Shown here: positions 1-64,000 of the stretch, one piece after another | How positions within the stretch are numbered: the first letter of the stretch is position 1 | How the letters are laid out: each line of letters begins with the position of its first letter | Assembly (NCBI GenBank): GCA_050943595.1 | Contig: JBMNPM010000007.1 | Location: forward strand, 6,288-70,287 | Length of the DNA stretch: 64,000 bases | Direction: 5' to 3' | DNA from: Thermoleophilia bacterium | Lineage (GTDB): Bacteria; Actinomycetota; Thermoleophilia; RBG-16-64-13 | The notes under the pieces: model-generated | Databases searched by the model: none | What the model saw: only the letters and a program-made list of their open reading frames with translations | What the model was told of the DNA's origin: nothing | Position numbers and translations under genes: made by a program

Positions 1-12
1 GCTGTACCGTTC

Positions 13-405
13 TTATGAGCCTTCCGGGCTCAACGATGAGTGGTGCTCTACGATCTTCCAATCACTCTCTGCCCATTGATAGACGAACGTATATCGTGCC
101 TCCACCGTGACGCGTCCTTCGTCCTTGCTGTCGACTTGGAAGCTGTAGAGTCCGGAGTTGACGGCGACACCATCCAGTACTCGTGTGTAGGCTTCCACGG
201 CCACACCGACGGGATGCTTCGGCAGAAACTCCCTCTCGAAGTATCCGCATATCTCCCGATGTCCTTTCTTGACGTCGCCACTGAACGTCGCGAGCAAGAT
301 CGCATCTTTCGCATAGAGCGCGGTCACTTGAGACGGGTCGCCGGTTTCTAAAGCTGCAAACCAGCGGTCCAGTAACTTCTCGACATCTTTGATGAGGCTG
401 CTCAT
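13..405 (-). CDS. SnoaL-like / NTF2-fold (DUF4440-like) protein. Likely start at MSSLIKD rather than the upstream ORF start.
   Basis: ~130 aa with the NTF2/SnoaL-like pattern (DVEKLLDRWFAALETGD...W). Start chosen at ATG 405. Confidence 0.45.
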   Translation of the reverse strand: MSSLIKDVEKLLDRWFAALETGDPSQVTALYAKDAILLATFSGDVKKGHREICGYFEREFLPKHPVGVAVEAYTRVLDGVAVNSGLYSFQVDSKDEGRVTVEARYTFVYQWAESDWKIVEHHSSLSPEGS

Positions 406-977
406 GAAGTCCCCTAATCTTGTGTTTGGAAGTGTATGGCTTGTAAAGCCGAACGTCTCACGCGTAGCCTGCGCGGGCTGCGGCTCCAAGCCACCACAGT
501 GGATTTGTCCCGTCCTGACGGACTGCATTATTAGGCTACATTGCACTGTACCTGATGTCGCTCCTCATAGGCCACAGGGGCGAGCTGTCGATAGAGCTGT
601 GTCGACGTCGACGGTTGTAAGTGGCCTCAATCCGGTGCTGCAAGCGCTCATGGAAGAGAGCGACCGTACTGACGCTCTCATGTATCCGAGGACTGAAGCC
701 GAAGATAACCAATGGATGGATGCGCACTGCGGTCAACAGCTCCTACATAAGGTCACCCTACCCGAGGTGGATCTTCCCATGAGCGAGACACTAAGGGAGC
801 CGGTGCGCAACTCTGATGTATCAAACCCCCGCTTCCAGCAGAAAGCAGGTTCGAATCAGGCAGACTCTCCAGGAAGCATGCAGAGAGGCGCGCTTCAGCT
901 GGAGCGCTACAATGCTCGACAATGCTATACGATCCATGAGTAATCTTATTATATTTATTATATAAGTGTGATGCCAC

Positions 978-2363
978 ATGAGTATTACTAATAAAACAGT
1001 CCTCTATTATTCGGTGCTACTTTTGTCGTTGTTTATTCTAGCAGTTACTCTCTGGTTGGTATCCGATAGTGGACATTCTTTTAACGAATTGCAAAAACGT
1101 CGCTATGAGTCACGATTGCTTGCTGAGGAGTTGCGACGCAGTTCTGACGACCTGACCCGCATGGCTCGTACTTATGTTATAACTGGTGATCCTCGGTTTC
1201 TTGAATACTTCAAAGAAATATCCGCTATTCGCAACGGGACATCACCACGTCCTGAGAATTATGAAAACATATATTGGGACTTCATTTCTGCTCATAAGAA
1301 TCATGACCGTAAGAGCGGGACAACGATATCTCTCATTGATAAGATGAAAGCCTTGAACTTCTCAGAATCAGAACTGAGTCTACTTCAAGATGCAAAAAGT
1401 CTTTCCGACGATTTAATGAAACTTGAAACTCGAGCATTCAATGCTCTTCAAGGCTTATACCAGGATGGTGAAGGCATCTACAGCGTAAAAGGAAAGCCTG
1501 ACACCATTCTGGCTCAAAATATCGTTTTCGGTGAGGCTTACTATCAGGCAAAATACAGAATTATGGAGAAAATAGACCAATTCTATAAATTACTCGATTA
1601 CCGTACAGAGAAAGAAGTAAACGATGTAGCGCAGCTTCAAAAGATATATCAGGCGATAGCTCTAGCGCTATCGATTATCATTATCGTGATGGTATTTATT
1701 GGTTACGGACTGATTAAAAAGGACATCATCAAACCACTTAATAAACTGTCCGAATGGATCAAGCAGATGCATAGTGGAGAATATAATTTCGATGCACGAG
1801 AATTCAGAAACAACGAAATAGGAATGATAGCCAATGCTTTTGCCGCTATGGCCTCTCACGTGTCGAGCAATATCTTTGACCTTGAGTATGTTTCCCAAAC
1901 AGATCCTCTGACTCAAATTAGTAATCGAAGCGCACTCGATAGGGCACTTATCAACGAAATGCAGAGATTCGAGCAGCACGGTACTCCCTGTTCAATCCTT
2001 ATTATGGACATAGATCATTTCAAGGAAATCAATGACCGCTACGGGCATCTCATCGGAGATAAGGTACTGGTAGAATTCGTCAAAGTATTGAGAGGTGCGA
2101 CACGACTGTCAGATATACCAGGACGGTGGGGTGGAGAGGAATTTATAGTTGTCTGTCCTAACACAGATCTAGAACATGGTAGAGCCGTTGCCGAACGAAT
2201 TCGGAAGCGTATCTCCCATCATAAGTTTGATGAAGTTGGGCATGTTACTGCGAGTATTGGCGTTAGTACGTTTGAAATAGGTGAGTCTCTCGAACAAACC
2301 ATCCAGAAGGCCGACGAGTTATTATATAAGGCGAAAAGCGAGGGTCGAAATCGGGTTTGCTGA
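978..2363 (+). CDS. Membrane-anchored sensor diguanylate cyclase (periplasmic sensor + TM + GGDEF, motif GGEEF, I-site RLSD).
   Basis: N-terminal TM, ~190 aa extracytoplasmic region, second TM, then GGDEF domain (DPLTQISNR...RWGGEEF). Gene is strongly AT-rich (~40% GC) in a ~63% GC context. Confidence 0.8.
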   Translation: MSITNKTVLYYSVLLLSLFILAVTLWLVSDSGHSFNELQKRRYESRLLAEELRRSSDDLTRMARTYVITGDPRFLEYFKEISAIRNGTSPRPENYENIYWDFISAHKNHDRKSGTTISLIDKMKALNFSESELSLLQDAKSLSDDLMKLETRAFNALQGLYQDGEGIYSVKGKPDTILAQNIVFGEAYYQAKYRIMEKIDQFYKLLDYRTEKEVNDVAQLQKIYQAIALALSIIIIVMVFIGYGLIKKDIIKPLNKLSEWIKQMHSGEYNFDAREFRNNEIGMIANAFAAMASHVSSNIFDLEYVSQTDPLTQISNRSALDRALINEMQRFEQHGTPCSILIMDIDHFKEINDRYGHLIGDKVLVEFVKVLRGATRLSDIPGRWGGEEFIVVCPNTDLEHGRAVAERIRKRISHHKFDEVGHVTASIGVSTFEIGESLEQTIQKADELLYKAKSEGRNRVC

Positions 2364-2765
2364 ATCGTTGTTGCACCTCGACTTTTCGTCGACCTGCGCT
2401 GGCAACTTCGTCTACCAGTTCCCCGGCCTGAAACGGAACGATTGCGGTGAGGCGTTTCGACATTCGGCGCGCCGGCACACCCTCAAGAAGATTGCCGCCG
2501 TCCTCGACCTTGCCCACTGCCTGTGCTGGGCTATGCGGCAGCCGACTTTGGCAGCATCCCCGAGCGTTTCATCCGCTACCTGACCGGACCTGCCTGACCA
2601 GGTGACGAAGCCGGCCTTCTACCTCAACACCTATGGACTTGTAAGCGCACGTACCGCATCTGACCTCATCGCGGCTGCGCTCAGCGCCGGCTTCACAGTC
2701 GTCGCCCCCACTTGCTTCGCATGCCGGAGTCGGCTCAAACTCATTGTTGGGCACACCGACCAGCG

Positions 2766-3695
2766 TCACTGTTCTCCAACGTAGTCGGTCGGCCAAGTCA
2801 TCTGCAAGACCAATCCACGCCCCTGGGACTTCCCGCGGTACATCAAATCGTCGGCAAGCCTGATGGCGAAGTCCGCGTCGATCGGAGGCTCCACGAAGGT
2901 GATCGCTCCGAACGTCGCTCCAACGTTCCAGCGCTCACCCATCTCCCTACCGAATGAACCAGCAACACGTGAGAGCGCAGTATGCGCTTCATCAGTCCCC
3001 GCTGCGCTCAACAAGAGACCGAACTCGTCGCCACCAAGCCGAGCAGCAGTATCGACAGCGCGAAGTTCACGCTCGATCGTCTCTGCAACCGCTTGAAGAA
3101 GCCTGTCACCCTCTGAGTGTCCGTGCGTATCGTTCACCTGCTTGAAGTGATCCAGGTCTAGGTAGGCGATGGTGAAGGGTTGCCCGTGTCTTCGGGACCT
3201 GGAGACCTCCTGCTCCACCCGCTCTCTGAAGACGCGGGCATTGGCGATGCCGGTCAGAGAGTCCCTGCGTGAGAGCGCACGCACACGCTCATGCGCCCTC
3301 CGGACAACGGCGACCAGCTCGTTGATGCTCAGGAAGAAGAGGAGCCGCACGGTCGTGTTCCAAGCAGGAATCCACTCCGCGGAGTACGTACGTCCCGTAG
3401 CTTCCAAGTAGCCCCAGATTACTGCCCCTGCGACCGCTGCCAAGCGGCCCGCATTCCGCGAGATGAAGGCGCCTGCGAAGAGCACCGGGAACAGATAGAA
3501 GACCGAGAAGCTGAGCTCTTCACCGGTGAAATAGTCGAGCAGGGCCACGAAGCCCAAGAGAAGTAGGCAGAGACCGGCTCGAACCAACAACGGTGTCGCG
3601 GCGATGCGACGTGCAAGAGAGGGCGCCCTGCTCGGGATTGCAGCCCGCACCGAGGATGGGCGGTCATCCGATCCGCTGTCCCGCGCAACCGCCAA
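2766..3695 (-). CDS. Membrane-associated diguanylate cyclase (GGDEF, motif GGDEF, I-site RAVD).
   Basis: Hydrophobic N-terminus, then DSLTGIANAR...ARLGGDEFGLLL...GKSQGRG. Confidence 0.75.
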   Translation of the reverse strand: MAVARDSGSDDRPSSVRAAIPSRAPSLARRIAATPLLVRAGLCLLLLGFVALLDYFTGEELSFSVFYLFPVLFAGAFISRNAGRLAAVAGAVIWGYLEATGRTYSAEWIPAWNTTVRLLFFLSINELVAVVRRAHERVRALSRRDSLTGIANARVFRERVEQEVSRSRRHGQPFTIAYLDLDHFKQVNDTHGHSEGDRLLQAVAETIERELRAVDTAARLGGDEFGLLLSAAGTDEAHTALSRVAGSFGREMGERWNVGATFGAITFVEPPIDADFAIRLADDLMYRGKSQGRGLVLQMTWPTDYVGEQ

Positions 3696-4005
3696 CCCGA
3701 CCTCCTTTGGCCGTAATGTCCTGGTTGTGCCTAAAGCACCGCGCGTAACCTGCGCGGACTGCAGTCTAGTGGATTGTACCCGCAGCGCCTTGGCGTGTCA
3801 GGTTGATGGGCTTGCTTGGGTAGGTGGCCACTTGATGCTCACTTCTGCGATCAGTGCCGTCGTTCGGCATCAGACTTCGATTCAACGAGAGCGCCGCCAA
3901 TGCGCCGCCAATGTCATGTAAAGAGAACGTCGGCAATGGCCCGGCTGGGACGGCCAAGCTTATGTGACCTTCGAGCCGGAGGCGGTTGATTACCGGCTGC
4001 CGTAG

Positions 4006-4215
4006 GATCACTATATCGGGGATGTGGAGCACGCTATTTTACATCTGATGTACTCGCGCTTCTTCACCAAAGCACTCTACAATTTGGATGTGGTCGGTTT
4101 CGAGGAACCGTTCAAGAACCTGTTCATCCAGGTGCGGAGCTACGTGCTCTTCATGGGCCCGGCTGAAAGCGGTGTCAAGTGGAGCGACCAGGGCGTCGAG
4201 AGGAGGCTACTGTGA
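4006..4215 (+). pseudogene. leuS: Remnant of leucyl-tRNA synthetase (leuS) C-terminal region.
   Basis: In-frame fragment [42 protein letters not shown] ... [12 protein letters not shown] matches the LeuRS region around HLLYSRFF...EPFKRLF and the WSEQGVEG segment. It is bounded by a stop upstream, and the KMSKS region is absent. Confidence 0.55.
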
Positions 4216-4796
4216 CCGGACAGAAGCCGAGGAAAGTGGTAGTGTGTCTATCAATCCGTGCGACGCTCCTTTGCTGCCTGGTGGCCCTCGCTACGGCTTT
4301 TTGTGCCTGCGGCGGCGAGGATGCCGAACCGGCGACCACCACGATCACTACGGCTGTGGAGCCCTCCTCAACCAGCACGACATCGACGACTGAGTTGCCC
4401 ACTGCTGCAGAGCCTCCTACGACCCCGCCCGCGACCGTCGCTATCTCGGCTGCAGCTTCGGTGTACGCGGAGGACCTGGGCGGGACTTCGCATCAGGACC
4501 AGACGCTGTACTTCGTGGTGGGTGCGAGTGTCGGTAGTGAGGAGGAAGCGCAGACCCTGCTGGACGAGGCCGGCATGAGTTTCGGCGATATGCAATCCTA
4601 TTTCATCGTGCAGAACTCCAGCAACTTCGACGGCATGGAGCCGGGCCACTGGGTGATCGTAGAGGCCTACCGCGACGAGCCTTCGGCTGAGAATCTCGAC
4701 TTCGGCCGCCGCGCGTTCCCCGACCTACAGGTGGTGAAAGCCACGGTGTTGACCGGTGACCCCATCCCCGTCTACGAAGAGATCATGGGACTCTAG
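4212..4796 (+). CDS. Secreted/lipoprotein of unknown function with Thr/Pro-rich linker.
   Basis: GTG start at 4212 preceded by GAGAGGAGG RBS. Signal peptide with Cys-containing lipobox region ([10 protein letters not shown]), TTTITT/PPTTPP linker, ~110 aa C-terminal domain. Confidence 0.5.
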
Positions 4797-4889
4797 TAGT
4801 CCCTGGGGTGTGTGGCCGTCCTCCTGCCCGGTCGGGAACCATCAACCACGAGGGCCACCAAATCTCTCAGCGTCGGCGCACAGTGGTGA

Positions 4890-5078
4890 GGAACTCTTAG
4901 GCTGGATGAAGAACACAGGCGGCCTGCGCAAGCTCCTGCACTGAGGACTTGAGAAGGTGAGCAGGGTCTTCATCTTGGCCTGCATGGCCTTCAACCTGGT
5001 GCGAATGGGTACACTTATGGCGGAGCCATCACTCCCGCCCGTTAGCTTATTGAGGCTGTTCATCGGCGTCGACTATTA
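4890..5078 (+). mobile_element. 3'-terminal remnant of an IS1182-family transposase gene (frameshifted).
   Basis: LGWMKNTGGLRKLLH/GLEKVSRVFILACMAFNLVRM reproduces the IS1182 transposase C-terminal pattern (GQIK.NRGFRRFLLRGLEKVS....L.C.A.NL.K) with one frameshift. No intact transposase. Confidence 0.5.
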
Positions 5079-5101
5079 ACACCCTGTTAGGGAGGGGCAC
5101 A

Positions 5102-5845
5102 ATGGGGCGCTTGACCCGCACACTCCTCGTTCTCGCGGCCGTCATCGTCATCGCCCTGGCAGCGTGGTTTGGCATGGGTTTCTTCGTCGCGCCGGCTACG
5201 GGTCCTGTGAAGAGTCAGGTCAGAGAGGTAAGTGACTTCAACACGTTGAAGGTCGACGGACGAGGTACGGTCGTCATCAGGGTCGACGACAAGCCGGCGC
5301 TCCGAGTCGAAGCCAAAGAAAGCGTTCTTGAAAGGCTGCAAACACATGTGGACGGCCAGGTGCTGAGCCTTCATGAACGGTGGGGATGGATGGGTGTCGC
5401 CTTCCTATTCGGGGACCCGAAGATCACCTATTACGTGACCGTGCCCACTCTCTCATCCATCGACCTAAGTGGGTCCATCGTCATTGGGACGGAAGGCGTG
5501 CTCGCCGCGGACAAGCTCAGTATCGACACGAGCGGATCCTCCAATGTGACCATCTCGGTGAACACCAGCAGCCTCACCCTGGATTGCTCCGGCTCGTCAG
5601 ACGTCGACCTCTCCGGCACTGTCGACAACCTAGTCATCGAAGCCAGCGGCTCGACCGATGTACAGGCGCGAGAACTCGTCACCCGTATCGCAACGATCGA
5701 CTGTAGCGGCTCCTCCGACATCCATCTGAACGTCAGTGAGCTACTGACTGTGAAGATGTCCGGCAGTTCAAATGTGACCTATCTCGGAAACCCGCAACTC
5801 AATACCGACTTGTCCGGATCAGGACGGGTCCGCGCAGTCCAGTAG
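5102..5845 (+). CDS. DUF2807 / putative adhesin head GIN-domain protein (membrane-anchored).
   Basis: N-terminal TM, then repeated SGS(S/T)D(V/I) beta-helix-like units (DLSGSIVI, DTSGSSNV, DCSGSSDV, EASGSTDV, DCSGSSDI, KMSGSSNV). Confidence 0.55.
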   Translation: MGRLTRTLLVLAAVIVIALAAWFGMGFFVAPATGPVKSQVREVSDFNTLKVDGRGTVVIRVDDKPALRVEAKESVLERLQTHVDGQVLSLHERWGWMGVAFLFGDPKITYYVTVPTLSSIDLSGSIVIGTEGVLAADKLSIDTSGSSNVTISVNTSSLTLDCSGSSDVDLSGTVDNLVIEASGSTDVQARELVTRIATIDCSGSSDIHLNVSELLTVKMSGSSNVTYLGNPQLNTDLSGSGRVRAVQ

Positions 5846-6164
5846 CCGACACAGGACTGCAGAGACGGCACCGCGCTCCCTGAGCGCGACCGAACAGAGT
5901 TCGTGGTGGGCCACCTGCACCAATTGCGCAGGACCGCTCCAGCAGCGCGACCATGCCCGGGATTTCATATGCCCGACCTGCGCCAGCGAAAAGAGGCAAC
6001 GGCTCCTCCGGTAATACCGGCCCAGGTGGCAGCCCTTGTAGATAACGGTCCGAGCCGGCCTGACGAGGGATCCACGCAGTAACCCGCCGAGATGGGATGA
6101 AGCTCTTGAAGATGCCTGGAAAGAGGGCGCATGTGCTCTCACATGGCGCAGGTTCATCAATGGA

Positions 6165-7169
6165 TCAGCGACGCCTACTATCCAGAAGGCGGCCCAAAAG
6201 CATAGCGAAACACAACGCAAGAGCGGAACTCGCCCACATTAGCCTGACGGCGTTCCGAATATCCGCGGAGCCGGCCGGCCGCCCCGACTCGCCGATGAAC
6301 GGAGCCGCCACCTCGCGGCCGTCGCGACTCACCGGTCCTCCCAAGCGCACCCCGAGGGCTCCAGCAAAGGCGGCCTCCGCCAAGCCTGCGTTCGGACTGA
6401 CATGTTTCCTGCCGTCAAGACGCACCGTCCGCATCACATCACCCCAACTTCGCCCGCGAAGGCCGGCGGCAAGCCCCACAAGCAGGACGCTCAACCGGGC
6501 AGGCAGATAGTTGGCTGCATCGTCGAGACGGGCCGACGCCCAGCCGAAACGGAGATAGCGGGCGTTCTTGTATCCGAAGGTCGAATCGAGCGTACTGATG
6601 GCTTTAAAGGCTACGGCAGCGGGAGCTCCACCTATCGCTGCATAGAGGAGCGGTGAAATCACCCCGTCGACCGTGTTCTCAGCTACGCTTTCCACAGCGG
6701 CTCTGGCCACACCGCTCTCGTCCAAGTCGTCGGTGTCACGCCCCACTATGCGGGCCACCGCCCGGCGGGCGCCCGGCAGGTCTTCCCGGTTGAGAGCCAG
6801 GCGGACGGCTTCCGCGTGAGTGGCGAGATCGCGTGAAGCGATGGCCGTATATATCAGGAGAATAGAGACGAGATCGCCGACACCCGGGTTTATTAGTCTC
6901 CCCCCACGCTCCAAAGCCATAGCAGTCGCTGTGCTGCCAAGAACAATTGCGGCAGCCGTTAAGACACCTGCGTTCCTCTCGTCAGATACGCAGCGACGCA
7001 TCGGCTCTTCGAGGGCGACGGCGGACCGTCCCATCAGCTCCACGGGGTGGGGCCATGAGAGAGGATCCCCGAGCACCAAGTCCAAGCCCCAAGCACACAA
7101 AACTCTCCCCCAGAGCTTCACGATCCTCTCTTCACGATCCTCTCTCTTCTGCAAGTAGATCATCCGCAT
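6165..7169 (-). CDS. cbiB: Adenosylcobinamide-phosphate synthase CbiB/CobD.
   Basis: WGLDLVLGDPLSWPHPVELMGR and membrane topology typical of CbiB. Last gene of the B12 transport/salvage operon. Confidence 0.8.
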   Translation of the reverse strand: MRMIYLQKREDREERIVKLWGRVLCAWGLDLVLGDPLSWPHPVELMGRSAVALEEPMRRCVSDERNAGVLTAAAIVLGSTATAMALERGGRLINPGVGDLVSILLIYTAIASRDLATHAEAVRLALNREDLPGARRAVARIVGRDTDDLDESGVARAAVESVAENTVDGVISPLLYAAIGGAPAAVAFKAISTLDSTFGYKNARYLRFGWASARLDDAANYLPARLSVLLVGLAAGLRGRSWGDVMRTVRLDGRKHVSPNAGLAEAAFAGALGVRLGGPVSRDGREVAAPFIGESGRPAGSADIRNAVRLMWASSALALCFAMLLGRLLDSRRR

Positions 7170-8271
7170 GCCGCCACGTCTTCAGGCCCATCGCGACGGC
7201 CTTTTCGTACAGCACCCGGTTCTTCACATTCGTCTCGCCGTAGTCCTGCAGGCAGTTGATCACCGCGTCGCACGACTCAAGGCGGGCTATCGCAACCTGT
7301 AGTGTCTCATCGCGGATCGTCGTGAAGCCCGGCTCGCTGATAACCTCAGTGGCCAGCTCTGCAGCCAACTGAAAATCGATATCGTTCTCATGCAGAATGC
7401 CGGTAACAAACGGCACACCCTGCTTCTGCAGCGCGCGATATTCCTCAATGCCCGTCCCGCCGCCGGCGATCACAAACACTCTCGCTTCACCCTGCGGTCT
7501 ACCCAGCTCAACGCTCCCGAACAGTGGGTTATAGCTGCCATCTACCAGATCATATAGCGCATGTATCAGCTCTCTCTTGAATATGTCTTTTGGCGAACCA
7601 TAGTGCTCAATGAACTCTCCCCTGACACACATCACAACATCCGAGATCTTCTGTGCCAGATCCAGTTCGTGCATGGACATGACGACAGCGATACCCCGCA
7701 ATTTGGCCATGCTGCGGAGGATGTCAAGGAGCTCGAGTTGATAACGTATGTCGAGAAAGGACGTCGGTTCATCCAGAACAATGATCTGCGGCTCTTGACA
7801 GATCGCCCGTGCCAGCAGGACCCTTTGCCGCTGCCCATCGCTGATCCGTGTGAAGTCCCTGTCCCGCAGGTCCCAGGTGTCGACCAATTCCATCGCTTCT
7901 CTGGTCTGCCGTTTATCATGCTCAGAGAGAATGCCCAAGCGCCCCGTATATGGGTAGCGACCGGTCGCAACGACGTCTTCACAGGTCATCAGTTCTGTTC
8001 TCAGCCTCTCGGTAAGCACCACGGCCACTTCGTGGGACATGTCTTTGTTGGTCATGTCCTCAATCGACCGATTATCGATATATACAGTGCCGTAGATACT
8101 CTTGAGGTACTTGGTGATGGTCTTCAGTATCGTAGTCTTCCCAGAACCATTCGGTCCAATCAAGGTGAGAATCTCACCGGCATTCAGCTGCATCTTTATA
8201 TTCTTGATCAGAGGCTTTCCGTCATAACCGACGGCCAGCTGATCCGTATAGAAGTAATACTGCTCGCTCAT
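7132..8271 (-). CDS. ABC transporter ATP-binding protein (FecE/BtuD-like) fused to an unassigned ~130-aa C-terminal domain.
   Basis: Walker A GPNGSGKTT, ABC signature LSDGQRQR, Walker B IIVLDEPTS, H-loop. Residues ~255-379 (RVFVIAGGGTGIEE...VPFVTGILHEND...) are not part of a canonical ABC ATPase. Confidence 0.8.
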   Translation of the reverse strand: MSEQYYFYTDQLAVGYDGKPLIKNIKMQLNAGEILTLIGPNGSGKTTILKTITKYLKSIYGTVYIDNRSIEDMTNKDMSHEVAVVLTERLRTELMTCEDVVATGRYPYTGRLGILSEHDKRQTREAMELVDTWDLRDRDFTRISDGQRQRVLLARAICQEPQIIVLDEPTSFLDIRYQLELLDILRSMAKLRGIAVVMSMHELDLAQKISDVVMCVRGEFIEHYGSPKDIFKRELIHALYDLVDGSYNPLFGSVELGRPQGEARVFVIAGGGTGIEEYRALQKQGVPFVTGILHENDIDFQLAAELATEVISEPGFTTIRDETLQVAIARLESCDAVINCLQDYGETNVKNRVLYEKAVAMGLKTWRHADDLLAEERGS

Positions 8272-9341
8272 GTGCGGTTTGCCCTACGCCTTCTAATCAT
8301 GACGTATAGCACCACCGGAGCACCAAACGCAGCCGTGACAGAGCTGAGGACCAATTCTGTCGGAGCAAATGCCGTTCTTGCTATCAGATCACACCCCAGA
8401 CAGAAGACGGCCCCTCCCAAGAAGCACGCCGGAATCATGACAATCGGCTTCGCCGTCTTCAAAGCGGCTTTTATCACATGGGGAACCGCAACACCAACAA
8501 ATGCGACAGGTCCGGCAAAGGCAGTCACACAGGCAGCCAACAAACTCGAGAGCACTACCAACATCACCCGGAACGCCCTGACATTGACACCCATACTCTG
8601 CGCATAGTTCTCGCCCAGCTGATATGCCCCGATAGGCTTAGACATCAAAAACACCACGACCGAGGTGACCAGCACTACGGCCGTCATCACACCGACATCA
8701 CCCCAAGCAATGCCGGAGAAACTACCGCGGGACCAGTTGTGCAGATTCACGATGTTGGCGTCGTCGGCAAAAGTGATCAGGAAATCGGTGATGGCGGAGC
8801 ATATGTACCCGATCATCACGCCACAGACAATCAACATCGACATTCTCGCCACTCTTCTCGCTATCAGGAGCACGAACCCCATCGAAAGCAGCGCGCCGGC
8901 AAATGCCGCCAGAACAAAGAATCCGGAGCTGACCGTCTGATACGCATCGAGCACCGTGATCATGACGATCGCGACCGTCAGCTTAGCGCCCGATGAGATT
9001 CCCAAGATATAAGGACCCGCGATGGGGTTGTTGAAGAAGGTTTGCAGCAAGAAGCCGGAAAGAGCCAGTGCGCCGCCCAAAACCACGGCGGCGATCAACC
9101 GTGGAAACCGGATCAGCCAAATGATCTTCCCCTCTGTTGATTCGCCCCCCTGCTCGATGATTGCCCGCCATAGTGTGCTGGGCGATAGCGAGAAACTGCC
9201 GAGGGTTATGTTAAGAACCGCCAGCAAAAACAACAGAATAACGAGGCATACAAACACGATGGCGATCCGTGACCGGATCAGCGCTTTCTCAGGAGTAACG
9301 GCAGAGATGTCGGCCTGCGCAGTGGAGTTCGCACGCCTCAT
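8268..9341 (-). CDS. FecCD-family ABC permease (BtuC-like).
   Basis: ~10 TM helices and conserved FecCD motifs (GPYILGISSGA, CGVMIGY). Stop/start coupled with neighbours. Confidence 0.8.
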   Translation of the reverse strand: MRRANSTAQADISAVTPEKALIRSRIAIVFVCLVILLFLLAVLNITLGSFSLSPSTLWRAIIEQGGESTEGKIIWLIRFPRLIAAVVLGGALALSGFLLQTFFNNPIAGPYILGISSGAKLTVAIVMITVLDAYQTVSSGFFVLAAFAGALLSMGFVLLIARRVARMSMLIVCGVMIGYICSAITDFLITFADDANIVNLHNWSRGSFSGIAWGDVGVMTAVVLVTSVVVFLMSKPIGAYQLGENYAQSMGVNVRAFRVMLVVLSSLLAACVTAFAGPVAFVGVAVPHVIKAALKTAKPIVMIPACFLGGAVFCLGCDLIARTAFAPTELVLSSVTAAFGAPVVLYVMIRRRRANRT

Positions 9342-10579
9342 TGCAACTTGTACATGAAAGACAGCTTCTCAAGATCATCGCCACCCACAAGCATCTGGTG
9401 GATGTCGGCAGTCATCAAACCGAGTTTTGTGGTCTCCTGATAGAGGTTCTGCTCGGTACACCATACGTTGCCGGTCTTAACAGCCTTAAAATCAGCCAGA
9501 AGGTTGCTCTTGCCGATGAGTTGATCAATAGTGAAAACTCCACCATCTATCGTACTATTGTATATTATGAAATCAGCATCCTTGGCCGCAGCATAAAATG
9601 CCTCAAATTCCATGGTAACAGTTGATGTCGCTACCGTTGGATCTCCCAACTCATCAAATATATAGTTACCCCCAGCAAGATCTATCATCTTGGTGACATA
9701 GTCTCCCGGCTTTCTGACGACTGCTGATCCCATAGAGTTGATATAGAAGAATGCCACAGTTTTGCCGGTATTTTCAAGGTTCGATACGGAATCCAGATAA
9801 TCAATTTGGTCGTTAAATATGTTCTCTGCTACGTCTTCCTTACCCATCAAAGCGGCATATAGCTTTATCCACTCTGTACGACCCAAAGGATGTTCTTCTA
9901 AACTCGATTGCTCAACGAGTACCGGGATTCCGATCTCCTGCAGTTTTTCCTTTACTTCGGGAGTATGATTGATCATGGTTGACTCGATCGCCAACCTACA
10001 GCCGGTCGCCAATATCAGCTCGTAGTCCGGCCTGCTGTATTTCCCCGCGTACAAAATGTCTCCGTCCTGCATAGCCGTCTTGGCGTTCTCCACATACCAG
10101 CCGTCGGCCTTGGTACCGGATAGTGCAATGGCATCCAATGAATCCAGGGCGTCAAACAGGCACATGGTAGAAGTCGCGACAAGATAGATGTGATCGACGG
10201 GCCGCTTTAAGATCACAATATCCTCATCGACATCATCCGGGGTATCGGCGTCTTCCGGAACAACCAGGAACCGATCCCCGTTCGATATCGAGATCAACGC
10301 GTATCCCCCATTGAAGTAGTCCACGCTGAAATTCTGTGCATATTCGAGGTCCATTGTGGATGTCGGCTGCCAACCGTTTCCAAGCGGATCTCTGCCTGTC
10401 GCGCCGTCATCCGGTGGAGCGCTGGAACAAGCGCTTAGCAGCCCCAGCAACATGAGGATGGCTAGGAATACGGCTACACGGGCTGCACGGGCTACACGTA
10501 TTCTCTTCACGATTCGGCGCTCCCTTCCCAGCGTACTTTCCGGCGTCGGGCGCGCACGAAGACACTCACTTGGTGCCAA
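9338..10579 (-). CDS. Periplasmic (lipoprotein) substrate-binding protein, class III (BtuF/FecB-like).
   Basis: Lipoprotein signal LLGLLSACSS and Peripla_BP_2-like architecture. Adjacent to the permease/ATPase genes. Confidence 0.7.
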   Translation of the reverse strand: MAPSECLRARPTPESTLGRERRIVKRIRVARAARVAVFLAILMLLGLLSACSSAPPDDGATGRDPLGNGWQPTSTMDLEYAQNFSVDYFNGGYALISISNGDRFLVVPEDADTPDDVDEDIVILKRPVDHIYLVATSTMCLFDALDSLDAIALSGTKADGWYVENAKTAMQDGDILYAGKYSRPDYELILATGCRLAIESTMINHTPEVKEKLQEIGIPVLVEQSSLEEHPLGRTEWIKLYAALMGKEDVAENIFNDQIDYLDSVSNLENTGKTVAFFYINSMGSAVVRKPGDYVTKMIDLAGGNYIFDELGDPTVATSTVTMEFEAFYAAAKDADFIIYNSTIDGGVFTIDQLIGKSNLLADFKAVKTGNVWCTEQNLYQETTKLGLMTADIHQMLVGGDDLEKLSFMYKLQ

Positions 10580-11465
10580 CCGCCTTTAATGTCTGGGAGT
10601 CGAAGTGCAGCGTATAGTCGATGAGGTGAGGCTGACTCATCGCGGTCGTGTCGGCACTCACTGCGAGATCCGAGTCGAGCTGAGAGACGGGGATCTCGAA
10701 TGTGGAGTTCCCCTCAGTAGTGGTGGGCAGGTATTTAATTCCGTCCACCAGCATAAAGTCGTAATTCGGGCTGCTCCACCTGATCACTGCCGTCATGTCG
10801 CCGCCCTCTATCGTAAGTTCAGTGGGACTCTGAATAGTCGCTCTTCCCGAGCCACCCTCCAGCGACACTTCAACCATGTACTGCCCATCCGCAGGCTGTT
10901 CGCCGGCGCTCTGCCCGTCCGTGGACCCCGCGGCAAGAGCCTCCTTGGGTATCGAGGAGGACTGGAACACCAGTACCCTGTCGTACCATTTTTGCTTCCT
11001 GATACTCCAGGCCGCACAGTCGATCTCCTTGTCGAGTGCCTCCACGGGCACCGTGTAGGTGTATTTGCCCTTGGCGTCTTCGACGTAATAGATGCACTTG
11101 TCGTCCGTGTCGGCCAACGCCTGCTCACCGGTGCCCATATAGAGCTTCTCGTAACCGTGGCCGCTCAACGTGAGCACTGCCGACATCTTTCCGTCCTTCA
11201 CGATGAGCTGCGCGTCGATGATCCGGAACATCGACGAGCTTGAAGAAACGGTGATGGCGTATTTACCATCTTTGATTTGGTCCCCATGAATCGGAACCAA
11301 TGCCGCCGCCTGCTGATCGGCAACAGAAGGGGCAACGGTAGTGGCAGTCGTGATGGTGGTAGTAGTCGTGGAGGAAGCTTCTCCGCACCCGGCTACGAAC
11401 ACTCCTATCAACAGCACGATCAGTATGGGAGTCAGTATCTTCTGTATGGTTGCCCGTCTTCTCAT
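10566..11465 (-). CDS. Surface lipoprotein with two tandem ~110-aa homologous domains; function unknown (candidate ligand-capture protein).
   Basis: Signal + lipobox (FVAGCGEAS), T-rich linker, then an internal duplication: DGKYAITVS...LIVKDGKMSAVLTLSGHGYEKLYMG versus DGQYMVEVS...LTIEGGDMTAVIRWSSPNYDFMLVDG. Confidence 0.5.
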   Translation of the reverse strand: MRRRATIQKILTPILIVLLIGVFVAGCGEASSTTTTTITTATTVAPSVADQQAAALVPIHGDQIKDGKYAITVSSSSSMFRIIDAQLIVKDGKMSAVLTLSGHGYEKLYMGTGEQALADTDDKCIYYVEDAKGKYTYTVPVEALDKEIDCAAWSIRKQKWYDRVLVFQSSSIPKEALAAGSTDGQSAGEQPADGQYMVEVSLEGGSGRATIQSPTELTIEGGDMTAVIRWSSPNYDFMLVDGIKYLPTTTEGNSTFEIPVSQLDSDLAVSADTTAMSQPHLIDYTLHFDSQTLKAVGTK

Positions 11466-11579
11466 TGCCCCTCCTTAAGAGGCTGCTGAAATACCAGGGC
11501 GCACACCATATTCCGAGGTGTGCGCCCTGGTCACCAATACTCCAACCAGCCGCCAATACTCCAGCTAGTGCCGGCTACA

Positions 11580-12542
11580 TCACTTCACGCCCTGGATCGC
11601 ATCCTTGACATGCTGAACGTAGATATCCTGGATCTCGTTGAACTGGCCAAGCCCCTCAAGGATGACCTCGACTTTAAAGCCCTCGGCCTCGAGAGTCGTC
11701 TTCCACGATCCCTCTTCATCGCCGGCCATGTCGTTATTGGCGTGGTCACCCGAGACCACCATAAGCGGCTCGAGCACTACCCTTTTGTATCCACCGGTCT
11801 TCGCAGCCGCGACGACATCGGTGAGTGTAGGAGTGCCCTCTACCGTGCCCACCAAGTAGTGGGGGTGTCCCGCCGCGGTGAGCTTGGTCTGAAGGTTACC
11901 GTACACCGCGTTTGCTTCGTGCTCCGTACCATGCCCCATGAATACCACCGCAGTACTGCCATCCATGTAAGAGGCCGTCCTCTCAGTGATGGACTTGATG
12001 ACCGCTGCAAAATCCTCGTCGCTGGTGAGTAGTGGTTTGCCTATTGCAACCTCGTCGAATTTGGTCTTGTACTTCTCCACCTCGGCCACCATGTCATCGT
12101 ACTCAAAGCCGTTCATCAAGTGGGTAGGCTGTACGATCACCGTCTTGATGCCGTCGGCCACGAGCTTGTCCAGCGCCTGCGTCACGTTGTCGATTTTGAT
12201 CCCGTCCCGCTCCGCAAGCTTGTCGATTATCATCTGCGCCGTGAAGGCCCGCCGAACCTCGTAATCAGGGAAGTTTTCCCCGATGGCCGCTTCGATAGCA
12301 CCGATCGTGATGTTTCTGCTGTCGTTGAAGCTGGTCCCGAAACTGACCACCAGTATGGCCTGGTCTTTCGCAGCCGCGGAGCCCTCGTCTTTTACCACTG
12401 TGGAACCCTCATCTTTTACCGCCGCGGCGCCCTCGTCCTTTACCGCGGAGCCGTTATCCGACTCGCCGCAACCCACGAGAACCGCGGAGAGCAGTACCAC
12501 TGCAATTGCAGCAATGATTCCGGCGATGATTCTCTTTTTCAC
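11580..12542 (-). CDS. cbiK: Sirohydrochlorin cobaltochelatase CbiK, exported (lipoprotein) form with (A)VKDEG triple repeat linker.
   Basis: CbiK fold motifs (LVVSFGTS, MGHGTEH, VSGDH) preceded by a signal peptide + Cys lipobox (LVGCGESD) and 3x VKDEG repeats. Confidence 0.7.
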   Translation of the reverse strand: MKKRIIAGIIAAIAVVLLSAVLVGCGESDNGSAVKDEGAAAVKDEGSTVVKDEGSAAAKDQAILVVSFGTSFNDSRNITIGAIEAAIGENFPDYEVRRAFTAQMIIDKLAERDGIKIDNVTQALDKLVADGIKTVIVQPTHLMNGFEYDDMVAEVEKYKTKFDEVAIGKPLLTSDEDFAAVIKSITERTASYMDGSTAVVFMGHGTEHEANAVYGNLQTKLTAAGHPHYLVGTVEGTPTLTDVVAAAKTGGYKRVVLEPLMVVSGDHANNDMAGDEEGSWKTTLEAEGFKVEVILEGLGQFNEIQDIYVQHVKDAIQGVK

Positions 12543-12864
12543 TGTTCCTCTCTTCTTCGTTCACGTTGCATTAGCCGCCTAAACTCTTTCTGTAGGAATC
12601 CACGCGTCCGTGCGTCAGTCCCTCCTTTCGACGGTGTCTGTGCCAGATCCGTCCCACCTGAGCAACTCCTGTGTCTAGTTGCTAAGCAAAAATCAGGAAT
12701 GCGCTTGGAAGAACCAAGACGAAACTGAAGAGCTCGAGATCATGCCTATGAGGCTGCTGAAAAACGAAGCCCCGGCTGCCAAACGGACGGTAATGGGGGG
12801 GATTCGGCGGCACTGAGCAACGTCTTTACGGCAACAACCACTCTCCGGATGTCACCGCCTTAAG

Positions 12865-13023
12865 AGGCTGCTGAAAAACGAAGCCCCGGCCCCCAGAACG
12901 CGCTGAGCAGCACGATAGTACGTCATCGGTTGCACGAATAGCGTTGCTATTCGTGCTCCCTCTATCCTTCTCTCGCGCGTGCTGATCGTGTTCTGGCGGC
13001 GAAGCGTCATATTTCAGCAGCTT
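12865..13023 (-). mobile_element. MITE-like repeat, copy 1 (TIR AGGCTGCTGAAA / TTTCAGCAGC; palindromic core).
   Basis: ~160 bp element, near-identical (reverse orientation) to the copies at 40651-40812 and 55091-55280. Inserted 4 nt downstream of the riboswitch terminator. Confidence 0.65.
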
Positions 13024-13026
13024 ATT

Positions 13027-13066
13027 AAAAAAATGGCGCCCTTGGGAATATCATCCCAAGAGCGCC
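13027..13066 (-). terminator. Rho-independent terminator (riboswitch expression platform).
   Basis: Minus-strand GGCGCUCUUGGGA-loop-UCCCAAGGGCGCC followed by U7. Confidence 0.7.
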
Positions 13067-13127
13067 GTATTCTGCCCTAGTCACCTAGTACCACACCCCT
13101 GATCTCGAGGGTATGCTTAGCCTCTCG

Positions 13128-13290
13128 CCTACGGGTAGGTATTCTGGCTCCCGGATCACTCTACCGGCTGCGCCTTCCCATCCCTGCGGACAGTGGCATC
13201 AGCAGCCTTCGTCCCCGATCACAGCGGCGGCACCGCGACGGACTCTCACCGTCTTCCCTTGTGGCTGTATTCCAGCCACCCGTAGCCACG
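13128..13290 (-). ncRNA. Cobalamin (AdoCbl) riboswitch.
   Basis: Minus-strand transcript contains AAGGGAAGACGGUGAGAGUCCGUCGCGGUGCCGCCGCUGUGA, B12 box GCCACUG, GGGAAGGC and AGCCAGAAUACCUACC. P1 CUACGGGUGG/CCACCCGUAG. Followed by a terminator. Confidence 0.85.
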
Positions 13291-13386
13291 CGTATTATTA
13301 ACATGCGGTCTGCAGTGCGTCAATATTCCACGCGCCCCCAGCCGCTCCATGAAAATATGAATCCGCCCGGCAGGCGCATAGGGTAG

Positions 13387-14949
13387 TCACAATCCCATCC
13401 CAACGATGGTTGCCAGCAGGTTCGTGTCAAGATAATCGGATATGTGGTCGGTGAGGCGGTCGATGGAGGCCGTGCCGGCCCGGACCGGCTCTCCGGAGGA
13501 TTGAGCCTCCGCTCTCGCCTTCTCCGGCAGGCCGGCCGTCCTCCTGAGACTATTGAGGAACCGGTCTCGCACGGCTAGATGATCGAACAGACCATGGACA
13601 TACGAGCCAAAGACTGTGCCATCGAGCGACACTGCACCTTCGTCATGAGAATCCCTGTCCGAACCTGCAGTTCCGACGTGGCCGCCTCTCTTCTTAAGAC
13701 GAAGAAGCGGGCGGGCGCTTGGCCCACGTCGGCTCCTTCCCATATGGATCTCATAGCCACTCACGGGCGTCCCTTCCGGGCCGATGCCGGCTCCTGTAAG
13801 CTCACCGGTCACCCGCACCGTCCGTTTGTCGCCACCGAAGACCGTCTCTATATCCAGCAATCCGAGTCCTTGAGCCGAGAAGACCGTTGACTCTACTCGA
13901 TTAGGGTCAAGAATGACCTTGCCCAGCATCTGATAGCCGCCGCAGATGCCCACCACCGGCACCCCCTCCGCCGCCTTTGCAACGATCGCGTCCGCCAACC
14001 CGCTCTCCCGTAGCCAGCGTAGGTCGTCGATTGTGCTCTTGGTGCCCGGAAGAATGATGGCGGCCTTTCCCTCGAGCTCACGGGGAGAGGTGACGAAAAC
14101 CACCGAGACATCCTGTTCGTCGGAGAGAGCGTCGAAGTCCGTGTAGTTTGAGATAAAGGGCAGTCGCACGACAGCGATACGGACGGCGGCATTAGGCTTC
14201 GTGCGTCTCTGCCGGTCTTCGATACCCAGAGAGTCCTCCTCGTCTCCTCTCCAATCACTCAGATAGGGGATCACTCCCAGGGTGGGGATAGCCGTCCGTT
14301 CTTCTAAGAAGCGAATGCCGGAATCGAGAAGGGACGCGTCACCCCGGAACTTGTTGATCACGAAAGCCCGCACCAGCGCGCGCTCCTCCGGTTCCAAGAG
14401 TTCGACCGTCCCGAAGAGTGAAGCAAACACGCCGCCCCGATCGATATCGGCGACCAGGAGTACTGGAGCCCGCGCATACAGGGCCACTTTCATGTTGACG
14501 ATGTCGTGGTCGCGCAGGTTGATCTCGGCGATGCTCCCCGCACCCTCCACCACGATCAGGTCGTTGGCCGCCCGCAGCCGATCCAGCGCAGCGGTGACCA
14601 CCGGCCAGACCTGTCTTTGATAGGCGTGATACTCCCGCACCGACATGTGCCCCACCGGCCGGCCGAGAACGATCACCTCACTGCCGGTTTGGGAGCTGGG
14701 CTTGAGGAGGATGGGGTTCATGTCCACGTGCGGCTCGATACCGGCCGCGTCGGCCTGGTAGGCCTGAGCCCGACCCAACTCACCGCCTTCGGCCGTGACG
14801 AAGGAGTTAAGGGCCATGTTCTGCGCCTTAAAGGGGGCAACCCGTAAGCCACGGCGCGCATACATGCGACAGAGCGCGGCGGCAAGAACGCTCTTGCCGA
14901 CGTGTGAGCCCGTGCCGGCCACCATGACCACCTGCGCGGGGGCGACCAT
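13387..14949 (-). CDS. cobQ: Cobyric acid synthase CobQ/CbiP.
   Basis: VMVAGTGSHVGKS nucleotide-binding motif and a GATase-1 C-terminal domain. Start ATG at 14949 (MVAPAQV) preferred over the longer ORF. Confidence 0.85.
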   Translation of the reverse strand: MVAPAQVVMVAGTGSHVGKSVLAAALCRMYARRGLRVAPFKAQNMALNSFVTAEGGELGRAQAYQADAAGIEPHVDMNPILLKPSSQTGSEVIVLGRPVGHMSVREYHAYQRQVWPVVTAALDRLRAANDLIVVEGAGSIAEINLRDHDIVNMKVALYARAPVLLVADIDRGGVFASLFGTVELLEPEERALVRAFVINKFRGDASLLDSGIRFLEERTAIPTLGVIPYLSDWRGDEEDSLGIEDRQRRTKPNAAVRIAVVRLPFISNYTDFDALSDEQDVSVVFVTSPRELEGKAAIILPGTKSTIDDLRWLRESGLADAIVAKAAEGVPVVGICGGYQMLGKVILDPNRVESTVFSAQGLGLLDIETVFGGDKRTVRVTGELTGAGIGPEGTPVSGYEIHMGRSRRGPSARPLLRLKKRGGHVGTAGSDRDSHDEGAVSLDGTVFGSYVHGLFDHLAVRDRFLNSLRRTAGLPEKARAEAQSSGEPVRAGTASIDRLTDHISDYLDTNLLATIVGMGL

Positions 14950-14965
14950 CAGTACTCGATCGCCA

Positions 14966-16444
14966 TCAGTACTCAATCCCCCGGCGCGCCCAGATGTCCG
15001 GATAGGGATGTTTATGAGCAACCATCTGCGTTACAAGGTCGGCGGCGGCGCACAGCTCATCCGGCGCATATCGGCCGGTGGCAACCACCTCCACATGAGC
15101 CGGCCGCTCCTGCAGCGTTGAGAGCACCGAAACGATATCGAGAAGACCGTAATGGAGAGCCACATTCAGCTCGTCAAGAATCACAAGGTCCCAATCGCCC
15201 GAGAACATCAGTTCGTGCGCACTGTTCCAGGCCTGCACCACCCCCCGCTTATCTTCACTGTGCGCCGCCCCACAAAGAAGCCCTGTCGAACGCGAGGCAG
15301 GACGGACTACATGGACTCCGGCCAGACGCAGCCCGGCCAGCTCACCGCTTTCGGTCCCGCCTTTGAGGAACTGGACCATGGCCACCGTCAGTTCTTGACC
15401 GCGGGCACGAAGCGCCAGCCCTACCGCAGCCGTCGTTTTACCCTTACCCTCTCCTGTATAGACCTGGAGAAGACCCCGGCTCAAGCGCTGACGGCCGTCC
15501 GCTTCAGCGCCGGCTGCGCCTGGTTCAAGTAAGGATGACCCGGCGCCGCTCAAAGAAGCAGAACCGAGGGACTGCGTGGAGTGCGGCCGGCACCCCAAGT
15601 GGCGCCCCAAGTAAGACAACAGCTCCTCAACGCTCCTGACGGTCCTTCCCGGTGCCACCTGGGTGTCAACAGCATCGCCCTCAGGCCGCGCCACTACAAT
15701 GGCGGCGGCCCCGGCCGCGCGACACGCTTCGAGCTTGGCGTTCAACCCACCGGCCTCACCACTCTCTTTCGTGACCAACACGCCTGCCCCAAGGTGGCGG
15801 AGAAGAGCGGCGTCTAACTCTGCTCCGGTCGGCCCTTGCATGGCCAGAATATCTGCGGGAGCCAGTCCAAGTTCGCGACAGTGCGCAATGGACTCCTCCA
15901 CCGGCATCACCCGGGCAACGAGACGCCTGCCGGCTGCTCGAACGGCCTCTACATAGGTACGAAGCGTGCGGGTGCCGACGGTAACCAGGATCGCACTCTC
16001 ACCCCCGCTTTCAACTGCACGCGCCGCGGCAGTAGCGGCATCGGGTACAAGCATCGCGTCCTCAGGAAGCACCACTCTCGGACGCTCCAAGCGAACGTAG
16101 GGGACACCTAAACGATCGCATGCTCCACGAGCCAATGCAGAAATCTGTTGGGCAAACGGATGGGTAGCGTCGACCACCGCCTCGCTGCTCTCCAGAAGCG
16201 TCTCCAACCCGATCTCATCAAGCGCGCCGACGCGCACCCGCAACCGCCCCAAACGAGAGGCATCCGCCCGCCGGAGATCCCCCTTGGAGACCTTAGAGGC
16301 CCTGGGGAAATCCTCTGCTGTGGTGTTACGAGCGAGGTCCGCGCCGTGTTCGCTGACCACACTGAGCAGGACGTCGTACCCTCGCTCTTGGAGAAGCGAG
16401 GCCGCCAAGCGGGCATCCGAAGTGCCACCCAGAAGAAGAATCAT
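14966..16444 (-). CDS. cbiJ: Fusion protein: cobalt-precorrin-6A reductase CbiJ/CobK (N-terminal) + cob(I)yrinic acid a,c-diamide adenosyltransferase CobA/BtuR (C-terminal).
   Basis: N-terminal ~250 aa match CbiJ (MILLLGGTSDAR...). C-terminal ~180 aa match CobA/BtuR (GLLQVYTGEGKGKTTAAVGLALRA...ILDELNVAL). Confidence 0.75.
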   Translation of the reverse strand: MILLLGGTSDARLAASLLQERGYDVLLSVVSEHGADLARNTTAEDFPRASKVSKGDLRRADASRLGRLRVRVGALDEIGLETLLESSEAVVDATHPFAQQISALARGACDRLGVPYVRLERPRVVLPEDAMLVPDAATAAARAVESGGESAILVTVGTRTLRTYVEAVRAAGRRLVARVMPVEESIAHCRELGLAPADILAMQGPTGAELDAALLRHLGAGVLVTKESGEAGGLNAKLEACRAAGAAAIVVARPEGDAVDTQVAPGRTVRSVEELLSYLGRHLGCRPHSTQSLGSASLSGAGSSLLEPGAAGAEADGRQRLSRGLLQVYTGEGKGKTTAAVGLALRARGQELTVAMVQFLKGGTESGELAGLRLAGVHVVRPASRSTGLLCGAAHSEDKRGVVQAWNSAHELMFSGDWDLVILDELNVALHYGLLDIVSVLSTLQERPAHVEVVATGRYAPDELCAAADLVTQMVAHKHPYPDIWARRGIEY

Positions 16445-17292
16445 GCCTTCTGTCTCCCAGACAAAAACTCAGCATCTTTTACCGAATAACCCCGCGTAGT
16501 CACCATGCGCCCATCGCGGACCATCGTAGCGGTGTTGCCGACGATGATCACAGTCCTCATATCCAGGTCGTCCTCCTTCAGGCACTCAAGGGTAGTGACC
16601 CTCACCGACTGGCCCTCACGCAGAGCGTCCCGGACCACACCTACAGGCGTATCTGCGGCTCTACCCGCGCGGAGAAGCGCCAGAGCGCGCCTGAGCGGCT
16701 CCACCCGCCGGCTGCTGCGCGGGTTGTAGAGGGCGATGACAAAGTCGCCGGCAATAGCGCCGTTCAGCCGACGCTCGATCACCGCCAACGGCGTGAGAAG
16801 ATCACTTAGGCTTATCACGGCAAAGTCGTTCATGAGAGGAGCGCCCAGGCAGGCGGCTGCCGCAGAGGCAGCGGTGATCCCAGGAACGATCTCTACTTCT
16901 ACACAAGACTTTACCGGAAGCAACTCCAGCACAAGACCAGCCATGCCGTAGATACCGGCATCGCCGCTGCTTATCATGGCCACATGAGAGCCCTGCAGAG
17001 CCGCCTCAATCGCCAAGGTCGCCCGCTGCACCTCCCTACGCATGCCGCTGCTGATGGTGCGTTTGCCGGCAATCAACGGAGCCACGAGTTGCAGATACGG
17101 CTGGTAACCCACCACCACATCGGCCGCTCTGAGGGTCGCCTCCGCTGCCGGTGTCAGGTGATCTCTTCCGCCGGGGCCAATGCCCACGAGCCACAGACAT
17201 CCAGGGCGAGAGCCACAGTGACTCCCTCCCGGACCGTCCGCGGCCCGAGCAGCTTCATCTCGGACCCGGCCAGCAATGCCGCCGGTATGCAT
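16441..17292 (-). CDS. cbiH: Cobalt-factor III / precorrin-3B C17-methyltransferase CbiH.
   Basis: LWLVGIGPGG...GDAGIYGMAG SAM-MTase (tetrapyrrole methylase) motifs. Annotated start overlaps cbiG; true start probably later (~17200). Confidence 0.8.
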   Translation of the reverse strand: MHTGGIAGRVRDEAARAADGPGGSHCGSRPGCLWLVGIGPGGRDHLTPAAEATLRAADVVVGYQPYLQLVAPLIAGKRTISSGMRREVQRATLAIEAALQGSHVAMISSGDAGIYGMAGLVLELLPVKSCVEVEIVPGITAASAAAACLGAPLMNDFAVISLSDLLTPLAVIERRLNGAIAGDFVIALYNPRSSRRVEPLRRALALLRAGRAADTPVGVVRDALREGQSVRVTTLECLKEDDLDMRTVIIVGNTATMVRDGRMVTTRGYSVKDAEFLSGRQKA

Positions 17293-18011
17293 ACTGCCGC
17301 TACTCCTGTCGTCGTTTCCACGAAGTTGGGGTGGCGCAGAGACTCCTGCAGATCTCGGATGCGTGAGCGGGACACCACGTTAAGGGGGACACCCAGTACC
17401 CGCGCAGCCTCATGAAGCCCAGGCTCGTCCGCCTTGAGGTCGATGGTGGACAGAGCGCGCACGTCTGCACGTGAATGACCCGAGCCGGCAAGCGCTTCGT
17501 CGATGGCCGCGAGAGCGCACGCAGCCGTCACCCCGCGCCGGGCGCCGATGCCGACTGTAACCCTCCGGCGGGCCTCACTTCCCGTAGTCACCACTGCCGT
17601 CCCGCCGGTAATACCGGCTATCGACTCGGCCAACCGATTGGCTCCTCCTTCATGGCCACTCAGCAGGCTGATCACGTACCGGCCGCTATTGTCTACCACA
17701 ACCACGGCCGGATCGGTGAGCTTGGACTTCACCCAAGGCGCGATGGCCCGAACCATGATCCCACTGGCCATGATCCCCACAATGGCGGCGTGATCATCCC
17801 AGAGCGTGCCCACGAAATTGGGCAGCCCTCCTTCATACGTCCTGACCTCCGGTGACCTGCTCTTTGATATCGATTTCTGCGGAACCCACAGGGTGATCTC
17901 CTCCCGTCCGGTCTCCCGGCACAGCCTCGGCACCAACTCTCGGCCTAGAGTCAGCCCCTCCTCGGACACAGCCAGGATCGTGATGGCCCCAGGTCGCTCG
18001 AAGCGGGTCAC
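17154..18011 (-). CDS. cbiG: Cobalt-precorrin-5A hydrolase CbiG.
   Basis: CbiG-like sequence (ITILAVSEEG...VVVDNSGRYVISLLSGHEGGAN) in cbi operon position. Confidence 0.75.
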   Translation of the reverse strand: MTRFERPGAITILAVSEEGLTLGRELVPRLCRETGREEITLWVPQKSISKSRSPEVRTYEGGLPNFVGTLWDDHAAIVGIMASGIMVRAIAPWVKSKLTDPAVVVVDNSGRYVISLLSGHEGGANRLAESIAGITGGTAVVTTGSEARRRVTVGIGARRGVTAACALAAIDEALAGSGHSRADVRALSTIDLKADEPGLHEAARVLGVPLNVVSRSRIRDLQESLRHPNFVETTTGVAAVCIPAALLAGSEMKLLGPRTVREGVTVALALDVCGSWALAPAEEIT

Positions 18012-18871
18012 AGCGCCTCTTCCTTCCCAGCCTCTTCCTCCTTAGCCTCTCCCTCCCCGGCCCGGTATCCGTGCGAGAAGCTGCGATCGTACAGCTTCGA
18101 AGGCCCCCCTTCATTGCGCAAGACCTCGCCGACGAGAATCATAGCGGTGCGATCGATGCCGGCCTCAGCCACCAAAGCCGCGATGTCTCTCAGCGTGCCC
18201 CGCACGATGCGCTGTTCGGGCCACGTGGCCTTGTACACTACGGCGACAGGAGTTTCTTCCGGGTAGTGCGCACGGAGGGAACTCACGATGTCGGCCATAT
18301 GGTCCGCCGAAAGGAAGATGGCCATGGTGGACCGGTGGGCGGCCAGATCCGCCAGTGCCTCGGTCTGGGGTACGGGGGTCCGCCCTGCTGTGCGCGTGAT
18401 AATCACTGTTTGCGAAACCCCGGGCAGAGTCAACTCAGTGGCGATGGCAGCTGCCGCAGCAGAGAAGGAGCTGACCCCGGGCACCACTTCGTAGGGCACC
18501 CCCTCCTCGTCCAGCCGCGCCATCTGTTCGCCTATGGCGCCAAACAGGCCGGGGTCGCCGGTATGCAACCGTACCACCTTCCGCCCGGACCTATGACCGT
18601 CCACCATAAGGGAGACGATCTCATCCAGATGCATCCCCGCACTGTCGTAAATCTCCACTCCGGATGAGGCCCACGTGAGCACCTCCTTCGGCACCAGCGA
18701 CCCTGCGTAGATGACCACATCGGCTTCCTCGAGGAGCCGCCTGCCCCGCACCGTGATGAGTTCGGGGTCTCCCGGACCCGCTCCCACGAACCAGATCACT
18801 CCTTCTCCCCCTCTATCGCAGCCCTGCGCTTCGCCAATACGGTCGTGAAGTAATCGTACGACCCGGCCCAC
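18008..18871 (-). CDS. cbiF: Cobalt-precorrin-4 C11-methyltransferase CbiF.
   Basis: VIWFVGAGPGDPELITVRG...VVRLHTGDPGLFG. True start likely near 18770. Confidence 0.8.
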   Translation of the reverse strand: MGRVVRLLHDRIGEAQGCDRGGEGVIWFVGAGPGDPELITVRGRRLLEEADVVIYAGSLVPKEVLTWASSGVEIYDSAGMHLDEIVSLMVDGHRSGRKVVRLHTGDPGLFGAIGEQMARLDEEGVPYEVVPGVSSFSAAAAAIATELTLPGVSQTVIITRTAGRTPVPQTEALADLAAHRSTMAIFLSADHMADIVSSLRAHYPEETPVAVVYKATWPEQRIVRGTLRDIAALVAEAGIDRTAMILVGEVLRNEGGPSKLYDRSFSHGYRAGEGEAKEEEAGKEEAL

Positions 18872-19515
18872 GAACGCAGGTCGCTGGTGTGGTCCGCCGC
18901 TGCCTGACCGGTTCTCCGCATTGCCACCGCATCGATTTCCAAACCAGAGACCAGATCGGCAAGGCAGTCGAGATAAGCAGCCGCCTTCATGAACACCACA
19001 TTGGGGATGGTTTCCAACCAGTGCTCCATGTCGTCGTTGGGAGCCTCTGACCAGATGAGCAGAGGCTCACGCCCCTGAGCAAGAGGAATACCCGCGGATG
19101 CAGCGCAGGCGGAGATGGAAGTGACGCCCGGGATGGTCTCCACAGGCACCTGGGGGACCTCCTCGCGCAGAGCCGCGGCTACGTACCCCCAGGTGGAGTA
19201 GAGCGTGGGATCTCCAAGAGTGATGAAGACTGCCGAGCGACCGGCGAGCGCCTCACGGGCCAACGATCTCGCCGTGCGCGCCCATGCCGCTTCAAGCGTG
19301 CTTCGCACTTCGGTCATGGGGAGTTCGGGCGTGACGATCTCACAGTCCGGTGGCAGATAGGGCCGAGCTATGTCGAGAGCCAGACTGACCCCGTCCCCAC
19401 GTGCACTCGGAGCAACCACTACATCTGCCGTAGCCAGCACCTCAGTCGCACGTACGGTGAGCAGCCCAGGGTCGCCTGGCCCCACTCCCACACCGTAGAC
19501 CATCCCCACGGTCAT
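18796..19515 (-). CDS. cbiL: Cobalt-precorrin-2 C20-methyltransferase CbiL.
   Basis: MTVGMVYGVGVGPGDPGLLTVRA... Start ATG 19515 overlaps the cbiT stop (ATGA). Confidence 0.75.
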   Translation of the reverse strand: MTVGMVYGVGVGPGDPGLLTVRATEVLATADVVVAPSARGDGVSLALDIARPYLPPDCEIVTPELPMTEVRSTLEAAWARTARSLAREALAGRSAVFITLGDPTLYSTWGYVAAALREEVPQVPVETIPGVTSISACAASAGIPLAQGREPLLIWSEAPNDDMEHWLETIPNVVFMKAAAYLDCLADLVSGLEIDAVAMRRTGQAAADHTSDLRSWAGSYDYFTTVLAKRRAAIEGEKE

Positions 19516-20216
19516 CGGGGACCACCCTCCCGGGCCTCGAAGGCGTCGCCATCGTTGAGGGACCCGGCCAGTTCGGCCGAGACAATCCAAACGGGGTTCA
19601 AAGCATCGAAACGCAACTGTCTGCCGACAGCCACGCCACGAGCGATGCTCGCCTGAATGCAATCGAATCCCCGCCACCCCTCTCCACGCAGACACGAAAC
19701 GGTAGAGGACAGGGTCTCCACACATACGCACGGGCAGATAACCATACCCCCGGGTGACAGGATTGACGGCAAAGCAGCAAGTATCTCCGCCAGGCGACCG
19801 CCACTTCCCCCCACGAAGACCCGGTCGAAGCAGCCCAATCCGGCCCAGGCATCCGGCGCTTCTCCCGCGATCACCTGCACACGCGCGGATGCCGGCCGGC
19901 CGTAGTGTCCCGACTGATGAAGAAGCCCAAAATGCTCCAAGCCAAAATGCTCTAGATTTGCCTGCAGGACGGCCAGCGCCTCTCGATCTCTCTCGATAGC
20001 CACGACCTCACCACCCGGGCAGAGCAGGCACGCCTCCACGGTCAGACTGCCGCTTCCCGCGCCCACGTCCAGCACCCGGGCGCCTGGATGCAGGCGCGCT
20101 TTAGACATGAGAAGGGCCCGCACCTCGGCTTTGGTCATGGGCACATCCCCGCGCACAAACTGGTCATCAGGTATGCCGAAAAAGCCGTCGCACAACGCCT
20201 TCCCGTCGACAGTCAT
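19512..20216 (-). CDS. cbiT: Cobalt-precorrin-6B C15-methyltransferase (decarboxylating) CbiT.
   Basis: SAM MTase motif VLDVGAGSGSLTVEA. Contains an in-frame 15-bp tandem duplication (HFGLEHFGL). Confidence 0.75.
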   Translation of the reverse strand: MTVDGKALCDGFFGIPDDQFVRGDVPMTKAEVRALLMSKARLHPGARVLDVGAGSGSLTVEACLLCPGGEVVAIERDREALAVLQANLEHFGLEHFGLLHQSGHYGRPASARVQVIAGEAPDAWAGLGCFDRVFVGGSGGRLAEILAALPSILSPGGMVICPCVCVETLSSTVSCLRGEGWRGFDCIQASIARGVAVGRQLRFDALNPVWIVSAELAGSLNDGDAFEAREGGPR

Positions 20217-22285
20217 GTCTCCTCCCTATCATCCATCTTGTAGGGATGATCCCCGTAGTTCAGTGATGGTCCCTGTGGGCCGGTGACGGTTCCCATGGAT
20301 AACGGTCCCTGTGGGCTGGTGTCGATGAGAACCACGGAGAGCGGGTCAAAGCGCCCGTCCGCGATCTCGGAGAGATTCCCTTCTACTACGTTTTCATCGG
20401 AGTAGCCGAGGCGCTCGAGAACAGTCATCCGACCGTCGATGCCGGCTTCCAACAGGCCGGCCGCCAGGGCCTGGGGATTGTGGGGAAGATCGGTAAGGGC
20501 GAGCACGCGGGGGTGCTCACAGACGGCGGCCAGCACCTCGTCAATGCCCCTGCCGTGCGCGCTTGCAAACCTAACGGCCTCCCAGCTGAGTCCAAGCCGG
20601 ACCAGCGCCAGCTGGAAGGAACTGATGCCCGGCACTACCTGCAAAGCGATGTCGGGAAACCGGCGGCGCAAAGTAGCAAGGATACCGTAGCAGCTGGGAT
20701 CGCCCGAGGCCACCACGACAACCCGCCGATGCAACCGGTCACGCACGGCGGCCTCCACGGCATCCATATCAGAGCCGATAACGATGCGCTCAGCCTGTGC
20801 AGGGGCGAAACGGTCCAGGTGACGCGCACCGCCCACCACCACATGAGCACGTTTGACGGCCTGCCATGCTGCGGCACTGGCATGCTCTTCCGCTCCCGGC
20901 CCCACACCAACCACAGTGATGCCCGGTGACCCACCCAACCTCGAAGTCACCAACGCTTCACGCAATCGCCCACTGCATCCAAGGACCAGGTCGTCATACC
21001 CCACCAGCAGGCAGTCGACCGGAGGCGGCACCCGGTTGGCGGCTCGCGCAGTTAGAGCGGCGCGTGCCTCCGACCTTTGGGCGGCCCGCTCCGCAATATC
21101 ATCCCAAACGTCGGTCAGCCCCGCTTCAGCCAACGCAGGTATGGCGGCCTCCACAGTGGGCAGCTCCAACAGGCGTCCAACCAAACCGGCGGGTGCACCC
21201 GCAGCCCCCGCCAGCGCGGCCACCGTCTCCAGGCGAGCGTCACCGTGGCGGCTGTGCGTGTCGAAGATGCCCGCCGCCACCTTCACCAGCTTCCCCACGT
21301 GTCCGACCAGCACCAGTCGCTCCACCCCGCGCTCTGCGCACACATCGATCAGTGCCCCAATGAAGTTAGAGCAGCGCACGATGGCGACCTCCGGTGCATC
21401 CAGTACCTTCTGGGCTGCACGCTCGCCAAACCCACCCGGAACTAAATAAACAGTGCTTACACCGGCAGCAAGAGCCACGTCGACCTGGGGGATGAGCGAG
21501 CGCAACCAAGCCTCCTCGGAGCGGGGAATCACCCGCCCGCTGGTTCCCAGGATAGAGAGACCTCCTGCAATACCCAAGCGCGGATTGAATGTTCTCTCCG
21601 CCAACTCCCGGCCTCCAGGGATGGTGATGGTAACGCGATAGCGCTTCTCCATCCCAGGGGATCCATCACCCAAAGAATGTGCCTCATCTAGAGCTTCCTG
21701 AAGCGCTTCGGCGATCATCCTTCTGGGGACCGGGTTAATGGCGGGCTCGCCCACATCGAGCTGCAGACCGGCTCGGGTCACGGTCCCCACCCCTTCTCCC
21801 GCCACGAACTGTACCGCCGGCAGACGGGAGGATACGGATCTCAAGGCGGCAGACTCCGGATCGCTGCAAGACCCGGCGCAGAGTTCGGTTCCCGATCCGG
21901 CGCTCAGTCCAGCGCCCGGTCCGACGCCCAGCCCCTCCGTCACTTCCAAGTCCACGTGCACGGTCACTCCATCCGTGACATCCGGGTCGTCCCCCGCGTC
22001 CTTGACCAACTCCGCCCATGCTCGACCCGGACCCGTGATCCCTGCCGCCTCCACGGGCAGAACGACCCGCTCGCCGCTCGGAAGCGAGATATCGACCGCC
22101 TCTACCGCTACACCGGCCAGGACCAAAGCCGCAGCCTTGGCCGCCGCCGCAGCACAGGTCCCAGTCGAGTAACCGGTTCGGTTCTTGCTCGTTGTAGTCA
22201 CTCCTTGTCTGCCATCCGCAGCAGTGCATTGACCGTCGCCGCCGCCAACGGACTCCCTCCCCGAGCACCCTCGATCGATATCCAC
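20213..22285 (-). CDS. cbiD: Fusion protein: cobalt-precorrin-5B C1-methyltransferase CbiD (N-terminal) + cobalt-precorrin-7 C5-methyltransferase CbiE (C-terminal).
   Basis: N-terminal region matches CbiD (RTGYSTGTCAAAAAKAA...ILGTSGRVIP). C-terminal ~200 aa match CbiE (ITVVGVGPG...VVVASGDPSCYG). True start probably near 22205 (just after the cbiC stop). Confidence 0.75.
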   Translation of the reverse strand: MDIDRGCSGRESVGGGDGQCTAADGRQGVTTTSKNRTGYSTGTCAAAAAKAAALVLAGVAVEAVDISLPSGERVVLPVEAAGITGPGRAWAELVKDAGDDPDVTDGVTVHVDLEVTEGLGVGPGAGLSAGSGTELCAGSCSDPESAALRSVSSRLPAVQFVAGEGVGTVTRAGLQLDVGEPAINPVPRRMIAEALQEALDEAHSLGDGSPGMEKRYRVTITIPGGRELAERTFNPRLGIAGGLSILGTSGRVIPRSEEAWLRSLIPQVDVALAAGVSTVYLVPGGFGERAAQKVLDAPEVAIVRCSNFIGALIDVCAERGVERLVLVGHVGKLVKVAAGIFDTHSRHGDARLETVAALAGAAGAPAGLVGRLLELPTVEAAIPALAEAGLTDVWDDIAERAAQRSEARAALTARAANRVPPPVDCLLVGYDDLVLGCSGRLREALVTSRLGGSPGITVVGVGPGAEEHASAAAWQAVKRAHVVVGGARHLDRFAPAQAERIVIGSDMDAVEAAVRDRLHRRVVVVASGDPSCYGILATLRRRFPDIALQVVPGISSFQLALVRLGLSWEAVRFASAHGRGIDEVLAAVCEHPRVLALTDLPHNPQALAAGLLEAGIDGRMTVLERLGYSDENVVEGNLSEIADGRFDPLSVVLIDTSPQGPLSMGTVTGPQGPSLNYGDHPYKMDDREET

Positions 22286-22827
22286 ACCAAGTCCGAGGCC
22301 ATGAGAGCGCTCTTCGATTCCGCAGCATCTACGAAGCCTACCGGCATCCCCACCACCAAGGCCGGACGGGCGACACCCTCGCGCGCCAGAGCGAGGACCT
22401 CGCGCAGACCCGTGGGAGCATTGCCTATGGCCACTATCCCCCCATCAAGGTGGTGGACCAGTGCCCGCATGGCAGTGGCGGCCCGAGTCCGCCCCGTCCT
22501 ACCGGCCTCCTTCGCCACCATCTCGTCCGCGATGGCACACAAGACTTGACCTCCCAGGCGCTCCACCCGGCCCCGATTGACACCCAGCAGCACCATCTGT
22601 GTGTCGGTGATCACAGTGACGCCCTGAGAGAGCGCTTCCACCCCCACTCTCATTGCCCGGGGATGGAATCGCACCATCGGCGCAAGCAACGGGTCGCCGG
22701 AGGCATGCACGAGACGCATCACCACCGGCAACTCCTCGGGGCGACAGCAATCCGGCGGCAGCAGCGAAGCGACGATCTCCATACTGCGCTTTTCTATGTC
22801 CTCGGGACCCAGCACAGCGTCTTTCAT
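22198..22827 (-). CDS. cbiC: Cobalt-precorrin-8 methylmutase CbiC.
   Basis: CbiC/CobH motifs (VHASGDP, ITDTQMV, IVAIGNAPT). Start ATG 22827 overlaps the cbiA stop. Confidence 0.8.
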   Translation of the reverse strand: MKDAVLGPEDIEKRSMEIVASLLPPDCCRPEELPVVMRLVHASGDPLLAPMVRFHPRAMRVGVEALSQGVTVITDTQMVLLGVNRGRVERLGGQVLCAIADEMVAKEAGRTGRTRAATAMRALVHHLDGGIVAIGNAPTGLREVLALAREGVARPALVVGMPVGFVDAAESKSALMASDLVWISIEGARGGSPLAAATVNALLRMADKE

Positions 22828-24314
22828 CCCCTCTCTTTTGATCGTTGTATTGGCAGACCTCCCGGTCTCGACTCTCCGTAGACCGCGCACCTGGCCAGCC
22901 AGTGATCCACAGCCCGAGGACGGCCGGCGAAGTGAAGGTGTATGCATGAGGCGAAGAGATCGCCGCTCACAAAACCCTCGGGGCACCCCTCAACCATATA
23001 GGCCGGTGAGCATCCGTGAAACCTACTCCGGTCGATAATGCAACGAGAGTAGCGAAACTCATGCCCTCGCAGCACATCACCGGCCCGCCCCAGCAGACAA
23101 TCCGCAGCAAGCACTCCCTCGCGATAGCCGACCGACTGCAGGCGTCCGTACACAGTGGCCCTCGCCGGAACCGCACCCACCAACCGATAGGTTGCGCTTT
23201 CGAGATCTGCGAGCGTTTCGGACAGATAGAGGAGCCCGCCGCACTCTGCGTAGGTGGGAAGACCGTCGGCGATAGCAGTGTGTATGCTCTCGATCAGGCC
23301 GGCATTGGCTGCTAGGGTGCCGGCGTGCAGCTCCGGAAACCCGCCCCCCAAATAGAGGCCTTCACACTCAGGAAGCGCCTCCGCCGTTAGGGGGCTGAAG
23401 GGGATCAGGGTAGCACCGGCGCGCTCCAGGGCCCTGAGGTTGTCCTGATAGTAGAAGGCAAAGGCATCATCGAGAGCCACCGCAATCCGGAGGCCACTCG
23501 CTTCTGGACGCTGCGCTGGGGAGAAAGCCGAGGCGGTCGTGCCGTCGACCCGCTCCCCCTTCGAGCTCGATGAACATGGGTCCGACGAACATAAGTCCGG
23601 CGGACATAGACCCGACGAACACCCTTCTCGCGCCACCTCCAGCAGACGATCGAGGTCCACGTGGGCCTCGACAAGCTCGGCCAACCTCCCCATGACCACC
23701 TCTACCTCGTTACCCAGCTCCCCGGCAACCACCAGCCCCAGATGGCGTGTGGGCAGCACGACCTCCGGCGCCGGCGGCACGAGGCCCAAGAGCTCCACCC
23801 CGGCCCGATCCAGAGCCGCGGCCACTGCGCCTAGGTCACGATGAGACCCCCAGCGGTTGAGAATAACCCCCGGCACATCCACACGGTCGTCGTACGTCCG
23901 AAAGCCCAGGGCCAGGGCACCCACACTGGCCGCGGTACGTGATGCGTCCACCACCAGAACCACCGGCACCCCCAGAAGGGCTGCTATATCGGCAGTACTG
24001 GTTGGAGTAACTCCGTCGCGATGGCCGTCGAACAGTCCCATCACCCCTTCGATGACGACCATATCGGCCACGCCTGTCTGCGATGCCACGGCCTCCTGCA
24101 CCGCCTCGCGGCCCATCATCCACAGATCCAGATTACGACCCGGTTGACCCGTCGCGAAGTGCTGGTAACCCGTGTCGAGGTAGTCCGGCCCCACCTTGAA
24201 CCCCTGCACCTGCAAACCGCGGCGTCGCAGCGCGGCCATGATGCCCAGAGCGACGGTCGTCTTGCCGTCGCCACTGCGCGGAGCCGCTATAACGACTGCC
24301 GGTGGCCGCCTCAA
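22824..24314 (-). CDS. cbiA: Cobyrinic acid a,c-diamide synthase CbiA.
   Basis: VIAAPRSGDGKTTVALGIMAAL, with a C-terminal GATase domain. Confidence 0.85.
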   Translation of the reverse strand: MRRPPAVVIAAPRSGDGKTTVALGIMAALRRRGLQVQGFKVGPDYLDTGYQHFATGQPGRNLDLWMMGREAVQEAVASQTGVADMVVIEGVMGLFDGHRDGVTPTSTADIAALLGVPVVLVVDASRTAASVGALALGFRTYDDRVDVPGVILNRWGSHRDLGAVAAALDRAGVELLGLVPPAPEVVLPTRHLGLVVAGELGNEVEVVMGRLAELVEAHVDLDRLLEVAREGCSSGLCPPDLCSSDPCSSSSKGERVDGTTASAFSPAQRPEASGLRIAVALDDAFAFYYQDNLRALERAGATLIPFSPLTAEALPECEGLYLGGGFPELHAGTLAANAGLIESIHTAIADGLPTYAECGGLLYLSETLADLESATYRLVGAVPARATVYGRLQSVGYREGVLAADCLLGRAGDVLRGHEFRYSRCIIDRSRFHGCSPAYMVEGCPEGFVSGDLFASCIHLHFAGRPRAVDHWLARCAVYGESRPGGLPIQRSKERG

Positions 24315-25432
24315 CGGGGCTCCCCATCCGGACGCAGTTCCTCCAATTTCGCAAACGCCGCCAACAGAAGCCGGTTCTGCGCAGGCAGCCGCGGACTTAT
24401 CCTGATGTACTGAGAAAGCCCGAACGATGAGCAGTCACGAACCAGGCACCCCTGCTCCAGCAGACGCCTCCTCACCAAAGCCGCATTCCTCACTCGGACA
24501 AGGAAGAATCCGGCATCTGAGGGGAGAACCGTCCACCCCTGAGCCCACAGCCCCAAGACGAGGTCGTCCCGGCCGCTACGCAACAGCCGGACGGCCTCAT
24601 AATACGCAGCCGGATCATTGAGAACGGCTTCCCCAGCAGCCTGCGCGCAGGCGTTGACGCTCCAGGGAGGCTTTGCAGCGCGAAGAGCCGCAGCCATCGA
24701 GTCGTGGGCCAACGCATAGCCCAGGCGCAGGCCCGCCAATCCCCACGCCTTGGTCATAGAACGAAGGACAACCAAATTCCCACGAGCCAGCGTGGTGGCA
24801 GTCCACTGGGGATATTCCAATAGGTCACAGTAGGCTTCGTCAAGAACAAACACGATCCCCGGAAAGCAGGCCACCAGCTCCTCGATGGCCTGCGGAGGGA
24901 CAGCCGTGCCGGTAGGGTTGTTCGGCGAGCAGAGCCAGCAGAGTTTGGGCAGGAATTGCTCGAGCGCGCGCACAAACGCATCCTCTCGATAGATAAACGC
25001 GCCCTTCTCCAAGAACAGGCGGTGTTCTATAAAAGACGCGCGGGCAATCACGGAGGCGACCTCATACTCGCCGAAGGAGGGGGCAAGGGAAAGAGCCACA
25101 TCTCCTTCGCGGAGAATAATCTGGGCGAGGAGGCGGATGAGTTCGGTGCTCCCGTTGCCCACCACCACCTGGGCAGGGTCTACGCCGTGCCGGATCGCGA
25201 CCGCGCCGGCAAAACCCCGCGCGTCGCGATCCGGGTAGGCCTCCAAAACAGCGCCCGCAATGGCTGCTCGAATCCTCGGCGAGACCGCCAGTGGGGATTG
25301 ATTAGCACTGAAGTCGATCACCTCGGTCCGCTCAAGACCGAGCGCCCGCAACTCAGCCTCGTCGATGCCTCCATGAACGGCAGGTGTCACTGCGAGAGGA
25401 GACGACCGGTTCGAGGTGAAGATCTGAATCAT
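24311..25432 (-). CDS. cobD: L-threonine-O-3-phosphate decarboxylase CobD (PLP class I/II aminotransferase fold).
   Basis: Aminotransferase-like with PLP lysine region (LRSMTKAWGLAGLRLGY) in the cob operon. Start ATG at 25432 (MIQIFTS...). Confidence 0.7.
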   Translation of the reverse strand: MIQIFTSNRSSPLAVTPAVHGGIDEAELRALGLERTEVIDFSANQSPLAVSPRIRAAIAGAVLEAYPDRDARGFAGAVAIRHGVDPAQVVVGNGSTELIRLLAQIILREGDVALSLAPSFGEYEVASVIARASFIEHRLFLEKGAFIYREDAFVRALEQFLPKLCWLCSPNNPTGTAVPPQAIEELVACFPGIVFVLDEAYCDLLEYPQWTATTLARGNLVVLRSMTKAWGLAGLRLGYALAHDSMAAALRAAKPPWSVNACAQAAGEAVLNDPAAYYEAVRLLRSGRDDLVLGLWAQGWTVLPSDAGFFLVRVRNAALVRRRLLEQGCLVRDCSSFGLSQYIRISPRLPAQNRLLLAAFAKLEELRPDGEPR

Positions 25433-25472
25433 GGGCAACGGCACCCACCGACCGCTCTGATTCCCTGATACG

Positions 25473-27752
25473 TCAACATATTTCTCCGCGCACACGTGCG
25501 GCAGCTTTGACCATATTCTCTAGTGAAGCGGTAGCTTCACACCAGCCCCGCGTCTTCAATCCACAGTCTGGGTTTACCCATACCCGTTCCGCCGGAAAGA
25601 CCTCAAGAATTCGGCGGATACGTTCCGCCATCTCCTCAACCGAAGGGATTCGAGGACTGTGAACATCCCAAACACCAGGACCGATCTCACGCGGATACTC
25701 TTGATCTAGGAATGTCCCAAGCAACTGCATACCACTACGACACGCCTCAATGCTAATGACATCGGCATCCATTTCAACGATCCAAGAAGCAATGTCACCA
25801 AAATCACCGTAACACATGTGGGTATGGATTTGCGTCTCATCTCTTACACTTGATGTGGCTATTCGGAATGCGTCAACAGCCCATCTTAAGTATGCGTCTC
25901 TGTCACAAAAACGAAGTGGGAGCCCCTCTCGTAGGGCCGGCTCGTCAACCTGGATGATACGAATACCTGCGGCTTCCAGGTCTTGGACTTCGTCTCGAAC
26001 GGCCAAGGCAACCTGTCGTGCCACATCCTGCCGGTCGATGTCGTTTCGCACGAAACTCCACTGGAGCATTGTCACCGGACCTGTGAGCATACCTTTGAGC
26101 GGCTTGCTCGTAAGTGATTGGGCGAACGTGATCCAACCAAGAGTAATAGCCTCCGGGCGAGAAACGTCTCCATAGATGATCGGGGGCTTGACGCATCGAC
26201 TGCCGTAGCTCTGTACCCACCCGTGCCGGGTCGTGCAGAATCCCTTCAGGTGTTCGGCGAAATACTCGACCATATCGTTGCGTTCCGGCTCGCCGTGAAC
26301 GAGTACATCCACACCAACCTGAAGCTGGGCCTCAACGATGTCGCGAATGAAGTCATACATGGCCTGCTCGTAGTCCGCGTGCAGCGTCTTCCCGGTCTTG
26401 TGCGCGTTGCGAATGCTGCGCATTTCCCGGGTTTGGGGAAAGGATCCAATGGTTGTTGTGGGCAGAAGGGGCAGTTGAAGAGCTGCCTGTTGCAGGGGAC
26501 GTCTCACCGCGTAGGGCTGGTTGCGGTGGAGCATATCTGCAGTGACGGCTTCACATCTCTGCCTGACATGTGGATCGATTGTGTTTGCCGCCTTCTGTAG
26601 ATAAGACTCGGCCTCCGGCTTCGCGGAGGAGACTTCGGAGGAAGCCCCGCCTCCTAGGTAGAGACTGTCCAAAGCTCTGAGTTCCGCACACTTCTGCACG
26701 GCAAAAGCCAGCATGGCGCTGATTGCAGGCTCGATTTCGGTCTCCTCGCCCAAATCCACGGGAACATGGAGGAGAGAACACGACGTGCCAAGCATGACGC
26801 GGTCGGTTCCCAGCGCCTGGGCAGCGTGGTCAATGTGCCGAAGGGCCGTGTCCACATCTACTTTCCATATGTTCCGGCCATCAACGAGACCAAGGGATAG
26901 CGCCGGTCCGCTTGGTAGCCGGTTTATTGTCTCGGTGAGCTGTCCCGGAGCTGAGACGAGATCTATATGAAGTGCACCCAGGCTTGGGTTACAAACCGCG
27001 TCGATATTCTCGTCCAAAGAGCCGAAGTAGGTGGCCAGCATCAGCTTCGCGGGGAAGGCGGCCCTGATCAGACGATCCAGAATCGAGGAGAAGCAGGCCC
27101 GCTCCTCTACGGACATGTGCATGGTCACGATCGGTTCGTCGAGTTGGATCCATTCCGATTTGTCACTGAGAACTCCCAGTATTTCTTCATAGGCTGCAAC
27201 CAGCGACTCGACATGGCCCATAGCGTCGCGGCCTTCGTCTATAACCCTACTCAATCGCAGAAAAGTCATGGGGCCGAGAAGCACAGGCTTGACGCGAATG
27301 CCTGCAGCTACGGCTTCGTCGATCTGGTCGACCAGTGAATGGCAGTCGGGTTGGTAGTGCCCTCGAGAGTCCAGCTCCGGAACAATGTAATGGTAGTTGG
27401 TATCGAACCACTTGGTCATCTGTAGAGCGTGGACACCATCGGAGTCCCGATCGCCCCGAGCCATACGGAAGTAGCTGTGCAGATCAATCAATCCGTCGCG
27501 CCGTCTATACCGCTCAGGCACGGCACCCAGTATCACCGCCGTATCGAGTACATGGTCGTAGAGCGAGAAGTCACCAACCGGCAGAAGATCGATTCCATGT
27601 TCTCTTTGGAGTCGCCAATTTTGCATTCTCACCATACGGGCAGATTCCCTCAGGTCGGCTTCCGAGATCTCGTCCGCCCAAAATGCTTCTAGAGCCAGTT
27701 TCAGCTCCCGTTTCTTACCGATGCGGGGAAAGCCGAGTGTGTGGGTTAGCAT
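25473..27752 (-). CDS. metE: Cobalamin-independent methionine synthase MetE.
   Basis: Two-domain MetE (MLTHTLGFPRIGKKREL...). Start ATG 27752 with GGAG RBS; overlaps the nrdG stop by 7 nt. Confidence 0.9.
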   Translation of the reverse strand: MLTHTLGFPRIGKKRELKLALEAFWADEISEADLRESARMVRMQNWRLQREHGIDLLPVGDFSLYDHVLDTAVILGAVPERYRRRDGLIDLHSYFRMARGDRDSDGVHALQMTKWFDTNYHYIVPELDSRGHYQPDCHSLVDQIDEAVAAGIRVKPVLLGPMTFLRLSRVIDEGRDAMGHVESLVAAYEEILGVLSDKSEWIQLDEPIVTMHMSVEERACFSSILDRLIRAAFPAKLMLATYFGSLDENIDAVCNPSLGALHIDLVSAPGQLTETINRLPSGPALSLGLVDGRNIWKVDVDTALRHIDHAAQALGTDRVMLGTSCSLLHVPVDLGEETEIEPAISAMLAFAVQKCAELRALDSLYLGGGASSEVSSAKPEAESYLQKAANTIDPHVRQRCEAVTADMLHRNQPYAVRRPLQQAALQLPLLPTTTIGSFPQTREMRSIRNAHKTGKTLHADYEQAMYDFIRDIVEAQLQVGVDVLVHGEPERNDMVEYFAEHLKGFCTTRHGWVQSYGSRCVKPPIIYGDVSRPEAITLGWITFAQSLTSKPLKGMLTGPVTMLQWSFVRNDIDRQDVARQVALAVRDEVQDLEAAGIRIIQVDEPALREGLPLRFCDRDAYLRWAVDAFRIATSSVRDETQIHTHMCYGDFGDIASWIVEMDADVISIEACRSGMQLLGTFLDQEYPREIGPGVWDVHSPRIPSVEEMAERIRRILEVFPAERVWVNPDCGLKTRGWCEATASLENMVKAAARVRGEIC

Positions 27753-28399
27753 GAAATAAAATCTCCTTCTGTGTGTGAGGCCAATGTCGATGACTGGGCA
27801 CACCACGGGTGCGGTGGTGTAACCGCGTTATGGATTTCCAAGAACGATTCGGCAGGAACAAGCGTTCGGATTTCTCCGATGTCCTGCGAAGAGAGAAGCG
27901 ACCTATCCCAAGTGACCCGGAATTCGTGCTCAATTCCGCTCTGGGCTATGAGGCTGATGCTCTCGCGTATAGGGACTTCCATCCCTTTTACTCCTGCCAC
28001 AAGATCATATTTGTCAAGTGGAGCTTTGATATCCATAGCTATGTAGGACAACAAACCCTGGGATAGCAGTTGCCTGAGAAGCTCCGGCCTGCTCCCATTC
28101 GTGTCCAGTTTGATATCAAAACCAAGCGCACGAATCAGATGGAGAAAGCGAGGTAGATCCTCCTGCAGAGTAGGCTCTCCACCACTCACAGTCACACCCC
28201 CCAGCCTTCCGACTCGTGTCTCCAGGCGGGCAAGTATGTTGCTTTCGTGCAGAAAGTTGTTGTGATGCGAGTGTCGTGGGATGAGTTGCCGATTGTGGCA
28301 GTAGGGACAACAAAAATTACAGCCCTGAACGAATATCACAGCGGCCACTCGACCGGGGAAGTCGGTGAGAGAGAAGGGGAGGAATCCGCCGATGTTCAT
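27746..28399 (-). CDS. nrdG: Anaerobic ribonucleotide reductase activating protein NrdG (radical SAM).
   Basis: FVQGCNFCCPYCHN radical-SAM cluster motif. Stop/start coupled to nrdD. Confidence 0.85.
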   Translation of the reverse strand: MNIGGFLPFSLTDFPGRVAAVIFVQGCNFCCPYCHNRQLIPRHSHHNNFLHESNILARLETRVGRLGGVTVSGGEPTLQEDLPRFLHLIRALGFDIKLDTNGSRPELLRQLLSQGLLSYIAMDIKAPLDKYDLVAGVKGMEVPIRESISLIAQSGIEHEFRVTWDRSLLSSQDIGEIRTLVPAESFLEIHNAVTPPHPWCAQSSTLASHTEGDFISC

Positions 28400-30600
28400 C
28401 TCTTTTGCCCAATCACATACTCTCTTCGTTTCAGAAACTCAGCCTGTTTTCCATCATTCCACTGACTCACAGGACGCAGATATCCCACTACTCGCGAGTA
28501 GACTTCCGTTGTCTTTCCGCACTGGGGGCAAACGGATTGTTCACCCACTAGATAACCGTGGTCAGCACAAATAGAGAAGGTGGGCGATATCGTGAAATAC
28601 GGAAGAGAATATTCTTGGCACACCGTGCGCACGAAAGCCTTGACTGCTCCGGGGTCGGGTGAAGCCTCTCCCAGAAAGACATGGAAGACCGTTCCCCCTG
28701 TATAGCGTCGCTGAAGGCCGTCCTGCAGGTCGAGAGCGGTGAATACGTCGCCACAGTAGTCCACAGGCAATTGGGTAGAGTTTGTGTAGAGAGCCGGACC
28801 TGTATCGATCTGAGAATCCGTCGGGTCTTGAGGTAACGATAGACCCAGCTTCTTCACCAACACCGCATCAAGACAAGCCAGCCGATGACCGGCACTCTCA
28901 GCCGGAGTAGCTTCAAGGTTGTAGAGATGACCGGTGTCTCGCTGGAAGCCGGCAAGCCGGTAGCGCATGTGGTCAAGTACTCGAGCTGCAAAAGCGAGGC
29001 CATTAGGTGTGCCGATGTCTGCGTCCAGCAGGTTGAGGCAGGCTTCGTTCATGCCAACGAGCCCAATTGTGGAGAAGTGATTATGCCAATAGCACCCGTG
29101 ACGCTCTTTGGCATCGCGAAGATAGAATTTGGAGTAGGGATAAAGATTGGCTTCCGTGTACTGCTCGAGCACCTTGCGTTTGATATCTAGGCTGGACCTG
29201 GCAATATCCATCAGCCGGTCCAGACGCCAAAGAAAATCCTCCTCGTCGTCGGCCAGAAGAGCAATTCTGGGCATGTTGATTGTGACTACCCCGATGGAGC
29301 CGGTAAGAGGATTCGCTCCGAATAGTCCCCCGCCTCGACGCTCGAGTGCGCGAAGGTCGAGACGGAGACGGCAACACATGGAACGAGCGTCATCGGGAGA
29401 CATGTCGGAATTGACGAAATTAGCGAAGTACGGGATGCCGTAGCGAGCGGTTGCCCGCCACAGTCCCTCCAAATGAGGGTTGTCCCAGTCGAAATCCGGG
29501 GTGATGGAATAGGTGGGGATGGGAAAGGTAAATGCCCGGCCTCGAGCATCTCCTTCAGCCAACACTTCCACTAGAGCCTGGTTGAACTGGTCCATTTCCG
29601 CCTGAAACTCACCGTAGGTTTCTTCCTGAAGTTCTCCTCCAATGATGACCGGCCGGCTGCGGAGCCCCTCCGGCGGGCGCAGATCCAGAGAGATGTTCGT
29701 GAAAGGAGTCTGGAAGCCCACACGAGTAGGCACGTTTAGATTGAACACGAATTCCTGAAGAGCCTGCTTGGTATCCGAGTATGTGAGACCGTCATATCGG
29801 ATGAAGGGCGCAAGGAGAGTGTCAAGGCTGGAAAACGCCTGCGCCCCCGCGGCCTCACCCTGGAGGGTGTAGAAGAAGTTGGCCACCTGCCCGAGGGCAG
29901 TGCGCAGGTGCCTGGCAGGACGACTCTCCGCCTTGCCGGCCACCCCCCGGAAACCCTCTCGCAGAAGATCCTCAAGGTCCCAGCCTACACAGTACGGAGC
30001 AAGAGTACCCAAGTCGTGCAGGTGAAGGTCACCCGACTCGTGGGCCTCTCTAATCTCCGAGGAGTAGAGCTTGTTCAGCCAGTAGACCCTGCTGACCTCG
30101 CTGGACACATAATTGTTGAGACCCTGTAAGGAGAAAGCCATGTTGCTGTTCTCCTTAACTTGCCAGTCGAGTTTGTCCAAATAGTTATCGACGAGATCAA
30201 GGTCGGCCTTCTGCGTCAGATCTCGTACGCGGGCGCGCTGGTCCCGGTAAACAATGTAGGCTTTAGCAGTCTTCTTGTAGGGGGAGGCAAGCAATACCTC
30301 TTCGACCAAGTCCTGGACCCCCTCCACCGTGGGAGTCTCACCCCCCAGCATGTCTCGAGCCAATAGAACTACTCGGGTTGAGAGGAACTTCGCAACGTCT
30401 CCATTGTCTTCACTGAACTCTCCGGTGGCCTTGCCCGCCCGGAGTATCGCTGAGGTGATCTTGGCTGTGTCAAAAGGAACCAGCCGCCCGTCTCGTTTGC
30501 GTATCTCGGAGAACGCAGGTAAGTGATGTATCTCCGCCCGAGAGGGCGCACAGGCCGGCAGATCATTGCAGGTTGGGTCCGATGTACCAAATGCCGTCAT
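28396..30600 (-). CDS. nrdD: Anaerobic ribonucleoside-triphosphate reductase NrdD (class III) with N-terminal ATP-cone.
   Basis: ATP-cone (VPFDTAKITSAILRAG); C-terminal Zn-ribbon CPQCG + glycyl-radical region RVVGYL. RBS GGAGAAGG before ATG 30600. Confidence 0.9.
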   Translation of the reverse strand: MTAFGTSDPTCNDLPACAPSRAEIHHLPAFSEIRKRDGRLVPFDTAKITSAILRAGKATGEFSEDNGDVAKFLSTRVVLLARDMLGGETPTVEGVQDLVEEVLLASPYKKTAKAYIVYRDQRARVRDLTQKADLDLVDNYLDKLDWQVKENSNMAFSLQGLNNYVSSEVSRVYWLNKLYSSEIREAHESGDLHLHDLGTLAPYCVGWDLEDLLREGFRGVAGKAESRPARHLRTALGQVANFFYTLQGEAAGAQAFSSLDTLLAPFIRYDGLTYSDTKQALQEFVFNLNVPTRVGFQTPFTNISLDLRPPEGLRSRPVIIGGELQEETYGEFQAEMDQFNQALVEVLAEGDARGRAFTFPIPTYSITPDFDWDNPHLEGLWRATARYGIPYFANFVNSDMSPDDARSMCCRLRLDLRALERRGGGLFGANPLTGSIGVVTINMPRIALLADDEEDFLWRLDRLMDIARSSLDIKRKVLEQYTEANLYPYSKFYLRDAKERHGCYWHNHFSTIGLVGMNEACLNLLDADIGTPNGLAFAARVLDHMRYRLAGFQRDTGHLYNLEATPAESAGHRLACLDAVLVKKLGLSLPQDPTDSQIDTGPALYTNSTQLPVDYCGDVFTALDLQDGLQRRYTGGTVFHVFLGEASPDPGAVKAFVRTVCQEYSLPYFTISPTFSICADHGYLVGEQSVCPQCGKTTEVYSRVVGYLRPVSQWNDGKQAEFLKRREYVIGQKR

Positions 30601-30734
30601 AGCCTTCTCCGTCGTTGTGGAGGCAGAGGCGGGAAGGCCAGGGGTAAACCAAGCTCCCAGGGCACTAGGAACCAGGACACCAGTGAGCCGACCGCCTCTC
30701 TCCCTCGAAGTTGCGGTAGCAGTGCATACTCTCG

Positions 30735-30915
30735 GCCGGTCTTCGGGCTTGTAGGCAGATCCGTCGTGAGACGAGGGGTTCTACTGGTCATCGCTTCCCA
30801 GCCCTAGTTGAGCCAGTGCTTAACTGATGACTTTCGTTCCTACTTACCGCTGCGGGGCAGCTCCGGAATTGCACCGGATTCCCGTGTGAATTGTGAAGCG
30901 TAGGCCACAAATCAC
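30735..30915 (-). ncRNA. Candidate cobalamin riboswitch (divergent variant) in the nrdD 5' leader.
   Basis: Minus-strand transcript contains GGGAAUCCGGUGCAAUUCCGGAGCUGCCCCGCAGCGGUAA (the GGGAA..CGGUG.AA.UCCG...CCCGC...GUAA core), AGCACUGG (B12-box-like), GGGAAGCG and CGGAUCUGCCUAC. A possible anti-RBS (GCCUUCC) lies before the GGAGAAGG RBS. Confidence 0.5.
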
Positions 30916-31178
30916 GCCGACAGCCATTACAGTTTATCCAGGCAAAGGGAGGGCAGTCAAGTATCGGAGGGCGGTTCGAAAAGCGGTCAAGTATCCGTTG
31001 TGGGGAATCCGTTATGGGAGATGCTCAGGCCGGCAACCCTTAGGCGACGCCGTCGGCCTCCACGCGCAACGGCGATCAACACGCATTGGAACAATTCGTC
31101 GCGCTCCGTCGCGCTCGTCAGGTGAGAGGGTTTGAGTAGCCGGGGAAGGCTCAGCTAGAAACAAATCTTGGAGAGTAA

Positions 31179-34100
31179 TTAGTTAGGGCTCCTATATGCT
31201 TCTTTATCAAGGAATTCTTCCAGCGCTTCTGGTAACAGAGGCCTTGAAAAATAGTACCCTTGTATTTCATCGCAAGCTATGTTTCTCAGAAAATCCACCT
31301 GCTCCTTTGTTTCCACACCTTCTGCTGTAATATCCGCCATGAGAGTTCTGGCCAACGAAATAATTGTCTCCACTATAGCAGCTTTCTTTTCCTTTAAATA
31401 GATATCATCTATGATACTTTTATCTATCTTTATTCTGTCAAACGGTATCGATTCCAGCCTATGTAATGATGAGTACCCCTTACCAAAATCATCTAACGCA
31501 ATGCCTACTCCCAGCTCTTTTAGGCTAGATAGTTTTTCAATTACATCCTCAGGATGTTCAGAGAATACGCTTTCTGTAATCTCCAACTCAATATACTTTG
31601 GGTCTACACGATTTCTACCTATAATTTCTGCAAAATCAAGAATGAGATCTTCTACTTGTAGTTGCACAATAGACAGGTTTACAGAAAAACGAAGAGGTGG
31701 AAATCCTCTTAAAATAAGTCTCTTGTGCTCTTGTAGTGTCTGCTCAAACACCCAGAGCCCCACATCATAAATCAATCCAGTTTGCTCTAGTATGGATATA
31801 AATCTATCCGGTGATACTCTTTTATTCCCATCAATAGTCCATCTGAGTAAGGCTTCAGCCCCGACGGTTTTTCCTGTGTCACAACTAACCTGAGGCTGAA
31901 ACTCCAGAAAAAACTCTTTATTCTGCAGTGACCGGAAAAGCCGGTTTGTGAAAAGAGTATTTTCAGCAATATGCTCTTCCAATTTCTTACTATAGAAAAC
32001 AATATCTTTACTCGTATTTTTCGCTTGAAATCCTGCCATGTCGGCATTCTTCAAAAGAGTATATGCATCCTTTCCATCATCTGGATACACAGATATACCT
32101 ATGTGGATAACAGCAAAGAGTGCTTCTACTCCTGTGTCCGCAACTACGGGATGAGAGAAAGAATCAATCAGAGTCTGTGCGCAATTCTCTACCTGCTTAG
32201 TATCTTCTACAGTAGGCAGAACAATAGCAAACTCTCCTTCAGATGACCGTGAGATATCGCAACATTCCTCCAGTAGATTCTCGATCATTGTTGCAGATTT
32301 TATTACTATCTGCTCACCTATACTATGACCAAAGGTATCTTTGATAATCCTCAGATTATCTATTTCAATACTTAATACTGCTAATTTTCCTGAATCTCTT
32401 CTGCTATATATTCTTTGATCCAGTACCTGTATCAACCTATTCTTATTTGCCAATTTTGTATCTTCATCGAAATAAGCAAAATTATACAGTTTTTCTTCAT
32501 CTAGGATCTTTCTCTTCGCATCTCCCAGTATGTTCGCTATAAGGCTTAAGAAGTATGCTTGACTCTCTCTGAGCTTTTCGTCAATCTTACTATACTGTTC
32601 AACGACAAGCACTCCTATTATATTTTCATCAAGCTCTATTGGCAACATATAATAGGAATTTATTCCTCTTGATGTGAAGAATTTTCCTTCATCCCCATCT
32701 TCATCAACGAAAACATTTTTGATGTCTTCGCATGATATAGGTTGTTTATGCTCAATCATAGATTCAACCGTGGGGAAAGCCGCAGCTTCAACCTTCACAC
32801 CCGGGGGGAAAGGAAGTGATTTAGTAGATCCATCCGCCGTATACGCATCAATAATCATTGCATATTCGTAATCCCAACCTAACTCAACCAAATATATTTG
32901 ATCAATTTTAAGTATTTCAGCAGTTGATTTTAGCATTCCACTGATTTTTGCTTTTATATTTTCATTATCAACCGAAATAAAGGAGCTTGAAATTTTTTCA
33001 AGCACTTCGTGTTCTTTCGCAAATCTTTGATATCCTTTTAACTTTGAATCATATTCAGTTGTCAAATATCGGACAAGAACATAAGAAAGTACAACAATAA
33101 CTATTCTTTTCAGATACTGAGTATCATCGATAACGGTATAAGCTTTCGGATGAGTTATCCAAAGAATAACTTGACTTATCAGAGTTATTCCTAAAAAGAG
33201 TAGTGTGTGGATTCTGCTATTAAGAATAATTGTATATAAAAGAAACACTACATATACTGCCCATATTGTTACTCCTCCAATATCAGCATCTCTAATTATG
33301 AAAAAAGACATGCCAACTATGCTTACTACAAGGAATAGAGTGTTCTGAATGTTGTCTTTTGCTGATATATAAGGTATAAATATTAAAAATGCACCTATAA
33401 CTATCACAGTCAAAGCGAGTGGAAGTTCATTTGCCAAACTCCCACTCGCAGTAAAGTATCCTAAAAAGAAGGACCCTGCCCCACCTGCCATAAATATTAC
33501 TGCTGCCGTCTGAAACAAACGCAATCGGCCTTTTTCTAGAGCAATGGTGGAGCCCATAGGCGAATATGTTGCCCTGGGTTTTTCAATAATAAAGCCGAAT
33601 TTCTTCAAGGTTTGAAATAAGACTATTGTGGGAAAGATTAAAAGTATAAGCGTAATTCTAGGAGTTTGGTATAACCCCAATGCACCGGGTAAAATATCAT
33701 TTATTGTTCCCACAACGAGGGGAAGCATTATGGCTATTAAAAAGTACTGCACTTGTCGCTTCATAGGGTTTTGAGGATCAAGTTTTTTCCACCAACGAAT
33801 AATTAATATAACCGCAGCGACTGTATATACAATGTAGTAAAAATTAATCCATATTTGCCCAATATTTGCGGGAAGAGAATTTCTCCATCCAAAATCGCTC
33901 GGTACCATTTCATATTGGTTCTCTGCTAAATACCCAAAGGGTGCAAACAGGAATATATTTATGAAAGTGGGAAAATAGACAATTATAAAGTTTTTAAAAT
34001 TGTTTACTTGATGTTTATTATTTGTTAGTATCAACGCAAAGTGAAGTAACAGGTTGTGGAAGATTCCCCATCCAAAAACAGAGAGGCACCTCCAAAAAGC

Positions 34101-34292
34101 ACTCGATTCCGCCGTCATTGCTGAGTTTGAAATAGAGTACGTGAATGCCCAAATTGCCATTGAGCTTGTTAATAACATAAATAGCCTATTGGTACTGCTT
34201 TTTATGTTGGAAACTATAGCATAGGGACCAAAGAGCATGTAAAAACAAGCGCAAGCATAGTACACAGCAGACATAATTAAGCTGTATTTCAT
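31179..34292 (-). CDS. Multi-TM sensor - GAF - degenerate GGDEF (SEGEF) - EAL c-di-GMP phosphodiesterase.
   Basis: ~12 TM N-terminal region, GAF-like segment, GGDEF-like domain with degenerate motif, intact EAL (EAL, DDFG(K/T)GYSS, QGY). Extremely AT-rich (~33% GC). Confidence 0.8.
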   Translation of the reverse strand: MKYSLIMSAVYYACACFYMLFGPYAIVSNIKSSTNRLFMLLTSSMAIWAFTYSISNSAMTAESSAFWRCLSVFGWGIFHNLLLHFALILTNNKHQVNNFKNFIIVYFPTFINIFLFAPFGYLAENQYEMVPSDFGWRNSLPANIGQIWINFYYIVYTVAAVILIIRWWKKLDPQNPMKRQVQYFLIAIMLPLVVGTINDILPGALGLYQTPRITLILLIFPTIVLFQTLKKFGFIIEKPRATYSPMGSTIALEKGRLRLFQTAAVIFMAGGAGSFFLGYFTASGSLANELPLALTVIVIGAFLIFIPYISAKDNIQNTLFLVVSIVGMSFFIIRDADIGGVTIWAVYVVFLLYTIILNSRIHTLLFLGITLISQVILWITHPKAYTVIDDTQYLKRIVIVVLSYVLVRYLTTEYDSKLKGYQRFAKEHEVLEKISSSFISVDNENIKAKISGMLKSTAEILKIDQIYLVELGWDYEYAMIIDAYTADGSTKSLPFPPGVKVEAAAFPTVESMIEHKQPISCEDIKNVFVDEDGDEGKFFTSRGINSYYMLPIELDENIIGVLVVEQYSKIDEKLRESQAYFLSLIANILGDAKRKILDEEKLYNFAYFDEDTKLANKNRLIQVLDQRIYSRRDSGKLAVLSIEIDNLRIIKDTFGHSIGEQIVIKSATMIENLLEECCDISRSSEGEFAIVLPTVEDTKQVENCAQTLIDSFSHPVVADTGVEALFAVIHIGISVYPDDGKDAYTLLKNADMAGFQAKNTSKDIVFYSKKLEEHIAENTLFTNRLFRSLQNKEFFLEFQPQVSCDTGKTVGAEALLRWTIDGNKRVSPDRFISILEQTGLIYDVGLWVFEQTLQEHKRLILRGFPPLRFSVNLSIVQLQVEDLILDFAEIIGRNRVDPKYIELEITESVFSEHPEDVIEKLSSLKELGVGIALDDFGKGYSSLHRLESIPFDRIKIDKSIIDDIYLKEKKAAIVETIISLARTLMADITAEGVETKEQVDFLRNIACDEIQGYYFSRPLLPEALEEFLDKEAYRSPN

Positions 34293-34519
34293 AAGTTCAT
34301 CTCTAAAGAATAAGGAGCCTGAACTACTAAAGAAGGATCACGTCCCGGCAAGTAGAGTGGAGGCTGTGGCGATGAACGATGCAGGCTGGAAGGGGTATTC
34401 CCTCCCAGGAGACTTTCAGTTTCCTCGTTTGAGGTCTCCCCCTTTGGTTCATATCGAAACCGGCTCCACCCTGAGCTTTCGCAGGCACAGCAGGTCGAAG
34501 GCAGAGTAGCTTCAGGTGA

Positions 34520-34900
34520 AGATGGCCTTAACCCGGGTATGCCCGGATGACGCAGCCCGTGTAGTTCGCCCCAGCCCTTCATCCAGCCAAAGGGCTGCTC
34601 CACCGGCCTACGTGAGTGCCGGCAGAGGAGGTGCTCACGAGAGAGGAGTCGACGGGGCTCGGCCCGGCCGCGCACGCACTCAAAGAACACCTCCGTCACC
34701 TCCCTACAGAACAACCGATCTCGATTGCGGCTGAAGGTGAAGATATGGCCCCACTCGGCACAGAGGTTGCCACGCAGAGGGCTCATCGCAGACAGCGCCT
34801 GGTTCACCATACGACGGATGAAGCGTAGCGGGTAGTCGGCCGGCACCCGATCATCGAGCGAAGCCAGCATGACCATGTTCTCCTGCCACCCTCCATCTCC
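34520..34900 (-). mobile_element. N-terminal remnant of an IS5/IS1182-family transposase (DUF772 region), internally deleted.
   Basis: DRVPADYPLRFIRRMVNQ...WGHIFTFSRNRDRLFCREVTEVFFECV resembles the InsH N-terminal domain (DHSTFSKNRDRL...FFAEV). No DDE domain. Lies between the two AT-rich GGDEF genes. Confidence 0.45.
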
Positions 34901-35241
34901 CCGCATCGCACTCTCCTTAGCCGTGATATGCAAAGAAAAGGCTATTTGAAGAGATATTCTACCCTGAACACCCCTCATAGGAGACAAGGGGGCCGGCGCA
35001 AATGATTTTCTACTAAAGCCAGGATGGCCCAGGAGCAAGCGGATTAACCCGGGACCATTGCACAGGTGGGAAGAGACGGGTGCAACTCAGATGCTGGACA
35101 CAAGAAGACGTAGACACAAGGGTGGGAGTGTGTTGGTGCTCGCCGCGAGCGTGATCGTGGTGCTAGTGCGACGCGCCGGCCCCAACCATAGTGAGGATCA
35201 AAGGCGACAAACTTACCAGCATTACTATGCTATCGACATAT

Positions 35242-36393
35242 CTAACGATATATCACCCTGTCTCTCCCCTCTCCTTTAGCCAAATAGAGGTTTGTGTCCG
35301 CAGCTTCCAGAAATTCAGAGTAAGAGATGCCCTTTACATAACTACTGAGTCCACCGGAAAGTGTTACCGGCTTACCGTGGCTCCATGCATGCGCCCTCAC
35401 CCGATCGCAAAGTGCCTGCACTATGGGCAGTGCTTCCATCGCAGTTTTGCCCGGCGAAAGCACCACAAACTCCTCTCCGCCATATCGACCGAAGATCTCT
35501 TCTTCTGTCAGACTGTCCCTCATGATCTGCGCAATATTGATTAGAACATTGTCACCATACTCGTGCCCATATGTATCATTTATTTCCTTAAAATAGTCGA
35601 TATCCAATATGCAAACCGTCAATTGCGATCCCGTATCGTACGACCGGCGCATTTCCTCGTCGATGCTCGCTGATAAGAAGCGGCGATTGTATAGGCCGGT
35701 CAGGGCATCGGTCTGTGAGATATGCTCCAAGCGGTTTACCAATCTCATCTTTTCATTATGCAACTTCGTATACGCATTCATAACCCTGTAAACTAAAATA
35801 GAACTAACCACTATACACATGGCATAGGTAAACACCAGATCCTCAAACTGTTCTTCACGGCCGGAATACGGTATAATGATATCCGGATAATGATATTCCA
35901 GCACGACAAATACAATCGACATTATCGATAATGCAGACAGCATACCAATGCGTACTGCTCCTTTGAAAACGAAAGCTACGCACAAAGCTCCCACGAGCAG
36001 TACAGGACCAGTGGAGCCGGTCGCCCCACCAATCGTGAACCATAGAAAAGGAATCAGAAGAAAAACAGAGGAGCCTACAACAATAAGGGCAGATCTATAC
36101 CAGCGCTTTGTGACTATACTATATATAGCGCATGAGATGTTCATCAAGATGTACAACACGTATACCGGCAATATAAGTATGCCTAGATCATTCAATATAT
36201 TATAGCCGATTCCGATCATGACCATAAGAAGACCGGCAGCGGCAGTGTATAGAAAAATATTGTGCTCTAGAGGCAAATCTTTAGTGTCAAAAAACTGAAG
36301 AACTCTTTTAAGCAAACTCATCCTTGTTGTTTTTACGGCGGTATTTTCTTCATTATCAGGTGCTCTCTTTAAGTTAGCTTGTAATAACATCAC
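35242..36393 (-). CDS. Membrane (6-7 TM) sensor diguanylate cyclase (GGDEF, motif GGEEF, no I-site).
   Basis: TM N-terminal half, then TDALTGLYNRR...GRYGGEEFVVL. AT-rich (~38% GC). Confidence 0.8.
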   Translation of the reverse strand: MMLLQANLKRAPDNEENTAVKTTRMSLLKRVLQFFDTKDLPLEHNIFLYTAAAGLLMVMIGIGYNILNDLGILILPVYVLYILMNISCAIYSIVTKRWYRSALIVVGSSVFLLIPFLWFTIGGATGSTGPVLLVGALCVAFVFKGAVRIGMLSALSIMSIVFVVLEYHYPDIIIPYSGREEQFEDLVFTYAMCIVVSSILVYRVMNAYTKLHNEKMRLVNRLEHISQTDALTGLYNRRFLSASIDEEMRRSYDTGSQLTVCILDIDYFKEINDTYGHEYGDNVLINIAQIMRDSLTEEEIFGRYGGEEFVVLSPGKTAMEALPIVQALCDRVRAHAWSHGKPVTLSGGLSSYVKGISYSEFLEAADTNLYLAKGEGRDRVIYR

Positions 36394-36680
36394 TTCTCCA
36401 TTGTCAAGATCACTTTCCTTAGGAAAAGGGGCAACAGCCGGTGGTCATTATCTTACTATCTGAACTGTCTTGGATTCAGTGGAGAATCATATAAGTAGCC
36501 GCATTCATTAAGACAATACAAGCAGATTCTTGCGTGGTGATCTGCTCGCAAGACGGATTGGTATTCCGATCTTAGTACATCTAGACAGAACTCACTCGAG
36601 GCTCGCTTGTTGAGCCCCTGGTGTCTATTCCACACGGTGTAGAAATCGAAGCGGGGCGGAAGTTCTCGACAGACCTCAGT

Positions 36681-36830
36681 GATGTTCTCGCTTCCCTTAA
36701 GATGCACTCCCTCGTACTCCACGCTTATCCACGCTTATCCACGCTTCTCGATGCTTTTCTACGCTTCTCGACGATTATCCACGATTCTCGACGATTATCA
36801 ACGGTTGTCGTTCGACAAATATATTGTCGA
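36681..36830. repeat. Array of ~12 head-to-tail decamers (NACGNTTNTC), including 4 DnaA-box-like 9-mers TTATCCACG/TTATCAACG, followed by an AT-rich near-palindrome.
   Basis: TTATCCACG at 36725, 36735, 36775; TTATCAACG at 36805; related TTCTCGACG/TTTTCTACG units at 10-bp phasing. Then GACAAATATATTGTCGATATTGTC. Confidence 0.6.
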
Positions 36831-37050
36831 TATTGTCGTCATCATTCGATGAAAACATTATCGGCCCGGAGCCCAAGTCGTCCATGCTGGTGGCGATGTC
36901 GCGAGAGTGGAGAGATCGGTTAAGTCCTCAGGGGTGGATAAGAGGTGGAGCGATGTGTCAGCGTCCTATGCTGGAAGACGCGCCCCTTGGGCGGCACTTA
37001 TCCGGCATAATACGGTGTAGTGGGCGCACGTAGCCTTCAAGGGAGGACCA

Positions 37051-37629
37051 ATGGTCAAGAAGAACATTGGCAAGAATTTCGATATCTGCCCGATGCCCGT
37101 AGTCATAGTGGGCACGCTCGTCGACGACAAACCAAACTTCATGACGGTCGCCTGGATCACCAAGCTCAGTTTCAACCCGCCCCTAGTGGGCATCTCGGTG
37201 GGCGCCAAGCAGCACTCCGTCAAAGGCATTCGCCAGAACGGAGAGTTCAGCGTGAACTACCCTAGCGTGAACGAAATGGAGTTGGCCGACTACTGCGGGC
37301 TCGTACACGGGTACGATGAGGACAAGACCGGCCACATCGACATCTTCCAAGGAACCCTCACCCACGCGCCTATGGTGCGCCAATGCCCTGTCAACCTGGA
37401 ATGCCGTCTCATACAGACCGTCGACCTAGGCGAGCAGTTCTTCTTCATCGGTGAGGTGGCCCACATGTATGCCAGTGAAAGGATCCTCAGCGACGACCAG
37501 GTGGACCTGGCCAAGTTCAGTCCATTCGTGCTGACCATGCCGGGTAACTCCTATCGGCCATTGGGCGAGCACATCGGTGATGCTTGGAGCATCGGCCGAA
37601 AACTCATGGAACAGCCTGCTGATTCATGA
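37051..37629 (+). CDS. Flavin reductase-like domain protein (FMN-binding split barrel).
   Basis: PF01613-like pattern (ICPMPVVIVGT...FMTVAWIT...VGISV). AAGGGAGG RBS. Confidence 0.65.
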   Translation: MVKKNIGKNFDICPMPVVIVGTLVDDKPNFMTVAWITKLSFNPPLVGISVGAKQHSVKGIRQNGEFSVNYPSVNEMELADYCGLVHGYDEDKTGHIDIFQGTLTHAPMVRQCPVNLECRLIQTVDLGEQFFFIGEVAHMYASERILSDDQVDLAKFSPFVLTMPGNSYRPLGEHIGDAWSIGRKLMEQPADS

Positions 37630-37759
37630 GTTGGCTCGGAAACTAACGTAACAGCGCGACCCGCACACAGATGATGTTGACAGGCTGAGGTGAAGCCGCG
37701 CACGGGCACGGCTTCACCTCAGCCATAGGCGCAGCTCGTCGCTCACGAGAAGAGAGACA

Positions 37760-38644
37760 TCACCACCCACGATGCTGGACAAGATCCTCACGCTGCAGAG
37801 AGCCGATCTCCAGGCCTGGCATGGCCTCCCCCAATCCGCGCGACACACGGGCCAGGATGCTGGGGTCCTGATAGTGGGTAGTAGCCTCAACGATGGCCTT
37901 AGCCCGTTGCTTGGGATCTGCACTTTTGAAGATTCCTGAACCGACGAAGATACCGTCGGCACCCAACTGCATCATGAGCGCTGCATCCGCAGGCGTGGCT
38001 ATCCCTCCGGCCGAGAAATTGACCACAGGTAGTCTCCCATTTTTGGCCACCCAGGCGACCAGTTCGTAGGGGGCCTGCATGTCTTTGGCCGCCCGGAAGA
38101 GCTCGTCCTCATCCATACCGGCCAAAGCGCGGACTTGGTCTGTAATGGCCCGCATGTGTCGGACCGCCTCGACCACGTTGCCGGTGCCCGCCTCTCCCTT
38201 GGTGCGGACCATGGCGGCCCCCTCGGTGATCCGTCTCAGAGCCTCCCCCAGGTTGAGCGCTCCACAGACGAAGGGCACCTTGAATTTCCACTTATTGATG
38301 TGGTGAGCATCATCGGCCGGCGTGAGCACTTCGCTTTCGTCGATGTAGTCAACGTCCAGGGCCTCGAGTATCTGGGCCTCCACAAAGTGACCGATGCGTG
38401 CTTTGGCCATGACGGGGATGCCGACCGCCTGCCGGATCTCCACTATTTTCTCGGGGTCGGCCATACGCGCCACCCCACCTTCCTTACGTATGTCGGCCGG
38501 AACGCGCTCCAGCGCCATGACGGCGCAAGCGCCTGCTTCCTCAGCCAGACGCGCCTGATCAGCCGTGGTGACATCCATGATGACCCCGCCCTTGAGCATC
38601 TCCGCGAGGCCCATCTTGACTCTGGGTGTTCCCTCTTCTTTCAT
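37760..38644 (-). CDS. pdxS: Pyridoxal 5'-phosphate synthase lyase subunit PdxS.
   Basis: [41 protein letters not shown]... The PdxS sequence is highly conserved. No pdxT adjacent. Confidence 0.9.
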
Positions 38645-38711
38645 TGCCGCCCTTTCGCTTAACCTTTAGACGCATCGCTATCAATCTTGCAGATTGAAGG
38701 AGTGCGGCATC

Positions 38712-38736
38712 AAAAAAAGCGTCCATCAGGACGCCC
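38712..38736 (-). terminator. Intrinsic terminator 68 nt upstream of the pdxS start codon (leader attenuator?).
   Basis: Minus strand GGGCGUCC-UGAU-GGACGC followed by U7. Confidence 0.55.
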
Positions 38737-39260
38737 AAATGGTAGAGGTAGACTCGCTTCCCTCCGCTGGCATCACCCTGCTCAGAATCGCAGGATCAGT
38801 GGCCGGACCATACTCTTGACAACGGCGCTCCCAGCCGCAAGAACCTTACCACGCCTGCCGCGACGCTGCCACCTTACAATACCCCGCTGGCACCCGGTCG
38901 CGACCCCACGAGGAACGGCTGCCTTCACGCACCATCCCCGCAGCCCCTAGGGGGATTCCCGAAGAGCTGAGCCACCCCGAATCCTGCCACCAGGTACACC
39001 GATACAGCCGATACAGCCACAGGAGCTCCATGAATCAAGAACTTCTTGTCCGGTTTTGACTTCTCCGCACCACCGTCATGGGTCACACCCCACACCTTAC
39101 CTCCATACCCACGCGCCCCCTCTGTCCGGCAGGCTCACTTGTATCAGACGGTGACTTGTATCAGACGGTGGGGTATTCGGGCAGTCCACGCAGGGATAGA
39201 CCATAATGTCTATAGTTGATTGAGTCGCAACCAGATCCGAGGCACAGAAAAGGACAGGGC

Positions 39261-39644
39261 ATGCGCGGTCTTCTCACTCGCTGGGCAATCACCGCGGCAG
39301 CAGTGGCTGTGGCTGCCTGGCTGGTACCCGGCATCTACGTGGAAGAGCCTCACCGCATCTGGACGGTCGTGCTCGTGGCACTCGTTTTAGGCTTAGTCAA
39401 CGCCCTCATCCGTCCTTTCGTCTCCGTCTTGACGTGCGGTCTCACCGTACTGACACTTGGCCTATTCACACTGGTGATCAATGCTCTCATGCTCTGGCTG
39501 GCCTCGTGGATCGCCGCTGAGGGCCTAGGGCTGGGTTTCCATGTCGACGGCTTCTGGAACGCCCTGCTGGGCTCTATCATCATCAGCATCGTCTCTTTCA
39601 TCGCCAGCACCTTTGTACGCGACAGACACTCCAGGAGAAGGTGA
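39261..39644 (+). CDS. DUF360 / phage-holin-4_2 family 4-TM membrane protein (YvlD-like).
   Basis: Characteristic sequence (VVLVALVLGLVNALIRPF...LTLGLFTLVINALML). Start ATG 39261 with AAGGA RBS. Confidence 0.65.
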   Translation: MRGLLTRWAITAAAVAVAAWLVPGIYVEEPHRIWTVVLVALVLGLVNALIRPFVSVLTCGLTVLTLGLFTLVINALMLWLASWIAAEGLGLGFHVDGFWNALLGSIIISIVSFIASTFVRDRHSRRR

Positions 39645-39665
39645 CCGCTGCAGAAGTGCGACCTC

Positions 39666-40625
39666 TTAGCGGGGATACAAGGGTCCAGCAGCCGCCGCCT
39701 CACTCAGCGCGCGCAGGTTCCGGCCCAATACCTTAGAGTAGCCGTCCAGATCAAGTGCGGCCAACCTGGTCCGTAGCGCCTCCGGCAACTCGTCGGCGGG
39801 CAGGTCTTGGAGAATCACATCGGTCTCGGCGCGATCGAATTCAGCCACCACTTTAGGCAACCGGCTGAAGGTGCGGTTGGCCGGACACAGAGCCTGGCAG
39901 CGCATGCAGCCCACCAGGCTATTGTGAGCACGGATGTCGAGCCACTCGGGCCATTCACCCTCACCTTCGTTGAAGAAAGCCAGGCAACGCGCCCCGTCGA
40001 TCACGGTGCCGTTCTCAGGGATGCAACCGGTCGGACATACGTGACTGCAGTTGCAACACGCCGGGCAGAGACTCAAACGCGGACTGCCCGCGAGTTGATA
40101 ATCCACGGCCCCCAGATCGGCATCGGTGCAGAAAACCTCCAGCCGCGCGAACGTACCCATGCCTCTAACATAGGTATGGTTGTTACGTCCATATCGAGCC
40201 AGGCCGGAATAGACGGCCAACAACTTGGCAGGACCGGTGGCCACCCCCACGGAAAAACCCGCGGGCTCCAGGATGGACCGCAGGACCCCCATGCAGCGCT
40301 CCCGCTCTTGGGTGTGGATGTAGGTGGGCGGGATGACGGCCTCCAACGGACCGCCCTCCAGATGAAAGCGTACCTTCACAGGCTGCGAAGACCACGCCAC
40401 CACTATGAGCGTGCGCACCGTGGAGACCTCAGCCGGGCAGGAGAAGGTAAAACTCTCACGATGCCCACCCTCGCCATACACAGTGTCGCTCAGCAGGCAC
40501 TGCTCACACAGGCCGGTCAATATGGCTTCCAGATCGGCTGTCAGCTCCGGACGGACGAGACGGTGATCGTAGCCGGCTTCGCGCAGGCTCCTGGCGATCT
40601 GGTCTCTGATCACGTCATCAGGCAC
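39666..40625 (-). CDS. QueG/RdhA-family 4Fe-4S protein (epoxyqueuosine reductase-like, cobalamin-dependent family).
   Basis: DUF1730-like motif KLLAVYSGLARYGRNNHTYVRGMGTFARLEVFCTD. Two cluster motifs CxxCxxCxxxCP (CPACCNCSHVCP) and CxxCxxxCP (CMRCQALCP). Confidence 0.5.
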   Translation of the reverse strand: MPDDVIRDQIARSLREAGYDHRLVRPELTADLEAILTGLCEQCLLSDTVYGEGGHRESFTFSCPAEVSTVRTLIVVAWSSQPVKVRFHLEGGPLEAVIPPTYIHTQERERCMGVLRSILEPAGFSVGVATGPAKLLAVYSGLARYGRNNHTYVRGMGTFARLEVFCTDADLGAVDYQLAGSPRLSLCPACCNCSHVCPTGCIPENGTVIDGARCLAFFNEGEGEWPEWLDIRAHNSLVGCMRCQALCPANRTFSRLPKVVAEFDRAETDVILQDLPADELPEALRTRLAALDLDGYSKVLGRNLRALSEAAAAGPLYPR

Positions 40626-40650
40626 AGAGACACCTCCTTACCCGACCAAA

Positions 40651-40812
40651 AGGCTGCTGAAATATGACACTTCGCCCCCGGAACGCGGGTCGGCACGCGC
40701 GAAAAAAGGATAGAGGAAACGCGAATAGCAGCGCTATTCGCGCGACCGATGAGGCACTATCGTGCTACTCAGCGCGTTCTGGGGGCTGGGGTTTCGTTTT
40801 CAGCAGCCTCCT
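40651..40812 (+). mobile_element. MITE-like repeat, copy 2.
   Basis: AGGCTGCTGAAATATGACACTTCGCC...CGCGAATAGCAGCGCTATTCGCGCG...GTTTCGTTTTCAGCAGCCTCC; ~85-90% identical to copies 1 and 3. Confidence 0.65.
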
Positions 40813-41013
40813 AACAGTAGTGATCCCAACATTTTCGCACAGGACCGGGTGGACACCACTGGTGCCTGCGAGAGTGCCTACGAGAACTGTCGTGGCGGCA
40901 TCGACGACGCGACGATGTCTCGTGGAGTCGCGTATTATCGAGAACGCTGCATACACATTCAAGCAGCCCGAACCACCTGTGACGTGAATCGACGAAAGAT
41001 TTAGAGGCCCCAG

Positions 41014-41652
41014 ATGCAACAGTCACCGCCACATCTTATCGGATATCCACTCACCTACAGCGTCGATTATCCAGACCGTCAGCTGGACCGGCTTACTACA
41101 GGACTGCGTTTCCTCTGGATCATCCCTATCGGGGTGATAGCGTCTCTGCTCGCCACCGGAACCATCTTTGGGGAGAACATATACTGGTCATGGCAATGGG
41201 CCTCCAGTGGAGTCGTCTTCCTACCTGCGCTCCTGATGATCCTCTTTCGTCAGAAGTACCCGCGCTGGTGGTTCGATTGGAATCTGCAACTCACCCGCTT
41301 TCTGGCGCGTGTGGGGGCATACGGCCAATTGCTTCGTGATGAGTACCCCTCCACCGACGAAGAGCAGGCCGTCCACCTGGACTTCCCCTATCCGGACGCC
41401 CAGCAACTCAATCGCTGGCTCCCTCTGGTGAAGTGGTTCTTAGCCATCCCTCACTGGGTGATCCTCTATTTTCTCTACATCGCTGTGTTCGTGTGCGTGG
41501 TGATCGCTTGGTTCGCCATCCTCTTCACAGGCAGATACCCGCGTGCGCTCTTCGACTTTGTGGTCGGGGTGAACCGCTGGGCACTACGTGTAGCGGCCTA
41601 CGCCCTACTGTTGGTGACTGACGAATACCCGCCGTTCTCGCTCTCTGAGTGA
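41014..41652 (+). CDS. DUF4389 domain membrane protein.
   Basis: Two TM pairs with a YP(R)W.FD...YP(R)ALFDF internal repeat, typical of DUF4389. Confidence 0.5.
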   Translation: MQQSPPHLIGYPLTYSVDYPDRQLDRLTTGLRFLWIIPIGVIASLLATGTIFGENIYWSWQWASSGVVFLPALLMILFRQKYPRWWFDWNLQLTRFLARVGAYGQLLRDEYPSTDEEQAVHLDFPYPDAQQLNRWLPLVKWFLAIPHWVILYFLYIAVFVCVVIAWFAILFTGRYPRALFDFVVGVNRWALRVAAYALLLVTDEYPPFSLSE

Positions 41653-41755
41653 GTGAAGCTGCGGTTCCCGGTCTGTGGAGGTGGCATGCATGGCCAAGGC
41701 GTCCGCCGGCGTGCGACATGCGAACGGACGCGCAACCGAACACCGTTGATGCCTT

Positions 41756-43402
41756 CTAGCGGAGGCCCCTCACCCGGTCGGCCAAGTCGGTGGCCGCCCG
41801 ATACAGGCCGGACCCGACAGTGATGCTGTCCCCGAACTCCAGGTGCCGGTCGGACTGCGCGTCGTATCGGGGCCAAGAGACGGCGCCCTCGCCGTTCGGG
41901 TCACCCGTAGCGGCAAACCTCGTCCAATAATCCATCATCGCCGCCGACAGGTCGCGGTCGGTCTGTTCGATGGTCCCCATCTTCGCAAACAACTCCGTAT
42001 TCCCGAATACATAGGGAATCTCAACGCCGTGAAAGGCGCCCAGGGGGTTGTTAAAGGGCACGCGACTGAATTGATAGAGAAAGACCCCCGGCGGCTGAGC
42101 GTTCGTCGCCGGTTCCGCAGCGCTCATAGCCCGAGCGGCAAACCGAGCGCTGGAGGCAAAACCCACCTCAGTGAGCATACGGCTGAATGCTCCGCTGATG
42201 TCCTGCGCGCCGTCGACCGGATACATCGTCAGCGCCTCCTGGACATGGGCTCCAAAGACCTTCTTCATCTGTCCTTTGTATGCAGTCGGATCTCCAGTGA
42301 GACCCTGCAGAAAGATGTTGCCCTCGTCCCGATTCGAACCTATTAAAAGGTCGACCTTCTGATAGCGGCCTTCGGCCCACAGGATAGTGGGAAGGTCGGG
42401 AAGCACGTAACCATCGGCCACCGGCTTCCAGTGCAACCCCTGCTCCAGGACATTCGTGGCAGGGAGTACGGCGGTCAGCAATTCCTCGGGAGTCTTGCTC
42501 CGCAACGCGGCGGCGACATCACCCGCACCGGCCACACCCAGACGCCCGGCCAAAGCCTCACCGGCGACTTCCGCCTCCTTGAGAGTGCCGTTGGTAGACA
42601 CACCAAAACCCTGATCGATCAGGATGCCGCTCTGTACAATCGCCCTCTGAAAGAGACCGTCGGCCAACGGGCTCACCAGTAGATCGAGGATGCTGATGGC
42701 GCCCGCCGATTCGCCGAAGACGGTCACCTTTTGCGGATCGCCTCCAAAGGCGGCGATGTTCTTCTGCACCCAGTGCAACGCGGCTATCTGGTCCAACAGG
42801 CCGTAGTTGCCTGAGCCTCCCTGGGCCGGCTCGGCGGACAAGGCCGGGTGCGCCAAAAAGCCCAGCGGTCCCAACCGGTAGTTGATGGTCACCACAACCA
42901 CACCACGGCCGGCCAATGTGGTCGCGTCATAGACCGCCATGGAGCCGGCCCCGGTCTCGAAGCTACCGCCGTGAATCCACACCATCACCGGCAGACGTTC
43001 CGTAGACGCCTTCGCCGGAGACCAGACGTTCAGATACAGACAATCCTCGCTCGTCGGCCCAACGGCGAGGTAGTCCACGCCGGCCTGGTCGGGTTGCGGA
43101 CAGGCCGGACCGAACGCCGTGCAGGCTCGATCATCGGTCCATGGTTCTACGGGCTGCGGAGCCCTCCAACGCAAATCGCCCACCGGAGGAGCGGCATAGG
43201 GAATACCCTTGAAGGACCAGATCTTCCCTTCGTGCACACCCGTAATAGGGCCACTCGCCACCTGGACCCGATCCAGACCCTGCTCATTACCACCGCAACC
43301 GACAACACCGGCCGCAAGCAGAGCAAGAACCAGGACCATCACCATGCCGCCCAACGGCCGCACGCCGGACGCCATCCTGCCGGTCGGCAACCACACTCTC
43401 AT
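41756..43402 (-). CDS. Carboxylesterase type B (exported; lipoprotein-type signal).
   Basis: GIPYAAPPVGDLRW, catalytic serine GESAGA, oxyanion HGGSF. Signal LLAAGVVGCGG. Confidence 0.85.
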   Translation of the reverse strand: MRVWLPTGRMASGVRPLGGMVMVLVLALLAAGVVGCGGNEQGLDRVQVASGPITGVHEGKIWSFKGIPYAAPPVGDLRWRAPQPVEPWTDDRACTAFGPACPQPDQAGVDYLAVGPTSEDCLYLNVWSPAKASTERLPVMVWIHGGSFETGAGSMAVYDATTLAGRGVVVVTINYRLGPLGFLAHPALSAEPAQGGSGNYGLLDQIAALHWVQKNIAAFGGDPQKVTVFGESAGAISILDLLVSPLADGLFQRAIVQSGILIDQGFGVSTNGTLKEAEVAGEALAGRLGVAGAGDVAAALRSKTPEELLTAVLPATNVLEQGLHWKPVADGYVLPDLPTILWAEGRYQKVDLLIGSNRDEGNIFLQGLTGDPTAYKGQMKKVFGAHVQEALTMYPVDGAQDISGAFSRMLTEVGFASSARFAARAMSAAEPATNAQPPGVFLYQFSRVPFNNPLGAFHGVEIPYVFGNTELFAKMGTIEQTDRDLSAAMMDYWTRFAATGDPNGEGAVSWPRYDAQSDRHLEFGDSITVGSGLYRAATDLADRVRGLR

Positions 43403-43529
43403 CGTCCGCCTCCATTAGGCTGTCCGCCTCCACTAGGCTGCTGGAAAATCTTACCCCCCAGCGGACTCCGCAATGGACGGGCTCCGGGCTCCGCGAGCCC
43501 CTCGATCACAGCCCTGCGCATCGGTCCCC

Positions 43530-43991
43530 CTACTGAGGGCGCCCAGCAGCCAATTCCTCTTCGGACGCCGACCGGATGTCGACGACTTCAACGTCGAAGT
43601 GCAGCCTCTTACCGGCAAGAGGGTGGTTGGCGTCGACCACGACGGTGTTCTCTTTCACCTCCACGAGAGTCAGGGGGAAGGTGCCGTCGACAGTCTCTGC
43701 AGCCAACTGCATCCCGGCATTCAAAGGCATATCCGGCGGAAACTTGTCTTTGCCCACCTCAAAGATGGCGTCCTGTTGGGTCTCACCATAGGCTTCGGCC
43801 GCTTCGACGACGATCTTAGACCGAAATCCCACGCCAACACCCTCAAGCGCCTTTTCCAGGCCGGGGACGATGTTTTCGTATCCATGCAGATAGACTAACG
43901 GAGTTCCGTTCTCACTCGAATCGATAGTATTTCCATCATCGTCGGTGAGCGTGTAGGTGAAGCTCACGACGGCGCCTCGGGTCGCTTGCAT
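43530..43991 (-). CDS. slyD: FKBP-type peptidyl-prolyl cis-trans isomerase SlyD-like.
   Basis: VVSFTYTLTDDDGNTIDSS...LVYLHGYENIVPGLEKALEG with an IF-domain insertion. Start at MQATRG preferred. Confidence 0.75.
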   Translation of the reverse strand: MQATRGAVVSFTYTLTDDDGNTIDSSENGTPLVYLHGYENIVPGLEKALEGVGVGFRSKIVVEAAEAYGETQQDAIFEVGKDKFPPDMPLNAGMQLAAETVDGTFPLTLVEVKENTVVVDANHPLAGKRLHFDVEVVDIRSASEEELAAGRPQ

Positions 43992-44234
43992 TGCGAAGTC
44001 CCTTCTCATAGGTGTTCAGCCAAGAGAGATTACTACATCGACGGACGCATCGTGGCCGGCAGGCCCATCCGCCGACGCCTCCGGCCCTCTGAATGGAGGC
44101 TCCGTCTAGATATACTGTATTTATCTCCCTGCGCCTCCAGCGACATCGCTCTGCCCCATCGACGCCGCGGGCTCATCCACCGGATGCCAAACGCACGGAG
44201 ATGGAGCACACAAACTAGGCGGGAGAGCGCAACA

Positions 44235-45503
44235 ATGAGCAAGGTCAGTGAGGGCGCCAATTACAAGTGGGTCATTCTGGCGGCCACAGTGTTGGTGGTC
44301 TTCGCAGCCCTGGGTCTCTCGCAGTTCAGCTATCCGGCCATCCTCCCGGCCATGCAGAAAGGCCTCCATATCAACAACACCCTGGCCGGTATCCTAGCCA
44401 CAGCCAATCTGGTGGGCTACTTAGGTATGGCCACCGTCGCAGGAGCAGTGGCCACCCGCCTGGGACCACGTCGCGTCATTACCGCCGGTCTACTGCTGGC
44501 CGCGGCCGGCATGGTAATCACAGGGGTCGCCAACGGCTTCGGGATGGCGGCAGCCGGGCGCTTTCTCACCGGCATCGGCAGCGCCACAGCCAGCGTTCCG
44601 GCCCACCTGGTCCCCTCCTTCTGGTTCCCACCCCAGCGGCGCGGAGTGGCCACGGGAGCGCTTCCACTTGGTGCCTCTATGGGCCTCGTCCTGTCCGGCC
44701 CTCTGGTGCCGCGACTCGTCAACGGCTATGGGGAGTCGGGGTGGCGAATCACGTGGTTCGTTCTGGCAGCCGTCACATTCGTTATAGCCCTCTTGGCCTT
44801 TGCAGTCATCCGTTCCCACGGGAGCCCGGACACAGAACAGTGTGCCCCTGACCACGCCGCCCCTGACCACGCCGAATCACGGGGGAGTCTGCGACACATC
44901 TACCTCTCACCGATCATCTGGCACCTGAACGCCATCTACTTCGCCTTCGGCTTTGCCTACATGACCTATATGACCTTCTTCACCAAGCGCCTTATCGCCG
45001 ATATCGGCTATACGGACGCAGGAGCGGGCCGACTCTTCATGGTCATGGGTCTTGTCAGCATCGTCTGCGGGACGCTCTGGGGTTTGGTCTCCGACCGTGT
45101 GGGCCGCAAGTGGGCGCTCACCATAGTCCTGGGACTACAGATGGTCAGCTACCTCATCTTCGCCCTGTGGGGAGAACCCACCGGCCTCACTTTGTCGGCG
45201 TGCATCTTCGCCCTAACAGCCTGGGCGGTCCCTGCCATCATGGCCACCGTCTGCGGGGACCTCGTCGGACCGCTGTTGGCCCCCGCCGCCTTCGGCTTCC
45301 TCACTGCCTGGCAGGGTTTGGGACAGGCGACAGGGCCCTACGTCGGCGGCGCCCTGGGGGATAGTCTCCCCACCTTCAAGACGACCTACCTAGTGATAGC
45401 CGCCATGGCCTTCCTTGGCATGATCGGGACTACGCTTCTGCGAAAAAAACCGGCAGAGGCCGAGACCACTCGTCCGACCACCGGCGCCGGAACCCGGTAT
45501 TAG
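44235..45503 (+). CDS. MFS transporter (12 TM).
   Basis: Start at MSKVSEG (44235). 12 predicted TM segments with the MFS loop motif (GRRVITAGLLL, DRVGRKWAL). Confidence 0.7.
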   Translation: MSKVSEGANYKWVILAATVLVVFAALGLSQFSYPAILPAMQKGLHINNTLAGILATANLVGYLGMATVAGAVATRLGPRRVITAGLLLAAAGMVITGVANGFGMAAAGRFLTGIGSATASVPAHLVPSFWFPPQRRGVATGALPLGASMGLVLSGPLVPRLVNGYGESGWRITWFVLAAVTFVIALLAFAVIRSHGSPDTEQCAPDHAAPDHAESRGSLRHIYLSPIIWHLNAIYFAFGFAYMTYMTFFTKRLIADIGYTDAGAGRLFMVMGLVSIVCGTLWGLVSDRVGRKWALTIVLGLQMVSYLIFALWGEPTGLTLSACIFALTAWAVPAIMATVCGDLVGPLLAPAAFGFLTAWQGLGQATGPYVGGALGDSLPTFKTTYLVIAAMAFLGMIGTTLLRKKPAEAETTRPTTGAGTRY

Positions 45504-45599
45504 TACCGAGTTTTATCCCCATTCGGCACACCATCAGGGAGCGTGCGATAATAGCTGACACTGTCACTCACTCTGAAGTGCTCATATGGAGGGTGTTTG

Positions 45600-45896
45600 A
45601 TGCCTAGTTGGATCGGACCGTGGGAAATCGCGATAGTGGTCGTTCTGGCCCTACTCATCTTCGGACCCAAGAAACTACCGGAACTCGGCTCCTCGCTGGG
45701 CCGTTCCATAACCGGCTTCAAGAAAGGCCTGAAGGAGACCAAGGAAGATGTCCAGGCGGCCATCAAGGAAGATGTGACCGTCGAGAGTGGCGCTGAGGCC
45801 AAGGCTCAGACCGCAACCCAGACCACGGCAGAAGCAACGACGACCGCTACAACGGCGGCCACCGAAGCCACACAATCTGAGAAGCCTCAAGCCTGA
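45600..45896 (+). CDS. tatA: Twin-arginine translocase subunit TatA/E.
   Basis: IGPWEIAIVVVLALLIFGPKKLPELGSSLGRSITGFKKG. Confidence 0.9.
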   Translation: MPSWIGPWEIAIVVVLALLIFGPKKLPELGSSLGRSITGFKKGLKETKEDVQAAIKEDVTVESGAEAKAQTATQTTAEATTTATTAATEATQSEKPQA

Positions 45897-45924
45897 CGAG
45901 GGTCTGACGAGCCTTATTTCACAA

Positions 45925-46025
45925 TAGGACTCCGGCCGGAGTCCTATTGTGCTCTCGCGCAGGTGACACCGGCCCTGCCCGCCGGAAGTATTACCGGGCC
46001 GGGCCCGGCCCGGTAATACTTCTCA
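45925..46025. terminator. Two back-to-back perfect hairpins between convergent tatA and serC (bidirectional terminator region).
   Basis: CACAATAGGACTCCGG/CCGGAGTCCTATTGTG and GAAGTATTACCGGGCC/GGCCCGGTAATACTTC inverted repeats. Confidence 0.5.
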
Positions 46026-46078
46026 CCTTCCGCTTCCGTCGGACCCGTTTCGGTCGCGCATTATTTATTTCATGCCGG

Positions 46079-47227
46079 TCAGCAGCCCTTGACCTCTGCG
46101 TAGGCCCAGTCGATCCAAGGGAACACGGCCTCCAGATCACTCTTCTCTACAGTAGCTCCGCCCCACAAACGCAGCCCCGGAGGTGCCTCCCGATAGGGGG
46201 CTATGTCGTGCCCAACTCCCTCGTTCGAAAGGAGACCAGTGACCTGCTTGGCCGCCGCAGCCCGCTCTTCGGCCCCCAGTGACGTGAACCAAGGATCGAC
46301 GATCTTTAGGCATATGGAGGTGCAGGAGCGAGTGCGTGGGTCTCTGGCCAGGAAGTCTACCCACTCCGTACGCGCCACCCATTCGGCCACAGCAGCCAGG
46401 TTGGCTTCGCTACGACGTATCAACCCGGGCAGCCCCCCTATGCGCTCTGCCCATCTGAGCCCGTCGAGAGCATCCTCTACACAGAGCATAGACGGGGTGT
46501 TGATGGTGTCCGCCGCAAAGACCGACTCCATAAACGCACCGCCCTTGGTCAATCGGAAGATCTTGGGTAGCGGCCACGGCGGCCGGTAGGTCTCCAGCCG
46601 CTCCACCGCGCGCGGACTGAGGATGAGTACACCGTGCTGGGCTTCTCCACCCAGTACCTTCTGCCAGGAATACGTCACGACATCCAATTTACCTATGGGG
46701 ACATCCATGGCAAACACCGCCGAGGTGGCATCGCAGATGGCCAGCCCTTCACGATCATCCGCTATCCAAGAAGCATCGGGGACGCGCACCCCCGACGTGG
46801 TGCCGTTCCACGTGAACACAACGTCTCTCGTCCAATCGACGGAGGTCAGATCGACGATCTCTCCGTAGTCAGCCGTGAGCACACGTACGTCGGGAAGCTG
46901 GAGTTGCTTGGTTATGTCGGTCACCCACCCATGCCCGAAGCTCTCCCAGGCCAATGCATCCACGCCTCGCGCACCAAGGAGCGACCACATGGCCATCTCC
47001 ATTGCTCCAGTATCGGAGGCAGGGACGACGCCCAGATAGTAATCGGCAGGCACCCCGAGAAGCGCGCGGGAACGGTCGATGACTTCCTGAATGCGCGCAC
47101 GTCCTTCCTTGGAACGATGCGATCTACCCACCAGCGCATCGGCCAAGACGGATGGACTCCAACCAGGGCGTTTGGCACACGGACCGGACGAGAAACAGGG
47201 GTTCTGCGGACGGATAGTGGGTCTCAT
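46079..47227 (-). CDS. serC: Phosphoserine aminotransferase SerC (class V aminotransferase).
   Basis: NFSSGPC-like start ([13 protein letters not shown]) and PLP-lysine region ([12 protein letters not shown]). Confidence 0.8.
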
Positions 47228-47415
47228 CGCGTGGCTACCTCGAGTCGGCTGTAAGTGTGAATCGAGGCAGTTTATACGGCGTGTCGGACGGCGTCAAACC
47301 GGACCACGCCCGACCGTCATTTTGGCCAACGATCGATTCCCGTGCGTCCACCATGACGCGAGACGAGTGCTCTGCTAGAATACTGGCTCGGCGTGGCGGC
47401 GGGTGGCCGTCCTTC

Positions 47416-47509
47416 GGAGAAGTGGCCGAGAGGCTGAAGGCGCTCGCCTGCTAAGCGAGTGAAGGAGTGAATGCTCCTTCCGAGGGTTCGAATCCCTCCT
47501 TCTCCGCCA
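47416..47509 (+). tRNA. tRNA-Ser (anticodon GCU), CCA encoded.
   Basis: GGAGAAG acceptor stem pairs with CTTCTCC; anticodon loop CUGCUAA; long variable arm; TTCGAAT T-loop. Confidence 0.85.
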
Positions 47510-47513
47510 CTAG

Positions 47514-47587
47514 GCGCCTGTAGCTCAGCTGGATAGAGCGTTGGTCTACGAAACCAAAGGTCATGGGTTCGAATCCCGTCAGGCGCG
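47514..47587 (+). tRNA. tRNA-Arg (anticodon ACG).
   Basis: GCGCCTG acceptor pairs with CAGGCGC; anticodon loop CUACGAA; GTTCGAAT T-loop. Confidence 0.85.
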
Positions 47588-47827
47588 TAAGAGAAAGCCC
47601 CGCATAAGGTGGGGTTTTCCTTTTCTTGCACCCCAGTGCGACCGCTCTACTTCTCGGAAGCGTTCCAAGCTCGTGCTTGGTAGATACCTCGCCGACTCAC
47701 CCTATAAAAGGCCACGCGGCGGCAGCGCGCTGCGTGTTGCCCCGCTATACTCATCTATACATTCCGTCCCGGCATGCAGATCGGACGGTGTGGCAGACAG
47801 GGCCGAACTCCTACAGAAGGATTCACC

Positions 47828-49930
47828 ATGGCTGAAGGTACCCAGGTATACAAGAGCACCTGCCGCATGTGCCACGGAGGCTGCGGGGTGCTTGTCCACG
47901 TCGAGGATGGGAAGGTAGTCAGGATTCAAGGCGATCGTGACGCCCCTCTCAACAAAGGCAGACTGTGCACTAAGGGAGTAGCAAGCCTTGAGCACCTCTA
48001 CAATCCTAACCGCCTTAAATACCCACTCAAGCGCGTCGGCAGGAGAGGTGAGGGCAAGTGGGAACGGGTCTCATGGGACGAAGCCCTTGATGCCATCACA
48101 GACAGAATCGACGACATCCGTAAAGCCTATGGCCCTGAATCGATCGCTATAGGCCAGGGAACGCAGAGGCACCACTTCTCTCACGTGGTGAACTTCGCCA
48201 ACGCTCTTGGTACTCCCAACTGGTGCGAACCGGGCGCCGCACAGTGCTTCGTCCCCAGGCTGCTCTCCTGTCTGCAGGCCTACGGTGATCTGCCCGTGAA
48301 CGACTACTACGGCGACGTGCACCCCGCCTGCATGATGGTGTGGGGTCATAACCCCATGGCGTCGAATCCCGATGGTGAACTCCGATTCGGGTTACGTGAC
48401 AGCCTCGCCAAAGGAACGAAACTCATCGTGATCGACCCTCGGGAGACCAGATTGGCCTCCCGAGCGGATATGTGGCTTCGCATCAGGCCGGGCACAGATG
48501 ACGCCCTCGCCCTGAGCATGCTGAACATCATCATTAAAGAGGGACTATACGACAGGGAGTTCGTCGAGCGATGGACCATCGGCTTCGATGCCTTGGCCGA
48601 GCGGGTTCGCGAATACCCGGTTGAGTGGGCGGAGACGATTACCTGGATACCCGCCGAACAAATACGAGCTGCCGCCCGGATGTACGCGCAGACCAAACCG
48701 GCCGGACTCGAGTGGGGGGTGGCCCTCGAACACACACCCAACTCCATGCAGACGGTCCGTGCCGTGTCCGTCCTTCCGGCCATCACCGGCAACATTGACG
48801 TCCCCGGAGGATGGATGCTGGGGATGCATCTCTTTCGAGACACCCCGGCCGACATCCCTCTGCCCAAGGAAGTCCTTGCCAGACGGCTGGGCGCCGATAC
48901 ATTCAGGGTCATGTGCGGAAGCGATGCCATGTTCCCCTGTGCCCACGTCCCTACGTTGTTCAAGGCCATGCGCACAGGCGAGCCCTATCCCATAAAGGCC
49001 TTCCTGGTCTTCGGCAACAACTCCCTGGTGACGTACGCCAACAGCAGGGAGGTGTATGAATCACTGCTCCAAGTGGACTTCTTCACCGTGATGGACATCT
49101 ATATGACCCCGACGGCAGAATTGGCGGACATCGTCCTGCCCGCCGCCACCTGGCTCGAGATCGACCAGGTCATCGGATACCCGTTCGTGGCCAACAATGT
49201 CGCCCAAGTGCAGCGAAAGTTCATGCAGATGTGGGAGTGTAGGCAAGACGAGGAGGTGCTCATCGATTTGGCCAGAAGGCTCCACCTGCAATCGGGCACC
49301 GAGCCACTGGAGGACTACCTCAACGGCGAACTGGAGCCGCTGAAGATGAGCTTCGAGGACCTCAAAAAAGTCGGATATGTCTCTGTCCCCATCGAGTACA
49401 GAAAGTACGAGAAGCACGGCTTTCGTACTCCCTCGGGGAAGGTCGAGTTATATTCCGGCTTCTTAGAGAGCCATGGCTACGACCCCCTCCCCTACTATGC
49501 TGAACCCCCGGAGAGTCCGCTCAGCACCCCGGAGTTGGCCAAGGAATATCCCCTCGTGCTCAGCACCGGGGGCAGGATCCCACAGTACTTCAACTCCGAA
49601 CATCGCAATAATCCCCGTCTGCGCAGGCAACATCCCGATCCCCTCGTGGAGATCAACACAGCCACCGCTGCCGAACTCGGCATCAAAGAGGGCGACTGGG
49701 TGTGGATCGAGACACCACGCGGTCGGATACAACAGAAGGCGAAGCTCACACAGATCCATCCCAGGGTGGTGTGTGTCGAGTTCGCCTGGTGGTTCCCCGA
49801 AGAAAAAGGGCCGGAATACGGCGTATGGAAGTCCAACGCCAACATGCTCACGAGCAATGCACCTCCCTACGATCCGGCGCTGGGAACCTATCAGTTGCGG
49901 GCCTTGCTGTGTAAGGTCTACAAGACTTGA
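47828..49930 (+). CDS. Cytoplasmic molybdopterin (bis-MGD) oxidoreductase, DMSO-reductase superfamily (acetylene hydratase / formate dehydrogenase-like clade; substrate unknown).
   Basis: N-terminal 4Fe-4S motif CRMCHGGCGV...C, MopB domain, C-terminal molybdopterin-binding beta-barrel. No TAT signal and no in-frame TGA. Confidence 0.8.
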   Translation: MAEGTQVYKSTCRMCHGGCGVLVHVEDGKVVRIQGDRDAPLNKGRLCTKGVASLEHLYNPNRLKYPLKRVGRRGEGKWERVSWDEALDAITDRIDDIRKAYGPESIAIGQGTQRHHFSHVVNFANALGTPNWCEPGAAQCFVPRLLSCLQAYGDLPVNDYYGDVHPACMMVWGHNPMASNPDGELRFGLRDSLAKGTKLIVIDPRETRLASRADMWLRIRPGTDDALALSMLNIIIKEGLYDREFVERWTIGFDALAERVREYPVEWAETITWIPAEQIRAAARMYAQTKPAGLEWGVALEHTPNSMQTVRAVSVLPAITGNIDVPGGWMLGMHLFRDTPADIPLPKEVLARRLGADTFRVMCGSDAMFPCAHVPTLFKAMRTGEPYPIKAFLVFGNNSLVTYANSREVYESLLQVDFFTVMDIYMTPTAELADIVLPAATWLEIDQVIGYPFVANNVAQVQRKFMQMWECRQDEEVLIDLARRLHLQSGTEPLEDYLNGELEPLKMSFEDLKKVGYVSVPIEYRKYEKHGFRTPSGKVELYSGFLESHGYDPLPYYAEPPESPLSTPELAKEYPLVLSTGGRIPQYFNSEHRNNPRLRRQHPDPLVEINTATAAELGIKEGDWVWIETPRGRIQQKAKLTQIHPRVVCVEFAWWFPEEKGPEYGVWKSNANMLTSNAPPYDPALGTYQLRALLCKVYKT

Positions 49931-50068
49931 TGAGTCGGAGAGCAAAGATGGCCCTGCCGGTCATCACGCCGCCCTCACGGCCGGCTGCCCACGATACAAT
50001 CACCGCCGGCGCCACTCCATGTCTAGGCGCCGGTTCGTTCAATCGCAGTGACCGTGGAGGGAGCTCGC

Positions 50069-53000
50069 ATGCCTAGGCGTCCCGATATCCGCAAAGTGCT
50101 CATCATCGGCTCCGGTCCCATAGTCATCGGTCAGGCCTGTGAGTTCGACTACTCCGGCACGCAGGCCTGCAAGGCGCTGCGTCAGCTGGGGTATGAGATC
50201 GTCCTCGTGAACTCCAACCCGGCCACCATTATGACTGACCCGGTGATGGCGGACGAGACCTACATCGAGCCCCTTAACCTGCAGACTCTCGCGAGCATCA
50301 TCGCCACTGCCAAGCCGGACGCCCTGTTGCCCAACTTGGGCGGGCAGTCCGCCCTCAATCTGTCTTCCGAGCTGTACCGCGAGGGAGTACTGGCCGAGCA
50401 TGGAGTGAGCATCATCGGAGTGGGGCCCGACGCCATTGAGCGGGGCGAAGATAGACTGGCCTTCAAGGAGGCCATGACCAAGCTGGGCATAGGCATGCCA
50501 CGCAGCGAGATCTGCTACTCAGTGGAACAGGCTACCGAGGTAGCCGGCGAGCTGGGCTATCCCGTGGTCGTCCGGCCCGCGTATACAATGGGAGGCACCG
50601 GCGGCGGCATCGTCTACAACCGCGAGGACCTGCGAATGATCGCCGAGCGAGGCATCCGTGCCAGCCTGGTCGGCCAAGTGCTGATAGAGGAATCGGTCCT
50701 TGGCTGGGAGGAGCTCGAACTCGAGGTAGTCCGCGACGCCACAGGTCAGATGATCACGGTCTGCTTCATCGAGAACGTCGATGCTATGGGAGTGCACACG
50801 GGCGACAGCTTCTGCACGGCCCCCATGCTCACCATAGCCCCCGCTCTGCAAGAAACATTGCAAAAGTACGCTTATGCCATCGTCGAAGCCATCGAAGTCA
50901 TCGGGGGCACGAACATCCAGTTCGCGCACGACCCCCGGACGGGACGAGTGGTGGTCATCGAGATCAACCCGCGCACCTCCCGCTCCTCTGCACTGGCCTC
51001 TAAAGCCACCGGCTTCCCCATCGCCTTCGTGAGTTCGCTACTGGCCGGGGGCCTGACCCTCAACGAGATCCCCTACTGGCGTGACGGTACCCTCGATAAG
51101 TACACCCCCTCAGGCGACTACATAGTGGTGAAATTCGCCCGCTGGGCCTTCGAAAAATTCCGCGGCTCCCGAGATCGCCTGGGCACCCAGATGCGGGCCG
51201 TCGGTGAAGTGATGGCCATCGGCAAGAACTATAAGGAAACCTTTCAGAAGGCCATACGTTCTCTCGAGACAGGCCGCCACGGCCTGGGCTTCGCCAAGGA
51301 TTTCCACACCCGTTCGCTCGACGAGCTCCTGTCCGCCCTCACCGAGCCCAGCAGCGAGAGACACTTCCTCATGTATGAGGCGCTACGTAAGGGCGCAACG
51401 ACGGAGACGCTTTGCAAACGCACAGGAGTCAAAGCCTGGTTCATCGACCAGATGCGCGAGTTGGTGGAACTCGAAGAACTCATCCTCCGTCACCGACCCC
51501 CTAACGCAGCCGCCGGACCCCACGCCGACACGGAAGGCGATGCTCAGGCCATCGACGGCTGCACGGAGGCCGATTCCAGCCCCATCCTCCCCAACGACCT
51601 GCTGATCAAGGCTAAGAGGGACGGGTTCGCCGATGCCTATCTAGCCAAGCTCCTCGGAGTATCTGAGGCACGCATTCGTGCCCAGCGCACGGCTTTGGGG
51701 CTGATTCATGGCTACGAAGCGGTGCCGGTGAGCGGAGTGGAGAATGCAGCCTACTACTACTCCACCTACAATGCCCCCGACTCGGTGCCGGTGAGCAACC
51801 GGCGCAAGATCATGGTGCTAGGTGGAGGCCCCAACCGCATCGGCCAGGGAATCGAGTTTGACTATTGTTGTGTGCATGCCGCCTTTGCCCTACGCGACGC
51901 CGGCATCGAATCGATCATGGTCAACTGCAATCCCGAGACCGTATCCACCGATTACGACACCTCCGACAAACTCTACTTCGAGCCCCTCACCATCGAGGAC
52001 GTGCTCGCCATCTACGAGAAGGAACGGCCCGAAGGGGTCATCGTGCAGTTTGGCGGACAGACGCCACTCAACCTGGCCCGCCGGCTCGAGGAGGCGGGTG
52101 TGCCCATCATCGGCACCTCACCGGAGACCATCGATCTGGCCGAGGACCGCGACCGCTTCCGTAGCATCATGGCCCGCATGGGCATTCCTATGCCCGAGGC
52201 GGCCATGGCGGTATCGTTGGATGAAGCGCGGGCGGCCGCAGATAAGATCGGCTACCCGGTCATGTTGCGCCCCAGTTACGTGCTGGGCGGCCGGGGCATG
52301 GAGATCATCCACGACGAGAAGATGCTGTGTGAGTACATGGCGGCCGCCGTCGACGTCTCTCCCGAGCGCCCCATCCTCATCGACAAGTTCCTGGAGGACG
52401 CCATCGAATGTGAGGCCGATGCTCTGGCCGACGGCACCGACGCTTTCGTACCCGCAGTCATGCAGCACATCGAGTATGCAGGAATCCACTCGGGCGACTC
52501 GGCCTGCGTTATCCCTCCGGTGAGCATCCCCAAAGAGCACCTCGAAGTCATCGAGGACTACACACGACGTATCGCCACCGAGCTGGGCGTGGTGGGCCTT
52601 ATGAATATGCAGTACGCGATCCGGAACGGTACCGTCTACGTGCTTGAGGCAAATCCACGGGCCTCTCGCACGGTCCCGCTGGTGTCGAAGGTCTGTAATA
52701 TCCAGATGGCCCGCCTGGCCACAGAACTTATGTTGGGAGCCAAGTTGGCCGACCTGGGCCTCGAATCCCGAACCATCCCCTACTACGGGGTCAAGGAAGC
52801 GGTATTCCCGTTCAATATGTTCCCAGAGGTCGACCCGGTCCTGGGGCCCGAGATGCGCTCGACAGGCGAAGTGTTGGGCATAGCAGATTCATTCGGACTC
52901 GCCTTCGCAAAATCCCAGGAGGCGGCGCAACAGTCCCTGCCCCTCGAAGGCACAGTACTCATCACTGTGGCCGAACGCGATCGGGAATCGATCCTGCAGG

Positions 53001-53359
53001 CAGCGCAACAGTTCCACGCGCTTGGTTTCACCATCCGGGCCACCACGGGCACCAATGCTTTCTTGCTTCAGCACGGTATTCCCGCCGACCCCATACTCAA
53101 GCTCCACGAAGGTCGGCCGCACATCGAGGATGCGATCAAGAGCGGTTCCATCCAGTTGGTTATCAACACACCGGCAGGCAGATTCAGTGAGTACGACGAC
53201 TCTTACATCCGCAAGGCCGCCATCCGCCACAAAGTACCCTACATAACAACACCCGCCGCAGCCACAGCAGCCGCCATGGGCATCAAGGCCCGCAGGAACG
53301 CAGAAAGGCGGCAGGTCTGTTCGCTGCAGGACTATCATCGCACCTTAGGATGCTGCTGA
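50069..53359 (+). CDS. carB: Carbamoyl-phosphate synthase large subunit CarB.
   Basis: Duplicated ATP-grasp halves (IRKVLIIGSGPIVIGQACEFDYSGTQA ... KIMVLGGGPNRIGQGIEFDYCCVHA) and an MGS-like C-terminal domain. GGAGGGAG RBS. No carA upstream. Confidence 0.95.
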   Translation: MPRRPDIRKVLIIGSGPIVIGQACEFDYSGTQACKALRQLGYEIVLVNSNPATIMTDPVMADETYIEPLNLQTLASIIATAKPDALLPNLGGQSALNLSSELYREGVLAEHGVSIIGVGPDAIERGEDRLAFKEAMTKLGIGMPRSEICYSVEQATEVAGELGYPVVVRPAYTMGGTGGGIVYNREDLRMIAERGIRASLVGQVLIEESVLGWEELELEVVRDATGQMITVCFIENVDAMGVHTGDSFCTAPMLTIAPALQETLQKYAYAIVEAIEVIGGTNIQFAHDPRTGRVVVIEINPRTSRSSALASKATGFPIAFVSSLLAGGLTLNEIPYWRDGTLDKYTPSGDYIVVKFARWAFEKFRGSRDRLGTQMRAVGEVMAIGKNYKETFQKAIRSLETGRHGLGFAKDFHTRSLDELLSALTEPSSERHFLMYEALRKGATTETLCKRTGVKAWFIDQMRELVELEELILRHRPPNAAAGPHADTEGDAQAIDGCTEADSSPILPNDLLIKAKRDGFADAYLAKLLGVSEARIRAQRTALGLIHGYEAVPVSGVENAAYYYSTYNAPDSVPVSNRRKIMVLGGGPNRIGQGIEFDYCCVHAAFALRDAGIESIMVNCNPETVSTDYDTSDKLYFEPLTIEDVLAIYEKERPEGVIVQFGGQTPLNLARRLEEAGVPIIGTSPETIDLAEDRDRFRSIMARMGIPMPEAAMAVSLDEARAAADKIGYPVMLRPSYVLGGRGMEIIHDEKMLCEYMAAAVDVSPERPILIDKFLEDAIECEADALADGTDAFVPAVMQHIEYAGIHSGDSACVIPPVSIPKEHLEVIEDYTRRIATELGVVGLMNMQYAIRNGTVYVLEANPRASRTVPLVSKVCNIQMARLATELMLGAKLADLGLESRTIPYYGVKEAVFPFNMFPEVDPVLGPEMRSTGEVLGIADSFGLAFAKSQEAAQQSLPLEGTVLITVAERDRESILQAAQQFHALGFTIRATTGTNAFLLQHGIPADPILKLHEGRPHIEDAIKSGSIQLVINTPAGRFSEYDDSYIRKAAIRHKVPYITTPAAATAAAMGIKARRNAERRQVCSLQDYHRTLGCC

Positions 53360-53446
53360 CAGGACTATCTGCCCACAGCGTACGAGAGTCCGCTATGACT
53401 TTATGCACTATCCGATGTTTTTATTCGCAAATCTGCAGGAAGATAC

Positions 53447-53650
53447 TTGACAGGCGGATGTGGATGAGTATACTGATATAAGGAGTCCCAAGAGATCAGA
53501 CGCAGCATCTGACAAGCTTACAAAAGGGGCCCGTGGAGGAAATGCGGAGACAAATAGCCGCAAAGTACGCAGAAGCGGGAGCAAAGTAAGACTCAGCGAC
53601 ACAGCGACAGATGCAAAGCGAGTTCACTTGGGACTCTCCATTTTTACCCA
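53447..53650 (+). ncRNA. Candidate orphan small RNA (consensus promoter, closing helix, U-tract).
   Basis: TTGACA-16 nt-TATACT promoter (53447-53474). 5' GGAGUCCCAAG pairs with 3' CUUGGGACUCUCC, followed by AUUUUUA. No ORF or downstream same-strand gene. Confidence 0.35.
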
Positions 53651-53781
53651 TATTTGTGCCCACACCTCCTTCATTGATCGCCGAATCACTCAAGCCCCTG
53701 CAGTAGTCCGCAGCCGCGCAGCCGTGATCTCGAGTGAATCGCCGGCCGTTCGATCACATCGTCAGGGGCAGCACATGCCGA

Positions 53782-53997
53782 CTATATGTCGTCCTTGGTC
53801 TTGTATTTGCGACTGAGGGCCAAACCGGCGGCGACCAACACAAGAGCGAGCACAATCATACCTATAGAGAGGCTGATCGGCAGAGTACCGATCCACGCCA
53901 CTCCCATCCCAATGACCGCTCCGACGATGAGAAGGAAGACGCCCAAGCGGTCGAGTTGCTTGTTGGTTGGCCTCTTCGTCTCGCCCCCCTCGGTCAC
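53782..53997 (-). CDS. Small two-TM membrane protein (71 aa), hypothetical.
   Basis: Two clear hydrophobic helices (VFLLIVGAVIGMGVAWI and IGMIVLALVLVAAGLAL) with a K-rich C-terminus. Confidence 0.35.
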   Translation of the reverse strand: MTEGGETKRPTNKQLDRLGVFLLIVGAVIGMGVAWIGTLPISLSIGMIVLALVLVAAGLALSRKYKTKDDI

Positions 53998-54137
53998 TGT
54001 TGAACCCGGGAAACCTACCAGCGCGCAGACCCGCCGTCAACCCCTTCGACCCCTTGCCTCAGAGGCCTTTCTCCCGTGCCCCGCAGGCCCTCCCTAGACG
54101 CACAGCACGCACAGCAGGTTATAAAGCAGGAGACAAA

Positions 54138-55040
54138 CTACTCGTCATCCCACCCGGCGCTACCCTTGTCGTCAGCGGTATACGCAAGGATGTTCTCAAC
54201 CTCGCCGGCCGACAGGGGCGGATTCCGAGCAAGCATGAGCGCAATCACCCCGGCAACCACAGGCGAAGCGAAAGAGGTGCCGTTAGAACAGCCGATGTCC
54301 CACCGGGAACCGCTCCCCTTGTCATATGTCGCCATGTGCTGGCCTGGCGCCACAAGATCGAGTTCCGAACCATAGCCATCGTTGCCCGCTGCAGCTACAA
54401 CTATGGCTCCGCGGCGTTGCGCGTGCTCAATCTGTGAACCGGCATAATCTTCGCCTTCCAGTCAACCCCCGCTATACCGATAGCGTTATTCCCTGTCGCA
54501 GCCAAGATTCCGGCTACAGCCCGTTCCGTGGCCTTCCTTGTCATTCCAATACTGGTAGGCAGAGCTACCATAATAGACGCTGTAAGGACTGACCACCCGA
54601 CCGGCAAAATCGGTGAGTTGGGCTAGGCCAGTATCAATGACGGACACCGTCACCGAGGTAGAACCGGTCGTAAGATCCCATGCCGCTGGAAGACCAATGG
54701 CGGCAGGCCCCCACTGCTTGGCGTACAAAAGGGGTGAACTTGACCACCAACCTGTCTGCTGCGGCCGGCGCTGGCTCATCAGCCGAGTAGAGCTGCGCGC
54801 TCACCAGCGACTGGGGGAGTCGCGAAGAACAGATAAATCGGCAACCTGCCCCGATACGCTGGTGATAGCTTCACCAGCCGGGATATCTCGTGCCGGTAGG
54901 GTTGCCAGATTTGGTACAGATAGAGCCAAAGCAGGCGCGGCCATTCCGCACACCGCCACTGTGATAGCCAGCAGGCAGGCGAGAGCAATGCTGGAAACAA
55001 AGGCGCCGCACAACCATCTTAGATTGAACAGCTCACGCAC
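54138..55040 (-). pseudogene. Subtilisin-like (S8) serine protease pseudogene split over three frames.
   Basis: Signal peptide (54801-55040 frame); Asp motif VSVIDTGL and His motif HGTG (54486-54779 frame); AAGNN (54401-54607 frame); Ser motif GTSFASPVVAGVIALM (54138-54353 frame). Confidence 0.65.
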
Positions 55041-55090
55041 CCTTCCCCTACACTGCTCCCGCCTGAAAAAATCATCGAATCATAGCCTTA

Positions 55091-55280
55091 AGCGGCTGCT
55101 GAACTATGACGCTTCGCCGCCGGAACACGATCAGCACGCATCAGCACGCGCGAAAAGAGGAGAGAGGGGGCGCGAATAGCAGCGCTATTCGCGCGACCGA
55201 TGACGTACTATCGTGCTGCTCAGTGTGTTCCGACGGCCGGGGTTTTGTTTTCCAGCAGCCCCCTATTTTCAGCAGCCTCC
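55091..55280 (+). mobile_element. MITE-like repeat, copy 3 (right TIR partially duplicated).
   Basis: AGCGGCTGCTGAACTATGACGCTTCGCCGCC...CGCGAATAGCAGCGCTATTCGCGCG...TTTTCCAGCAGCC..TTTTCAGCAGCCTCC. Confidence 0.65.
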
Positions 55281-55307
55281 TAAGTGGCAAGAACCGGGCC
55301 AGCCCCC

Positions 55308-56630
55308 TTACCTATGCAGCAAATTGTAGAGCACCAGGCATACCTCCCCACGGGTAGCCGACTTAAAGAAATTGTAGTTAGGGCCAATACCCTCCAGGCC
55401 GTTAAGCAGTCCGGCATAAGCGGCAGTGCGGGAGAACGGGTAATGGGTGTTGTCATATCTTGAGAACGGAGGCGTGTAGTCCCTTGGAGGATCCGCGATA
55501 CCGGCAGCCCTCGTTACCATAGTAATGAGCTGCGCCCGAGTAATGTTGCCGAACGGATCAAACTTTGTCGGGGTCTTGCCGACAGTAACGCCACGCGCTG
55601 CACACACCGCCACGTATTTATCGGGATAAAGTGGGTCGTTCGCGTCAAGTCCACTTGGCACATCGGTAAAAGGACATGCATTCGCTTGAGACACCGGGTA
55701 TCCCATGGTCTTCACGATCATCTTTGCGAACTGCTGCCGTGTGACAGACGAGTTGGGCTGAAACGTTCCATTAGGAAAGCCACTGATTATCTTGCGGTCC
55801 GCCAGATCATTGATCTGCCGGAAGTAGCGGTGCTGAGAAGTTACGTCGCTGAACTGACCGTCTTGATATGTAGATCCTGATCTTGAGTAGGTCGCGTACC
55901 CATCGTCTGGCAGATCATCCGAATAGTAGTTATTGGTACCTTCGTAGAAACTATACATAAAGAAATTAAAACTAAGGGGCGACCCCAGATAGGAAACCGG
56001 CACCCAAATCAAAATGGAATGACCATCAGAGAGTTCCGTGTACCCCACTTCTCCTACAGTAGACCAGGTATTATCGTCTTCTGAAGGAGTCTTTACTAGA
56101 GTGGCAATCCAATCACCATCACTACCGTCACTTTCTATAAAAATGGAGTAGTCAGAACCCAGATTTATTGACGGCCAATAATCGCCAGTGCGGGGGTTCT
56201 TATCAACATCAAGACAGATATCCACATATTCATTATCTCCAATCCCAACAAAAGGATCGGCAAACTCGATTAAAAAGTTATATGTAGAATCATCCTTATC
56301 GTAAGCAATCTCCAGACTACTAAAGTCTAGTGCCAGGGAGACGTCTCCATCAGAATCGTAGTATGCCTGGATATCCTGATAGTCCTCCTGGATATACCGT
56401 ATACTGTTCTGGGCAGATAGAGTTGACTTTTTGGATAGCTTGGAAACTCCAGGATGATCAGAAACCGCTGATAACTTAGACTCAAAGCTCTTAATGAGAG
56501 AGTGAGGTACGGTACCGGCAGACGCCATGGAAGCTGCTTCAGCCTTCGGCTGAACGAAAACAAAAGCACTCAAGAGCAACATAGTGCAGCAGGCAACCGC
56601 AGCTATAATCCAATGACAAGCTTTTTTCAT
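55308..56630 (-). CDS. Cell-surface protein with C-terminal SLH (S-layer homology) domains.
   Basis: Signal peptide, then three SLH repeats (FSDVTSQHRYFRQINDLADRKIISGFPNGTFQPNSSVTRQQFAKMIV; FTDVPSG...; ITRAQLITMV). Lower GC (~48%). Confidence 0.7.
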   Translation of the reverse strand: MKKACHWIIAAVACCTMLLLSAFVFVQPKAEAASMASAGTVPHSLIKSFESKLSAVSDHPGVSKLSKKSTLSAQNSIRYIQEDYQDIQAYYDSDGDVSLALDFSSLEIAYDKDDSTYNFLIEFADPFVGIGDNEYVDICLDVDKNPRTGDYWPSINLGSDYSIFIESDGSDGDWIATLVKTPSEDDNTWSTVGEVGYTELSDGHSILIWVPVSYLGSPLSFNFFMYSFYEGTNNYYSDDLPDDGYATYSRSGSTYQDGQFSDVTSQHRYFRQINDLADRKIISGFPNGTFQPNSSVTRQQFAKMIVKTMGYPVSQANACPFTDVPSGLDANDPLYPDKYVAVCAARGVTVGKTPTKFDPFGNITRAQLITMVTRAAGIADPPRDYTPPFSRYDNTHYPFSRTAAYAGLLNGLEGIGPNYNFFKSATRGEVCLVLYNLLHR

Positions 56631-56895
56631 AGAAACCAGCTCCTCCACTCGTTGGTAATCCGGTCCCAAGAGACAATATCCTAGCTACTCATGCTACACC
56701 GACAGCACAACAAAGTAAACAGCGCCCGGTCGGCCTCTTAGTGTTAACTAAAACCCGGCCTCACATCAAAAGCAGAGCCGTGGTGTCGGTTGATGCGGCG
56801 AGATAGACCAACGATACGGGTAGCCCAACATGGAACCTTGTGCCCCGCGCCCCTCGGCGCTGCACCTGTTCTGTCGCCTCATGCAGCCTCCTCCG

Positions 56896-59211
56896 TCAGC
56901 TCCATGAGCTGCCGTCCGCCCTAATAAGCATCGTAGCCGCCGCCAAGCGGCTGATGGCCTCCTGGGGAGCCAGGTTGCCGGCGGAGGTGCCGCGGGTGAT
57001 GCCCTGACGTACGGCGAAGGCCATCTCATCACGCAGGGAGCTGCTCACGGCAGCGTGGTCACCGAAGGTGGCCAGGGTGCTGGTGATCTCGGCTTCGGTC
57101 ATGGCGGCAAGGTCGAAGCCGGCCTGGGAGGCCACCCGGCGGGCGATGATGGCCAGAGCCTGTTCTCGGGTGATAGTGATATCGGGAGCGAAGAGACCGT
57201 CACCGATGCCGTTTACCAACTGTGAGGCGTAGGCCCCCTCGATGTAGCCGAAGTAGAAGTGGTCCGCAGGCACGTCGCTGAAGGTGGCGGTGGTGGGATG
57301 AGTCTCTGCGATAGCGAAGGTGGCGGTGGCCATCTTCACAAACTGGGAGCGGAGGATGCTCTGGTGCGGCCGGAAGGTGCCGTCCTCATAGCCACGGGAG
57401 ATCCCCGCCAGCTGGGACAAGCTCACACCGTAGCCGGAGAGGGTGTCTGCGGAGAGGTCGGACCAGGAGGGAGCGACCGCAATAGTGACCCCCACAACAT
57501 TCTCAATCACAACGTCAGACCGGGTCAGGCCCGGGCAGTAGATGCGTAGCGGCCGTACACTCCCTTCGACACGTTGGCCGCTTTCGAAGGCGTCATAGGC
57601 CACGAAGCACCTATCCTGCTCCTCGGGGCCGATCACGCGACTGCTGTCAATCACTCCGTTGCCATCATCCACATGAACAGTGACCCCTCGGCCGCCGGCG
57701 GCACCAAATCCCATTGACGACAGCACCTTGGTGAGCGGAACACCAACCACGTTGTGCGTGAAGTGGGCATCGCCTTCCGACCCGAAGTAGGATGTGTGAT
57801 AGATGCCCAGGAGGGCTATGTCCGATAGACTGATGGTCTTGCTCGTACTACCCTCGGTGACTTTCAAGGCGGGCACATCCGACCCCGCTCGAATCTTGCA
57901 CGTATCCTTGACAAAGCCGCAGTTGTTAGCCTCCGTGGCATGCGTCTGTCCGTAGACAAACAGAGGACTCGGCTCAGCCACGGCGCTGGTTGCGGTGGGA
58001 AGCACCACGCTTGGGTCGGGATGCAGCGCCGTCCTTGCTTCGGCGCTGTAGAAGACCAGCATCGGGCCCACGGCGGCACCCACGGTTCCGTCCGGCGCGA
58101 TGTAGTTGCGGCCTGTTCTAACACCGAAGGCATCGTTGACAAGATGGGCGTACGCGCGGCCTCCCGCCACCGCCTCCACGACCATGGGACCGCCAGCCAC
58201 GTCGACCCCTAAGGCAGACAGGGTCACCCCCAGATCGACACCTTCCACCAGGCTATATGTGTACTCCGGGGTGCCGTGGTTGTGATAGGAGGAGTAGAGG
58301 ATGGGCTTTTCAGTCCACGAATTGCCCAACCCCAAACCGTTCACACTCCGCGTAGCTTTGATGAAGTCCACCTGCGCCTTATCGAGATACACAAAACTGC
58401 CCAGCAGCCCCTTTCCTTGACTTATCCCGGTCCCTCCGATCACCAATCCGGCCGTCGCCGGCGACAATCCACCCAGATCCACACCGTTGCTACGCGCCAG
58501 TTCCACTTTCGGCAGCGGGACTGCCGACCCATCCGCCTGGGTTATCCGCAGAGCGGTTGTTCGTTCCATGTAGACCGCACCGTCACCGGCACCTGCAGCT
58601 TGGTCCCCACCTCCCTTTCGAGCAACGCGCAGATACGAGGCGGCGTACGCAGCAGAGGAGTCGGGGTCTTCAGTACTGAGCCTCGCCTCCGATACGTCGT
58701 TCACTCTCGTTGCCAGCATGTAATGATGACGTGCGTAGTCCTTTGCCTCACCCACAGAAAACGCCTCGTTTTGAGCACCATCGTCGGTGATAACCGTGAT
58801 GCGGTAGTCATCCTGTAGCGTCATATTCAGTGTTTCTTCGATGCTCGATAACACATCGCCCAGCCTTATACCCCAGCAGCTGTCCAGCCTTATGGCCCAG
58901 CCGCCACCTTCAGTATCCACGTTTGCATATACCTGGCTTTCCCATCTGCCGGCAAACTTGTAGCCCGCAACCCCGTTCATATCTCCCCAGGTATAAGGCA
59001 GTACCACGTCTCCAATGCCGACATTCAGCACCACGGCATCGTTCGCCGGATCAGCAGCCGCCACGTACGTAGATTTACCTAGAGCCGAGGGCACGTGTCC
59101 AAGTACCATCACGAGCATCACAACCAAAATGGCGCCGCCGGCGCGCACCGCCAACGCGACAAACCGCCGACCGACGCTGCTGCCCCCTCTGCTCACCTCA
59201 AGCTCCTTCAT
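56896..59211 (-). CDS. Large exported SLH-domain protein (candidate S-layer / cell-wall-anchored surface protein).
   Basis: Signal peptide; ~550 aa Gly/Thr/Val-rich beta-rich region; three C-terminal SLH repeats (FSDVPADHFYFGYIEGAYASQLVNGIGDGLFAPDITITREQALAII). Confidence 0.7.
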   Translation of the reverse strand: MKELEVSRGGSSVGRRFVALAVRAGGAILVVMLVMVLGHVPSALGKSTYVAAADPANDAVVLNVGIGDVVLPYTWGDMNGVAGYKFAGRWESQVYANVDTEGGGWAIRLDSCWGIRLGDVLSSIEETLNMTLQDDYRITVITDDGAQNEAFSVGEAKDYARHHYMLATRVNDVSEARLSTEDPDSSAAYAASYLRVARKGGGDQAAGAGDGAVYMERTTALRITQADGSAVPLPKVELARSNGVDLGGLSPATAGLVIGGTGISQGKGLLGSFVYLDKAQVDFIKATRSVNGLGLGNSWTEKPILYSSYHNHGTPEYTYSLVEGVDLGVTLSALGVDVAGGPMVVEAVAGGRAYAHLVNDAFGVRTGRNYIAPDGTVGAAVGPMLVFYSAEARTALHPDPSVVLPTATSAVAEPSPLFVYGQTHATEANNCGFVKDTCKIRAGSDVPALKVTEGSTSKTISLSDIALLGIYHTSYFGSEGDAHFTHNVVGVPLTKVLSSMGFGAAGGRGVTVHVDDGNGVIDSSRVIGPEEQDRCFVAYDAFESGQRVEGSVRPLRIYCPGLTRSDVVIENVVGVTIAVAPSWSDLSADTLSGYGVSLSQLAGISRGYEDGTFRPHQSILRSQFVKMATATFAIAETHPTTATFSDVPADHFYFGYIEGAYASQLVNGIGDGLFAPDITITREQALAIIARRVASQAGFDLAAMTEAEITSTLATFGDHAAVSSSLRDEMAFAVRQGITRGTSAGNLAPQEAISRLAAATMLIRADGSSWS

Positions 59212-59466
59212 TCATCCGTGTACCCGGCGCTGTTCTCTGTCCACCGACATATCCCCCGCGTATCAAGGGCAGCAGGAGACAACCGGCAGAGCCGCATTAT
59301 ACCTCGCTTAATATAACGACGGCGATCCAATCTCTTCACGCCCTCCCGTTGGTGTCAATGGAACTCTGCATCGTCTACGCCGACAGAGGGGTATGTGAAG
59401 TTAGGTCTCTCCCCTCAGGGGTATTATTGGAACGAGTCCAGGCCGAGAAAGAATGAAGGAGAGACC

Positions 59467-59766
59467 ATGAAGACCAAACGGTGGGCCACCCTCTCGGTCG
59501 GCAGCAAAGTGGCCCTTGTCCTGACGGGCGCACTGCAGGTAGGCCTGCTGGCGGGAACCCTGTGGGACATCGCACACCGATCCTCTGCAGAAGTCCGCGG
59601 AGACAGGCGCATGTGGGTCGGATTGGCGTTCATCAATTGGTTCGGTCCGCTGGCTTACTTCACCATCGGCCGCAAAGAAGGGCTGGTGACCCTCGCGAAG
59701 CGCTACTGCCCCATCCGACGCTCAGAGCGCACGAGCGGCGGCGAGATGGACACGGGCCGGGCTTGA
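59467..59766 (+). CDS. PLDc_N-domain small membrane protein.
   Basis: LWDIAHR...RMWVGLAFINWFGPLAYFTIGRK is the PLD-nuclease N-terminal (PF13396) pattern. Confidence 0.6.
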   Translation: MKTKRWATLSVGSKVALVLTGALQVGLLAGTLWDIAHRSSAEVRGDRRMWVGLAFINWFGPLAYFTIGRKEGLVTLAKRYCPIRRSERTSGGEMDTGRA

Positions 59767-59852
59767 CCGGACCTATGCCACCCACAGACAGAGGGGGATC
59801 GCCACGCGCAGCGGCGATCCCCACTAGGCAGGCCGCGGACGATGCCCGCTTC

Positions 59853-60314
59853 ATGACACTCGCCATCGAGGAAGCCCGCTGGGCCGCTGAACAAGGTGAA
59901 GTCCCCGTAGGAGCCGTCCTCACCATCGATGGAGCAGTGATCTCTGCCGCCGGAAACGAGCGCGAACGGCGCCACGATCCCACGGCCCATGCAGAGATGT
60001 TAGTGCTGCGACAGGCGGCCGAGCGACTTGGGGGATGGCGGCTCCACGAGGCCACCTTGTACGTGACCCTCGAGCCGTGTGCCATGTGCGCCGGGGCCAT
60101 CGTCTTGGCCCGTATCAAGCGGCTTGTCTACGGAGCCGACGACCCCAAAGCCGGAGCGGCCGGCTCGATCTTCAACATCGTCGAGCATCCAGCCGTCAAT
60201 CATCACCCCGAGATCAGAGCCGGCTTCATGGCCGCCGAGGGTGCTGCCGTGTTACGAGAATTCTTCGAGAGTAAACGAGACAACAAGGGACCCTCACATG
60301 TCGCCTCTCAATAG
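59853..60314 (+). CDS. tadA: tRNA-specific adenosine deaminase TadA.
   Basis: CMP/dCMP deaminase zinc motifs HAEM and LEPCAMCAGA. Confidence 0.85.
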   Translation: MTLAIEEARWAAEQGEVPVGAVLTIDGAVISAAGNERERRHDPTAHAEMLVLRQAAERLGGWRLHEATLYVTLEPCAMCAGAIVLARIKRLVYGADDPKAGAAGSIFNIVEHPAVNHHPEIRAGFMAAEGAAVLREFFESKRDNKGPSHVASQ

Positions 60315-60544
60315 AATGTCCGCGGCTCCAGCCAGACCGCGCACAAGTGAAGAGGACTGCCAAGTCGCGCAACGGGGACTCGCCGTGGCAACCATCTGAA
60401 AGTTCCGCCTGGTCCGTCCGGTCGGTCCCTCAGTCCATGCGCAGGCCCCGTCTGATGCTCGAGTCCTGCCGCTTCAACCGCGAATCGGCTACAATCGCTC
60501 TGCGTTGCGCGCGGCTGTACGAAAGGCCCGCCAGGCGCCCATGT

Positions 60545-60633
60545 GGAGAGGTGGCAGAGCGGTTGAATGCGGCGGTCTCGAAAACCGTTGGGCCGTGCAA
60601 GCGGTCCCGGGGGTTCGAATCCCCCCCTCTCCG
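60545..60633 (+). tRNA. tRNA-Ser (anticodon CGA).
   Basis: GGAGAGG acceptor pairs with CCTCTCC; anticodon loop CUCGAAA; long variable arm; GGTTCGAAT T-loop. Confidence 0.8.
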
Positions 60634-60972
60634 CCTCGTCACCACCTACCCAAAAGTCACCTGCCGATATTAAAGGCAGGAGCTCTCAGCAGGGCCTTGG
60701 AGGAGATTCCGAGCCCGCGAGGGTGCAGGCGTCAGCAAGACAGTCCCTTCGGACAGGGGGCCGCGCCGGTGTCATCGAGTAAGAACACTATTGTGACGAG
60801 ATTAAGGAAATCGTAGGGCAGTCATGGGCGGGGCATTCGACAGTACGAACGAACTCCAGCATCCCAGAGGTGAACAGCCGCGTACGTAGTGTCGCTCCGC
60901 CTAGAGGCTGCCGAAGGGTACCGAGTGTCACAGCCGCTCGCTTCTGGGCGATTCGGTGGCTGGGTGCAAAAA

Positions 60973-63747
60973 CTAGAAGGGAGTGGGGGTAGGAAGGAGC
61001 ATGTGATGCCTCTGGATGGCCGCCTCTTCTTCCTCAAGGACCCCGAGGAAAGCCTCGACCATATGTGGATCGAGCTGGGTGCCCATCACTCTCCTGAGCT
61101 CGGCCTTTGCATGATAGGGCGAGAGTCCCTTGCGGTAAGGGCGGTCGGTAGTCATAGCAGAGTAGGAGTCTGCGACGGCCAGAATCCGTCCGAGCAGGGG
61201 GATCTCCTCCCCTTTCAGGCCCCGCGGGTATCCTTTACCATCGTAGCGTTCATGGTGTGCACCCACTGCACTGGCAACCTCCTCTTGGTTGGGCATCCCC
61301 TGGACGATGAGTTCACTCAAGGTTACGTGGTGCTTGACCACCTCGAACTCCGTGTCGCTCAGCTTGGTGGGTTTGCGCAGGATGTGATCCGGCACACCCA
61401 GCTTACCCACGTCGTGGAGGAGTGCAGCCGTTCTCAACAAGTGCTGGGTGTCGGGGGGGAGCCCCAGCTTGGCGGCAAGAGCTACGGCGTATACGGCCAC
61501 ATCCTCAGAATGACGACGCGTGTAGTGATCCTTGCTGTCTACGGTTGTCACCAGCCCGTCGAGTACGGAGAAACGTGCGAGCGCCGTCTTGTGGTCAATG
61601 TCGTCGTCGCTGGAAGGCGTGACGAAGCCCCTCCCTTGTTTCTTGGAGCTGTATAGGTTGGCATCTGCGGCGGCCAATATTTCCGCCGGGGTTTGCCCGT
61701 CACAGGGGAAGGTCGACACACCGTAGCTCATCTGGATCGATGTGGTGCGGCCATCATCGACCATGTAAGGGCTGTCTTTAATATAAGGGCTGTCTTTAAT
61801 AGTGGTACGGAGGCGGGCCAACACGTTGAGGGCGACATCGGTGTCGGTATCGGGGAGTACGATGATGAATTCATCTCCACCTAGACGGGCGATGATGTCA
61901 TTGGGTCGGAGTGAGGTGGTGAGAATAGCGGCTATGCTCTGCAACACTCGGTCGCCGACGACGTGTCCGTAAGCCTCGTTGAAGCGCCTGAAGTCGTCGA
62001 TGTCGATTATGATCAGACTGAAGGTTGAGCCCGAATGGCTACAACGTTCCACCTCCCGATCTAAGTATCTGTTCAGGCCACGGTTATTGAGAAGGCGGGT
62101 GACGGAGTCGTGTTCGGCCAAGAATTGAGCGTGCTCATAGCGGCGGACGTTATCCAGGACTCCGGCGATCTGTGAGGCGACGGTGTTAACCAGCATCCGC
62201 ACCTCCTTCTTTGCACCGAAGTCGGGATCTGTGCTGACTAGACACAGGGCTCCCATATTGACATCTCGTGAGATGAGCGGCGCCACGATCACCCTTTCGA
62301 AATCGACGCTGGGACGAGGGGGAATACTGGAGTGATCTTCCCCTCGGGTGATATGTGGGATGTCGAGACAAACCACTGACTGCTCGGTCGTGGCGACCTG
62401 CAACTCCTCCGAGGTTTCCAGCAGGTCTCGGAGCGTCTCCCAGGATGCGTGGGAGAAACCGTCATTCTCGAGAAGCTTCGCCTCGCCTTGGTCGGTGCGG
62501 ATCCACAGAGTACCGGCGTCTGCACCCACGATCTTGCAGGCCAGTCTCGTGCCGGTATGGAACACCCCGATACTGGTGGTGCAACGGGTGATTACCATCG
62601 CCATCGTGCTTATGTAAGTCAGGCATTCCTTCTCGGCGATCAACTCTGCCGTTCGTTCGATGACTCGATGTTCGAGCTCATTGTGGGACTCTTCCAGGGC
62701 CAGTTCTGCCGTTTTATGGGCGGTGACGTTGCGGAGTACCAAGATGGCCCCGCAGATATGGCCTCGGCTGTCACGGAGCGCAGAGACATTTCTGTCGTAG
62801 TATTCCCCCTCGTGCTTCCACTCGCGCACTTTGTCGTTGTTCCCTTCGGGGGCTTGTCCCGTAGACATCGAGCAGGGGGGAGCCATGGCCATGAGTTTAT
62901 CCAACGGCATACCCGCTGCATCAGTCAGCTTGGTGGACAGCAACACCTCAGCCGCCGGATTGATGTAAACGCATCGCTGCATGGTGTCGGTGACAATAAG
63001 GGCATCGCTCATATGTCTGGTCACGAACTCTCGGGCCACGGGCGCGATGTCCAGTAGCCGGTAGCGGATAAAGCCCCAATAGAGGACAATTCCTACCCAA
63101 GCGAAAAGGGCGGGAGCATAGTTGATGGATTTGGGCGGCATGCCGTAGGTGTAGATGGCGTCCACCGTCAGAGGCACGATCGCGGCTGCCATCAGGGCAA
63201 AGGACTGCCGCTTGTAGAGACCGATTTCGCTGACAAACAGCACGATTAATACCACGAAGCCGGCCAGCATCAGGGTGTAATTGTAGGTGGAATCGACCCA
63301 CCACCATATGCCCCGGGTGCCGTGTAGGAGCAGATGGTCTCCGACCCTGTCCATGGCGAGCGAGCTGAAGATGAGCCCGTGTTTCTCGTTGGTCCATACG
63401 AGGATCTGGGTGACGACCGGAAGGGCACAGAGCCCCATCAGCATCTTTGACTTTGAGATCCTCGGTTGGACTCGTCCCGAGTACTGGGCCGCGAATATGA
63501 GCCAGGCGACACTAAGGGTGCTCGTGCCGATGAAGGAGAGTTTGCGAAAGAGCACGGCCGCTCCCAGACTGCCCGAGATCAACTCCAGTGCGGTCGTCCA
63601 GGCCCATATCGCACCGCCTATGGTGATCGCCGCCAGCGCAGTCGAGCCGGCTAGATGTCTGCGTCGTAACGCGAACACACCCACAGTGATCGATATCACG
63701 CCGGCCAACAGCATGAGGTGCATGTTGGTATTCGTCTGCCAAGTCAT
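60973..63747 (-). CDS. 7TM receptor - PAS - GAF - GGDEF - HD-GYP bifunctional c-di-GMP signalling protein.
   Basis: N-terminal 7 TM (7TMR-DISM-like), PAS, GAF-like, GGDEF (RLGGDEF, I-site RPND), C-terminal HD-GYP (LHDVGK...HHERYDGKGYP). Internal tandem DSPYIKDSPY. Confidence 0.85.
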   Translation of the reverse strand: MTWQTNTNMHLMLLAGVISITVGVFALRRRHLAGSTALAAITIGGAIWAWTTALELISGSLGAAVLFRKLSFIGTSTLSVAWLIFAAQYSGRVQPRISKSKMLMGLCALPVVTQILVWTNEKHGLIFSSLAMDRVGDHLLLHGTRGIWWWVDSTYNYTLMLAGFVVLIVLFVSEIGLYKRQSFALMAAAIVPLTVDAIYTYGMPPKSINYAPALFAWVGIVLYWGFIRYRLLDIAPVAREFVTRHMSDALIVTDTMQRCVYINPAAEVLLSTKLTDAAGMPLDKLMAMAPPCSMSTGQAPEGNNDKVREWKHEGEYYDRNVSALRDSRGHICGAILVLRNVTAHKTAELALEESHNELEHRVIERTAELIAEKECLTYISTMAMVITRCTTSIGVFHTGTRLACKIVGADAGTLWIRTDQGEAKLLENDGFSHASWETLRDLLETSEELQVATTEQSVVCLDIPHITRGEDHSSIPPRPSVDFERVIVAPLISRDVNMGALCLVSTDPDFGAKKEVRMLVNTVASQIAGVLDNVRRYEHAQFLAEHDSVTRLLNNRGLNRYLDREVERCSHSGSTFSLIIIDIDDFRRFNEAYGHVVGDRVLQSIAAILTTSLRPNDIIARLGGDEFIIVLPDTDTDVALNVLARLRTTIKDSPYIKDSPYMVDDGRTTSIQMSYGVSTFPCDGQTPAEILAAADANLYSSKKQGRGFVTPSSDDDIDHKTALARFSVLDGLVTTVDSKDHYTRRHSEDVAVYAVALAAKLGLPPDTQHLLRTAALLHDVGKLGVPDHILRKPTKLSDTEFEVVKHHVTLSELIVQGMPNQEEVASAVGAHHERYDGKGYPRGLKGEEIPLLGRILAVADSYSAMTTDRPYRKGLSPYHAKAELRRVMGTQLDPHMVEAFLGVLEEEEAAIQRHHMLLPTPTPF

Positions 63748-63837
63748 ACTGTCCTACCCGTCCACGAGCGATTCTATGACCACCTTCGGCGTTGGCGAAG
63801 CTTGACTTGAGCTGTTCGTTGGTTGACATGGAGTCAG

Positions 63838-64000
63838 ACTGTGATGAGATTCAGCACCACGGCATCGTTTGTCGGATCAGCAGCCGCCACGTACGTAGAC
63901 TCACCTAGGGCCGAAAGCACGTGTCCGAGCACCATCACGAACGTGTCAAGGGCGGCAGGAAATCTGTAGGACCCATTATAACTTCTCTTCATATAATAAT
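63838..64000 (-). repeat. Duplicated promoter + 5' coding cassette of the SLH gene 56896-59211 (start codon region deleted).
   Basis: 63838-63940 is ~90% identical to 59020-59110 (encodes VMVLGHVLSALGESTYVAAADPTNDAVVLN), and 63950-64000 resembles 59260-59330. The window ends inside the repeat. Confidence 0.6.

Follow-up and report, generated by a model that had tools for sequence, protein, structure and literature searches.

The question raised by this locus is why a GC-rich genome should carry several c-di-GMP genes of strikingly low GC content, and where such genes could have come from. The window, meaning the whole stretch of 64,000 nucleotides analysed here, is MAG-derived DNA labelled 'Thermoleophilia bacterium' at NCBI, and that label alone gives the host taxonomy. 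With a probability of roughly 0.8, this is a GC-rich genome with two patches of horizontally acquired c-di-GMP genes that retain the base composition of their source; the composition, the homology, the junctions in other assemblies and the purifying selection on the EAL gene are shown, while how many transfers took place, in which direction and in what sequence, and the enzymatic activities, are what we infer. The initial annotation had claimed five GGDEF proteins in the window, and Pfam finds the PF00990 GGDEF domain in all five, with scores of 89-153 bits where the gathering threshold is 23.8:

978-2363, plus strand: G1, AT-rich, a HAMP-GGDEF sensor diguanylate cyclase (Pfam GGDEF 6e-45, HAMP 8e-7)
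2766-3695, minus strand: G2, GC-normal, a membrane GGDEF protein (Pfam GGDEF 1e-34)
31179-34292, minus strand: the EAL protein (1037 aa), AT-rich, HisKA_7TM-GAF-GGDEF-EAL (Pfam EAL 3e-69, GGDEF 3e-25, HisKA_7TM 8e-10)
35242-36393, minus strand: G3 (383 aa), AT-rich, a polytopic-membrane diguanylate cyclase (Pfam GGDEF 1e-38)
60973-63747, minus strand: the HD-GYP protein, GC-normal, 7TM-PAS-GAF-GGDEF-HD-GYP, with a GGDEF active site

G1, the EAL gene and G3 have GC contents of 0.418, 0.369 and 0.442, whereas the window has a mean GC of 0.575 and a median ORF GC of 0.586, its B12 genes lying at 0.62-0.65. These three are the lowest by GC among the 51 ORFs of the window (robust z -3.0 to -4.4), and the chance that all of the bottom three should fall among the five GGDEF genes is 4.8e-4. 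The other two GGDEF genes are compositionally normal (G2 0.613; HD-GYP gene 0.579, with a GC3 of 0.71). In a 100-bp GC profile, the composition changes within 100 bp of the ends of the AT-rich genes, giving sharp borders. An earlier description of the three genes as 33-40% GC against a background of about 63% thus picked the right outliers but somewhat exaggerated the figures for two of them (actually 41.8, 36.9 and 44.2%, against a median of 58.6%), while the differing codon usage that it reported is borne out by GC3 values of 0.40, 0.32 and 0.48 compared with a window median of 0.68. No functional link was found between the AT-rich c-di-GMP genes and the B12 locus.

The motifs of the five proteins agree with the initial annotation throughout: a degenerate SEGEF together with an intact EAL, GGEEF in both AT-rich cyclases, and GGDEF with HD...GYP in the last protein. 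G1 consists of an N-terminal TM segment, a helical CHASE3-like sensor (the CHASE3 match being weak, E 9e-4), a second TM segment, HAMP and a GGDEF domain whose active site reads GGEEF and which has an RxxD I-site. G2 has a GGDEF active site and an I-site, and G3 a GGEEF active site without an I-site. With these motifs intact, G1 and G3 would sense extracytoplasmic or membrane signals and answer them by synthesising c-di-GMP. In the 1037-aa EAL protein, SEGEF departs from an intact GG[DE]EF motif, whereas the PF00563 EAL domain scores 233.5 bits, the threshold being 31.3, and its catalytic motifs are legible in the translation (the intact EALLR, IALDDFGKGYSS, IKIDKSII and AEGVETKEQ). The protein is thus predicted from its sequence to be a c-di-GMP phosphodiesterase, which would degrade c-di-GMP, with a regulatory role probable for its degenerate GGDEF domain and its GAF domain. 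PdeA of Caulobacter is a phosphodiesterase with a degenerate GGDEF domain and an EAL domain. The EAL protein resembles it in that a degenerate A-site adjoins an EAL domain whose catalytic motifs are all intact, a layout which by analogy suggests a phosphodiesterase with a regulatory GGDEF domain; unlike PdeA, it carries an N-terminal polytopic 7TM (HisKA_7TM-like) region and a GAF domain. The HD-GYP protein, which shares just 25% identity with the acquired EAL protein, belongs to the native c-di-GMP repertoire, and G2, a homologue of which (86% nt) adjoins G1 copies in contig L088, is apparently native or long resident. G1, G3 and the EAL protein may thus act as extra sensory inputs to an existing host network of G2 and the HD-GYP protein.

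The EAL gene and G3 make up island 2 (31179-36600), which is framed and interrupted by the following features:

30717-30936, minus strand: cobalamin riboswitch (Rfam RF00174, 89.4 bits, E 9e-21), leading an nrdD-nrdG-metE operon
34517-34906, minus strand: IS5/IS1182-type transposase remnant between the EAL gene and G3, internally deleted, with a host-like GC of 0.53-0.69
36394-36600, minus strand: AT-rich G3 upstream region (GC 0.41-0.44 in the 100-bp profile), belonging with G3 and conserved in strain L082

The riboswitch is the host-side left border of the island, its flank being 96.7% conserved in strain L081. The nearest relatives of the island 2 proteins (57-71% aa identity) are almost all found in low-GC Clostridia MAGs. 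For the EAL protein, the top match is a 65% identical protein from a Lachnospiraceae MAG, Clostridia account for about 26 of the 29 named matches, and the best matches (65-49%) come nearly all from MAGs of Lachnospiraceae, Saccharofermentanales, Christensenellales, Clostridiaceae or Ruminococcaceae; G3 homologues at 62-71% show the same pattern, lying in Clostridia MAGs and biogas contigs. The donor search that the initial annotation had proposed for the AT-rich proteins therefore leads, for the EAL protein and G3, to low-GC Clostridia of biogas reactors. The donor contigs have 40-42% GC, and the match holds gene by gene (for EAL, 0.369 in the window against 0.382 in the donor; for G3, 0.442 against 0.451). 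Since orthologues of both genes are neighbours in three contigs of one biogas-fermenter population (L089, L090, L091), the EAL gene and G3 were probably acquired together, as one event. The closest donor EAL orthologue lies head-to-head with G3, whereas both genes are co-directional in the window, so that acquisition as a single block requires either an inversion or a donor with another order of paralogues. As the closest sampled donor proteins are just 65-71% identical, the true donor is unsampled and the timing uncertain. Island 2 would have come from low-GC Clostridia of the biogas-reactor kind, and an IS5-type element of host-like GC may later have inserted between its two genes and decayed to the 390-bp remnant. 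A strain represented by contigs L081 and L082, diverged by dS 0.05-0.28, already carries island 2, and the islands are thus not strain-specific novelties. Against L081, the EAL gene has a dS of 0.28, similar to that of flanking genes (0.05-0.26), and a dN/dS of 0.13; it is under purifying selection. A relative with an empty site was not found, the sole close relative sampled (L081/L082) being a carrier of island 2.

Island 1 (about 644-2732) has a different history, and its flanks contain further debris:

644-977, plus strand: GC-normal upstream flank of G1, co-aligning with G1 in L083, L084 and L085 (81.9% nt)
2542-2732, plus strand: flavodoxin/4Fe-4S gene remnant, matching the interior of a 265-aa gene of L083 at 87% nt, and L088 at 85% nt
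4024-4215, plus strand: leuS pseudogene fragment (NCBIfam TIGR00396 E 1.3e-14), in two stretches with an internal deletion
4885-5028, plus strand: IS5/IS1182-type transposase C-terminal tail (in 2317 plasmid records, tblastn finds annotated transposases of the IS5 family at E 5e-8)

Homologues of G1 are present in the high-GC contigs L083, L087, L088, L094 and L095, and copies in several unrelated high-GC genomes have 42-49% GC each time. These homologues (GC 0.44-0.49) sit within flanks of GC3 0.8-0.9 and in differing neighbourhoods; in L087 and L088 the homology begins only about 15 bp 5' of the G1 ATG. G1 and its L083 copy share 82% aa identity with a dS of 0.51, compared with 55-58% and a dS of about 1.8 for the core B12 enzymes CbiA and CbiC, and G1 being far closer to L083 than core genes are supports its horizontal origin. 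A more distant homologue (49% aa) occurs in a genome of about 47% GC with native-looking composition, and in some hosts the GC3 of G1 reaches 0.50-0.54, as amelioration would predict. Island 1 was thus not received directly from a low-GC donor but is a cassette common to several high-GC genomes, with GC-normal flanks co-transferred, and it may represent a G1 copy with short flanks of this kind from another high-GC lineage. The flavodoxin/4Fe-4S gene, intact 3' of G1 in relatives, keeps only residues 80-118 here. Together with the leuS fragment and the IS tail, this remnant may be debris of later deletions and rearrangements. The leuS fragment claimed near the first island is real, with 53.4 bits against a TIGR00396 equivalog cut-off of 548.4 and about 60 residues left in two pieces, which align to model positions of about 529-564 and later.

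Since the window derives from a MAG and the type of habitat concerned probably abounds in AT-rich Clostridia, the AT-rich segments might be taken for products of chimeric metagenome assembly or bin contamination. This explanation is highly improbable. The Logan contigs L081 and L082, from another strain (88-97% nt), reach across the two outer junctions of island 2, and the G1 junctions are spanned in each of three separate assemblies (L083, L084, L085), so that all four junctions recur independently in non-identical strains or species, with coherent divergence (dS 0.05-0.28) on either side. Because independent assemblies of related strains repeat the AT-rich/GC-rich junctions, the AT-rich segments are not assembly chimeras. 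The case for horizontal acquisition made in the initial annotation accordingly stands on composition, on Clostridia homologues, on incongruence between G1 and the core and on these junctions, the nearest relatives of the EAL protein, G3 and G1 supporting acquired segments. Its repeated acquisition amounts to at least two events and not necessarily three, island 2 being probably one, and its rearrangement is evident in real debris: the leuS fragment, two IS5-type remnants and the truncated flavodoxin/4Fe-4S gene.

The IS remnants invite another explanation, by which three independent acquisitions were each carried by an IS5/IS1182-type composite transposon, the fragments being leftover vectors. 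One remnant does lie exactly between the EAL gene and G3; its tblastn matches, at E 4e-8, are annotated transposases of the IS5 family, and an alignment gap of about 50 aa agrees with the internal deletion described earlier. Membership of the IS1182 subgroup in particular is not shown, and NCBIfam matches are weak (IS5 E 0.006, 15.9 bits against a 140-bit cut-off; IS1182 E 0.1, 11.5 against 270). The distance from G1 to the IS tail is 2.5 kb, and an IS66 transposase follows the G1 homologue in L087. Described earlier as frameshifted, the tail is indeed an IS5-type transposase C-terminus by tblastn but keeps one reading frame throughout, interrupted by an in-frame stop codon at 4942-4944 (...GWMKNTGGLRKLLH*GLEKVSRVFILACMAFNLVRMGTL), and it has no Pfam or NCBIfam match. 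Pfam gives no match for either remnant even at E <=1, DUF772 and DDE domains going unrecognised, so that the proposed HMM check (DUF772/DDE_Tnp_1) formally fails and tblastn to annotated IS5-family genes alone rescues the identification. The catalytic core is deleted from the remnant in island 2, and both remnants are relics, not elements. Transport by composite transposons is unlikely: the remnants have host-like rather than donor-like GC; paired IS copies are absent, and neither terminal inverted repeats nor target-site duplications were found around them; the EAL gene and G3 are already neighbours in one sampled donor population; and a GGDEF gene of native composition and other debris separate the IS tail from G1. 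A search of both islands for a defined mobile element likewise revealed no terminal inverted repeats, target-site duplications, flanking repeats, adjacent tRNA or integrase, the nearest tRNAs lying at 47.4 kb and 60.5 kb of the window.

Horizontal acquisition of this kind is clear but ordinary, a known kind of event. Documented transfers of c-di-GMP genes include both passengers of mobile elements and genes that stand alone; examples are E. coli O104:H4 DgcX, diguanylate cyclases of SXT/R391 ICEs in Vibrio cholerae and plasmid-borne c-di-GMP genes (PMC10333796). As in those cases, foreign accessory c-di-GMP turnover genes have here joined a native network, and some acquired genes are likewise stand-alone, without a recognisable mobile element, and patchy among relatives. 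Unlike them, the present genes are gene-sized pieces without an ICE, plasmid or phage backbone, and the transfer is cross-phylum, from low-GC Clostridia to a high-GC genome labelled Actinomycetota, with a contrast of 20-25 GC points. Compared with classical compositional genomic islands, the patches lack a tRNA insertion site, integrase and flanking direct repeats, are very small (1.4-5.4 kb) and hold one functional class only, but they share the sharp deviation in GC and codon usage, the IS debris and pseudogene fragments, and a content that varies between relatives.

Alternatively, the genes could be long-resident rather than recent imports, their AT-richness being kept by selection through an AT-DNA silencer or rare codons. 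In two other high-GC loci, the genes lowest in GC are again GGDEF genes (three of the 18 in L083, and the bottom four of ten in L088), and the GC3 of the EAL gene is unchanged (0.322 and 0.327) between two strains at a dS of 0.28. However, two GGDEF proteins of the same window have GC-normal genes, the EAL gene and G3 have their nearest relatives in low-GC Clostridia, where such genes are native and just as AT-rich, the similarity of G1 between genomes far exceeds that of core genes, and its raised GC3 in some hosts fits amelioration. Polarised substitutions in the EAL gene also run from AT to GC more often than in the opposite direction (37 against 21), a count biased by AT-rich outgroups. 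Selection for AT-richness is thus very unlikely to account for these genes, and their horizontal acquisition remains the preferred reading. In several unrelated high-GC anaerobes (the window, L083 and L088), c-di-GMP turnover genes are systematically the AT-rich outliers of their surroundings. It is unlikely that this pattern reflects more than opportunistic transfer; if it does, low-GC Firmicutes may be a favoured source from which sensory c-di-GMP modules cross between phyla, or selection may hold the genes AT-rich so that a silencer of such DNA, or rare codons, continue to control them.

The acquisition of AT-rich c-di-GMP genes by horizontal transfer, proposed in the initial annotation, is supported, with refinements, by homologues, junctions and base composition. 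Sliding-window GC falls from ~0.60-0.65 to 0.35-0.45 at 1000-2400, 31200-34300 and 35300-36500, that is, at three GGDEF-family genes:

978-2363, plus strand: G1, HAMP-GGDEF gene; GC 0.418, GC3 0.40
31179-34292, minus strand: EAL gene, 7TM-GAF-GGDEF-EAL; GC 0.369, GC3 0.32
35242-36393, minus strand: G3, GGDEF gene; GC 0.442, GC3 0.48
Median of the 51 ORFs of the window: GC 0.586, GC3 0.68

These are the three lowest-GC genes among the 51 non-overlapping ORFs of the window (robust z -3.0 to -4.4), and the probability that the three lowest should all be GGDEF genes, given five such genes among 51 ORFs, is 4.8e-4. Their AT-richness thus stands, although the contrast first quoted, 33-40% against 63%, was a slight overstatement (measured 0.369-0.442 against a median of 0.586). 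At 100-bp resolution the change in composition coincides with the gene ends; ~200 bp of AT-rich DNA is left 5' of G3, and no intergenic DNA of donor origin is detectable beside the AT-rich genes in the 100-bp GC profile.

The window lies on a 112-kb contig of a MAG that bears the NCBI label 'Thermoleophilia bacterium'. Assembly chimerism, which would place foreign AT-rich DNA in a high-GC contig artificially, is excluded for practical purposes by the independent recurrence of the junctions. Two Logan contigs of run SRR11702766, from a strain other than that of the window, cover the ends of island 2 (31179-36600, the EAL gene, an IS relic and G3): one (L081) carries metE, nrdG and nrdD (96.7% nucleotide identity) followed directly by the C-terminal 443 codons of the EAL gene (92.2%), the other (L082) a ferredoxin gene, pdxS and a flavin reductase gene followed by the first 140 bp of G3 (~88%), and both outer junctions of the island are therefore reproduced. 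G1 likewise occurs in three further assemblies (L083, from GCA_040769125.1, L084 and L085) as an AT-rich gene within 63-70% GC DNA. A search for the empty site among nrdD relatives in GTDB species representatives returned Armatimonadota and Planctomycetota MAGs at 71% identity at best, none of which shares the pdxS/flavin-reductase side.

Most relatives of island 2 lie in the Clostridia. Leaving aside its own MAG, the EAL protein has its best full-length matches at 65-49% identity, and ~26 of the 29 named ones belong to Clostridia-type MAGs (Lachnospiraceae, Saccharofermentanales, Christensenellales, Clostridiaceae, Ruminococcaceae, Mogibacterium, Eubacteriaceae); G3 (383 aa) shows the same pattern at 62-71% identity, and several contigs hold homologues of both. 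The closest EAL homologue (65% aa, 74% nt) is found in a Lachnospiraceae MAG of 42% GC (L086). In three biogas-fermenter assemblies of one population (L089, L090 and L091; 40% GC), a G3 orthologue (62% aa) stands head-to-head with the most similar EAL orthologue on the contig (58% aa), with a co-directional paralogue (50% aa) 3' of the G3 orthologue. Even the gene-specific GC is matched between window and donor (EAL 0.369 against 0.382; G3 0.442 against 0.451). Since the two genes are adjacent in donor and window alike, it is most economical to suppose that they arrived together. The 950 bp now separating them, of host-like GC (0.53-0.69) and containing the IS relic, would then be a later insertion, possibly linked to the altered relative orientation of the two genes. 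The closest G3 homologue overall (71% aa, GC 46.5%) lies beside genes with GC3 of 0.77-0.81 (L092); high-GC genomes have therefore received the G3 family on more than one occasion.

Comparison with the related strain bears on the age of the import. The EAL gene differs from its L081 counterpart with a dS of 0.28, near the values of its neighbours (nrdG 0.05, nrdD 0.14, pdxS 0.20, flavin reductase gene 0.26), and island 2 is therefore older than the strain split, having diverged along with its flanks. The EAL protein is under purifying selection (dN/dS 0.13). The GC3 of its gene is the same in both strains (0.322 and 0.327). When polarised with Clostridial outgroups, its substitutions lean from AT to GC (37 against 21), a count biased by the AT-richness of those outgroups, and this lean fits incipient amelioration. 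Just 3' of the EAL stop codon, the two strains differ by a 75-bp indel (window 31106-31179; L081 position 1339). On the window side a duplicated motif, AGCGCGACG(G)AGCGCGACG, bounds the indel, suggesting that the island border has undergone slippage or a microhomology-mediated deletion.

Two insertion-sequence fragments had been described near these genes, one as an IS5/IS1182-type and one as an IS1182 relic, together with a leuS remnant. The latter is real, matching TIGR00396 in two stretches (E 1.3e-14) well under the full-length cut-off. The transposase fragments escaped both Pfam and NCBIfam and were traced by tblastn:

34517-34906, minus strand: IS remnant between the EAL gene and G3, similar to IS5-family transposases
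4885-5028: IS tail, similar to the C-termini of IS5-family transposases (E 5e-8, >2000 records)

The remnant has no Pfam match and only faint NCBIfam ones (IS5 E 0.006, IS1182 E 0.1), so that, formally, it fails the transposase HMM searches that the initial annotation had named as a ground for rejection. Against plasmids, however, tblastn aligns it with genes annotated 'IS5 family transposase' (E 4e-8) and leaves an alignment gap of ~50 residues, as an internal deletion would. The designation as an IS5/IS1182-type relic is justified; assignment to IS1182 specifically is not. Contrary to the initial annotation, the tail is not frameshifted: all of it lies in one frame, which an in-frame stop interrupts at 4942-4944. 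Neither fragment has further copies in the window or the comparison loci. At the relics, neither inverted repeats nor target duplications were found, and repeats delimiting the islands were likewise absent.

Island 1 (~644-2732, G1 and its flanks) has a different history. Full-length relatives of G1 are 89, 82, 69, 67 and 66% identical, and in all contexts examined the homologue is a low-GC outlier in a high-GC genome: GC 0.437 between flanks of 0.63-0.71 (L083), 0.449 beside an adjoining IS66 transposase with flank GC3 of ~0.9 (L087/L094), 0.492 with a second, shortened copy (L088) and 0.423 (L095). A metagenome scan with G1 found three close loci only, each lying in a high-GC context or consistent with one. 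The window and L083 copies of G1 share 82% identity (dS 0.51), but for CbiA and CbiC, B12 enzymes encoded in synteny, the figure is only 55-58% (CbiA dS ~1.8); G1 therefore moved after the two lineages had split. The shared block includes GC-normal DNA, namely 334 bp upstream (644-977), as well as a 190-bp piece (2542-2732) of a flavodoxin/4Fe-4S gene that is intact 3' of G1 in L083 and L088 and truncated in the window. These GC-normal flanks point to passage of G1 between high-GC genomes and not to direct import from a low-GC donor. A 49%-identical homologue of native-looking composition in a ~47% GC genome (L173) hints at an ultimate source of moderate GC.

Pfam agrees with the original count of five GGDEF proteins, EAL and HD-GYP fusions included, and the motifs read by eye were right (SEGEF and EALLR in the 1037-aa EAL protein, GGEEF in both AT-rich cyclases). 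From its domains, G1 would be a sensor cyclase with two transmembrane segments, a helical CHASE3-like outer domain (a weak match), HAMP, an active-looking GGEEF and an RxxD inhibitory site, and G3 a putative polytopic membrane cyclase that lacks an I-site. With its 7TM region, GAF, degenerate GGDEF domain and full EAL catalytic set, the 1037-aa protein is most likely a phosphodiesterase in which the GGDEF and GAF modules would be regulatory. The acquired genes may supply extra inputs to a native set consisting of G2 (2766-3695, minus strand, GC-normal) and the 7TM-PAS-GAF-GGDEF-HD-GYP protein (60973-63747, minus strand). Recent paralogy with native genes was rejected: the EAL and HD-GYP proteins are 25% identical, and G1 and G3 37%, in the GGDEF domain only. 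Exact-sequence look-up of the EAL protein gave no record. Promoter-like sites in the AT-rich DNA show no significant excess (18 against 12.7 ± 4 expected). No tie between the c-di-GMP genes and the adjacent B12 genes was found beyond proximity; the G1 copy of L083 also lies within ~10 kb of cbi genes, those of L087 and L088 do not.

Low GC in GGDEF genes goes beyond G1, the query that retrieved these loci: the extra GGDEF genes near its homologue in L083 (4230-5567, 13065-13973) and L088 (6726-7685, 9429-10151), one of them a CHASE-GGDEF, are likewise the lowest-GC genes of their locus (0.447-0.545 against 0.63-0.71). This recurrence is mildly intriguing and could stem from a systematic route of supply or from selection that favours AT-richness. 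Transfer of GGDEF/EAL genes by ICEs, on plasmids or as stand-alone genes is well documented (PMC10333796), and the islands are an example of this known type of event, with no new mechanism shown; compared with documented cases, the transfer is cross-phylum and the compositional contrast unusually strong. Atypical composition and phylogenetic incongruence mark the segments as genomic islands do, whereas an integrase, a tRNA target and flanking repeats are absent. They provide a well-delimited example of signalling genes imported across phyla into a high-GC genome, in which sensory c-di-GMP enzymes come in one- or two-gene pieces, under purifying selection and with donor composition kept, and thus a useful case for the rewiring of second-messenger networks in anaerobic communities. 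They also caution that AT-rich segments in MAGs are not necessarily binning errors.

Rfam returned two cobalamin riboswitches and tRNAs only, and no c-di-GMP riboswitch in the window. One of the two cobalamin riboswitches (30717-30936, minus strand) stands at the head of an operon of nrdD (anaerobic ribonucleotide reductase), nrdG (its activase) and metE (cobalamin-independent methionine synthase); this block (25473-30936) has a GC of 0.52-0.56, below that of the B12 cluster, and may be an older import. The other (13117-13298, minus strand) scores 105 bits and is located within the B12 cluster, 5' of cbiK and B12-transporter (BtuFCD-like) genes. The next-lowest GC is that of the genes for an SLH-domain protein (55308-56669, minus strand; GC 0.479, GC3 0.50) and for a periplasmic binding protein resembling BtuF (9338-10579, minus strand; GC 0.498); both are candidates for foreign origin with no relation to c-di-GMP. 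Between G3 and the flavin reductase gene, the spacer holds an array of eight phased 10-bp units (36718-36807), in the order TTATCCACGC twice, TTCTCGATGC, TTTTCTACGC, TTCTCGACGA, TTATCCACGA, TTCTCGACGA and TTATCAACGG, with a DnaA-box-like core TTATCCAC; the window of 64 kb has three exact TTATCCACG sites, every one of them inside this array. GC skew does not switch in the window, and the array is therefore not an obvious origin. In strain L082, this array region is ~45 bp shorter.

Follow-up and report, generated by a model that had tools for sequence, protein, structure and literature searches.

An ABC transporter ATPase encoded in the genome of a Thermoleophilia bacterium continues far beyond the usual end of such proteins. 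Which domain forms this C-terminal tail, and what does it contribute to the importer? The analysis covered a window of 64,000 nucleotides, the whole stretch of DNA around the gene.

The gene and its ATPase domain

7132..8271, minus strand: ABC ATPase gene with a C-terminal MJ0874 domain, complete (open reading frame list; coordinates verified by translation)

The open reading frame has an ATG start and no internal stops and codes for 379 amino acids. The peptides quoted in the first-pass annotation, RVFVIAGGGTGIEEYRALQKQGVPFVTGILHENDIDFQ and CDAVINCLQDYGETNV, were both found in the translation; the minus strand was absent from that annotation. An identical protein is deposited (P0012, NCBI/JGI) as 'MAG: ABC transporter ATP-binding protein [Thermoleophilia bacterium]', with 100% identity over 100% of the query and E = 1.7e-249. 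Coordinates and sequence show that the ATG shares bases with the stop codon of the permease gene upstream (ATGA), an overlap by which the start of the ATPase gene is translationally coupled to the permease gene.

The nucleotide-binding domain has the following motifs:

7498..8271, minus strand: nucleotide-binding domain of the FecE/BtuD/FhuC type, residues 1-258 (Pfam, NCBIfam and PDB matches)
8134..8157, minus strand: Walker A GPNGSGKT, residues 39-46, canonical (translation, family alignment)
8011..8013, minus strand: Q-loop position Thr87, canonically Gln (ungapped HMMER alignment to FhuC)
7831..7842, minus strand: ABC signature variant SDGQ, residues 144-147, canonically SGGQ or SGGE, family-wide (alignments, translation)
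7762..7785, minus strand: Walker B IIVLDEPT, residues 163-170, canonical (translation, family alignment)
7663-7677, minus strand: H-loop SMHEL, standard (translation, family alignment)

The Pfam scan matched ABC_tran (PF00005) at residues 23-171 (E = 3.5e-31), and the NCBIfam models FecE, heme and FhuC matched the nucleotide-binding domain with E-values from 1e-46 to 1e-54. Walker A, Walker B, the D-loop SFLD and the H-loop are all present. A C-terminal beta-hairpin, GSYNPLFGSVE (residues 245-255), is conserved and was predicted in both AF2 models. The matches to ABC_tran and to FhuC (PDB:7lb8, residues 15-245) leave about 120-130 residues past a normal FecE/BtuD-type ATPase, and the long extension noticed at first pass is thus real.

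The description of the ATPase as complete stands for Walker A, Walker B and the H-loop, which are standard, and has to be amended for two other motifs. The Q-loop stretch reads VVLTERL versus YLPQQLP in FhuC, with Thr87 at the position of the glutamine, and the LSGGQ-type signature is replaced by ISDGQ. Homology to the ATPases of type II importers is still beyond doubt. T87 is invariant in alignment A1 and a threonine is found in most divergent family members, so the substitution is family-wide. The family-wide presence of T87 and SDGQ suggests, as far as motifs can tell, an intrinsically attenuated ATPase that would be more dependent on allosteric input.

The transport operon and its link to corrinoids

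The ATPase gene is the last of a cassette that follows a riboswitch:

13117..13298, minus strand: cobalamin riboswitch controlling the cassette (Rfam RF00174, 105.4 bits, E = 2.4e-25)
11580..12542, minus strand: CbiK-family protein with lipoprotein signal, first cassette gene (Pfam CbiK, E = 4.5e-90; lipobox LVGC; 51/80 related loci)
10566..11465, minus strand: NEAT-like lipoprotein, conserved cassette member (weak Pfam NEAT match, E = 1.4e-5, under the family cut-off; lipobox VAGC; 57/80 loci)
9338..10579, minus strand: substrate-binding lipoprotein of the BtuF/FhuD class (Peripla_BP_2, Pfam E = 6.5e-29; lipobox LLSAC; 74/80 loci)
8268..9341, minus strand: BtuC-like permease of the FecCD family, part of this transporter (Pfam FecCD, E = 2.1e-77; directly upstream of the ATPase in 78/80 loci)
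6165..7169, minus strand: CbiB/CobD (adenosylcobinamide-phosphate synthase) gene, directly downstream and overlapping the end of the ATPase gene (Pfam CobD_Cbib, E = 1.3e-96)

The order is therefore riboswitch, CbiK-like lipoprotein, NEAT-like lipoprotein, substrate-binding protein, FecCD permease and ATPase. The lipoprotein signal of the CbiK-family protein places it outside the cytoplasm. Co-encoded with a FecCD permease and a Peripla_BP_2 protein, the ATPase belongs to a type II importer.

The riboswitch-controlled corrinoid locus proposed at first pass was confirmed by the RF00174 match upstream of the transport operon, and cbi genes adjoin the cassette. The neighbourhood was compared in 80 related loci, gathered with alignment A3, which is closer than alignment A2. 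A riboswitch lies upstream in 66 of the 80; since 13 of the 14 negative loci are truncated upstream, this corresponds to 66 of 67 informative loci, and Rfam cross-checks concur. A distant family member with 33% identity in the tail is encoded directly behind an RF00174 riboswitch scoring 117 bits. Genes of the cbi type recur directly downstream of the cassette in related loci, for example in Eubacterium eligens ATCC 27750. The adjacency of CbiB/CobD and the ATPase is peculiar to this window (0/80 related loci). The link of the family to B12 is strong, and the protein is almost certainly the ATPase of a type II ABC importer (BtuCD/FhuBC-like) that takes up a corrinoid and is controlled by a cobalamin riboswitch. 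Literature searches on BtuD with a C-terminal extension or domain, and on B12 operons with CbiK and NEAT proteins, returned nothing relevant.

Continuity and distribution of the fusion

A long extension may arise from a frameshift, a missed stop or the chimeric assembly of two genes. Such errors do occur among metagenomic relatives: P0139, P0265, P0272 and P0002 are clearly chimeric or split. Nothing of this kind was seen for the present gene. ATPase and tail are encoded in a single frame in all 80 related genomes, cultured isolates included: Youxingia wuxianensis, Paratissierella segnis, Harryflintia acetispora, [Eubacterium] infirmum and Waltera intestinalis. On the complete megaplasmid of E. 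eligens ATCC 27750, the fusion is one RefSeq coding sequence of 380 amino acids. All of the best 120 homologues carry the tail; they are 367-386 amino acids long, apart from two gene calls with greater lengths (539 and 549 amino acids). The one-frame fusion in the 80 genomes and in E. eligens already refutes an artefact for the family. The frameshift or missed stop, which had been raised at first pass as a refuting possibility, is rejected, and the probability left to an artefact of any kind is negligible.

A search with the tail alone among 1.84 billion representative proteins retrieved 454 clusters at 50% identity (E <= 1e-3). Together with the identical deposited protein and the 120 homologues, this puts the extension far beyond chance. 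The tail is almost exclusive to this type of nucleotide-binding domain: 91 inspected proteins consist of ATPase domain plus tail, and the others are mostly fragments or likely chimeric calls. Odd architectures had N-terminal fucosidase, MatE, Ig-repeat or SMC_N parts, an ECF-type N-terminal half, or CbiD after the tail. They were judged to be mostly chimeric, read-through or fragmentary calls on short contigs and were left out of the functional evidence. Short 'tail-only' proteins are fragments or pseudogenes; among close relatives, no genuine stand-alone copy was confirmed. Searches aimed at archaeal or haloarchaeal members reached none: on plasmids, tblastn found matches only in E. eligens and Roseburia, and a word-indexed search with a divergent tail had one match.

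The tail is common in gut and sediment Clostridia and occurs in hundreds of lineages, including Lachnospiraceae, Oscillospiraceae, Christensenellaceae and Eubacterium eligens. Judged from these sequences, the ATPase clade is widespread, mainly in Clostridia, and its nucleotide-binding domain is permanently fused to the tail. The cassette in the Thermoleophilia genome was probably acquired horizontally from Bacillota.

Assignment of the tail to a known family

The first-pass annotation had regarded the tail as unassigned and as foreign to known BtuD/FecE proteins. Neither statement holds. The identical protein P0012 already bears a precomputed match to PF27219.1 on its tail, as do all listed homologues. 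PF27219 is the Pfam family 'MJ0874', named for an uncharacterised protein of Methanocaldococcus jannaschii; the tail had zero matches at E <= 10 in a Pfam release older than this family. The best-scoring NCBIfam model, and the sole NCBIfam match of the tail, is NF007082/PRK09536, 'corrinoid ABC transporter ATPase'. The tail alone aligned to model positions 269-353 (E = 2e-6), and residues 11-347 of the whole protein aligned to positions 8-352, so that the ATPase domain and the tail are both covered. Ten divergent tail-bearing proteins likewise aligned to NF007082 via the tail. The domain thus belongs to known BtuD-type proteins.

The score of 201.2 bits is far under the equivalog cut-off of 537 bits, which indicates a homologous family and not an orthologue of NF007082. 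By sequence, the protein joins an already catalogued family, PF27219. The literature searched contained no mention of PF27219 or MJ0874, and the Pfam family has no attached function. For annotation, corrinoid-type ABC ATPase would be the proper name for the protein, instead of 'iron complex' ATPase.

Fold and conserved residues of the tail

7156..7482, minus strand: MJ0874 domain (Pfam PF27219), residues 264-372, about 110 amino acids (five beta-alpha units, Rossmann-like three-layer sandwich)
7450..7467, minus strand: glycine-rich beta1-alpha1 loop AGGGTG, residues 269-274 (alignments A1 and A2, model secondary structure)
7375..7401, minus strand: beta2 to alpha2 motif GILHENDID, residues 291-299, with A303 next (alignment A2)

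The AF2 model of the tail has a pLDDT of 96.6, a pTM of 0.90 and a (beta-alpha)x5 topology. According to this model, the tail is an independently folding domain. The glycine-rich Rossmann-like segment recognised at first pass is accordingly part of a genuine alpha/beta domain of five beta-alpha units. In sequence searches of the PDB, neither the tail by itself nor a profile of 39 sequences had a significant match.

Alignment A2 comprises 39 sequences with 32-80% identity to the query tail. Only four residues are family-invariant in it, G272, G291, D297 and A303; R279 in helix 1 is nearly invariant. In the model, all five are located in or beside the beta1-alpha1 and beta2-alpha2 loops. Alignments and model make the AGGGTG loop a candidate phosphate or nucleotide ligand site. 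The glycine motif of the tail is GxGxG versus the classical GxGxxG, which counts against a ligand site. D297 is part of an N-x-x-D helix-capping arrangement (N296...D299), and its role may be structural and not ligand-binding.

Four known domain types were compared with the tail, and all were rejected. A TOBE or other common regulatory domain of importers had been named at first pass as a refuting possibility; no such domain was matched in Pfam or among the structural matches listed. For the TOBE domain of the MalK-ModC type, there was no Pfam match at E <= 10, and the tail model is alpha/beta, (beta-alpha)x5. The MetN C2 domain (NIL/ACT-like) is ferredoxin-like and the tail Rossmann-like; C2 had no Pfam match and was absent among the structural matches listed. 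The tail does not qualify as a B12-binding domain (PF02310), for which a Pfam match, the DxHxxG motif and B12-binding domains as the closest structural neighbours were required. KTN/RCK (TrkA_N) had no Pfam match, the glycine motif of the tail is GxGxG, and the scores were no better than those of dozens of unrelated Rossmann folds.

Possible functions of the tail

We favour a function of the tail as a regulatory module in the cytoplasm that senses a ligand and adjusts corrinoid import, by analogy with other importers and with a probability of roughly 40%. C-terminal domains of the importer ATPases in MetNI and ModBC bind the cytoplasmic substrate and keep the nucleotide-binding domains apart (PMC3971661; PMC10710835). 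The ATPase would form a homodimer like that of BtuD, with its two tails beneath the nucleotide-binding domains. In each tail, a small ligand could occupy the canonical Rossmann crossover site, made up of the AGGGTG loop with G272, Arg279 and GILHENDID with G291 and D297. Such a ligand would resemble a nucleotide; examples are a cobamide, the adenosyl or nucleotide-loop moiety of a cobamide, or an adenine nucleotide. Occupancy of the site would alter the ease with which the nucleotide-binding domains close and hydrolyse ATP. In this way, corrinoid uptake would be controlled post-translationally, much as in trans-inhibition, and in addition to the riboswitch.

Some observations count against regulation. 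E. coli BtuCD, the best-studied corrinoid importer, functions without such a domain. The riboswitch already supplies transcriptional control, so that an additional layer is not required. The small number of family-invariant residues in the tail also counts against ligand sensing. A more specific form of the regulatory function is unlikely: the tail, as a cobamide-status sensor that binds AdoCbl or the nucleotide moiety of cobamides at its Gly-rich site, would gate a weakened ATPase. Among type II ABC importers, this would be the first description of a regulatory domain.

The tail could instead be a structural, dimerisation or docking domain without a small-molecule ligand, which we consider rather unlikely. 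The tails would clamp the ATPase subunits together or stabilise their attachment, offsetting a weak ATP-sandwich interface due to T87 and SDGQ. Consistent with this, every genuine member with the tail also has the degenerate Q-loop and signature. The few invariant residues of the tail are mostly glycine and alanine, as expected for packing; yet the conservation is centred on the beta1-alpha1 and beta2-alpha2 loops, the classical ligand site of Rossmann folds, and does not spread over a surface patch. Alternatively, the tail would be a platform for a cytoplasmic partner, for example a corrinoid-handling enzyme. One gene call, P0157, fuses CbiD after the tail, though probably by read-through of overlapping neighbours, and a conserved downstream partner gene was not found in the related loci. 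The Pfam name implies a separate MJ0874 protein. In M. jannaschii, its gene presumably adjoins one for an ABC ATPase; this neighbourhood would suit a module for protein-protein interaction. Against this stands that no genuine stand-alone tails were found among close relatives.

As a corrinoid acceptor or chaperone, the tail would bind the imported cobamide at the transporter exit and pass it to downstream enzymes. The exclusive or nearly exclusive association with B12 riboswitches and cbi genes agrees with this function, as does the flavodoxin/Rossmann-like fold, which is of the same general class as B12-binding domains. We regard it as doubtful. It is highly improbable that the tail works as a small enzyme whose substrate is the imported corrinoid or a nucleotide.

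Significance of a possibly regulated importer

Competition for corrinoids, including B12, shapes microbial communities in the gut and in sediments. To our knowledge, the known control of corrinoid uptake is almost entirely transcriptional and exerted by riboswitches. A conserved domain with a candidate ligand site, fused to the motor of an importer, is a candidate for fast post-translational control. If the regulatory function were true, many Clostridia of the gut and of sediments would control their B12 uptake both post-translationally and by riboswitch. The concept of trans-inhibition would then extend to type II ABC importers, for which no description of it was found in the literature searched. 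The degenerate Q-loop and signature in a presumably homodimeric ATPase also bear on the dispensability of the canonical ABC catalytic site.

Comparison with known systems

The protein is a member of the PF27219 family and has no sequence-level difference from it. NF007082/PRK09536 is a haloarchaeal BtuD-type equivalog of 402 positions, and at the C-terminus the model exceeds the protein described here by about 50 positions. Both are assigned to corrinoid transport. Haloarchaeal BtuFCD was reportedly linked experimentally to corrinoid uptake by Woodson and co-workers, in J Bacteriol in 2005.

The best PDB sequence matches, over residues 15-245, were FhuC (7lb8, E = 2.1e-38) and HmuV (4g1u, E = 2.6e-27). 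BtuD, FhuC and HmuV, all of solved structure, share the operon logic: a FecCD permease accompanied by a Peripla_BP_2 binding protein. In contrast to the protein described here, E. coli BtuD, FhuC and HmuV end at about 250-265 amino acids without a tail, and they have the canonical Q-loop glutamine and an SGG signature in place of T87 and SDGQ.

The KTN/RCK (TrkA_N) domains, nucleotide sensors of K+ transporters, have a GxGxxG motif, whereas the tail has GxGxG. Like the tail, the MetN C2 and the ModC/MalK TOBE-type domains follow the nucleotide-binding domain in an importer ATPase, on its C-terminal side. C2 is ferredoxin-like and TOBE a beta-barrel, both in type I importers, whereas the tail is an alpha/beta Rossmann-like domain in a type II importer. 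The logic proposed for the tail would be common to all of them: a cytoplasmic ligand governs the closure of the nucleotide-binding domains (PMC3971661; PMC10710835).

ATPase gene and domain limits

The ATPase gene follows a permease gene, whose stop codon overlaps its ATG (ATGA, from coordinates and sequence). The gene contains the following features:

7132-8271, minus strand: ABC ATPase, single ORF with ATG start, 379 aa
8011-8013, minus strand: Thr87 at the Q-loop position (alignment to FhuC)
7831-7842, minus strand: signature motif SDGQ (family alignment)
7156-7482, minus strand: C-terminal extra domain, residues 264-372

The Pfam ABC_tran match covers residues 23-171 (E=3.5e-31). The best solved relative, FhuC of E. 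coli (7lb8), gives a gapless alignment over residues 15-245 (E=2.1e-38), and the FecE, heme, FhuC and enterobactin ATPase models of NCBIfam all stop near residue 242. The protein is thus a FecE/BtuD-type ATPase of normal length with about 120-130 extra residues (the tail), as the first-pass annotation had claimed; all peptides it quoted are found in the translation. The conserved GSYNPLFGSVE (residues 245-255) is a beta-hairpin in both structure models and was assigned to the ATPase domain, with residues 264-372 as the extra domain proper.

The tail had been described as unassigned and outside known BtuD proteins. This was incorrect. The tail had no match in a local Pfam copy, and precomputed annotation of a large protein collection assigns PF27219, a family named "MJ0874", to the tail of every homologue. 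For the whole protein, the best NCBIfam model is NF007082/PRK09536, "corrinoid ABC transporter ATPase" (402 positions). The alignment spans residues 11-347 and includes the tail, which by itself matches model positions 269-353 (E=2e-6). Ten divergent tail-bearing proteins align likewise. Scores were about 150-230 bits in all cases, far short of the 537 bits set as equivalog cut-off, so that the tail-bearing proteins are, by sequence score, homologues and not orthologues of the haloarchaeal BtuD-type family. With its tail already catalogued, the ATPase is an added member of a known family, and the fusion is unsurprising as a sequence feature. No mention of PF27219, MJ0874 or a BtuD C-terminal domain or extension was found in the literature searched.

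Integrity and distribution of the fusion

A protein identical to the ATPase is already deposited. The best 120 homologues (65-86% identity) all carry the tail and have 367-386 aa, except for two longer gene calls. A scan at one genome per species yielded 80 related loci. In all of them, the tblastn match of the ATPase domain stops exactly where the tail match starts, with the frame unchanged. The loci include the cultured isolates Youxingia wuxianensis, Paratissierella segnis, Harryflintia acetispora, [Eubacterium] infirmum and Waltera intestinalis. On the finished megaplasmid of Eubacterium eligens ATCC 27750, RefSeq has one 380-aa coding sequence. A frameshift or missed stop between two ORFs, named by the first-pass annotation as a reason to doubt the fusion, was rejected on this evidence; the probability that the tail is an artefact is negligible.

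Nearly all 80 loci belong to Clostridia (Christensenellaceae, Syntrophomonadaceae, Oscillospiraceae, Lachnospiraceae, Tissierellales); Gaiellales, Hallerella and a proteobacterial MAG contribute one locus each. When 1.84 billion representative proteins were searched exhaustively with the tail (HMMER), 454 clusters reached E≤1e-3 and 200 reached E≤1e-10. In 91 of the inspected sequences the tail follows the ATPase domain; the remainder were mostly short fragments. Unusual architectures come from short contigs of low coverage and are probably chimeric or read-through calls. In a single gene call CbiD follows the tail, consistent with the overlapping ATPase-cbiD gene pairs of several genomes. Two "tail-only" genes were checked and rejected as stand-alone copies, both lying in split or degraded loci.

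One database protein of unusual architecture, P0139 (372 aa), was found on short contigs of two independent samples (L081 623-1741, L082 241-1359). Its N-terminal half, of ECF-transporter ATPase type, scores 294 bits with TIGR04520 and includes a canonical Q-loop and SGGQ; the part from the LDEPTS motif on is of the very type seen in the tail-bearing family. Natural recombination or a recurrent assembly chimera would account for it.

Operon and link to B12

The minus-strand operon comprises a riboswitch, a CbiK-family lipoprotein, a NEAT-like lipoprotein, a Peripla_BP_2 substrate-binding lipoprotein, a FecCD permease, the ATPase and CbiB.

13117-13298, minus strand: cobalamin riboswitch (RF00174, 105 bits)
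11580-12542, minus strand: CbiK-family lipoprotein (Pfam E=4.5e-90; lipobox LVGC)
10566-11465, minus strand: NEAT-like lipoprotein (lipobox VAGC)

The cassette recurs in the related loci, with the permease in 78/80, the binding protein in 74/80, the NEAT-like protein in 57/80 and the CbiK-like protein in 51/80, many absences being due to truncated contigs. An nhmmer profile seeded with Rfam-validated riboswitches detected a same-strand riboswitch upstream of the cassette in 66 of the 80 loci. Thirteen of the 14 negative loci have no upstream sequence, which leaves one true negative (L080). Rfam agreed with nhmmer in every cross-check. The default fast filters of Rfam missed a cobalamin riboswitch in one locus (L028, 2764-2949) in the whole-set scan; scanned singly, the region reached 54 bits, above the gathering score. 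Negative Rfam calls from large batches therefore need caution. A distant member from an unrelated assembly, with 33% tail identity, lies directly behind an RF00174 riboswitch (117 bits).

Genes directly downstream of the ATPase are variable and repeatedly belong to cbi biosynthesis: CbiL-type in 9 loci (probable precorrin-2 methyltransferase, assigned by eye), CbiD in 8, CbiA in 4 and CobQ in 2. In E. eligens, cbiC-cbiD-cobM-cbiG-cobJ-cobK follow. Riboswitch and cbi context provide good support for a role in corrinoid transport, the exact substrate being putative, and agree with the riboswitch-controlled corrinoid locus noted at first pass. The transporter is a BtuCD-like corrinoid importer under riboswitch control, and the protein is its ATPase, fused to an MJ0874 domain.

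The CbiK-like and NEAT-like proteins are candidate extracytoplasmic corrinoid-capture proteins. A protein with a cobaltochelatase fold is odd outside the cell; no description of an extracellular one was found in the literature searched.

Many loci (including L002, L004, L006, L012 and L043) have an opposite-strand cobalamin-riboswitch-like element some 100-300 nt ahead of the riboswitch of the cassette, forming divergent pairs. In the L002 pair, the minus-strand copy alone attains the Rfam gathering score. A related Bacillota MAG (L030) has a glycine riboswitch and a SECIS element downstream of the cassette (8757-8869 and 11821-11858); these are unconnected to the fusion.

Origin of the cassette and surrounding B12 genes

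The six genes from riboswitch to ATPase (7132-13298) have a G+C content of 50-57%, in comparison to 62-63% for the flanking cbiB and cobQ (6165-7131 and 13387-15021). The ATPase is 80-86% identical to Bacillota proteins, and cassette proteins reach up to 86%. The cassette is placed between CobQ and CbiB within an anaerobic cbi cluster. G+C contrast, Bacillota identity and insertion site indicate that a Thermoleophilia or Gaiellales lineage probably acquired the uptake cassette, riboswitch included, horizontally from Clostridia. The copy in a Gaiellales MAG has 79% tail identity. Separately, the G+C content at about 1000-2500 (0.41-0.45) is markedly below the surrounding 0.60-0.64.

A second riboswitch precedes NrdD, MetE and cbi genes, and two apparent fusion ORFs lie in the cbi cluster:

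30717-30936, minus strand: second cobalamin riboswitch (89 bits)
28396-30600: anaerobic ribonucleotide reductase NrdD, behind the second riboswitch
25473-27806: B12-independent methionine synthase MetE, behind the second riboswitch
20213-22285, minus strand: apparent fusion ORF, CbiD and tetrapyrrole methylase
14966-16444, minus strand: apparent fusion ORF, CbiJ/CobK and ATP:corrinoid adenosyltransferase (CobA/BtuR)

NrdD and MetE are followed, down to about 13387, by an aminotransferase and then CbiA-like, CbiD, CbiG, methylases and CobQ. The arrangement fits repression of B12-independent isozymes and biosynthesis when B12 is available. The two apparent fusions may be true or over-extended ORF calls.

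Atypical ATPase motifs

Walker A, Walker B, D-loop and H-loop are canonical. At the Q-loop glutamine position, a gapless alignment to FhuC (YLPQQ) places T87 (VVLTE), and the signature of the tail-bearing family is (I/L)SDGQ instead of LSGGQ/E. Close relatives show both substitutions without exception; divergent genuine members all have D145 and nearly all T87. A canonical Q-loop and SGG signature occur in a few sequences only, whose N-terminal halves are of another ABC family. By analogy to BtuD, the ATPase should work as a homodimer, and both ATP sites would then be non-canonical. This combination of motifs is unusual for a presumed homodimeric importer ATPase. Judged from the sequence, basal ATPase activity may be lowered, and the tail may be functionally linked to the substitutions. 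The protein is a testable candidate for a naturally degenerate homodimeric ABC ATPase.

Structure and possible function of the tail

An AlphaFold2 model of the tail, built from 39 aligned sequences that share 32-80% identity with the query tail, had a pLDDT of 96.6 and a pTM of 0.90. No other part of the full-length model is predicted as well as the tail, where pLDDT is mostly 80-94. An N-terminal hairpin precedes five beta-alpha units in a predicted Rossmann-like (flavodoxin-like) three-layer sandwich, which with the AGGGTG loop bears out the earlier description as Rossmann-like and glycine-rich. The predicted fold clearly differs from a TOBE beta-barrel, the regulatory domain considered at first pass, and from the ACT-like MetN-C2 domain; both were rejected. 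The tail was also rejected as a B12-binding domain: the DxHxxG motif is absent and no such domain is among the structural neighbours.

In the divergent alignment (tail position + 242 = full-length residue), G272, G291, D297 and A303 are invariant, and E255, F266, V267, R279, L281, F288, F316, A327, G345 and L354 are at least 90% conserved. The beta1-alpha1 and beta2-alpha2 loops are the classical phosphate/ribose ligand site of Rossmann-like domains. G272 lies in the beta1-alpha1 loop AGGGTG, and G291 and D297 at the beta2-to-alpha2 transition GILHENDID. These positions are the main argument for small-molecule binding as candidate function. Three points speak for caution: the glycine motif is GxGxG and not GxGxxG, N296-x-x-D299 resembles a helix-capping box, and conservation of His294, Glu295 and Asn296 stops at the close relatives. 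No specific solved relative of the tail was found, and no ligand can be inferred by homology.

The preferred reading, with a probability of roughly 40%, is a regulatory module: the tail would sense a ligand and thereby alter closure of the nucleotide-binding domains. A ligand-free domain for dimerisation or docking is somewhat less probable, a corrinoid acceptor domain unlikely and an enzyme very improbable. The earlier proposal of a regulatory or ligand/nucleotide-binding module stands in part; the domain is genuine, occurs widely and is closely tied to B12, but was already catalogued. As a candidate for post-translational control of corrinoid uptake, the tail is concrete and testable. A 2023 review on post-translational control of transporters names no type II importer (PMC10710835), and no description of such a C-terminal regulatory domain in type II importers was found in the literature searched. 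The C-terminal regulatory domains of MetNI and ModBC mediate trans-inhibition (PMC3971661; PMC10710835). The regulatory logic proposed for the tail would be analogous, whereas the fold is different.

Follow-up and report, generated by a model that had tools for sequence, protein, structure and literature searches.

Our results favor the interpretation that a transcription-terminating OFF switch, probably responsive to AdoCbl, governs a six-gene operon for corrinoid capture and import in a single-membrane (Gram-positive-type) bacterium. The DNA comes from a Thermoleophilia MAG (assembly GCA_050943595.1, contig JBMNPM010000007.1), and the window referred to below is the whole stretch of 64,000 nt that was analysed. 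The operon is preceded by a promoter, an aptamer of the canonical cobalamin type and an intrinsic terminator. Three of its products are extracytoplasmic and anchored by lipid, namely a homologue of CbiK, a protein with tandem NEAT folds and a binding protein of class III; the others are CbiB, a permease resembling BtuC and an ATPase resembling BtuD. In distant genomes the same cassette is again found together with its riboswitch. Among corrinoid, haem and cobalt as the ligand we infer the first, and the best reading of the locus is a B12-repressed, Isd-like corrinoid relay for single-membrane bacteria.

Riboswitch, promoter and terminator

The regulatory features of the leader are as follows.

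13323..13294, minus strand: promoter-like site, TTGACG-18 nt-AATAAT (consensus scan)
13298..13117, minus strand: cobalamin riboswitch aptamer RF00174, full length, with B12 box (cmscan)
13116..13067, minus strand: expression-platform linker (fold of 13125..13020)
13066..13027, minus strand: intrinsic terminator with a 13-bp G+C-rich stem, a 6-nt loop, and A + U7 (terminator scan and fold)

The aptamer matches RF00174 over model positions 1-189 with 105.4 bits against a gathering score of 31.5 (E 2.4e-25). The alignment displays GGGAAGACGGUGAGAGUCCG, AUGCCACUG, GGGAAGGC and GAGCCAGAAUACCUACC, and consensus columns of the family are matched by AUGCCACUG, GGGAAG..CGGUG..UCCG, GGGAAGGC and AGCCAGAAUACC. 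A cobalamin riboswitch had been predicted at this site, and the RF00174 model bears this out with a score far above threshold and with all the elements that were named visible in the alignment. Both promoter hexamers are unchanged in the alignment with the related loci L006 and L007, and the promoter would place the transcription start just 5' of the inner P1 helix of the aptamer. A second RF00174 match is located upstream of nrdDG-metE.

Folding of the linker gives an 8-bp hairpin at 13115..13092, which is a candidate kissing-loop (P13) hairpin, and a 4-bp hairpin at 13088..13077. In the terminator the stem (13066..13035) comprises 13 pairs, nine of them G-C, and an A is followed by T7 at 13033..13027. 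The hairpin is part of the centroid fold of a 106-nt leader segment (-43 kcal/mol for the whole segment), and the scan returned 4 terminator-like sites versus 0.8 expected. The terminator is situated 50 nt 3' of the aptamer, an anatomy from which control by the ligand is predicted. Promoter, aptamer and terminator are all shared with L006 and L007, where the aptamer is ∼95% identical and scores 104.9 bits and where the sequence past the U-tract is unrelated. The linker sequence is mostly kept in L006, and the terminator stem of that locus carries base changes with pairing preserved. The predicted GC hairpin with its U7 tract is hence both present, by scan and fold, and conserved.

The switch resembles other systems that combine RF00174 with an intrinsic terminator in its full consensus aptamer, its B12 box and the terminator downstream. 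The only notable difference is a ∼485-nt leader beyond the terminator that holds a repeat element. Between the terminator and the genes the consensus scan, which captures actinobacterial promoters poorly, revealed no sigma-70-like promoter. An internal operon promoter was rejected as a candidate on the basis of the consensus scan only.

A mobile repeat in the leader

Sequence related to the repeat occurs at three places in the transcription unit.

12860..13028, no strand assigned: MITE-like inverted-repeat element, 161-nt core 12864-13024, TTAA on both sides (inverted repeats)
12747..12781, no strand assigned: solo terminal fragment (∼30-35 nt) of a second element copy in the same orientation, 91% identical to 12861-12895
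11531..11475, minus strand: intercistronic region between the genes for the CbiK homologue and the NEAT-like protein (fold and blastn)

According to the original prediction, a 160-bp MITE-like element (12865-13023) had inserted 4 nt after the U-tract. The element is indeed a true dispersed repeat that is missing from the orthologous leader site in L006 and L007, but both its boundaries and its position need revision. Better boundaries are the 161-nt core with flanking TTAA at 12860-12863 and 13025-13028, and because the final two T of the U-tract also belong to the right TTAA, the element begins within the tract or at its very end and not 4 nt beyond it. The core is short and non-coding, with terminal inverted repeats (it starts with G or C followed by AGGCTGCTGAA and ends on TTCAGCAGCCTG), and it folds as a single long imperfect hairpin, with a z-score of -7.5 for one strand and -7.8 for the other.

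Three full copies (two besides the leader copy) plus fragments were found in the window by blastn, 25 distinct full-length copies with unrelated flanks were found overall in metagenomes, and at least two copies reside in another Thermoleophilia MAG. The solo fragment at 12747..12781 was also detected by blastn, and an exact 27-mer in it occurs twice versus 0 expected by chance. Six of the 52 metagenome matches to a 20-mer of the element were discarded as chance matches to a GFVFQQP-coding stretch of ABC ATPase genes. The leader copy is flanked by TTAA on both sides, and identical 4-mers, mostly CTAG, flank 7 of the 25 copies, although the CTAG may belong to the inverted repeat. The intercistronic region contains a 15-bp hairpin (11531..11493; fold z-score -5.7) and a 17-nt terminal fragment of the element (11491..11475, 17/17 match) immediately 5' of the ribosome-binding site of the next gene.

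The comparison group for such elements is bacterial MITEs and long-hairpin dispersed repeats, e.g. Correia, ERIC, and IS5- or IS630-derived MITEs. Like them, the element is uniformly small, bears terminal inverted repeats, lies between genes, has 4-nt flanks containing TA and occurs in many copies whose surroundings are unrelated. The element differs from them in three respects. No autonomous parent was found: the genes beside truncated copies in L053 and L021 are ordinary metabolic ones, and a transposase domain was not detected among them. Furthermore, no Rfam family matched it at permissive E-values (12500-13120). Finally, pairing in the element favors one strand (G-U:A-C = 78:20), for which a purely DNA-level transposon would have no need.

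It is conceivable, but unlikely, that the element is not neutral and that expression is altered by the 161-nt hairpin in its RNA or by a promoter inside it, for example through stabilisation or processing of the read-through transcript or through partial uncoupling of the genes from the riboswitch. The element is part of the transcribed leader, where the mRNA carries the strand that folds better, three pieces lie in the same orientation in one operon (12860-13028, 12747-12781 and 11475-11491), and its terminus is complementary to 10 nt within the aptamer. However, we estimate that ∼0.4 ten-nt inverted matches would arise by chance in 900 nt, and in L006 and L007 the switch and operon are the same although the element is missing. 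Moreover, the operon strand displays no promoter-like site in the sigma-70 consensus scan (weak for actinobacterial promoters), and crude ORF calls indicate no preferred orientation of the other copies with respect to flanking genes. We conclude that the element is a mobile repeat that probably landed at the TTAA ending the U-tract and left the switch intact, and that it is most likely incidental.

Surface lipoproteins and transporter

The six genes of the operon, in transcriptional order, are listed below.

12542..11580, minus strand: exported CbiK-family lipoprotein with signal peptide, lipobox LVGC, a linker of 3 x VKDEG and a full chelatase fold (PF06180)
11465..10566, minus strand: lipoprotein of 299 aa with two diverged NEAT-fold domains (∼residues 56-178 and 190-296)
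10510..9338, minus strand: class-III (Peripla_BP_2) substrate-binding lipoprotein of 390 aa, lipobox LSAC (PF01497, 6.5e-29)
9341..8268, minus strand: FecCD/BtuC-type permease (PF01032, 2.1e-77)
8271..7132, minus strand: ABC ATPase with a ∼125-aa C-terminal extra domain (PF00005)
7169..6165, minus strand: cbiB, adenosylcobinamide-phosphate synthase, last gene of the transcription unit (PF03186, 1.3e-96)

The CbiK homologue matches PF06180 over profile positions 1-261 of 262 (302 bits, 4.5e-90), and in the PDB it matches 1qgo (1.3e-52), FetB 9b86 (2.4e-50) and 2xvx (6.6e-41). Equivalents of His145, Glu175 and His207 (S. enterica numbering, counted from the alignment), which we take from published CbiK work to be the catalytic residues, are kept in the query as GHG, VEG and GDHA. 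The retention of all three suggests enzymatic activity over simple binding. Signal peptides are present in all six cassette CbiK homologues and in all six cassette binding proteins.

The nearest exported relatives, P. gingivalis FetB and the D. vulgaris periplasmic CbiK, are the two structurally characterised exported homologues, and both are described as haem-binding. FetB binds porphyrin/haem, acts as a Co/Mn chelatase on a porphyrin analogue and is encoded in an ABC-transporter locus (PMC13065792), and the D. vulgaris protein (CbiK-P, 2xvx) has been described as porphyrin/haem-binding. A 2004 study noted that in Desulfovibrio a B12 element precedes cbiK-cbiL and btuCDF (PMC545781). The protein described here shares with CbiK-P and FetB/IhtB (9b86) the CbiK fold, the signal peptide, a gene position beside a FecCD-type ABC importer and the catalytic residues. 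In contrast to those proteins, which are interpreted as haem/porphyrin binders or chelatases of double-membrane bacteria, it is a lipoprotein of a single-membrane bacterium, always accompanied by a NEAT-like partner and always behind a cobalamin riboswitch.

The second lipoprotein consists of two homologous halves (BLASTP 1e-8; hhalign 98%, E 1.5e-13), each with the eight-stranded beta-sandwich of the NEAT fold, a tetrapyrrole-carrier fold. It scores 25.9 bits (E 1.4e-5) against PF05031, under the gathering threshold of 32.8, and some of its relatives carry a precomputed PF05031 match. When each domain was compared by hhalign with the NEAT domain of IsdC (sequence verified against the PDB), the result was insignificant, and a sequence search of the family profile against PDB chains gave no match. 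The resemblance to canonical NEAT domains is at the level of the fold only. The haem-ligating YxxxY is absent from the last strands, which read WYDRVLVF in domain 1 and HLIDYTLHF in domain 2. Met79 and Met276 of the lipoprotein are invariant, and no equivalence to haem-ligand positions is claimed for His280 and Tyr284. In six of the eight longer family members the tandem module is fused to a Peripla_BP_2 domain, and one member of 1965 aa with 9 repeats and without cbiK lies between an RF00174 match (102.5 bits) and transporter genes.

The consecutive genes for the binding protein, permease and ATPase (PF01497, PF01032, PF00005) form a BtuFCD-type layout. The 390-aa start of the binding protein was taken from gene calls on identical contigs and not from the 413-aa longest ORF. 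BtuF/IsdE-type proteins are typically ∼270-300 aa, which makes this one ∼100 aa longer. It had no NCBIfam match, BtuF models included, and no PDB sequence match. The best NCBIfam match of the permease is BtuC (NF003001; 209 bits, below the cut-off of 334). That of the ATPase is the corrinoid ABC transporter ATPase NF007082 (201 versus a cut-off of 537), over residues 11-347 and thus reaching into the extension. All transporter components are accordingly under the NCBIfam BtuC/BtuD equivalog cut-offs. The C-terminal domain of the ATPase, searched alone, gave no match in a local Pfam copy or the PDB, and its identity is based on PF27219 (MJ0874) matches precomputed on homologues and on NF007082. 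CbiB exceeds the cut-off of TIGR00380 (217 versus 166), and its gene overlaps or abuts that of the ATPase, an order also seen in L006.

With respect to the proteins, most of what had been predicted from the DNA is upheld. The CbiK lipoprotein with its VKDEG repeats, the two homologous domains of the second lipoprotein, and the identities of the class III binding protein, permease, ATPase and CbiB all agree with the matches above, and the lipoprotein domains do not belong to a well-known unrelated family. The extra ATPase domain is present, but it is a known feature common to archaeal NF007082 proteins and not a novelty. The NEAT fold was not recognised in the original prediction.

The presumed ligand

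Two comparisons with known uptake systems bear on function. First, the S. aureus Isd system (NEAT receptors IsdA/B/C/H, the class-III lipoprotein IsdE and the permease IsdF) likewise combines surface-anchored NEAT-fold domains with a Peripla_BP_2 lipoprotein and a FecCD-type permease/ATPase, and such a gene set implies a tetrapyrrole relay from a surface receptor to a binding protein. The system described here differs from Isd in having a cobalamin riboswitch in place of Fur and a lipid anchor in place of sortase, in domains that stay below the Pfam NEAT threshold and lack YxxxY, in a family that is also found fused to the binding protein, and in a ligand presumed to be a corrinoid. Secondly, the Bacteroides btu operons, which are riboswitch-controlled B12 uptake operons, also contain extra surface lipoproteins: BtuG, BtuH, BtuJ and BtuK are cobamide-binding and act upstream of BtuF/BtuCD (PMC12751083). 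The importer itself agrees with BtuFCD, including the archaeal corrinoid ATPase NF007082, in transporter class and three-component layout, and the ATPase extension matches the latter into residues 255-347; it differs in its sub-equivalog scores and in the longer binding protein without a PDB sequence relative.

Genomic context points to corrinoids as the ligand of the tandem lipoprotein. L006 and L060-L063 have different neighbours but share one gene order: CbiK, NEATx2, binding protein, FecCD, ATPase (MJ0874). RF00174 lies directly upstream on the same strand in L006, L007, L061, L062, L063 and, with 57 bits, L060. Counting all loci with readable upstream DNA the association is 8/8, a figure that describes eight loci and is not a census; two fusion-protein loci (L066, L067) fall outside the count, as their upstream sequence is too short. 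The operon in the window is embedded in a cbi cluster and the cassette is often found inside such clusters, with L061-L063 lacking adjacent cbi genes. The original prediction of a B12-repressed capture system whose surface components are not standard is strengthened by the riboswitch at every readable locus, by the tandem NEAT fold and by the fusions to the binding protein, with a ligand that we infer.

An improbable alternative is that the cassette imports haem or another metalloporphyrin, that the NEAT-like protein and the exported CbiK are haem binders or dechelatases similar to P. gingivalis IhtB/FetB and D. vulgaris CbiK-P, and that control by B12 reflects a shared tetrapyrrole/metal economy. 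To our knowledge every characterised NEAT domain binds haem, and no other ligand is known for the fold so far; among exported CbiK structures FetB and CbiK-P are the closest, and FetB binds porphyrins and resides in an ABC-transporter locus. Nevertheless, a recognisable iron-related neighbour was found at 0/8 of the loci that all have the cobalamin riboswitch, the cassette often lies within cbi clusters, the transporter proteins match BtuC and the corrinoid ATPase best, and the canonical haem-ligand motif is missing in both domains.

It is also quite unlikely that the exported CbiK is an active extracytoplasmic chelatase, serving either cobalt supply or the repair or metallation of scavenged metal-free or mis-metallated tetrapyrroles or corrinoid precursors before import. 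The transporter belongs to the BtuCD/FecCD type, which handles large chelates and not cobalt ions, the 1965-aa NEAT-like family member has the same transporter genes without any cbiK, and we know of no environmentally available pool of metal-free corrinoids. These points are to be set against the intact His145/Glu175/His207 equivalents, the chelatase activity of FetB with Co and Mn (PMC13065792), and the common placement of cobalt supply under B12 riboswitches (PMC7689651). That CbiK instead simply serves biosynthesis as the cobaltochelatase of the cbi cluster around it, located in the cytoplasm or translated from an internal start, with only the downstream genes serving uptake, is very improbable: the cbi cluster of the window (13387-25495) and L006 contain no other chelatase gene and the catalytic residues are conserved, but a canonical signal peptide and lipobox occur in 6/6 cassettes, including L061-L063, the gene always travels with the transporter, and the score against the NCBIfam equivalog NF047852 is 257.7 bits, below the cut-off of 400.

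If corrinoids are the ligand, the operon could work as follows. At low cellular B12 the terminator would not form and the operon would be transcribed. Corrinoids would then be bound at the cell surface by the NEAT-like domains, and probably also by the CbiK-like protein, and by analogy with the haem transfer from Isd NEAT proteins to IsdE they would be passed to the binding protein. The ABC transporter would import them, and CbiB would channel incomplete corrinoids into the late pathway. We tentatively propose that this large, previously unrecognised branch of the NEAT fold (∼950-2,500 clusters at 50% identity, mainly in Clostridia, with the present example in a Thermoleophilia MAG) may be the surface corrinoid receptor of single-membrane bacteria. 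Jointly with the exported CbiK-like lipoprotein it may then supply a binding protein resembling BtuF, as an equivalent for B12 of the Isd haem relay. Close homologues are encoded by the cultivable Harryflintia acetispora and Paratissierella segnis. Were this true, the long-puzzling exported CbiK proteins would be reassigned from haem to corrinoid handling. Our literature searches returned no relevant paper joining NEAT domains with B12, cobalamin, the cobalamin riboswitch or, among the matches listed, corrinoid, and nothing relevant on CbiK together with lipoprotein, riboswitch and corrinoid.

In conclusion, the riboswitch, the terminator and the inserted repeat are each ordinary in themselves, and the two extra surface proteins make up a widespread, uncharacterised kit with a probable role in capturing B12-like molecules outside Gram-positive cells. 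Communities in the gut and in sediments are shaped by how bacteria compete for B12 and its analogues when these are scarce, yet surface capture is understood only for Bacteroides (BtuG/H/J/K), and in Gram-positive-type cells usually only BtuF and the ECF-type CbrT are considered. The NEAT-like and CbiK proteins are small, soluble without the lipid anchor, and directly amenable to crystallography and ligand-binding assays. If both of them do bind corrinoids, a well-studied fold would gain a new ligand class, the exported CbiK proteins would gain a function, and an easily testable model of B12 piracy would be at hand for Clostridia, where the NEAT-like family is abundant.

The cobalamin-riboswitch leader and its operon

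A covariance-model scan of the whole window identified a full-length cobalamin riboswitch at 13298..13117 (-), with 105.4 bits (gathering score 31.5; E 2.4e-25), and each conserved element that the original prediction had listed was found in the alignment. The remaining features of the leader and the operon are these.

Leader and operon features
13323..13294 (-), promoter-like TTGACG-18-AATAAT, from a sequence scan
13066..13035 (-), terminator, a 13-bp G+C-rich hairpin 50 bases 3' of the aptamer, then A and U7 (13033..13027)
11580-12542 (-), CbiK-family protein, first gene after the leader; PF06180 at 302 bits, canonical signal peptide, lipobox LVGC, three VKDEG repeats
10566-11465 (-), tandem lipoprotein, 299 aa
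9338-10510 (-), Peripla_BP_2 binding lipoprotein
thereafter, in minus-strand order: FecCD permease, ABC ATPase with a C-terminal extension, CbiB

In the orthologous leader of a relative (L006/L007), whose lipoprotein is 75% identical to that of the window, conservation extends over the promoter hexamers, the aptamer (104.9 bits) and the terminator, whose stem has base changes that retain pairing; consequently the switch is real and under selection. Similarity between the two leaders ends directly past the U-tract, beyond which they are unrelated. By standard inference, the anatomy of the leader points to a terminator-based OFF mechanism.

The window comes from a MAG labelled Thermoleophilia bacterium, and an identical protein is on record as MGI5939986.1. 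The operon is embedded in an anaerobic cbi cluster (cobD, cbiA, C, D, T, three methylases, G, J-btuR, cobQ), in which no second chelatase gene was found within the window. The top NCBIfam matches were BtuC for the permease and an archaeal corrinoid ABC ATPase for the ATPase, with scores all under the equivalog cut-offs; the latter match extends into the C-terminal extension, which is PF27219 (MJ0874) in homologues. G+C content is 0.49-0.57 in the cassette versus 0.62-0.65 in the adjacent cbi genes, and the nearest named or labelled relatives of the cassette outside its own lineage are Clostridia (about 55-64% identity), which together suggest horizontal acquisition.

Several other observations concern the surroundings. 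Two cobalamin-pathway genes are fusions, of CbiJ with a BtuR/CobA adenosyltransferase (14966-16444) and of CbiD with a tetrapyrrole methylase domain (20213-22285). A second full riboswitch (30936..30717 (-), 89.4 bits) lies upstream of nrdD-nrdG-metE (25473-30600 (-)), encoding B12-independent ribonucleotide reductase and methionine synthase, and since these genes continue without obvious gaps into cobD-cbiA...cobQ, a single long B12-repressed unit is possible. The window also holds four GGDEF-domain (cyclic-di-GMP) proteins in 36 kb (978-2363, 2766-3695, 31179-34292 and 35242-36393), the third being a 1037-aa 7TM-GGDEF-EAL gene within which G+C falls to 0.36 (32001-34000; window mean 0.575). 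G+C is also low (0.47) in the first 2 kb, and three tRNA genes, two of them adjacent, lie on the plus strand (47416-47506, 47514-47587 and 60545-60633).

An inverted-repeat element in the leader

The MITE proposed for the leader was borne out, with its boundaries shifted: the last two T of the U-tract belong to the right-hand TTAA.

Copies and fragments of the element in the window
12864-13024, core of the leader copy, 161 nt, with TTAA on both sides (12860-12863 and 13025-13028)
40651-40813, full copy, orientation opposite to the leader copy, 87% identical to it
about 55094-55282, full copy, also opposite, 82% identical, with a 10-nt internal duplication and an additional terminal piece
12747-12781, fragment
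11475-11491, 17-nt terminal fragment immediately before the ribosome-binding site of the NEAT-like gene

Folding gave one long imperfect hairpin on either strand (z about -7.5 to -7.8). Another Thermoleophilia MAG carries an exact 24-mer of the element end twice, and both copies align along the entire element; a 20-mer search in metagenomes gave 52 loci. Six of the metagenome matches (L009, L010, L012, L033, L040 and L056) were chance matches inside ABC ATPase genes and were discarded, the terminal 20-mer being the reverse complement of a GFVFQQP-coding stretch in such genes. Metagenomes, genomes and the window together yielded 25 distinct full-length copies, uniform in length and with unrelated flanks, bounded mostly by CTAG or TTAG and many adjoining stop codons. 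Neither a transposase beside truncated copies, nor an Rfam match, nor an orientation bias relative to genes was found.

Across the 25 aligned copies (window and L001-L058), the consensus structure has 54 pairs and -74 kcal/mol on one strand versus 38 pairs and -46 kcal/mol on the other, and deviations at Watson-Crick pairs are G-U rather than A-C in a ratio of 78:20. In the leader copy the transcribed strand is the better-folding one. Pairing that favours one strand is unexpected for a purely DNA-level transposon, and may reflect selection on the element as single-stranded RNA or DNA.

We regard the insertion as incidental, since the relative lacks the element and has the same switch and operon, and the operon strand showed no promoter-like site between the terminator and the genes. 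An effect on mRNA stability is a minor possibility. The stretch 13199-13208 (AGGCUGCUGA), inside the aptamer just 5' of the B12 box, is perfectly complementary over 10 nt to the element terminus, of which the same transcript has three occurrences farther downstream (including 12751-12760 and 12865-12874); with about 0.4 such matches expected by chance in the region, this may mean nothing. The CbiK/NEAT-like intercistronic region (11475-11531 (-)) forms a strong 15-bp hairpin (z -5.7) followed by the 17-nt fragment; the L060 locus too has a strong intercistronic hairpin, and those of the other loci are weak.

Accessory surface proteins and the proposed uptake route

Neither the riboswitch, nor the terminator, nor the presence of a mobile repeat in a leader is out of the ordinary, unlike the accessory proteins. 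The tandem lipoprotein consists of two homologous halves (BLASTP E 1e-8; profile-profile 98%, E 1.5e-13), and both domains are confident (pLDDT > 90) in an AlphaFold2 model built from 35 homologues. The sequence-level link to NEAT is weak: the Pfam NEAT match (25.9 bits) is below the threshold of 32.8, no PDB sequence match was found, hhalign of the domains against the PDB-verified IsdC sequence was insignificant, and the haem-ligating YxxxY motif is in neither domain. In domain 1, the SSSSMF lip, Tyr105 and WYDR are invariant or almost invariant, as are GGSGR, AMS, His280 and Tyr284 of domain 2. The description that fits the protein best is a diverged branch of the NEAT fold rather than a certified member of the Pfam family. 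This branch is large: a profile search of 1.84 billion cluster representatives gave 2,543 matches at E <= 1e-3 and 951 at E <= 1e-30, including proteins with up to nine repeats, and no curated NCBIfam model covers the family.

The nearest solved relatives of the CbiK homologue are S. enterica CbiK (1.3e-52), P. gingivalis FetB (2.4e-50) and D. vulgaris periplasmic CbiK (6.6e-41). Of these, FetB is a lipoprotein of the outer membrane with porphyrin-binding and Co/Mn chelatase activity (PMC13065792). The exported homologue described here retains all three catalytic residues. Exported CbiK with a B12-regulated ABC importer has a precedent in Desulfovibrio, where we take the cbiK of the B12-element locus to be the periplasmic form. 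That element, upstream of cbiK-cbiL and btuCDF, was noted in 2004 (PMC545781).

The order CbiK, tandem NEAT-like protein, binding protein, FecCD, ATPase(MJ0874) is the same in L006 and four clostridial-type loci, with neighbours otherwise unrelated, and a cobalamin riboswitch stands directly upstream on the same strand in each (one clostridial-type riboswitch, at 57 bits, was found only with a permissive filter). In another locus, which has no cbiK, a nine-repeat member of 1965 aa is preceded by a riboswitch (102.5 bits) and followed by the same transporter genes and then by cbiD and cbiG. Signal peptides are present on 6/6 cassette CbiKs and 6/6 binding proteins. In six of eight longer family members examined the tandem module is naturally fused to a Peripla_BP_2 domain, the strongest available evidence that the module and the binding protein work directly together. 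The clostridial locus L060 has, a few kb away from its CbiK/NEAT cassette, a second cobalamin riboswitch (13261-13444 (+)) ahead of a plain Peripla_BP_2/FecCD importer, so that one genome keeps plain and accessorised B12-regulated importers.

We read the operon as a probable B12 uptake system under riboswitch control, with accessory binders at the surface. When B12 is low, the terminator would not form and the operon would be expressed; corrinoids would be captured outside the membrane by the lipid-anchored NEAT-like protein, probably joined in this by the CbiK-like protein, and handed to the binding lipoprotein for import by the BtuCD-like transporter, with CbiB assisting the completion of partial corrinoids. 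Three rival readings, in which the cassette takes up haem or a metalloporphyrin, CbiK acts in metallation outside the cytoplasm, or CbiK is solely biosynthetic, each fit less well with the universal link to a riboswitch, the type of transporter or the conserved signals for export. For the corrinoid route, what computation supports is the regulatory anatomy, the folds of the proteins, their export signals, the conserved linkage and the fusions; the identity of the ligand and its hand-off are proposed by analogy with the Isd haem relay of Staphylococcus aureus and with the cobamide-binding accessory lipoproteins of Bacteroides (PMC12751083). We found no literature linking NEAT domains with cobalamin or corrinoids, within incomplete coverage that makes an earlier description possible. 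Corrinoid binding is a testable hypothesis and, if true, would widen the range of ligands for the NEAT fold.
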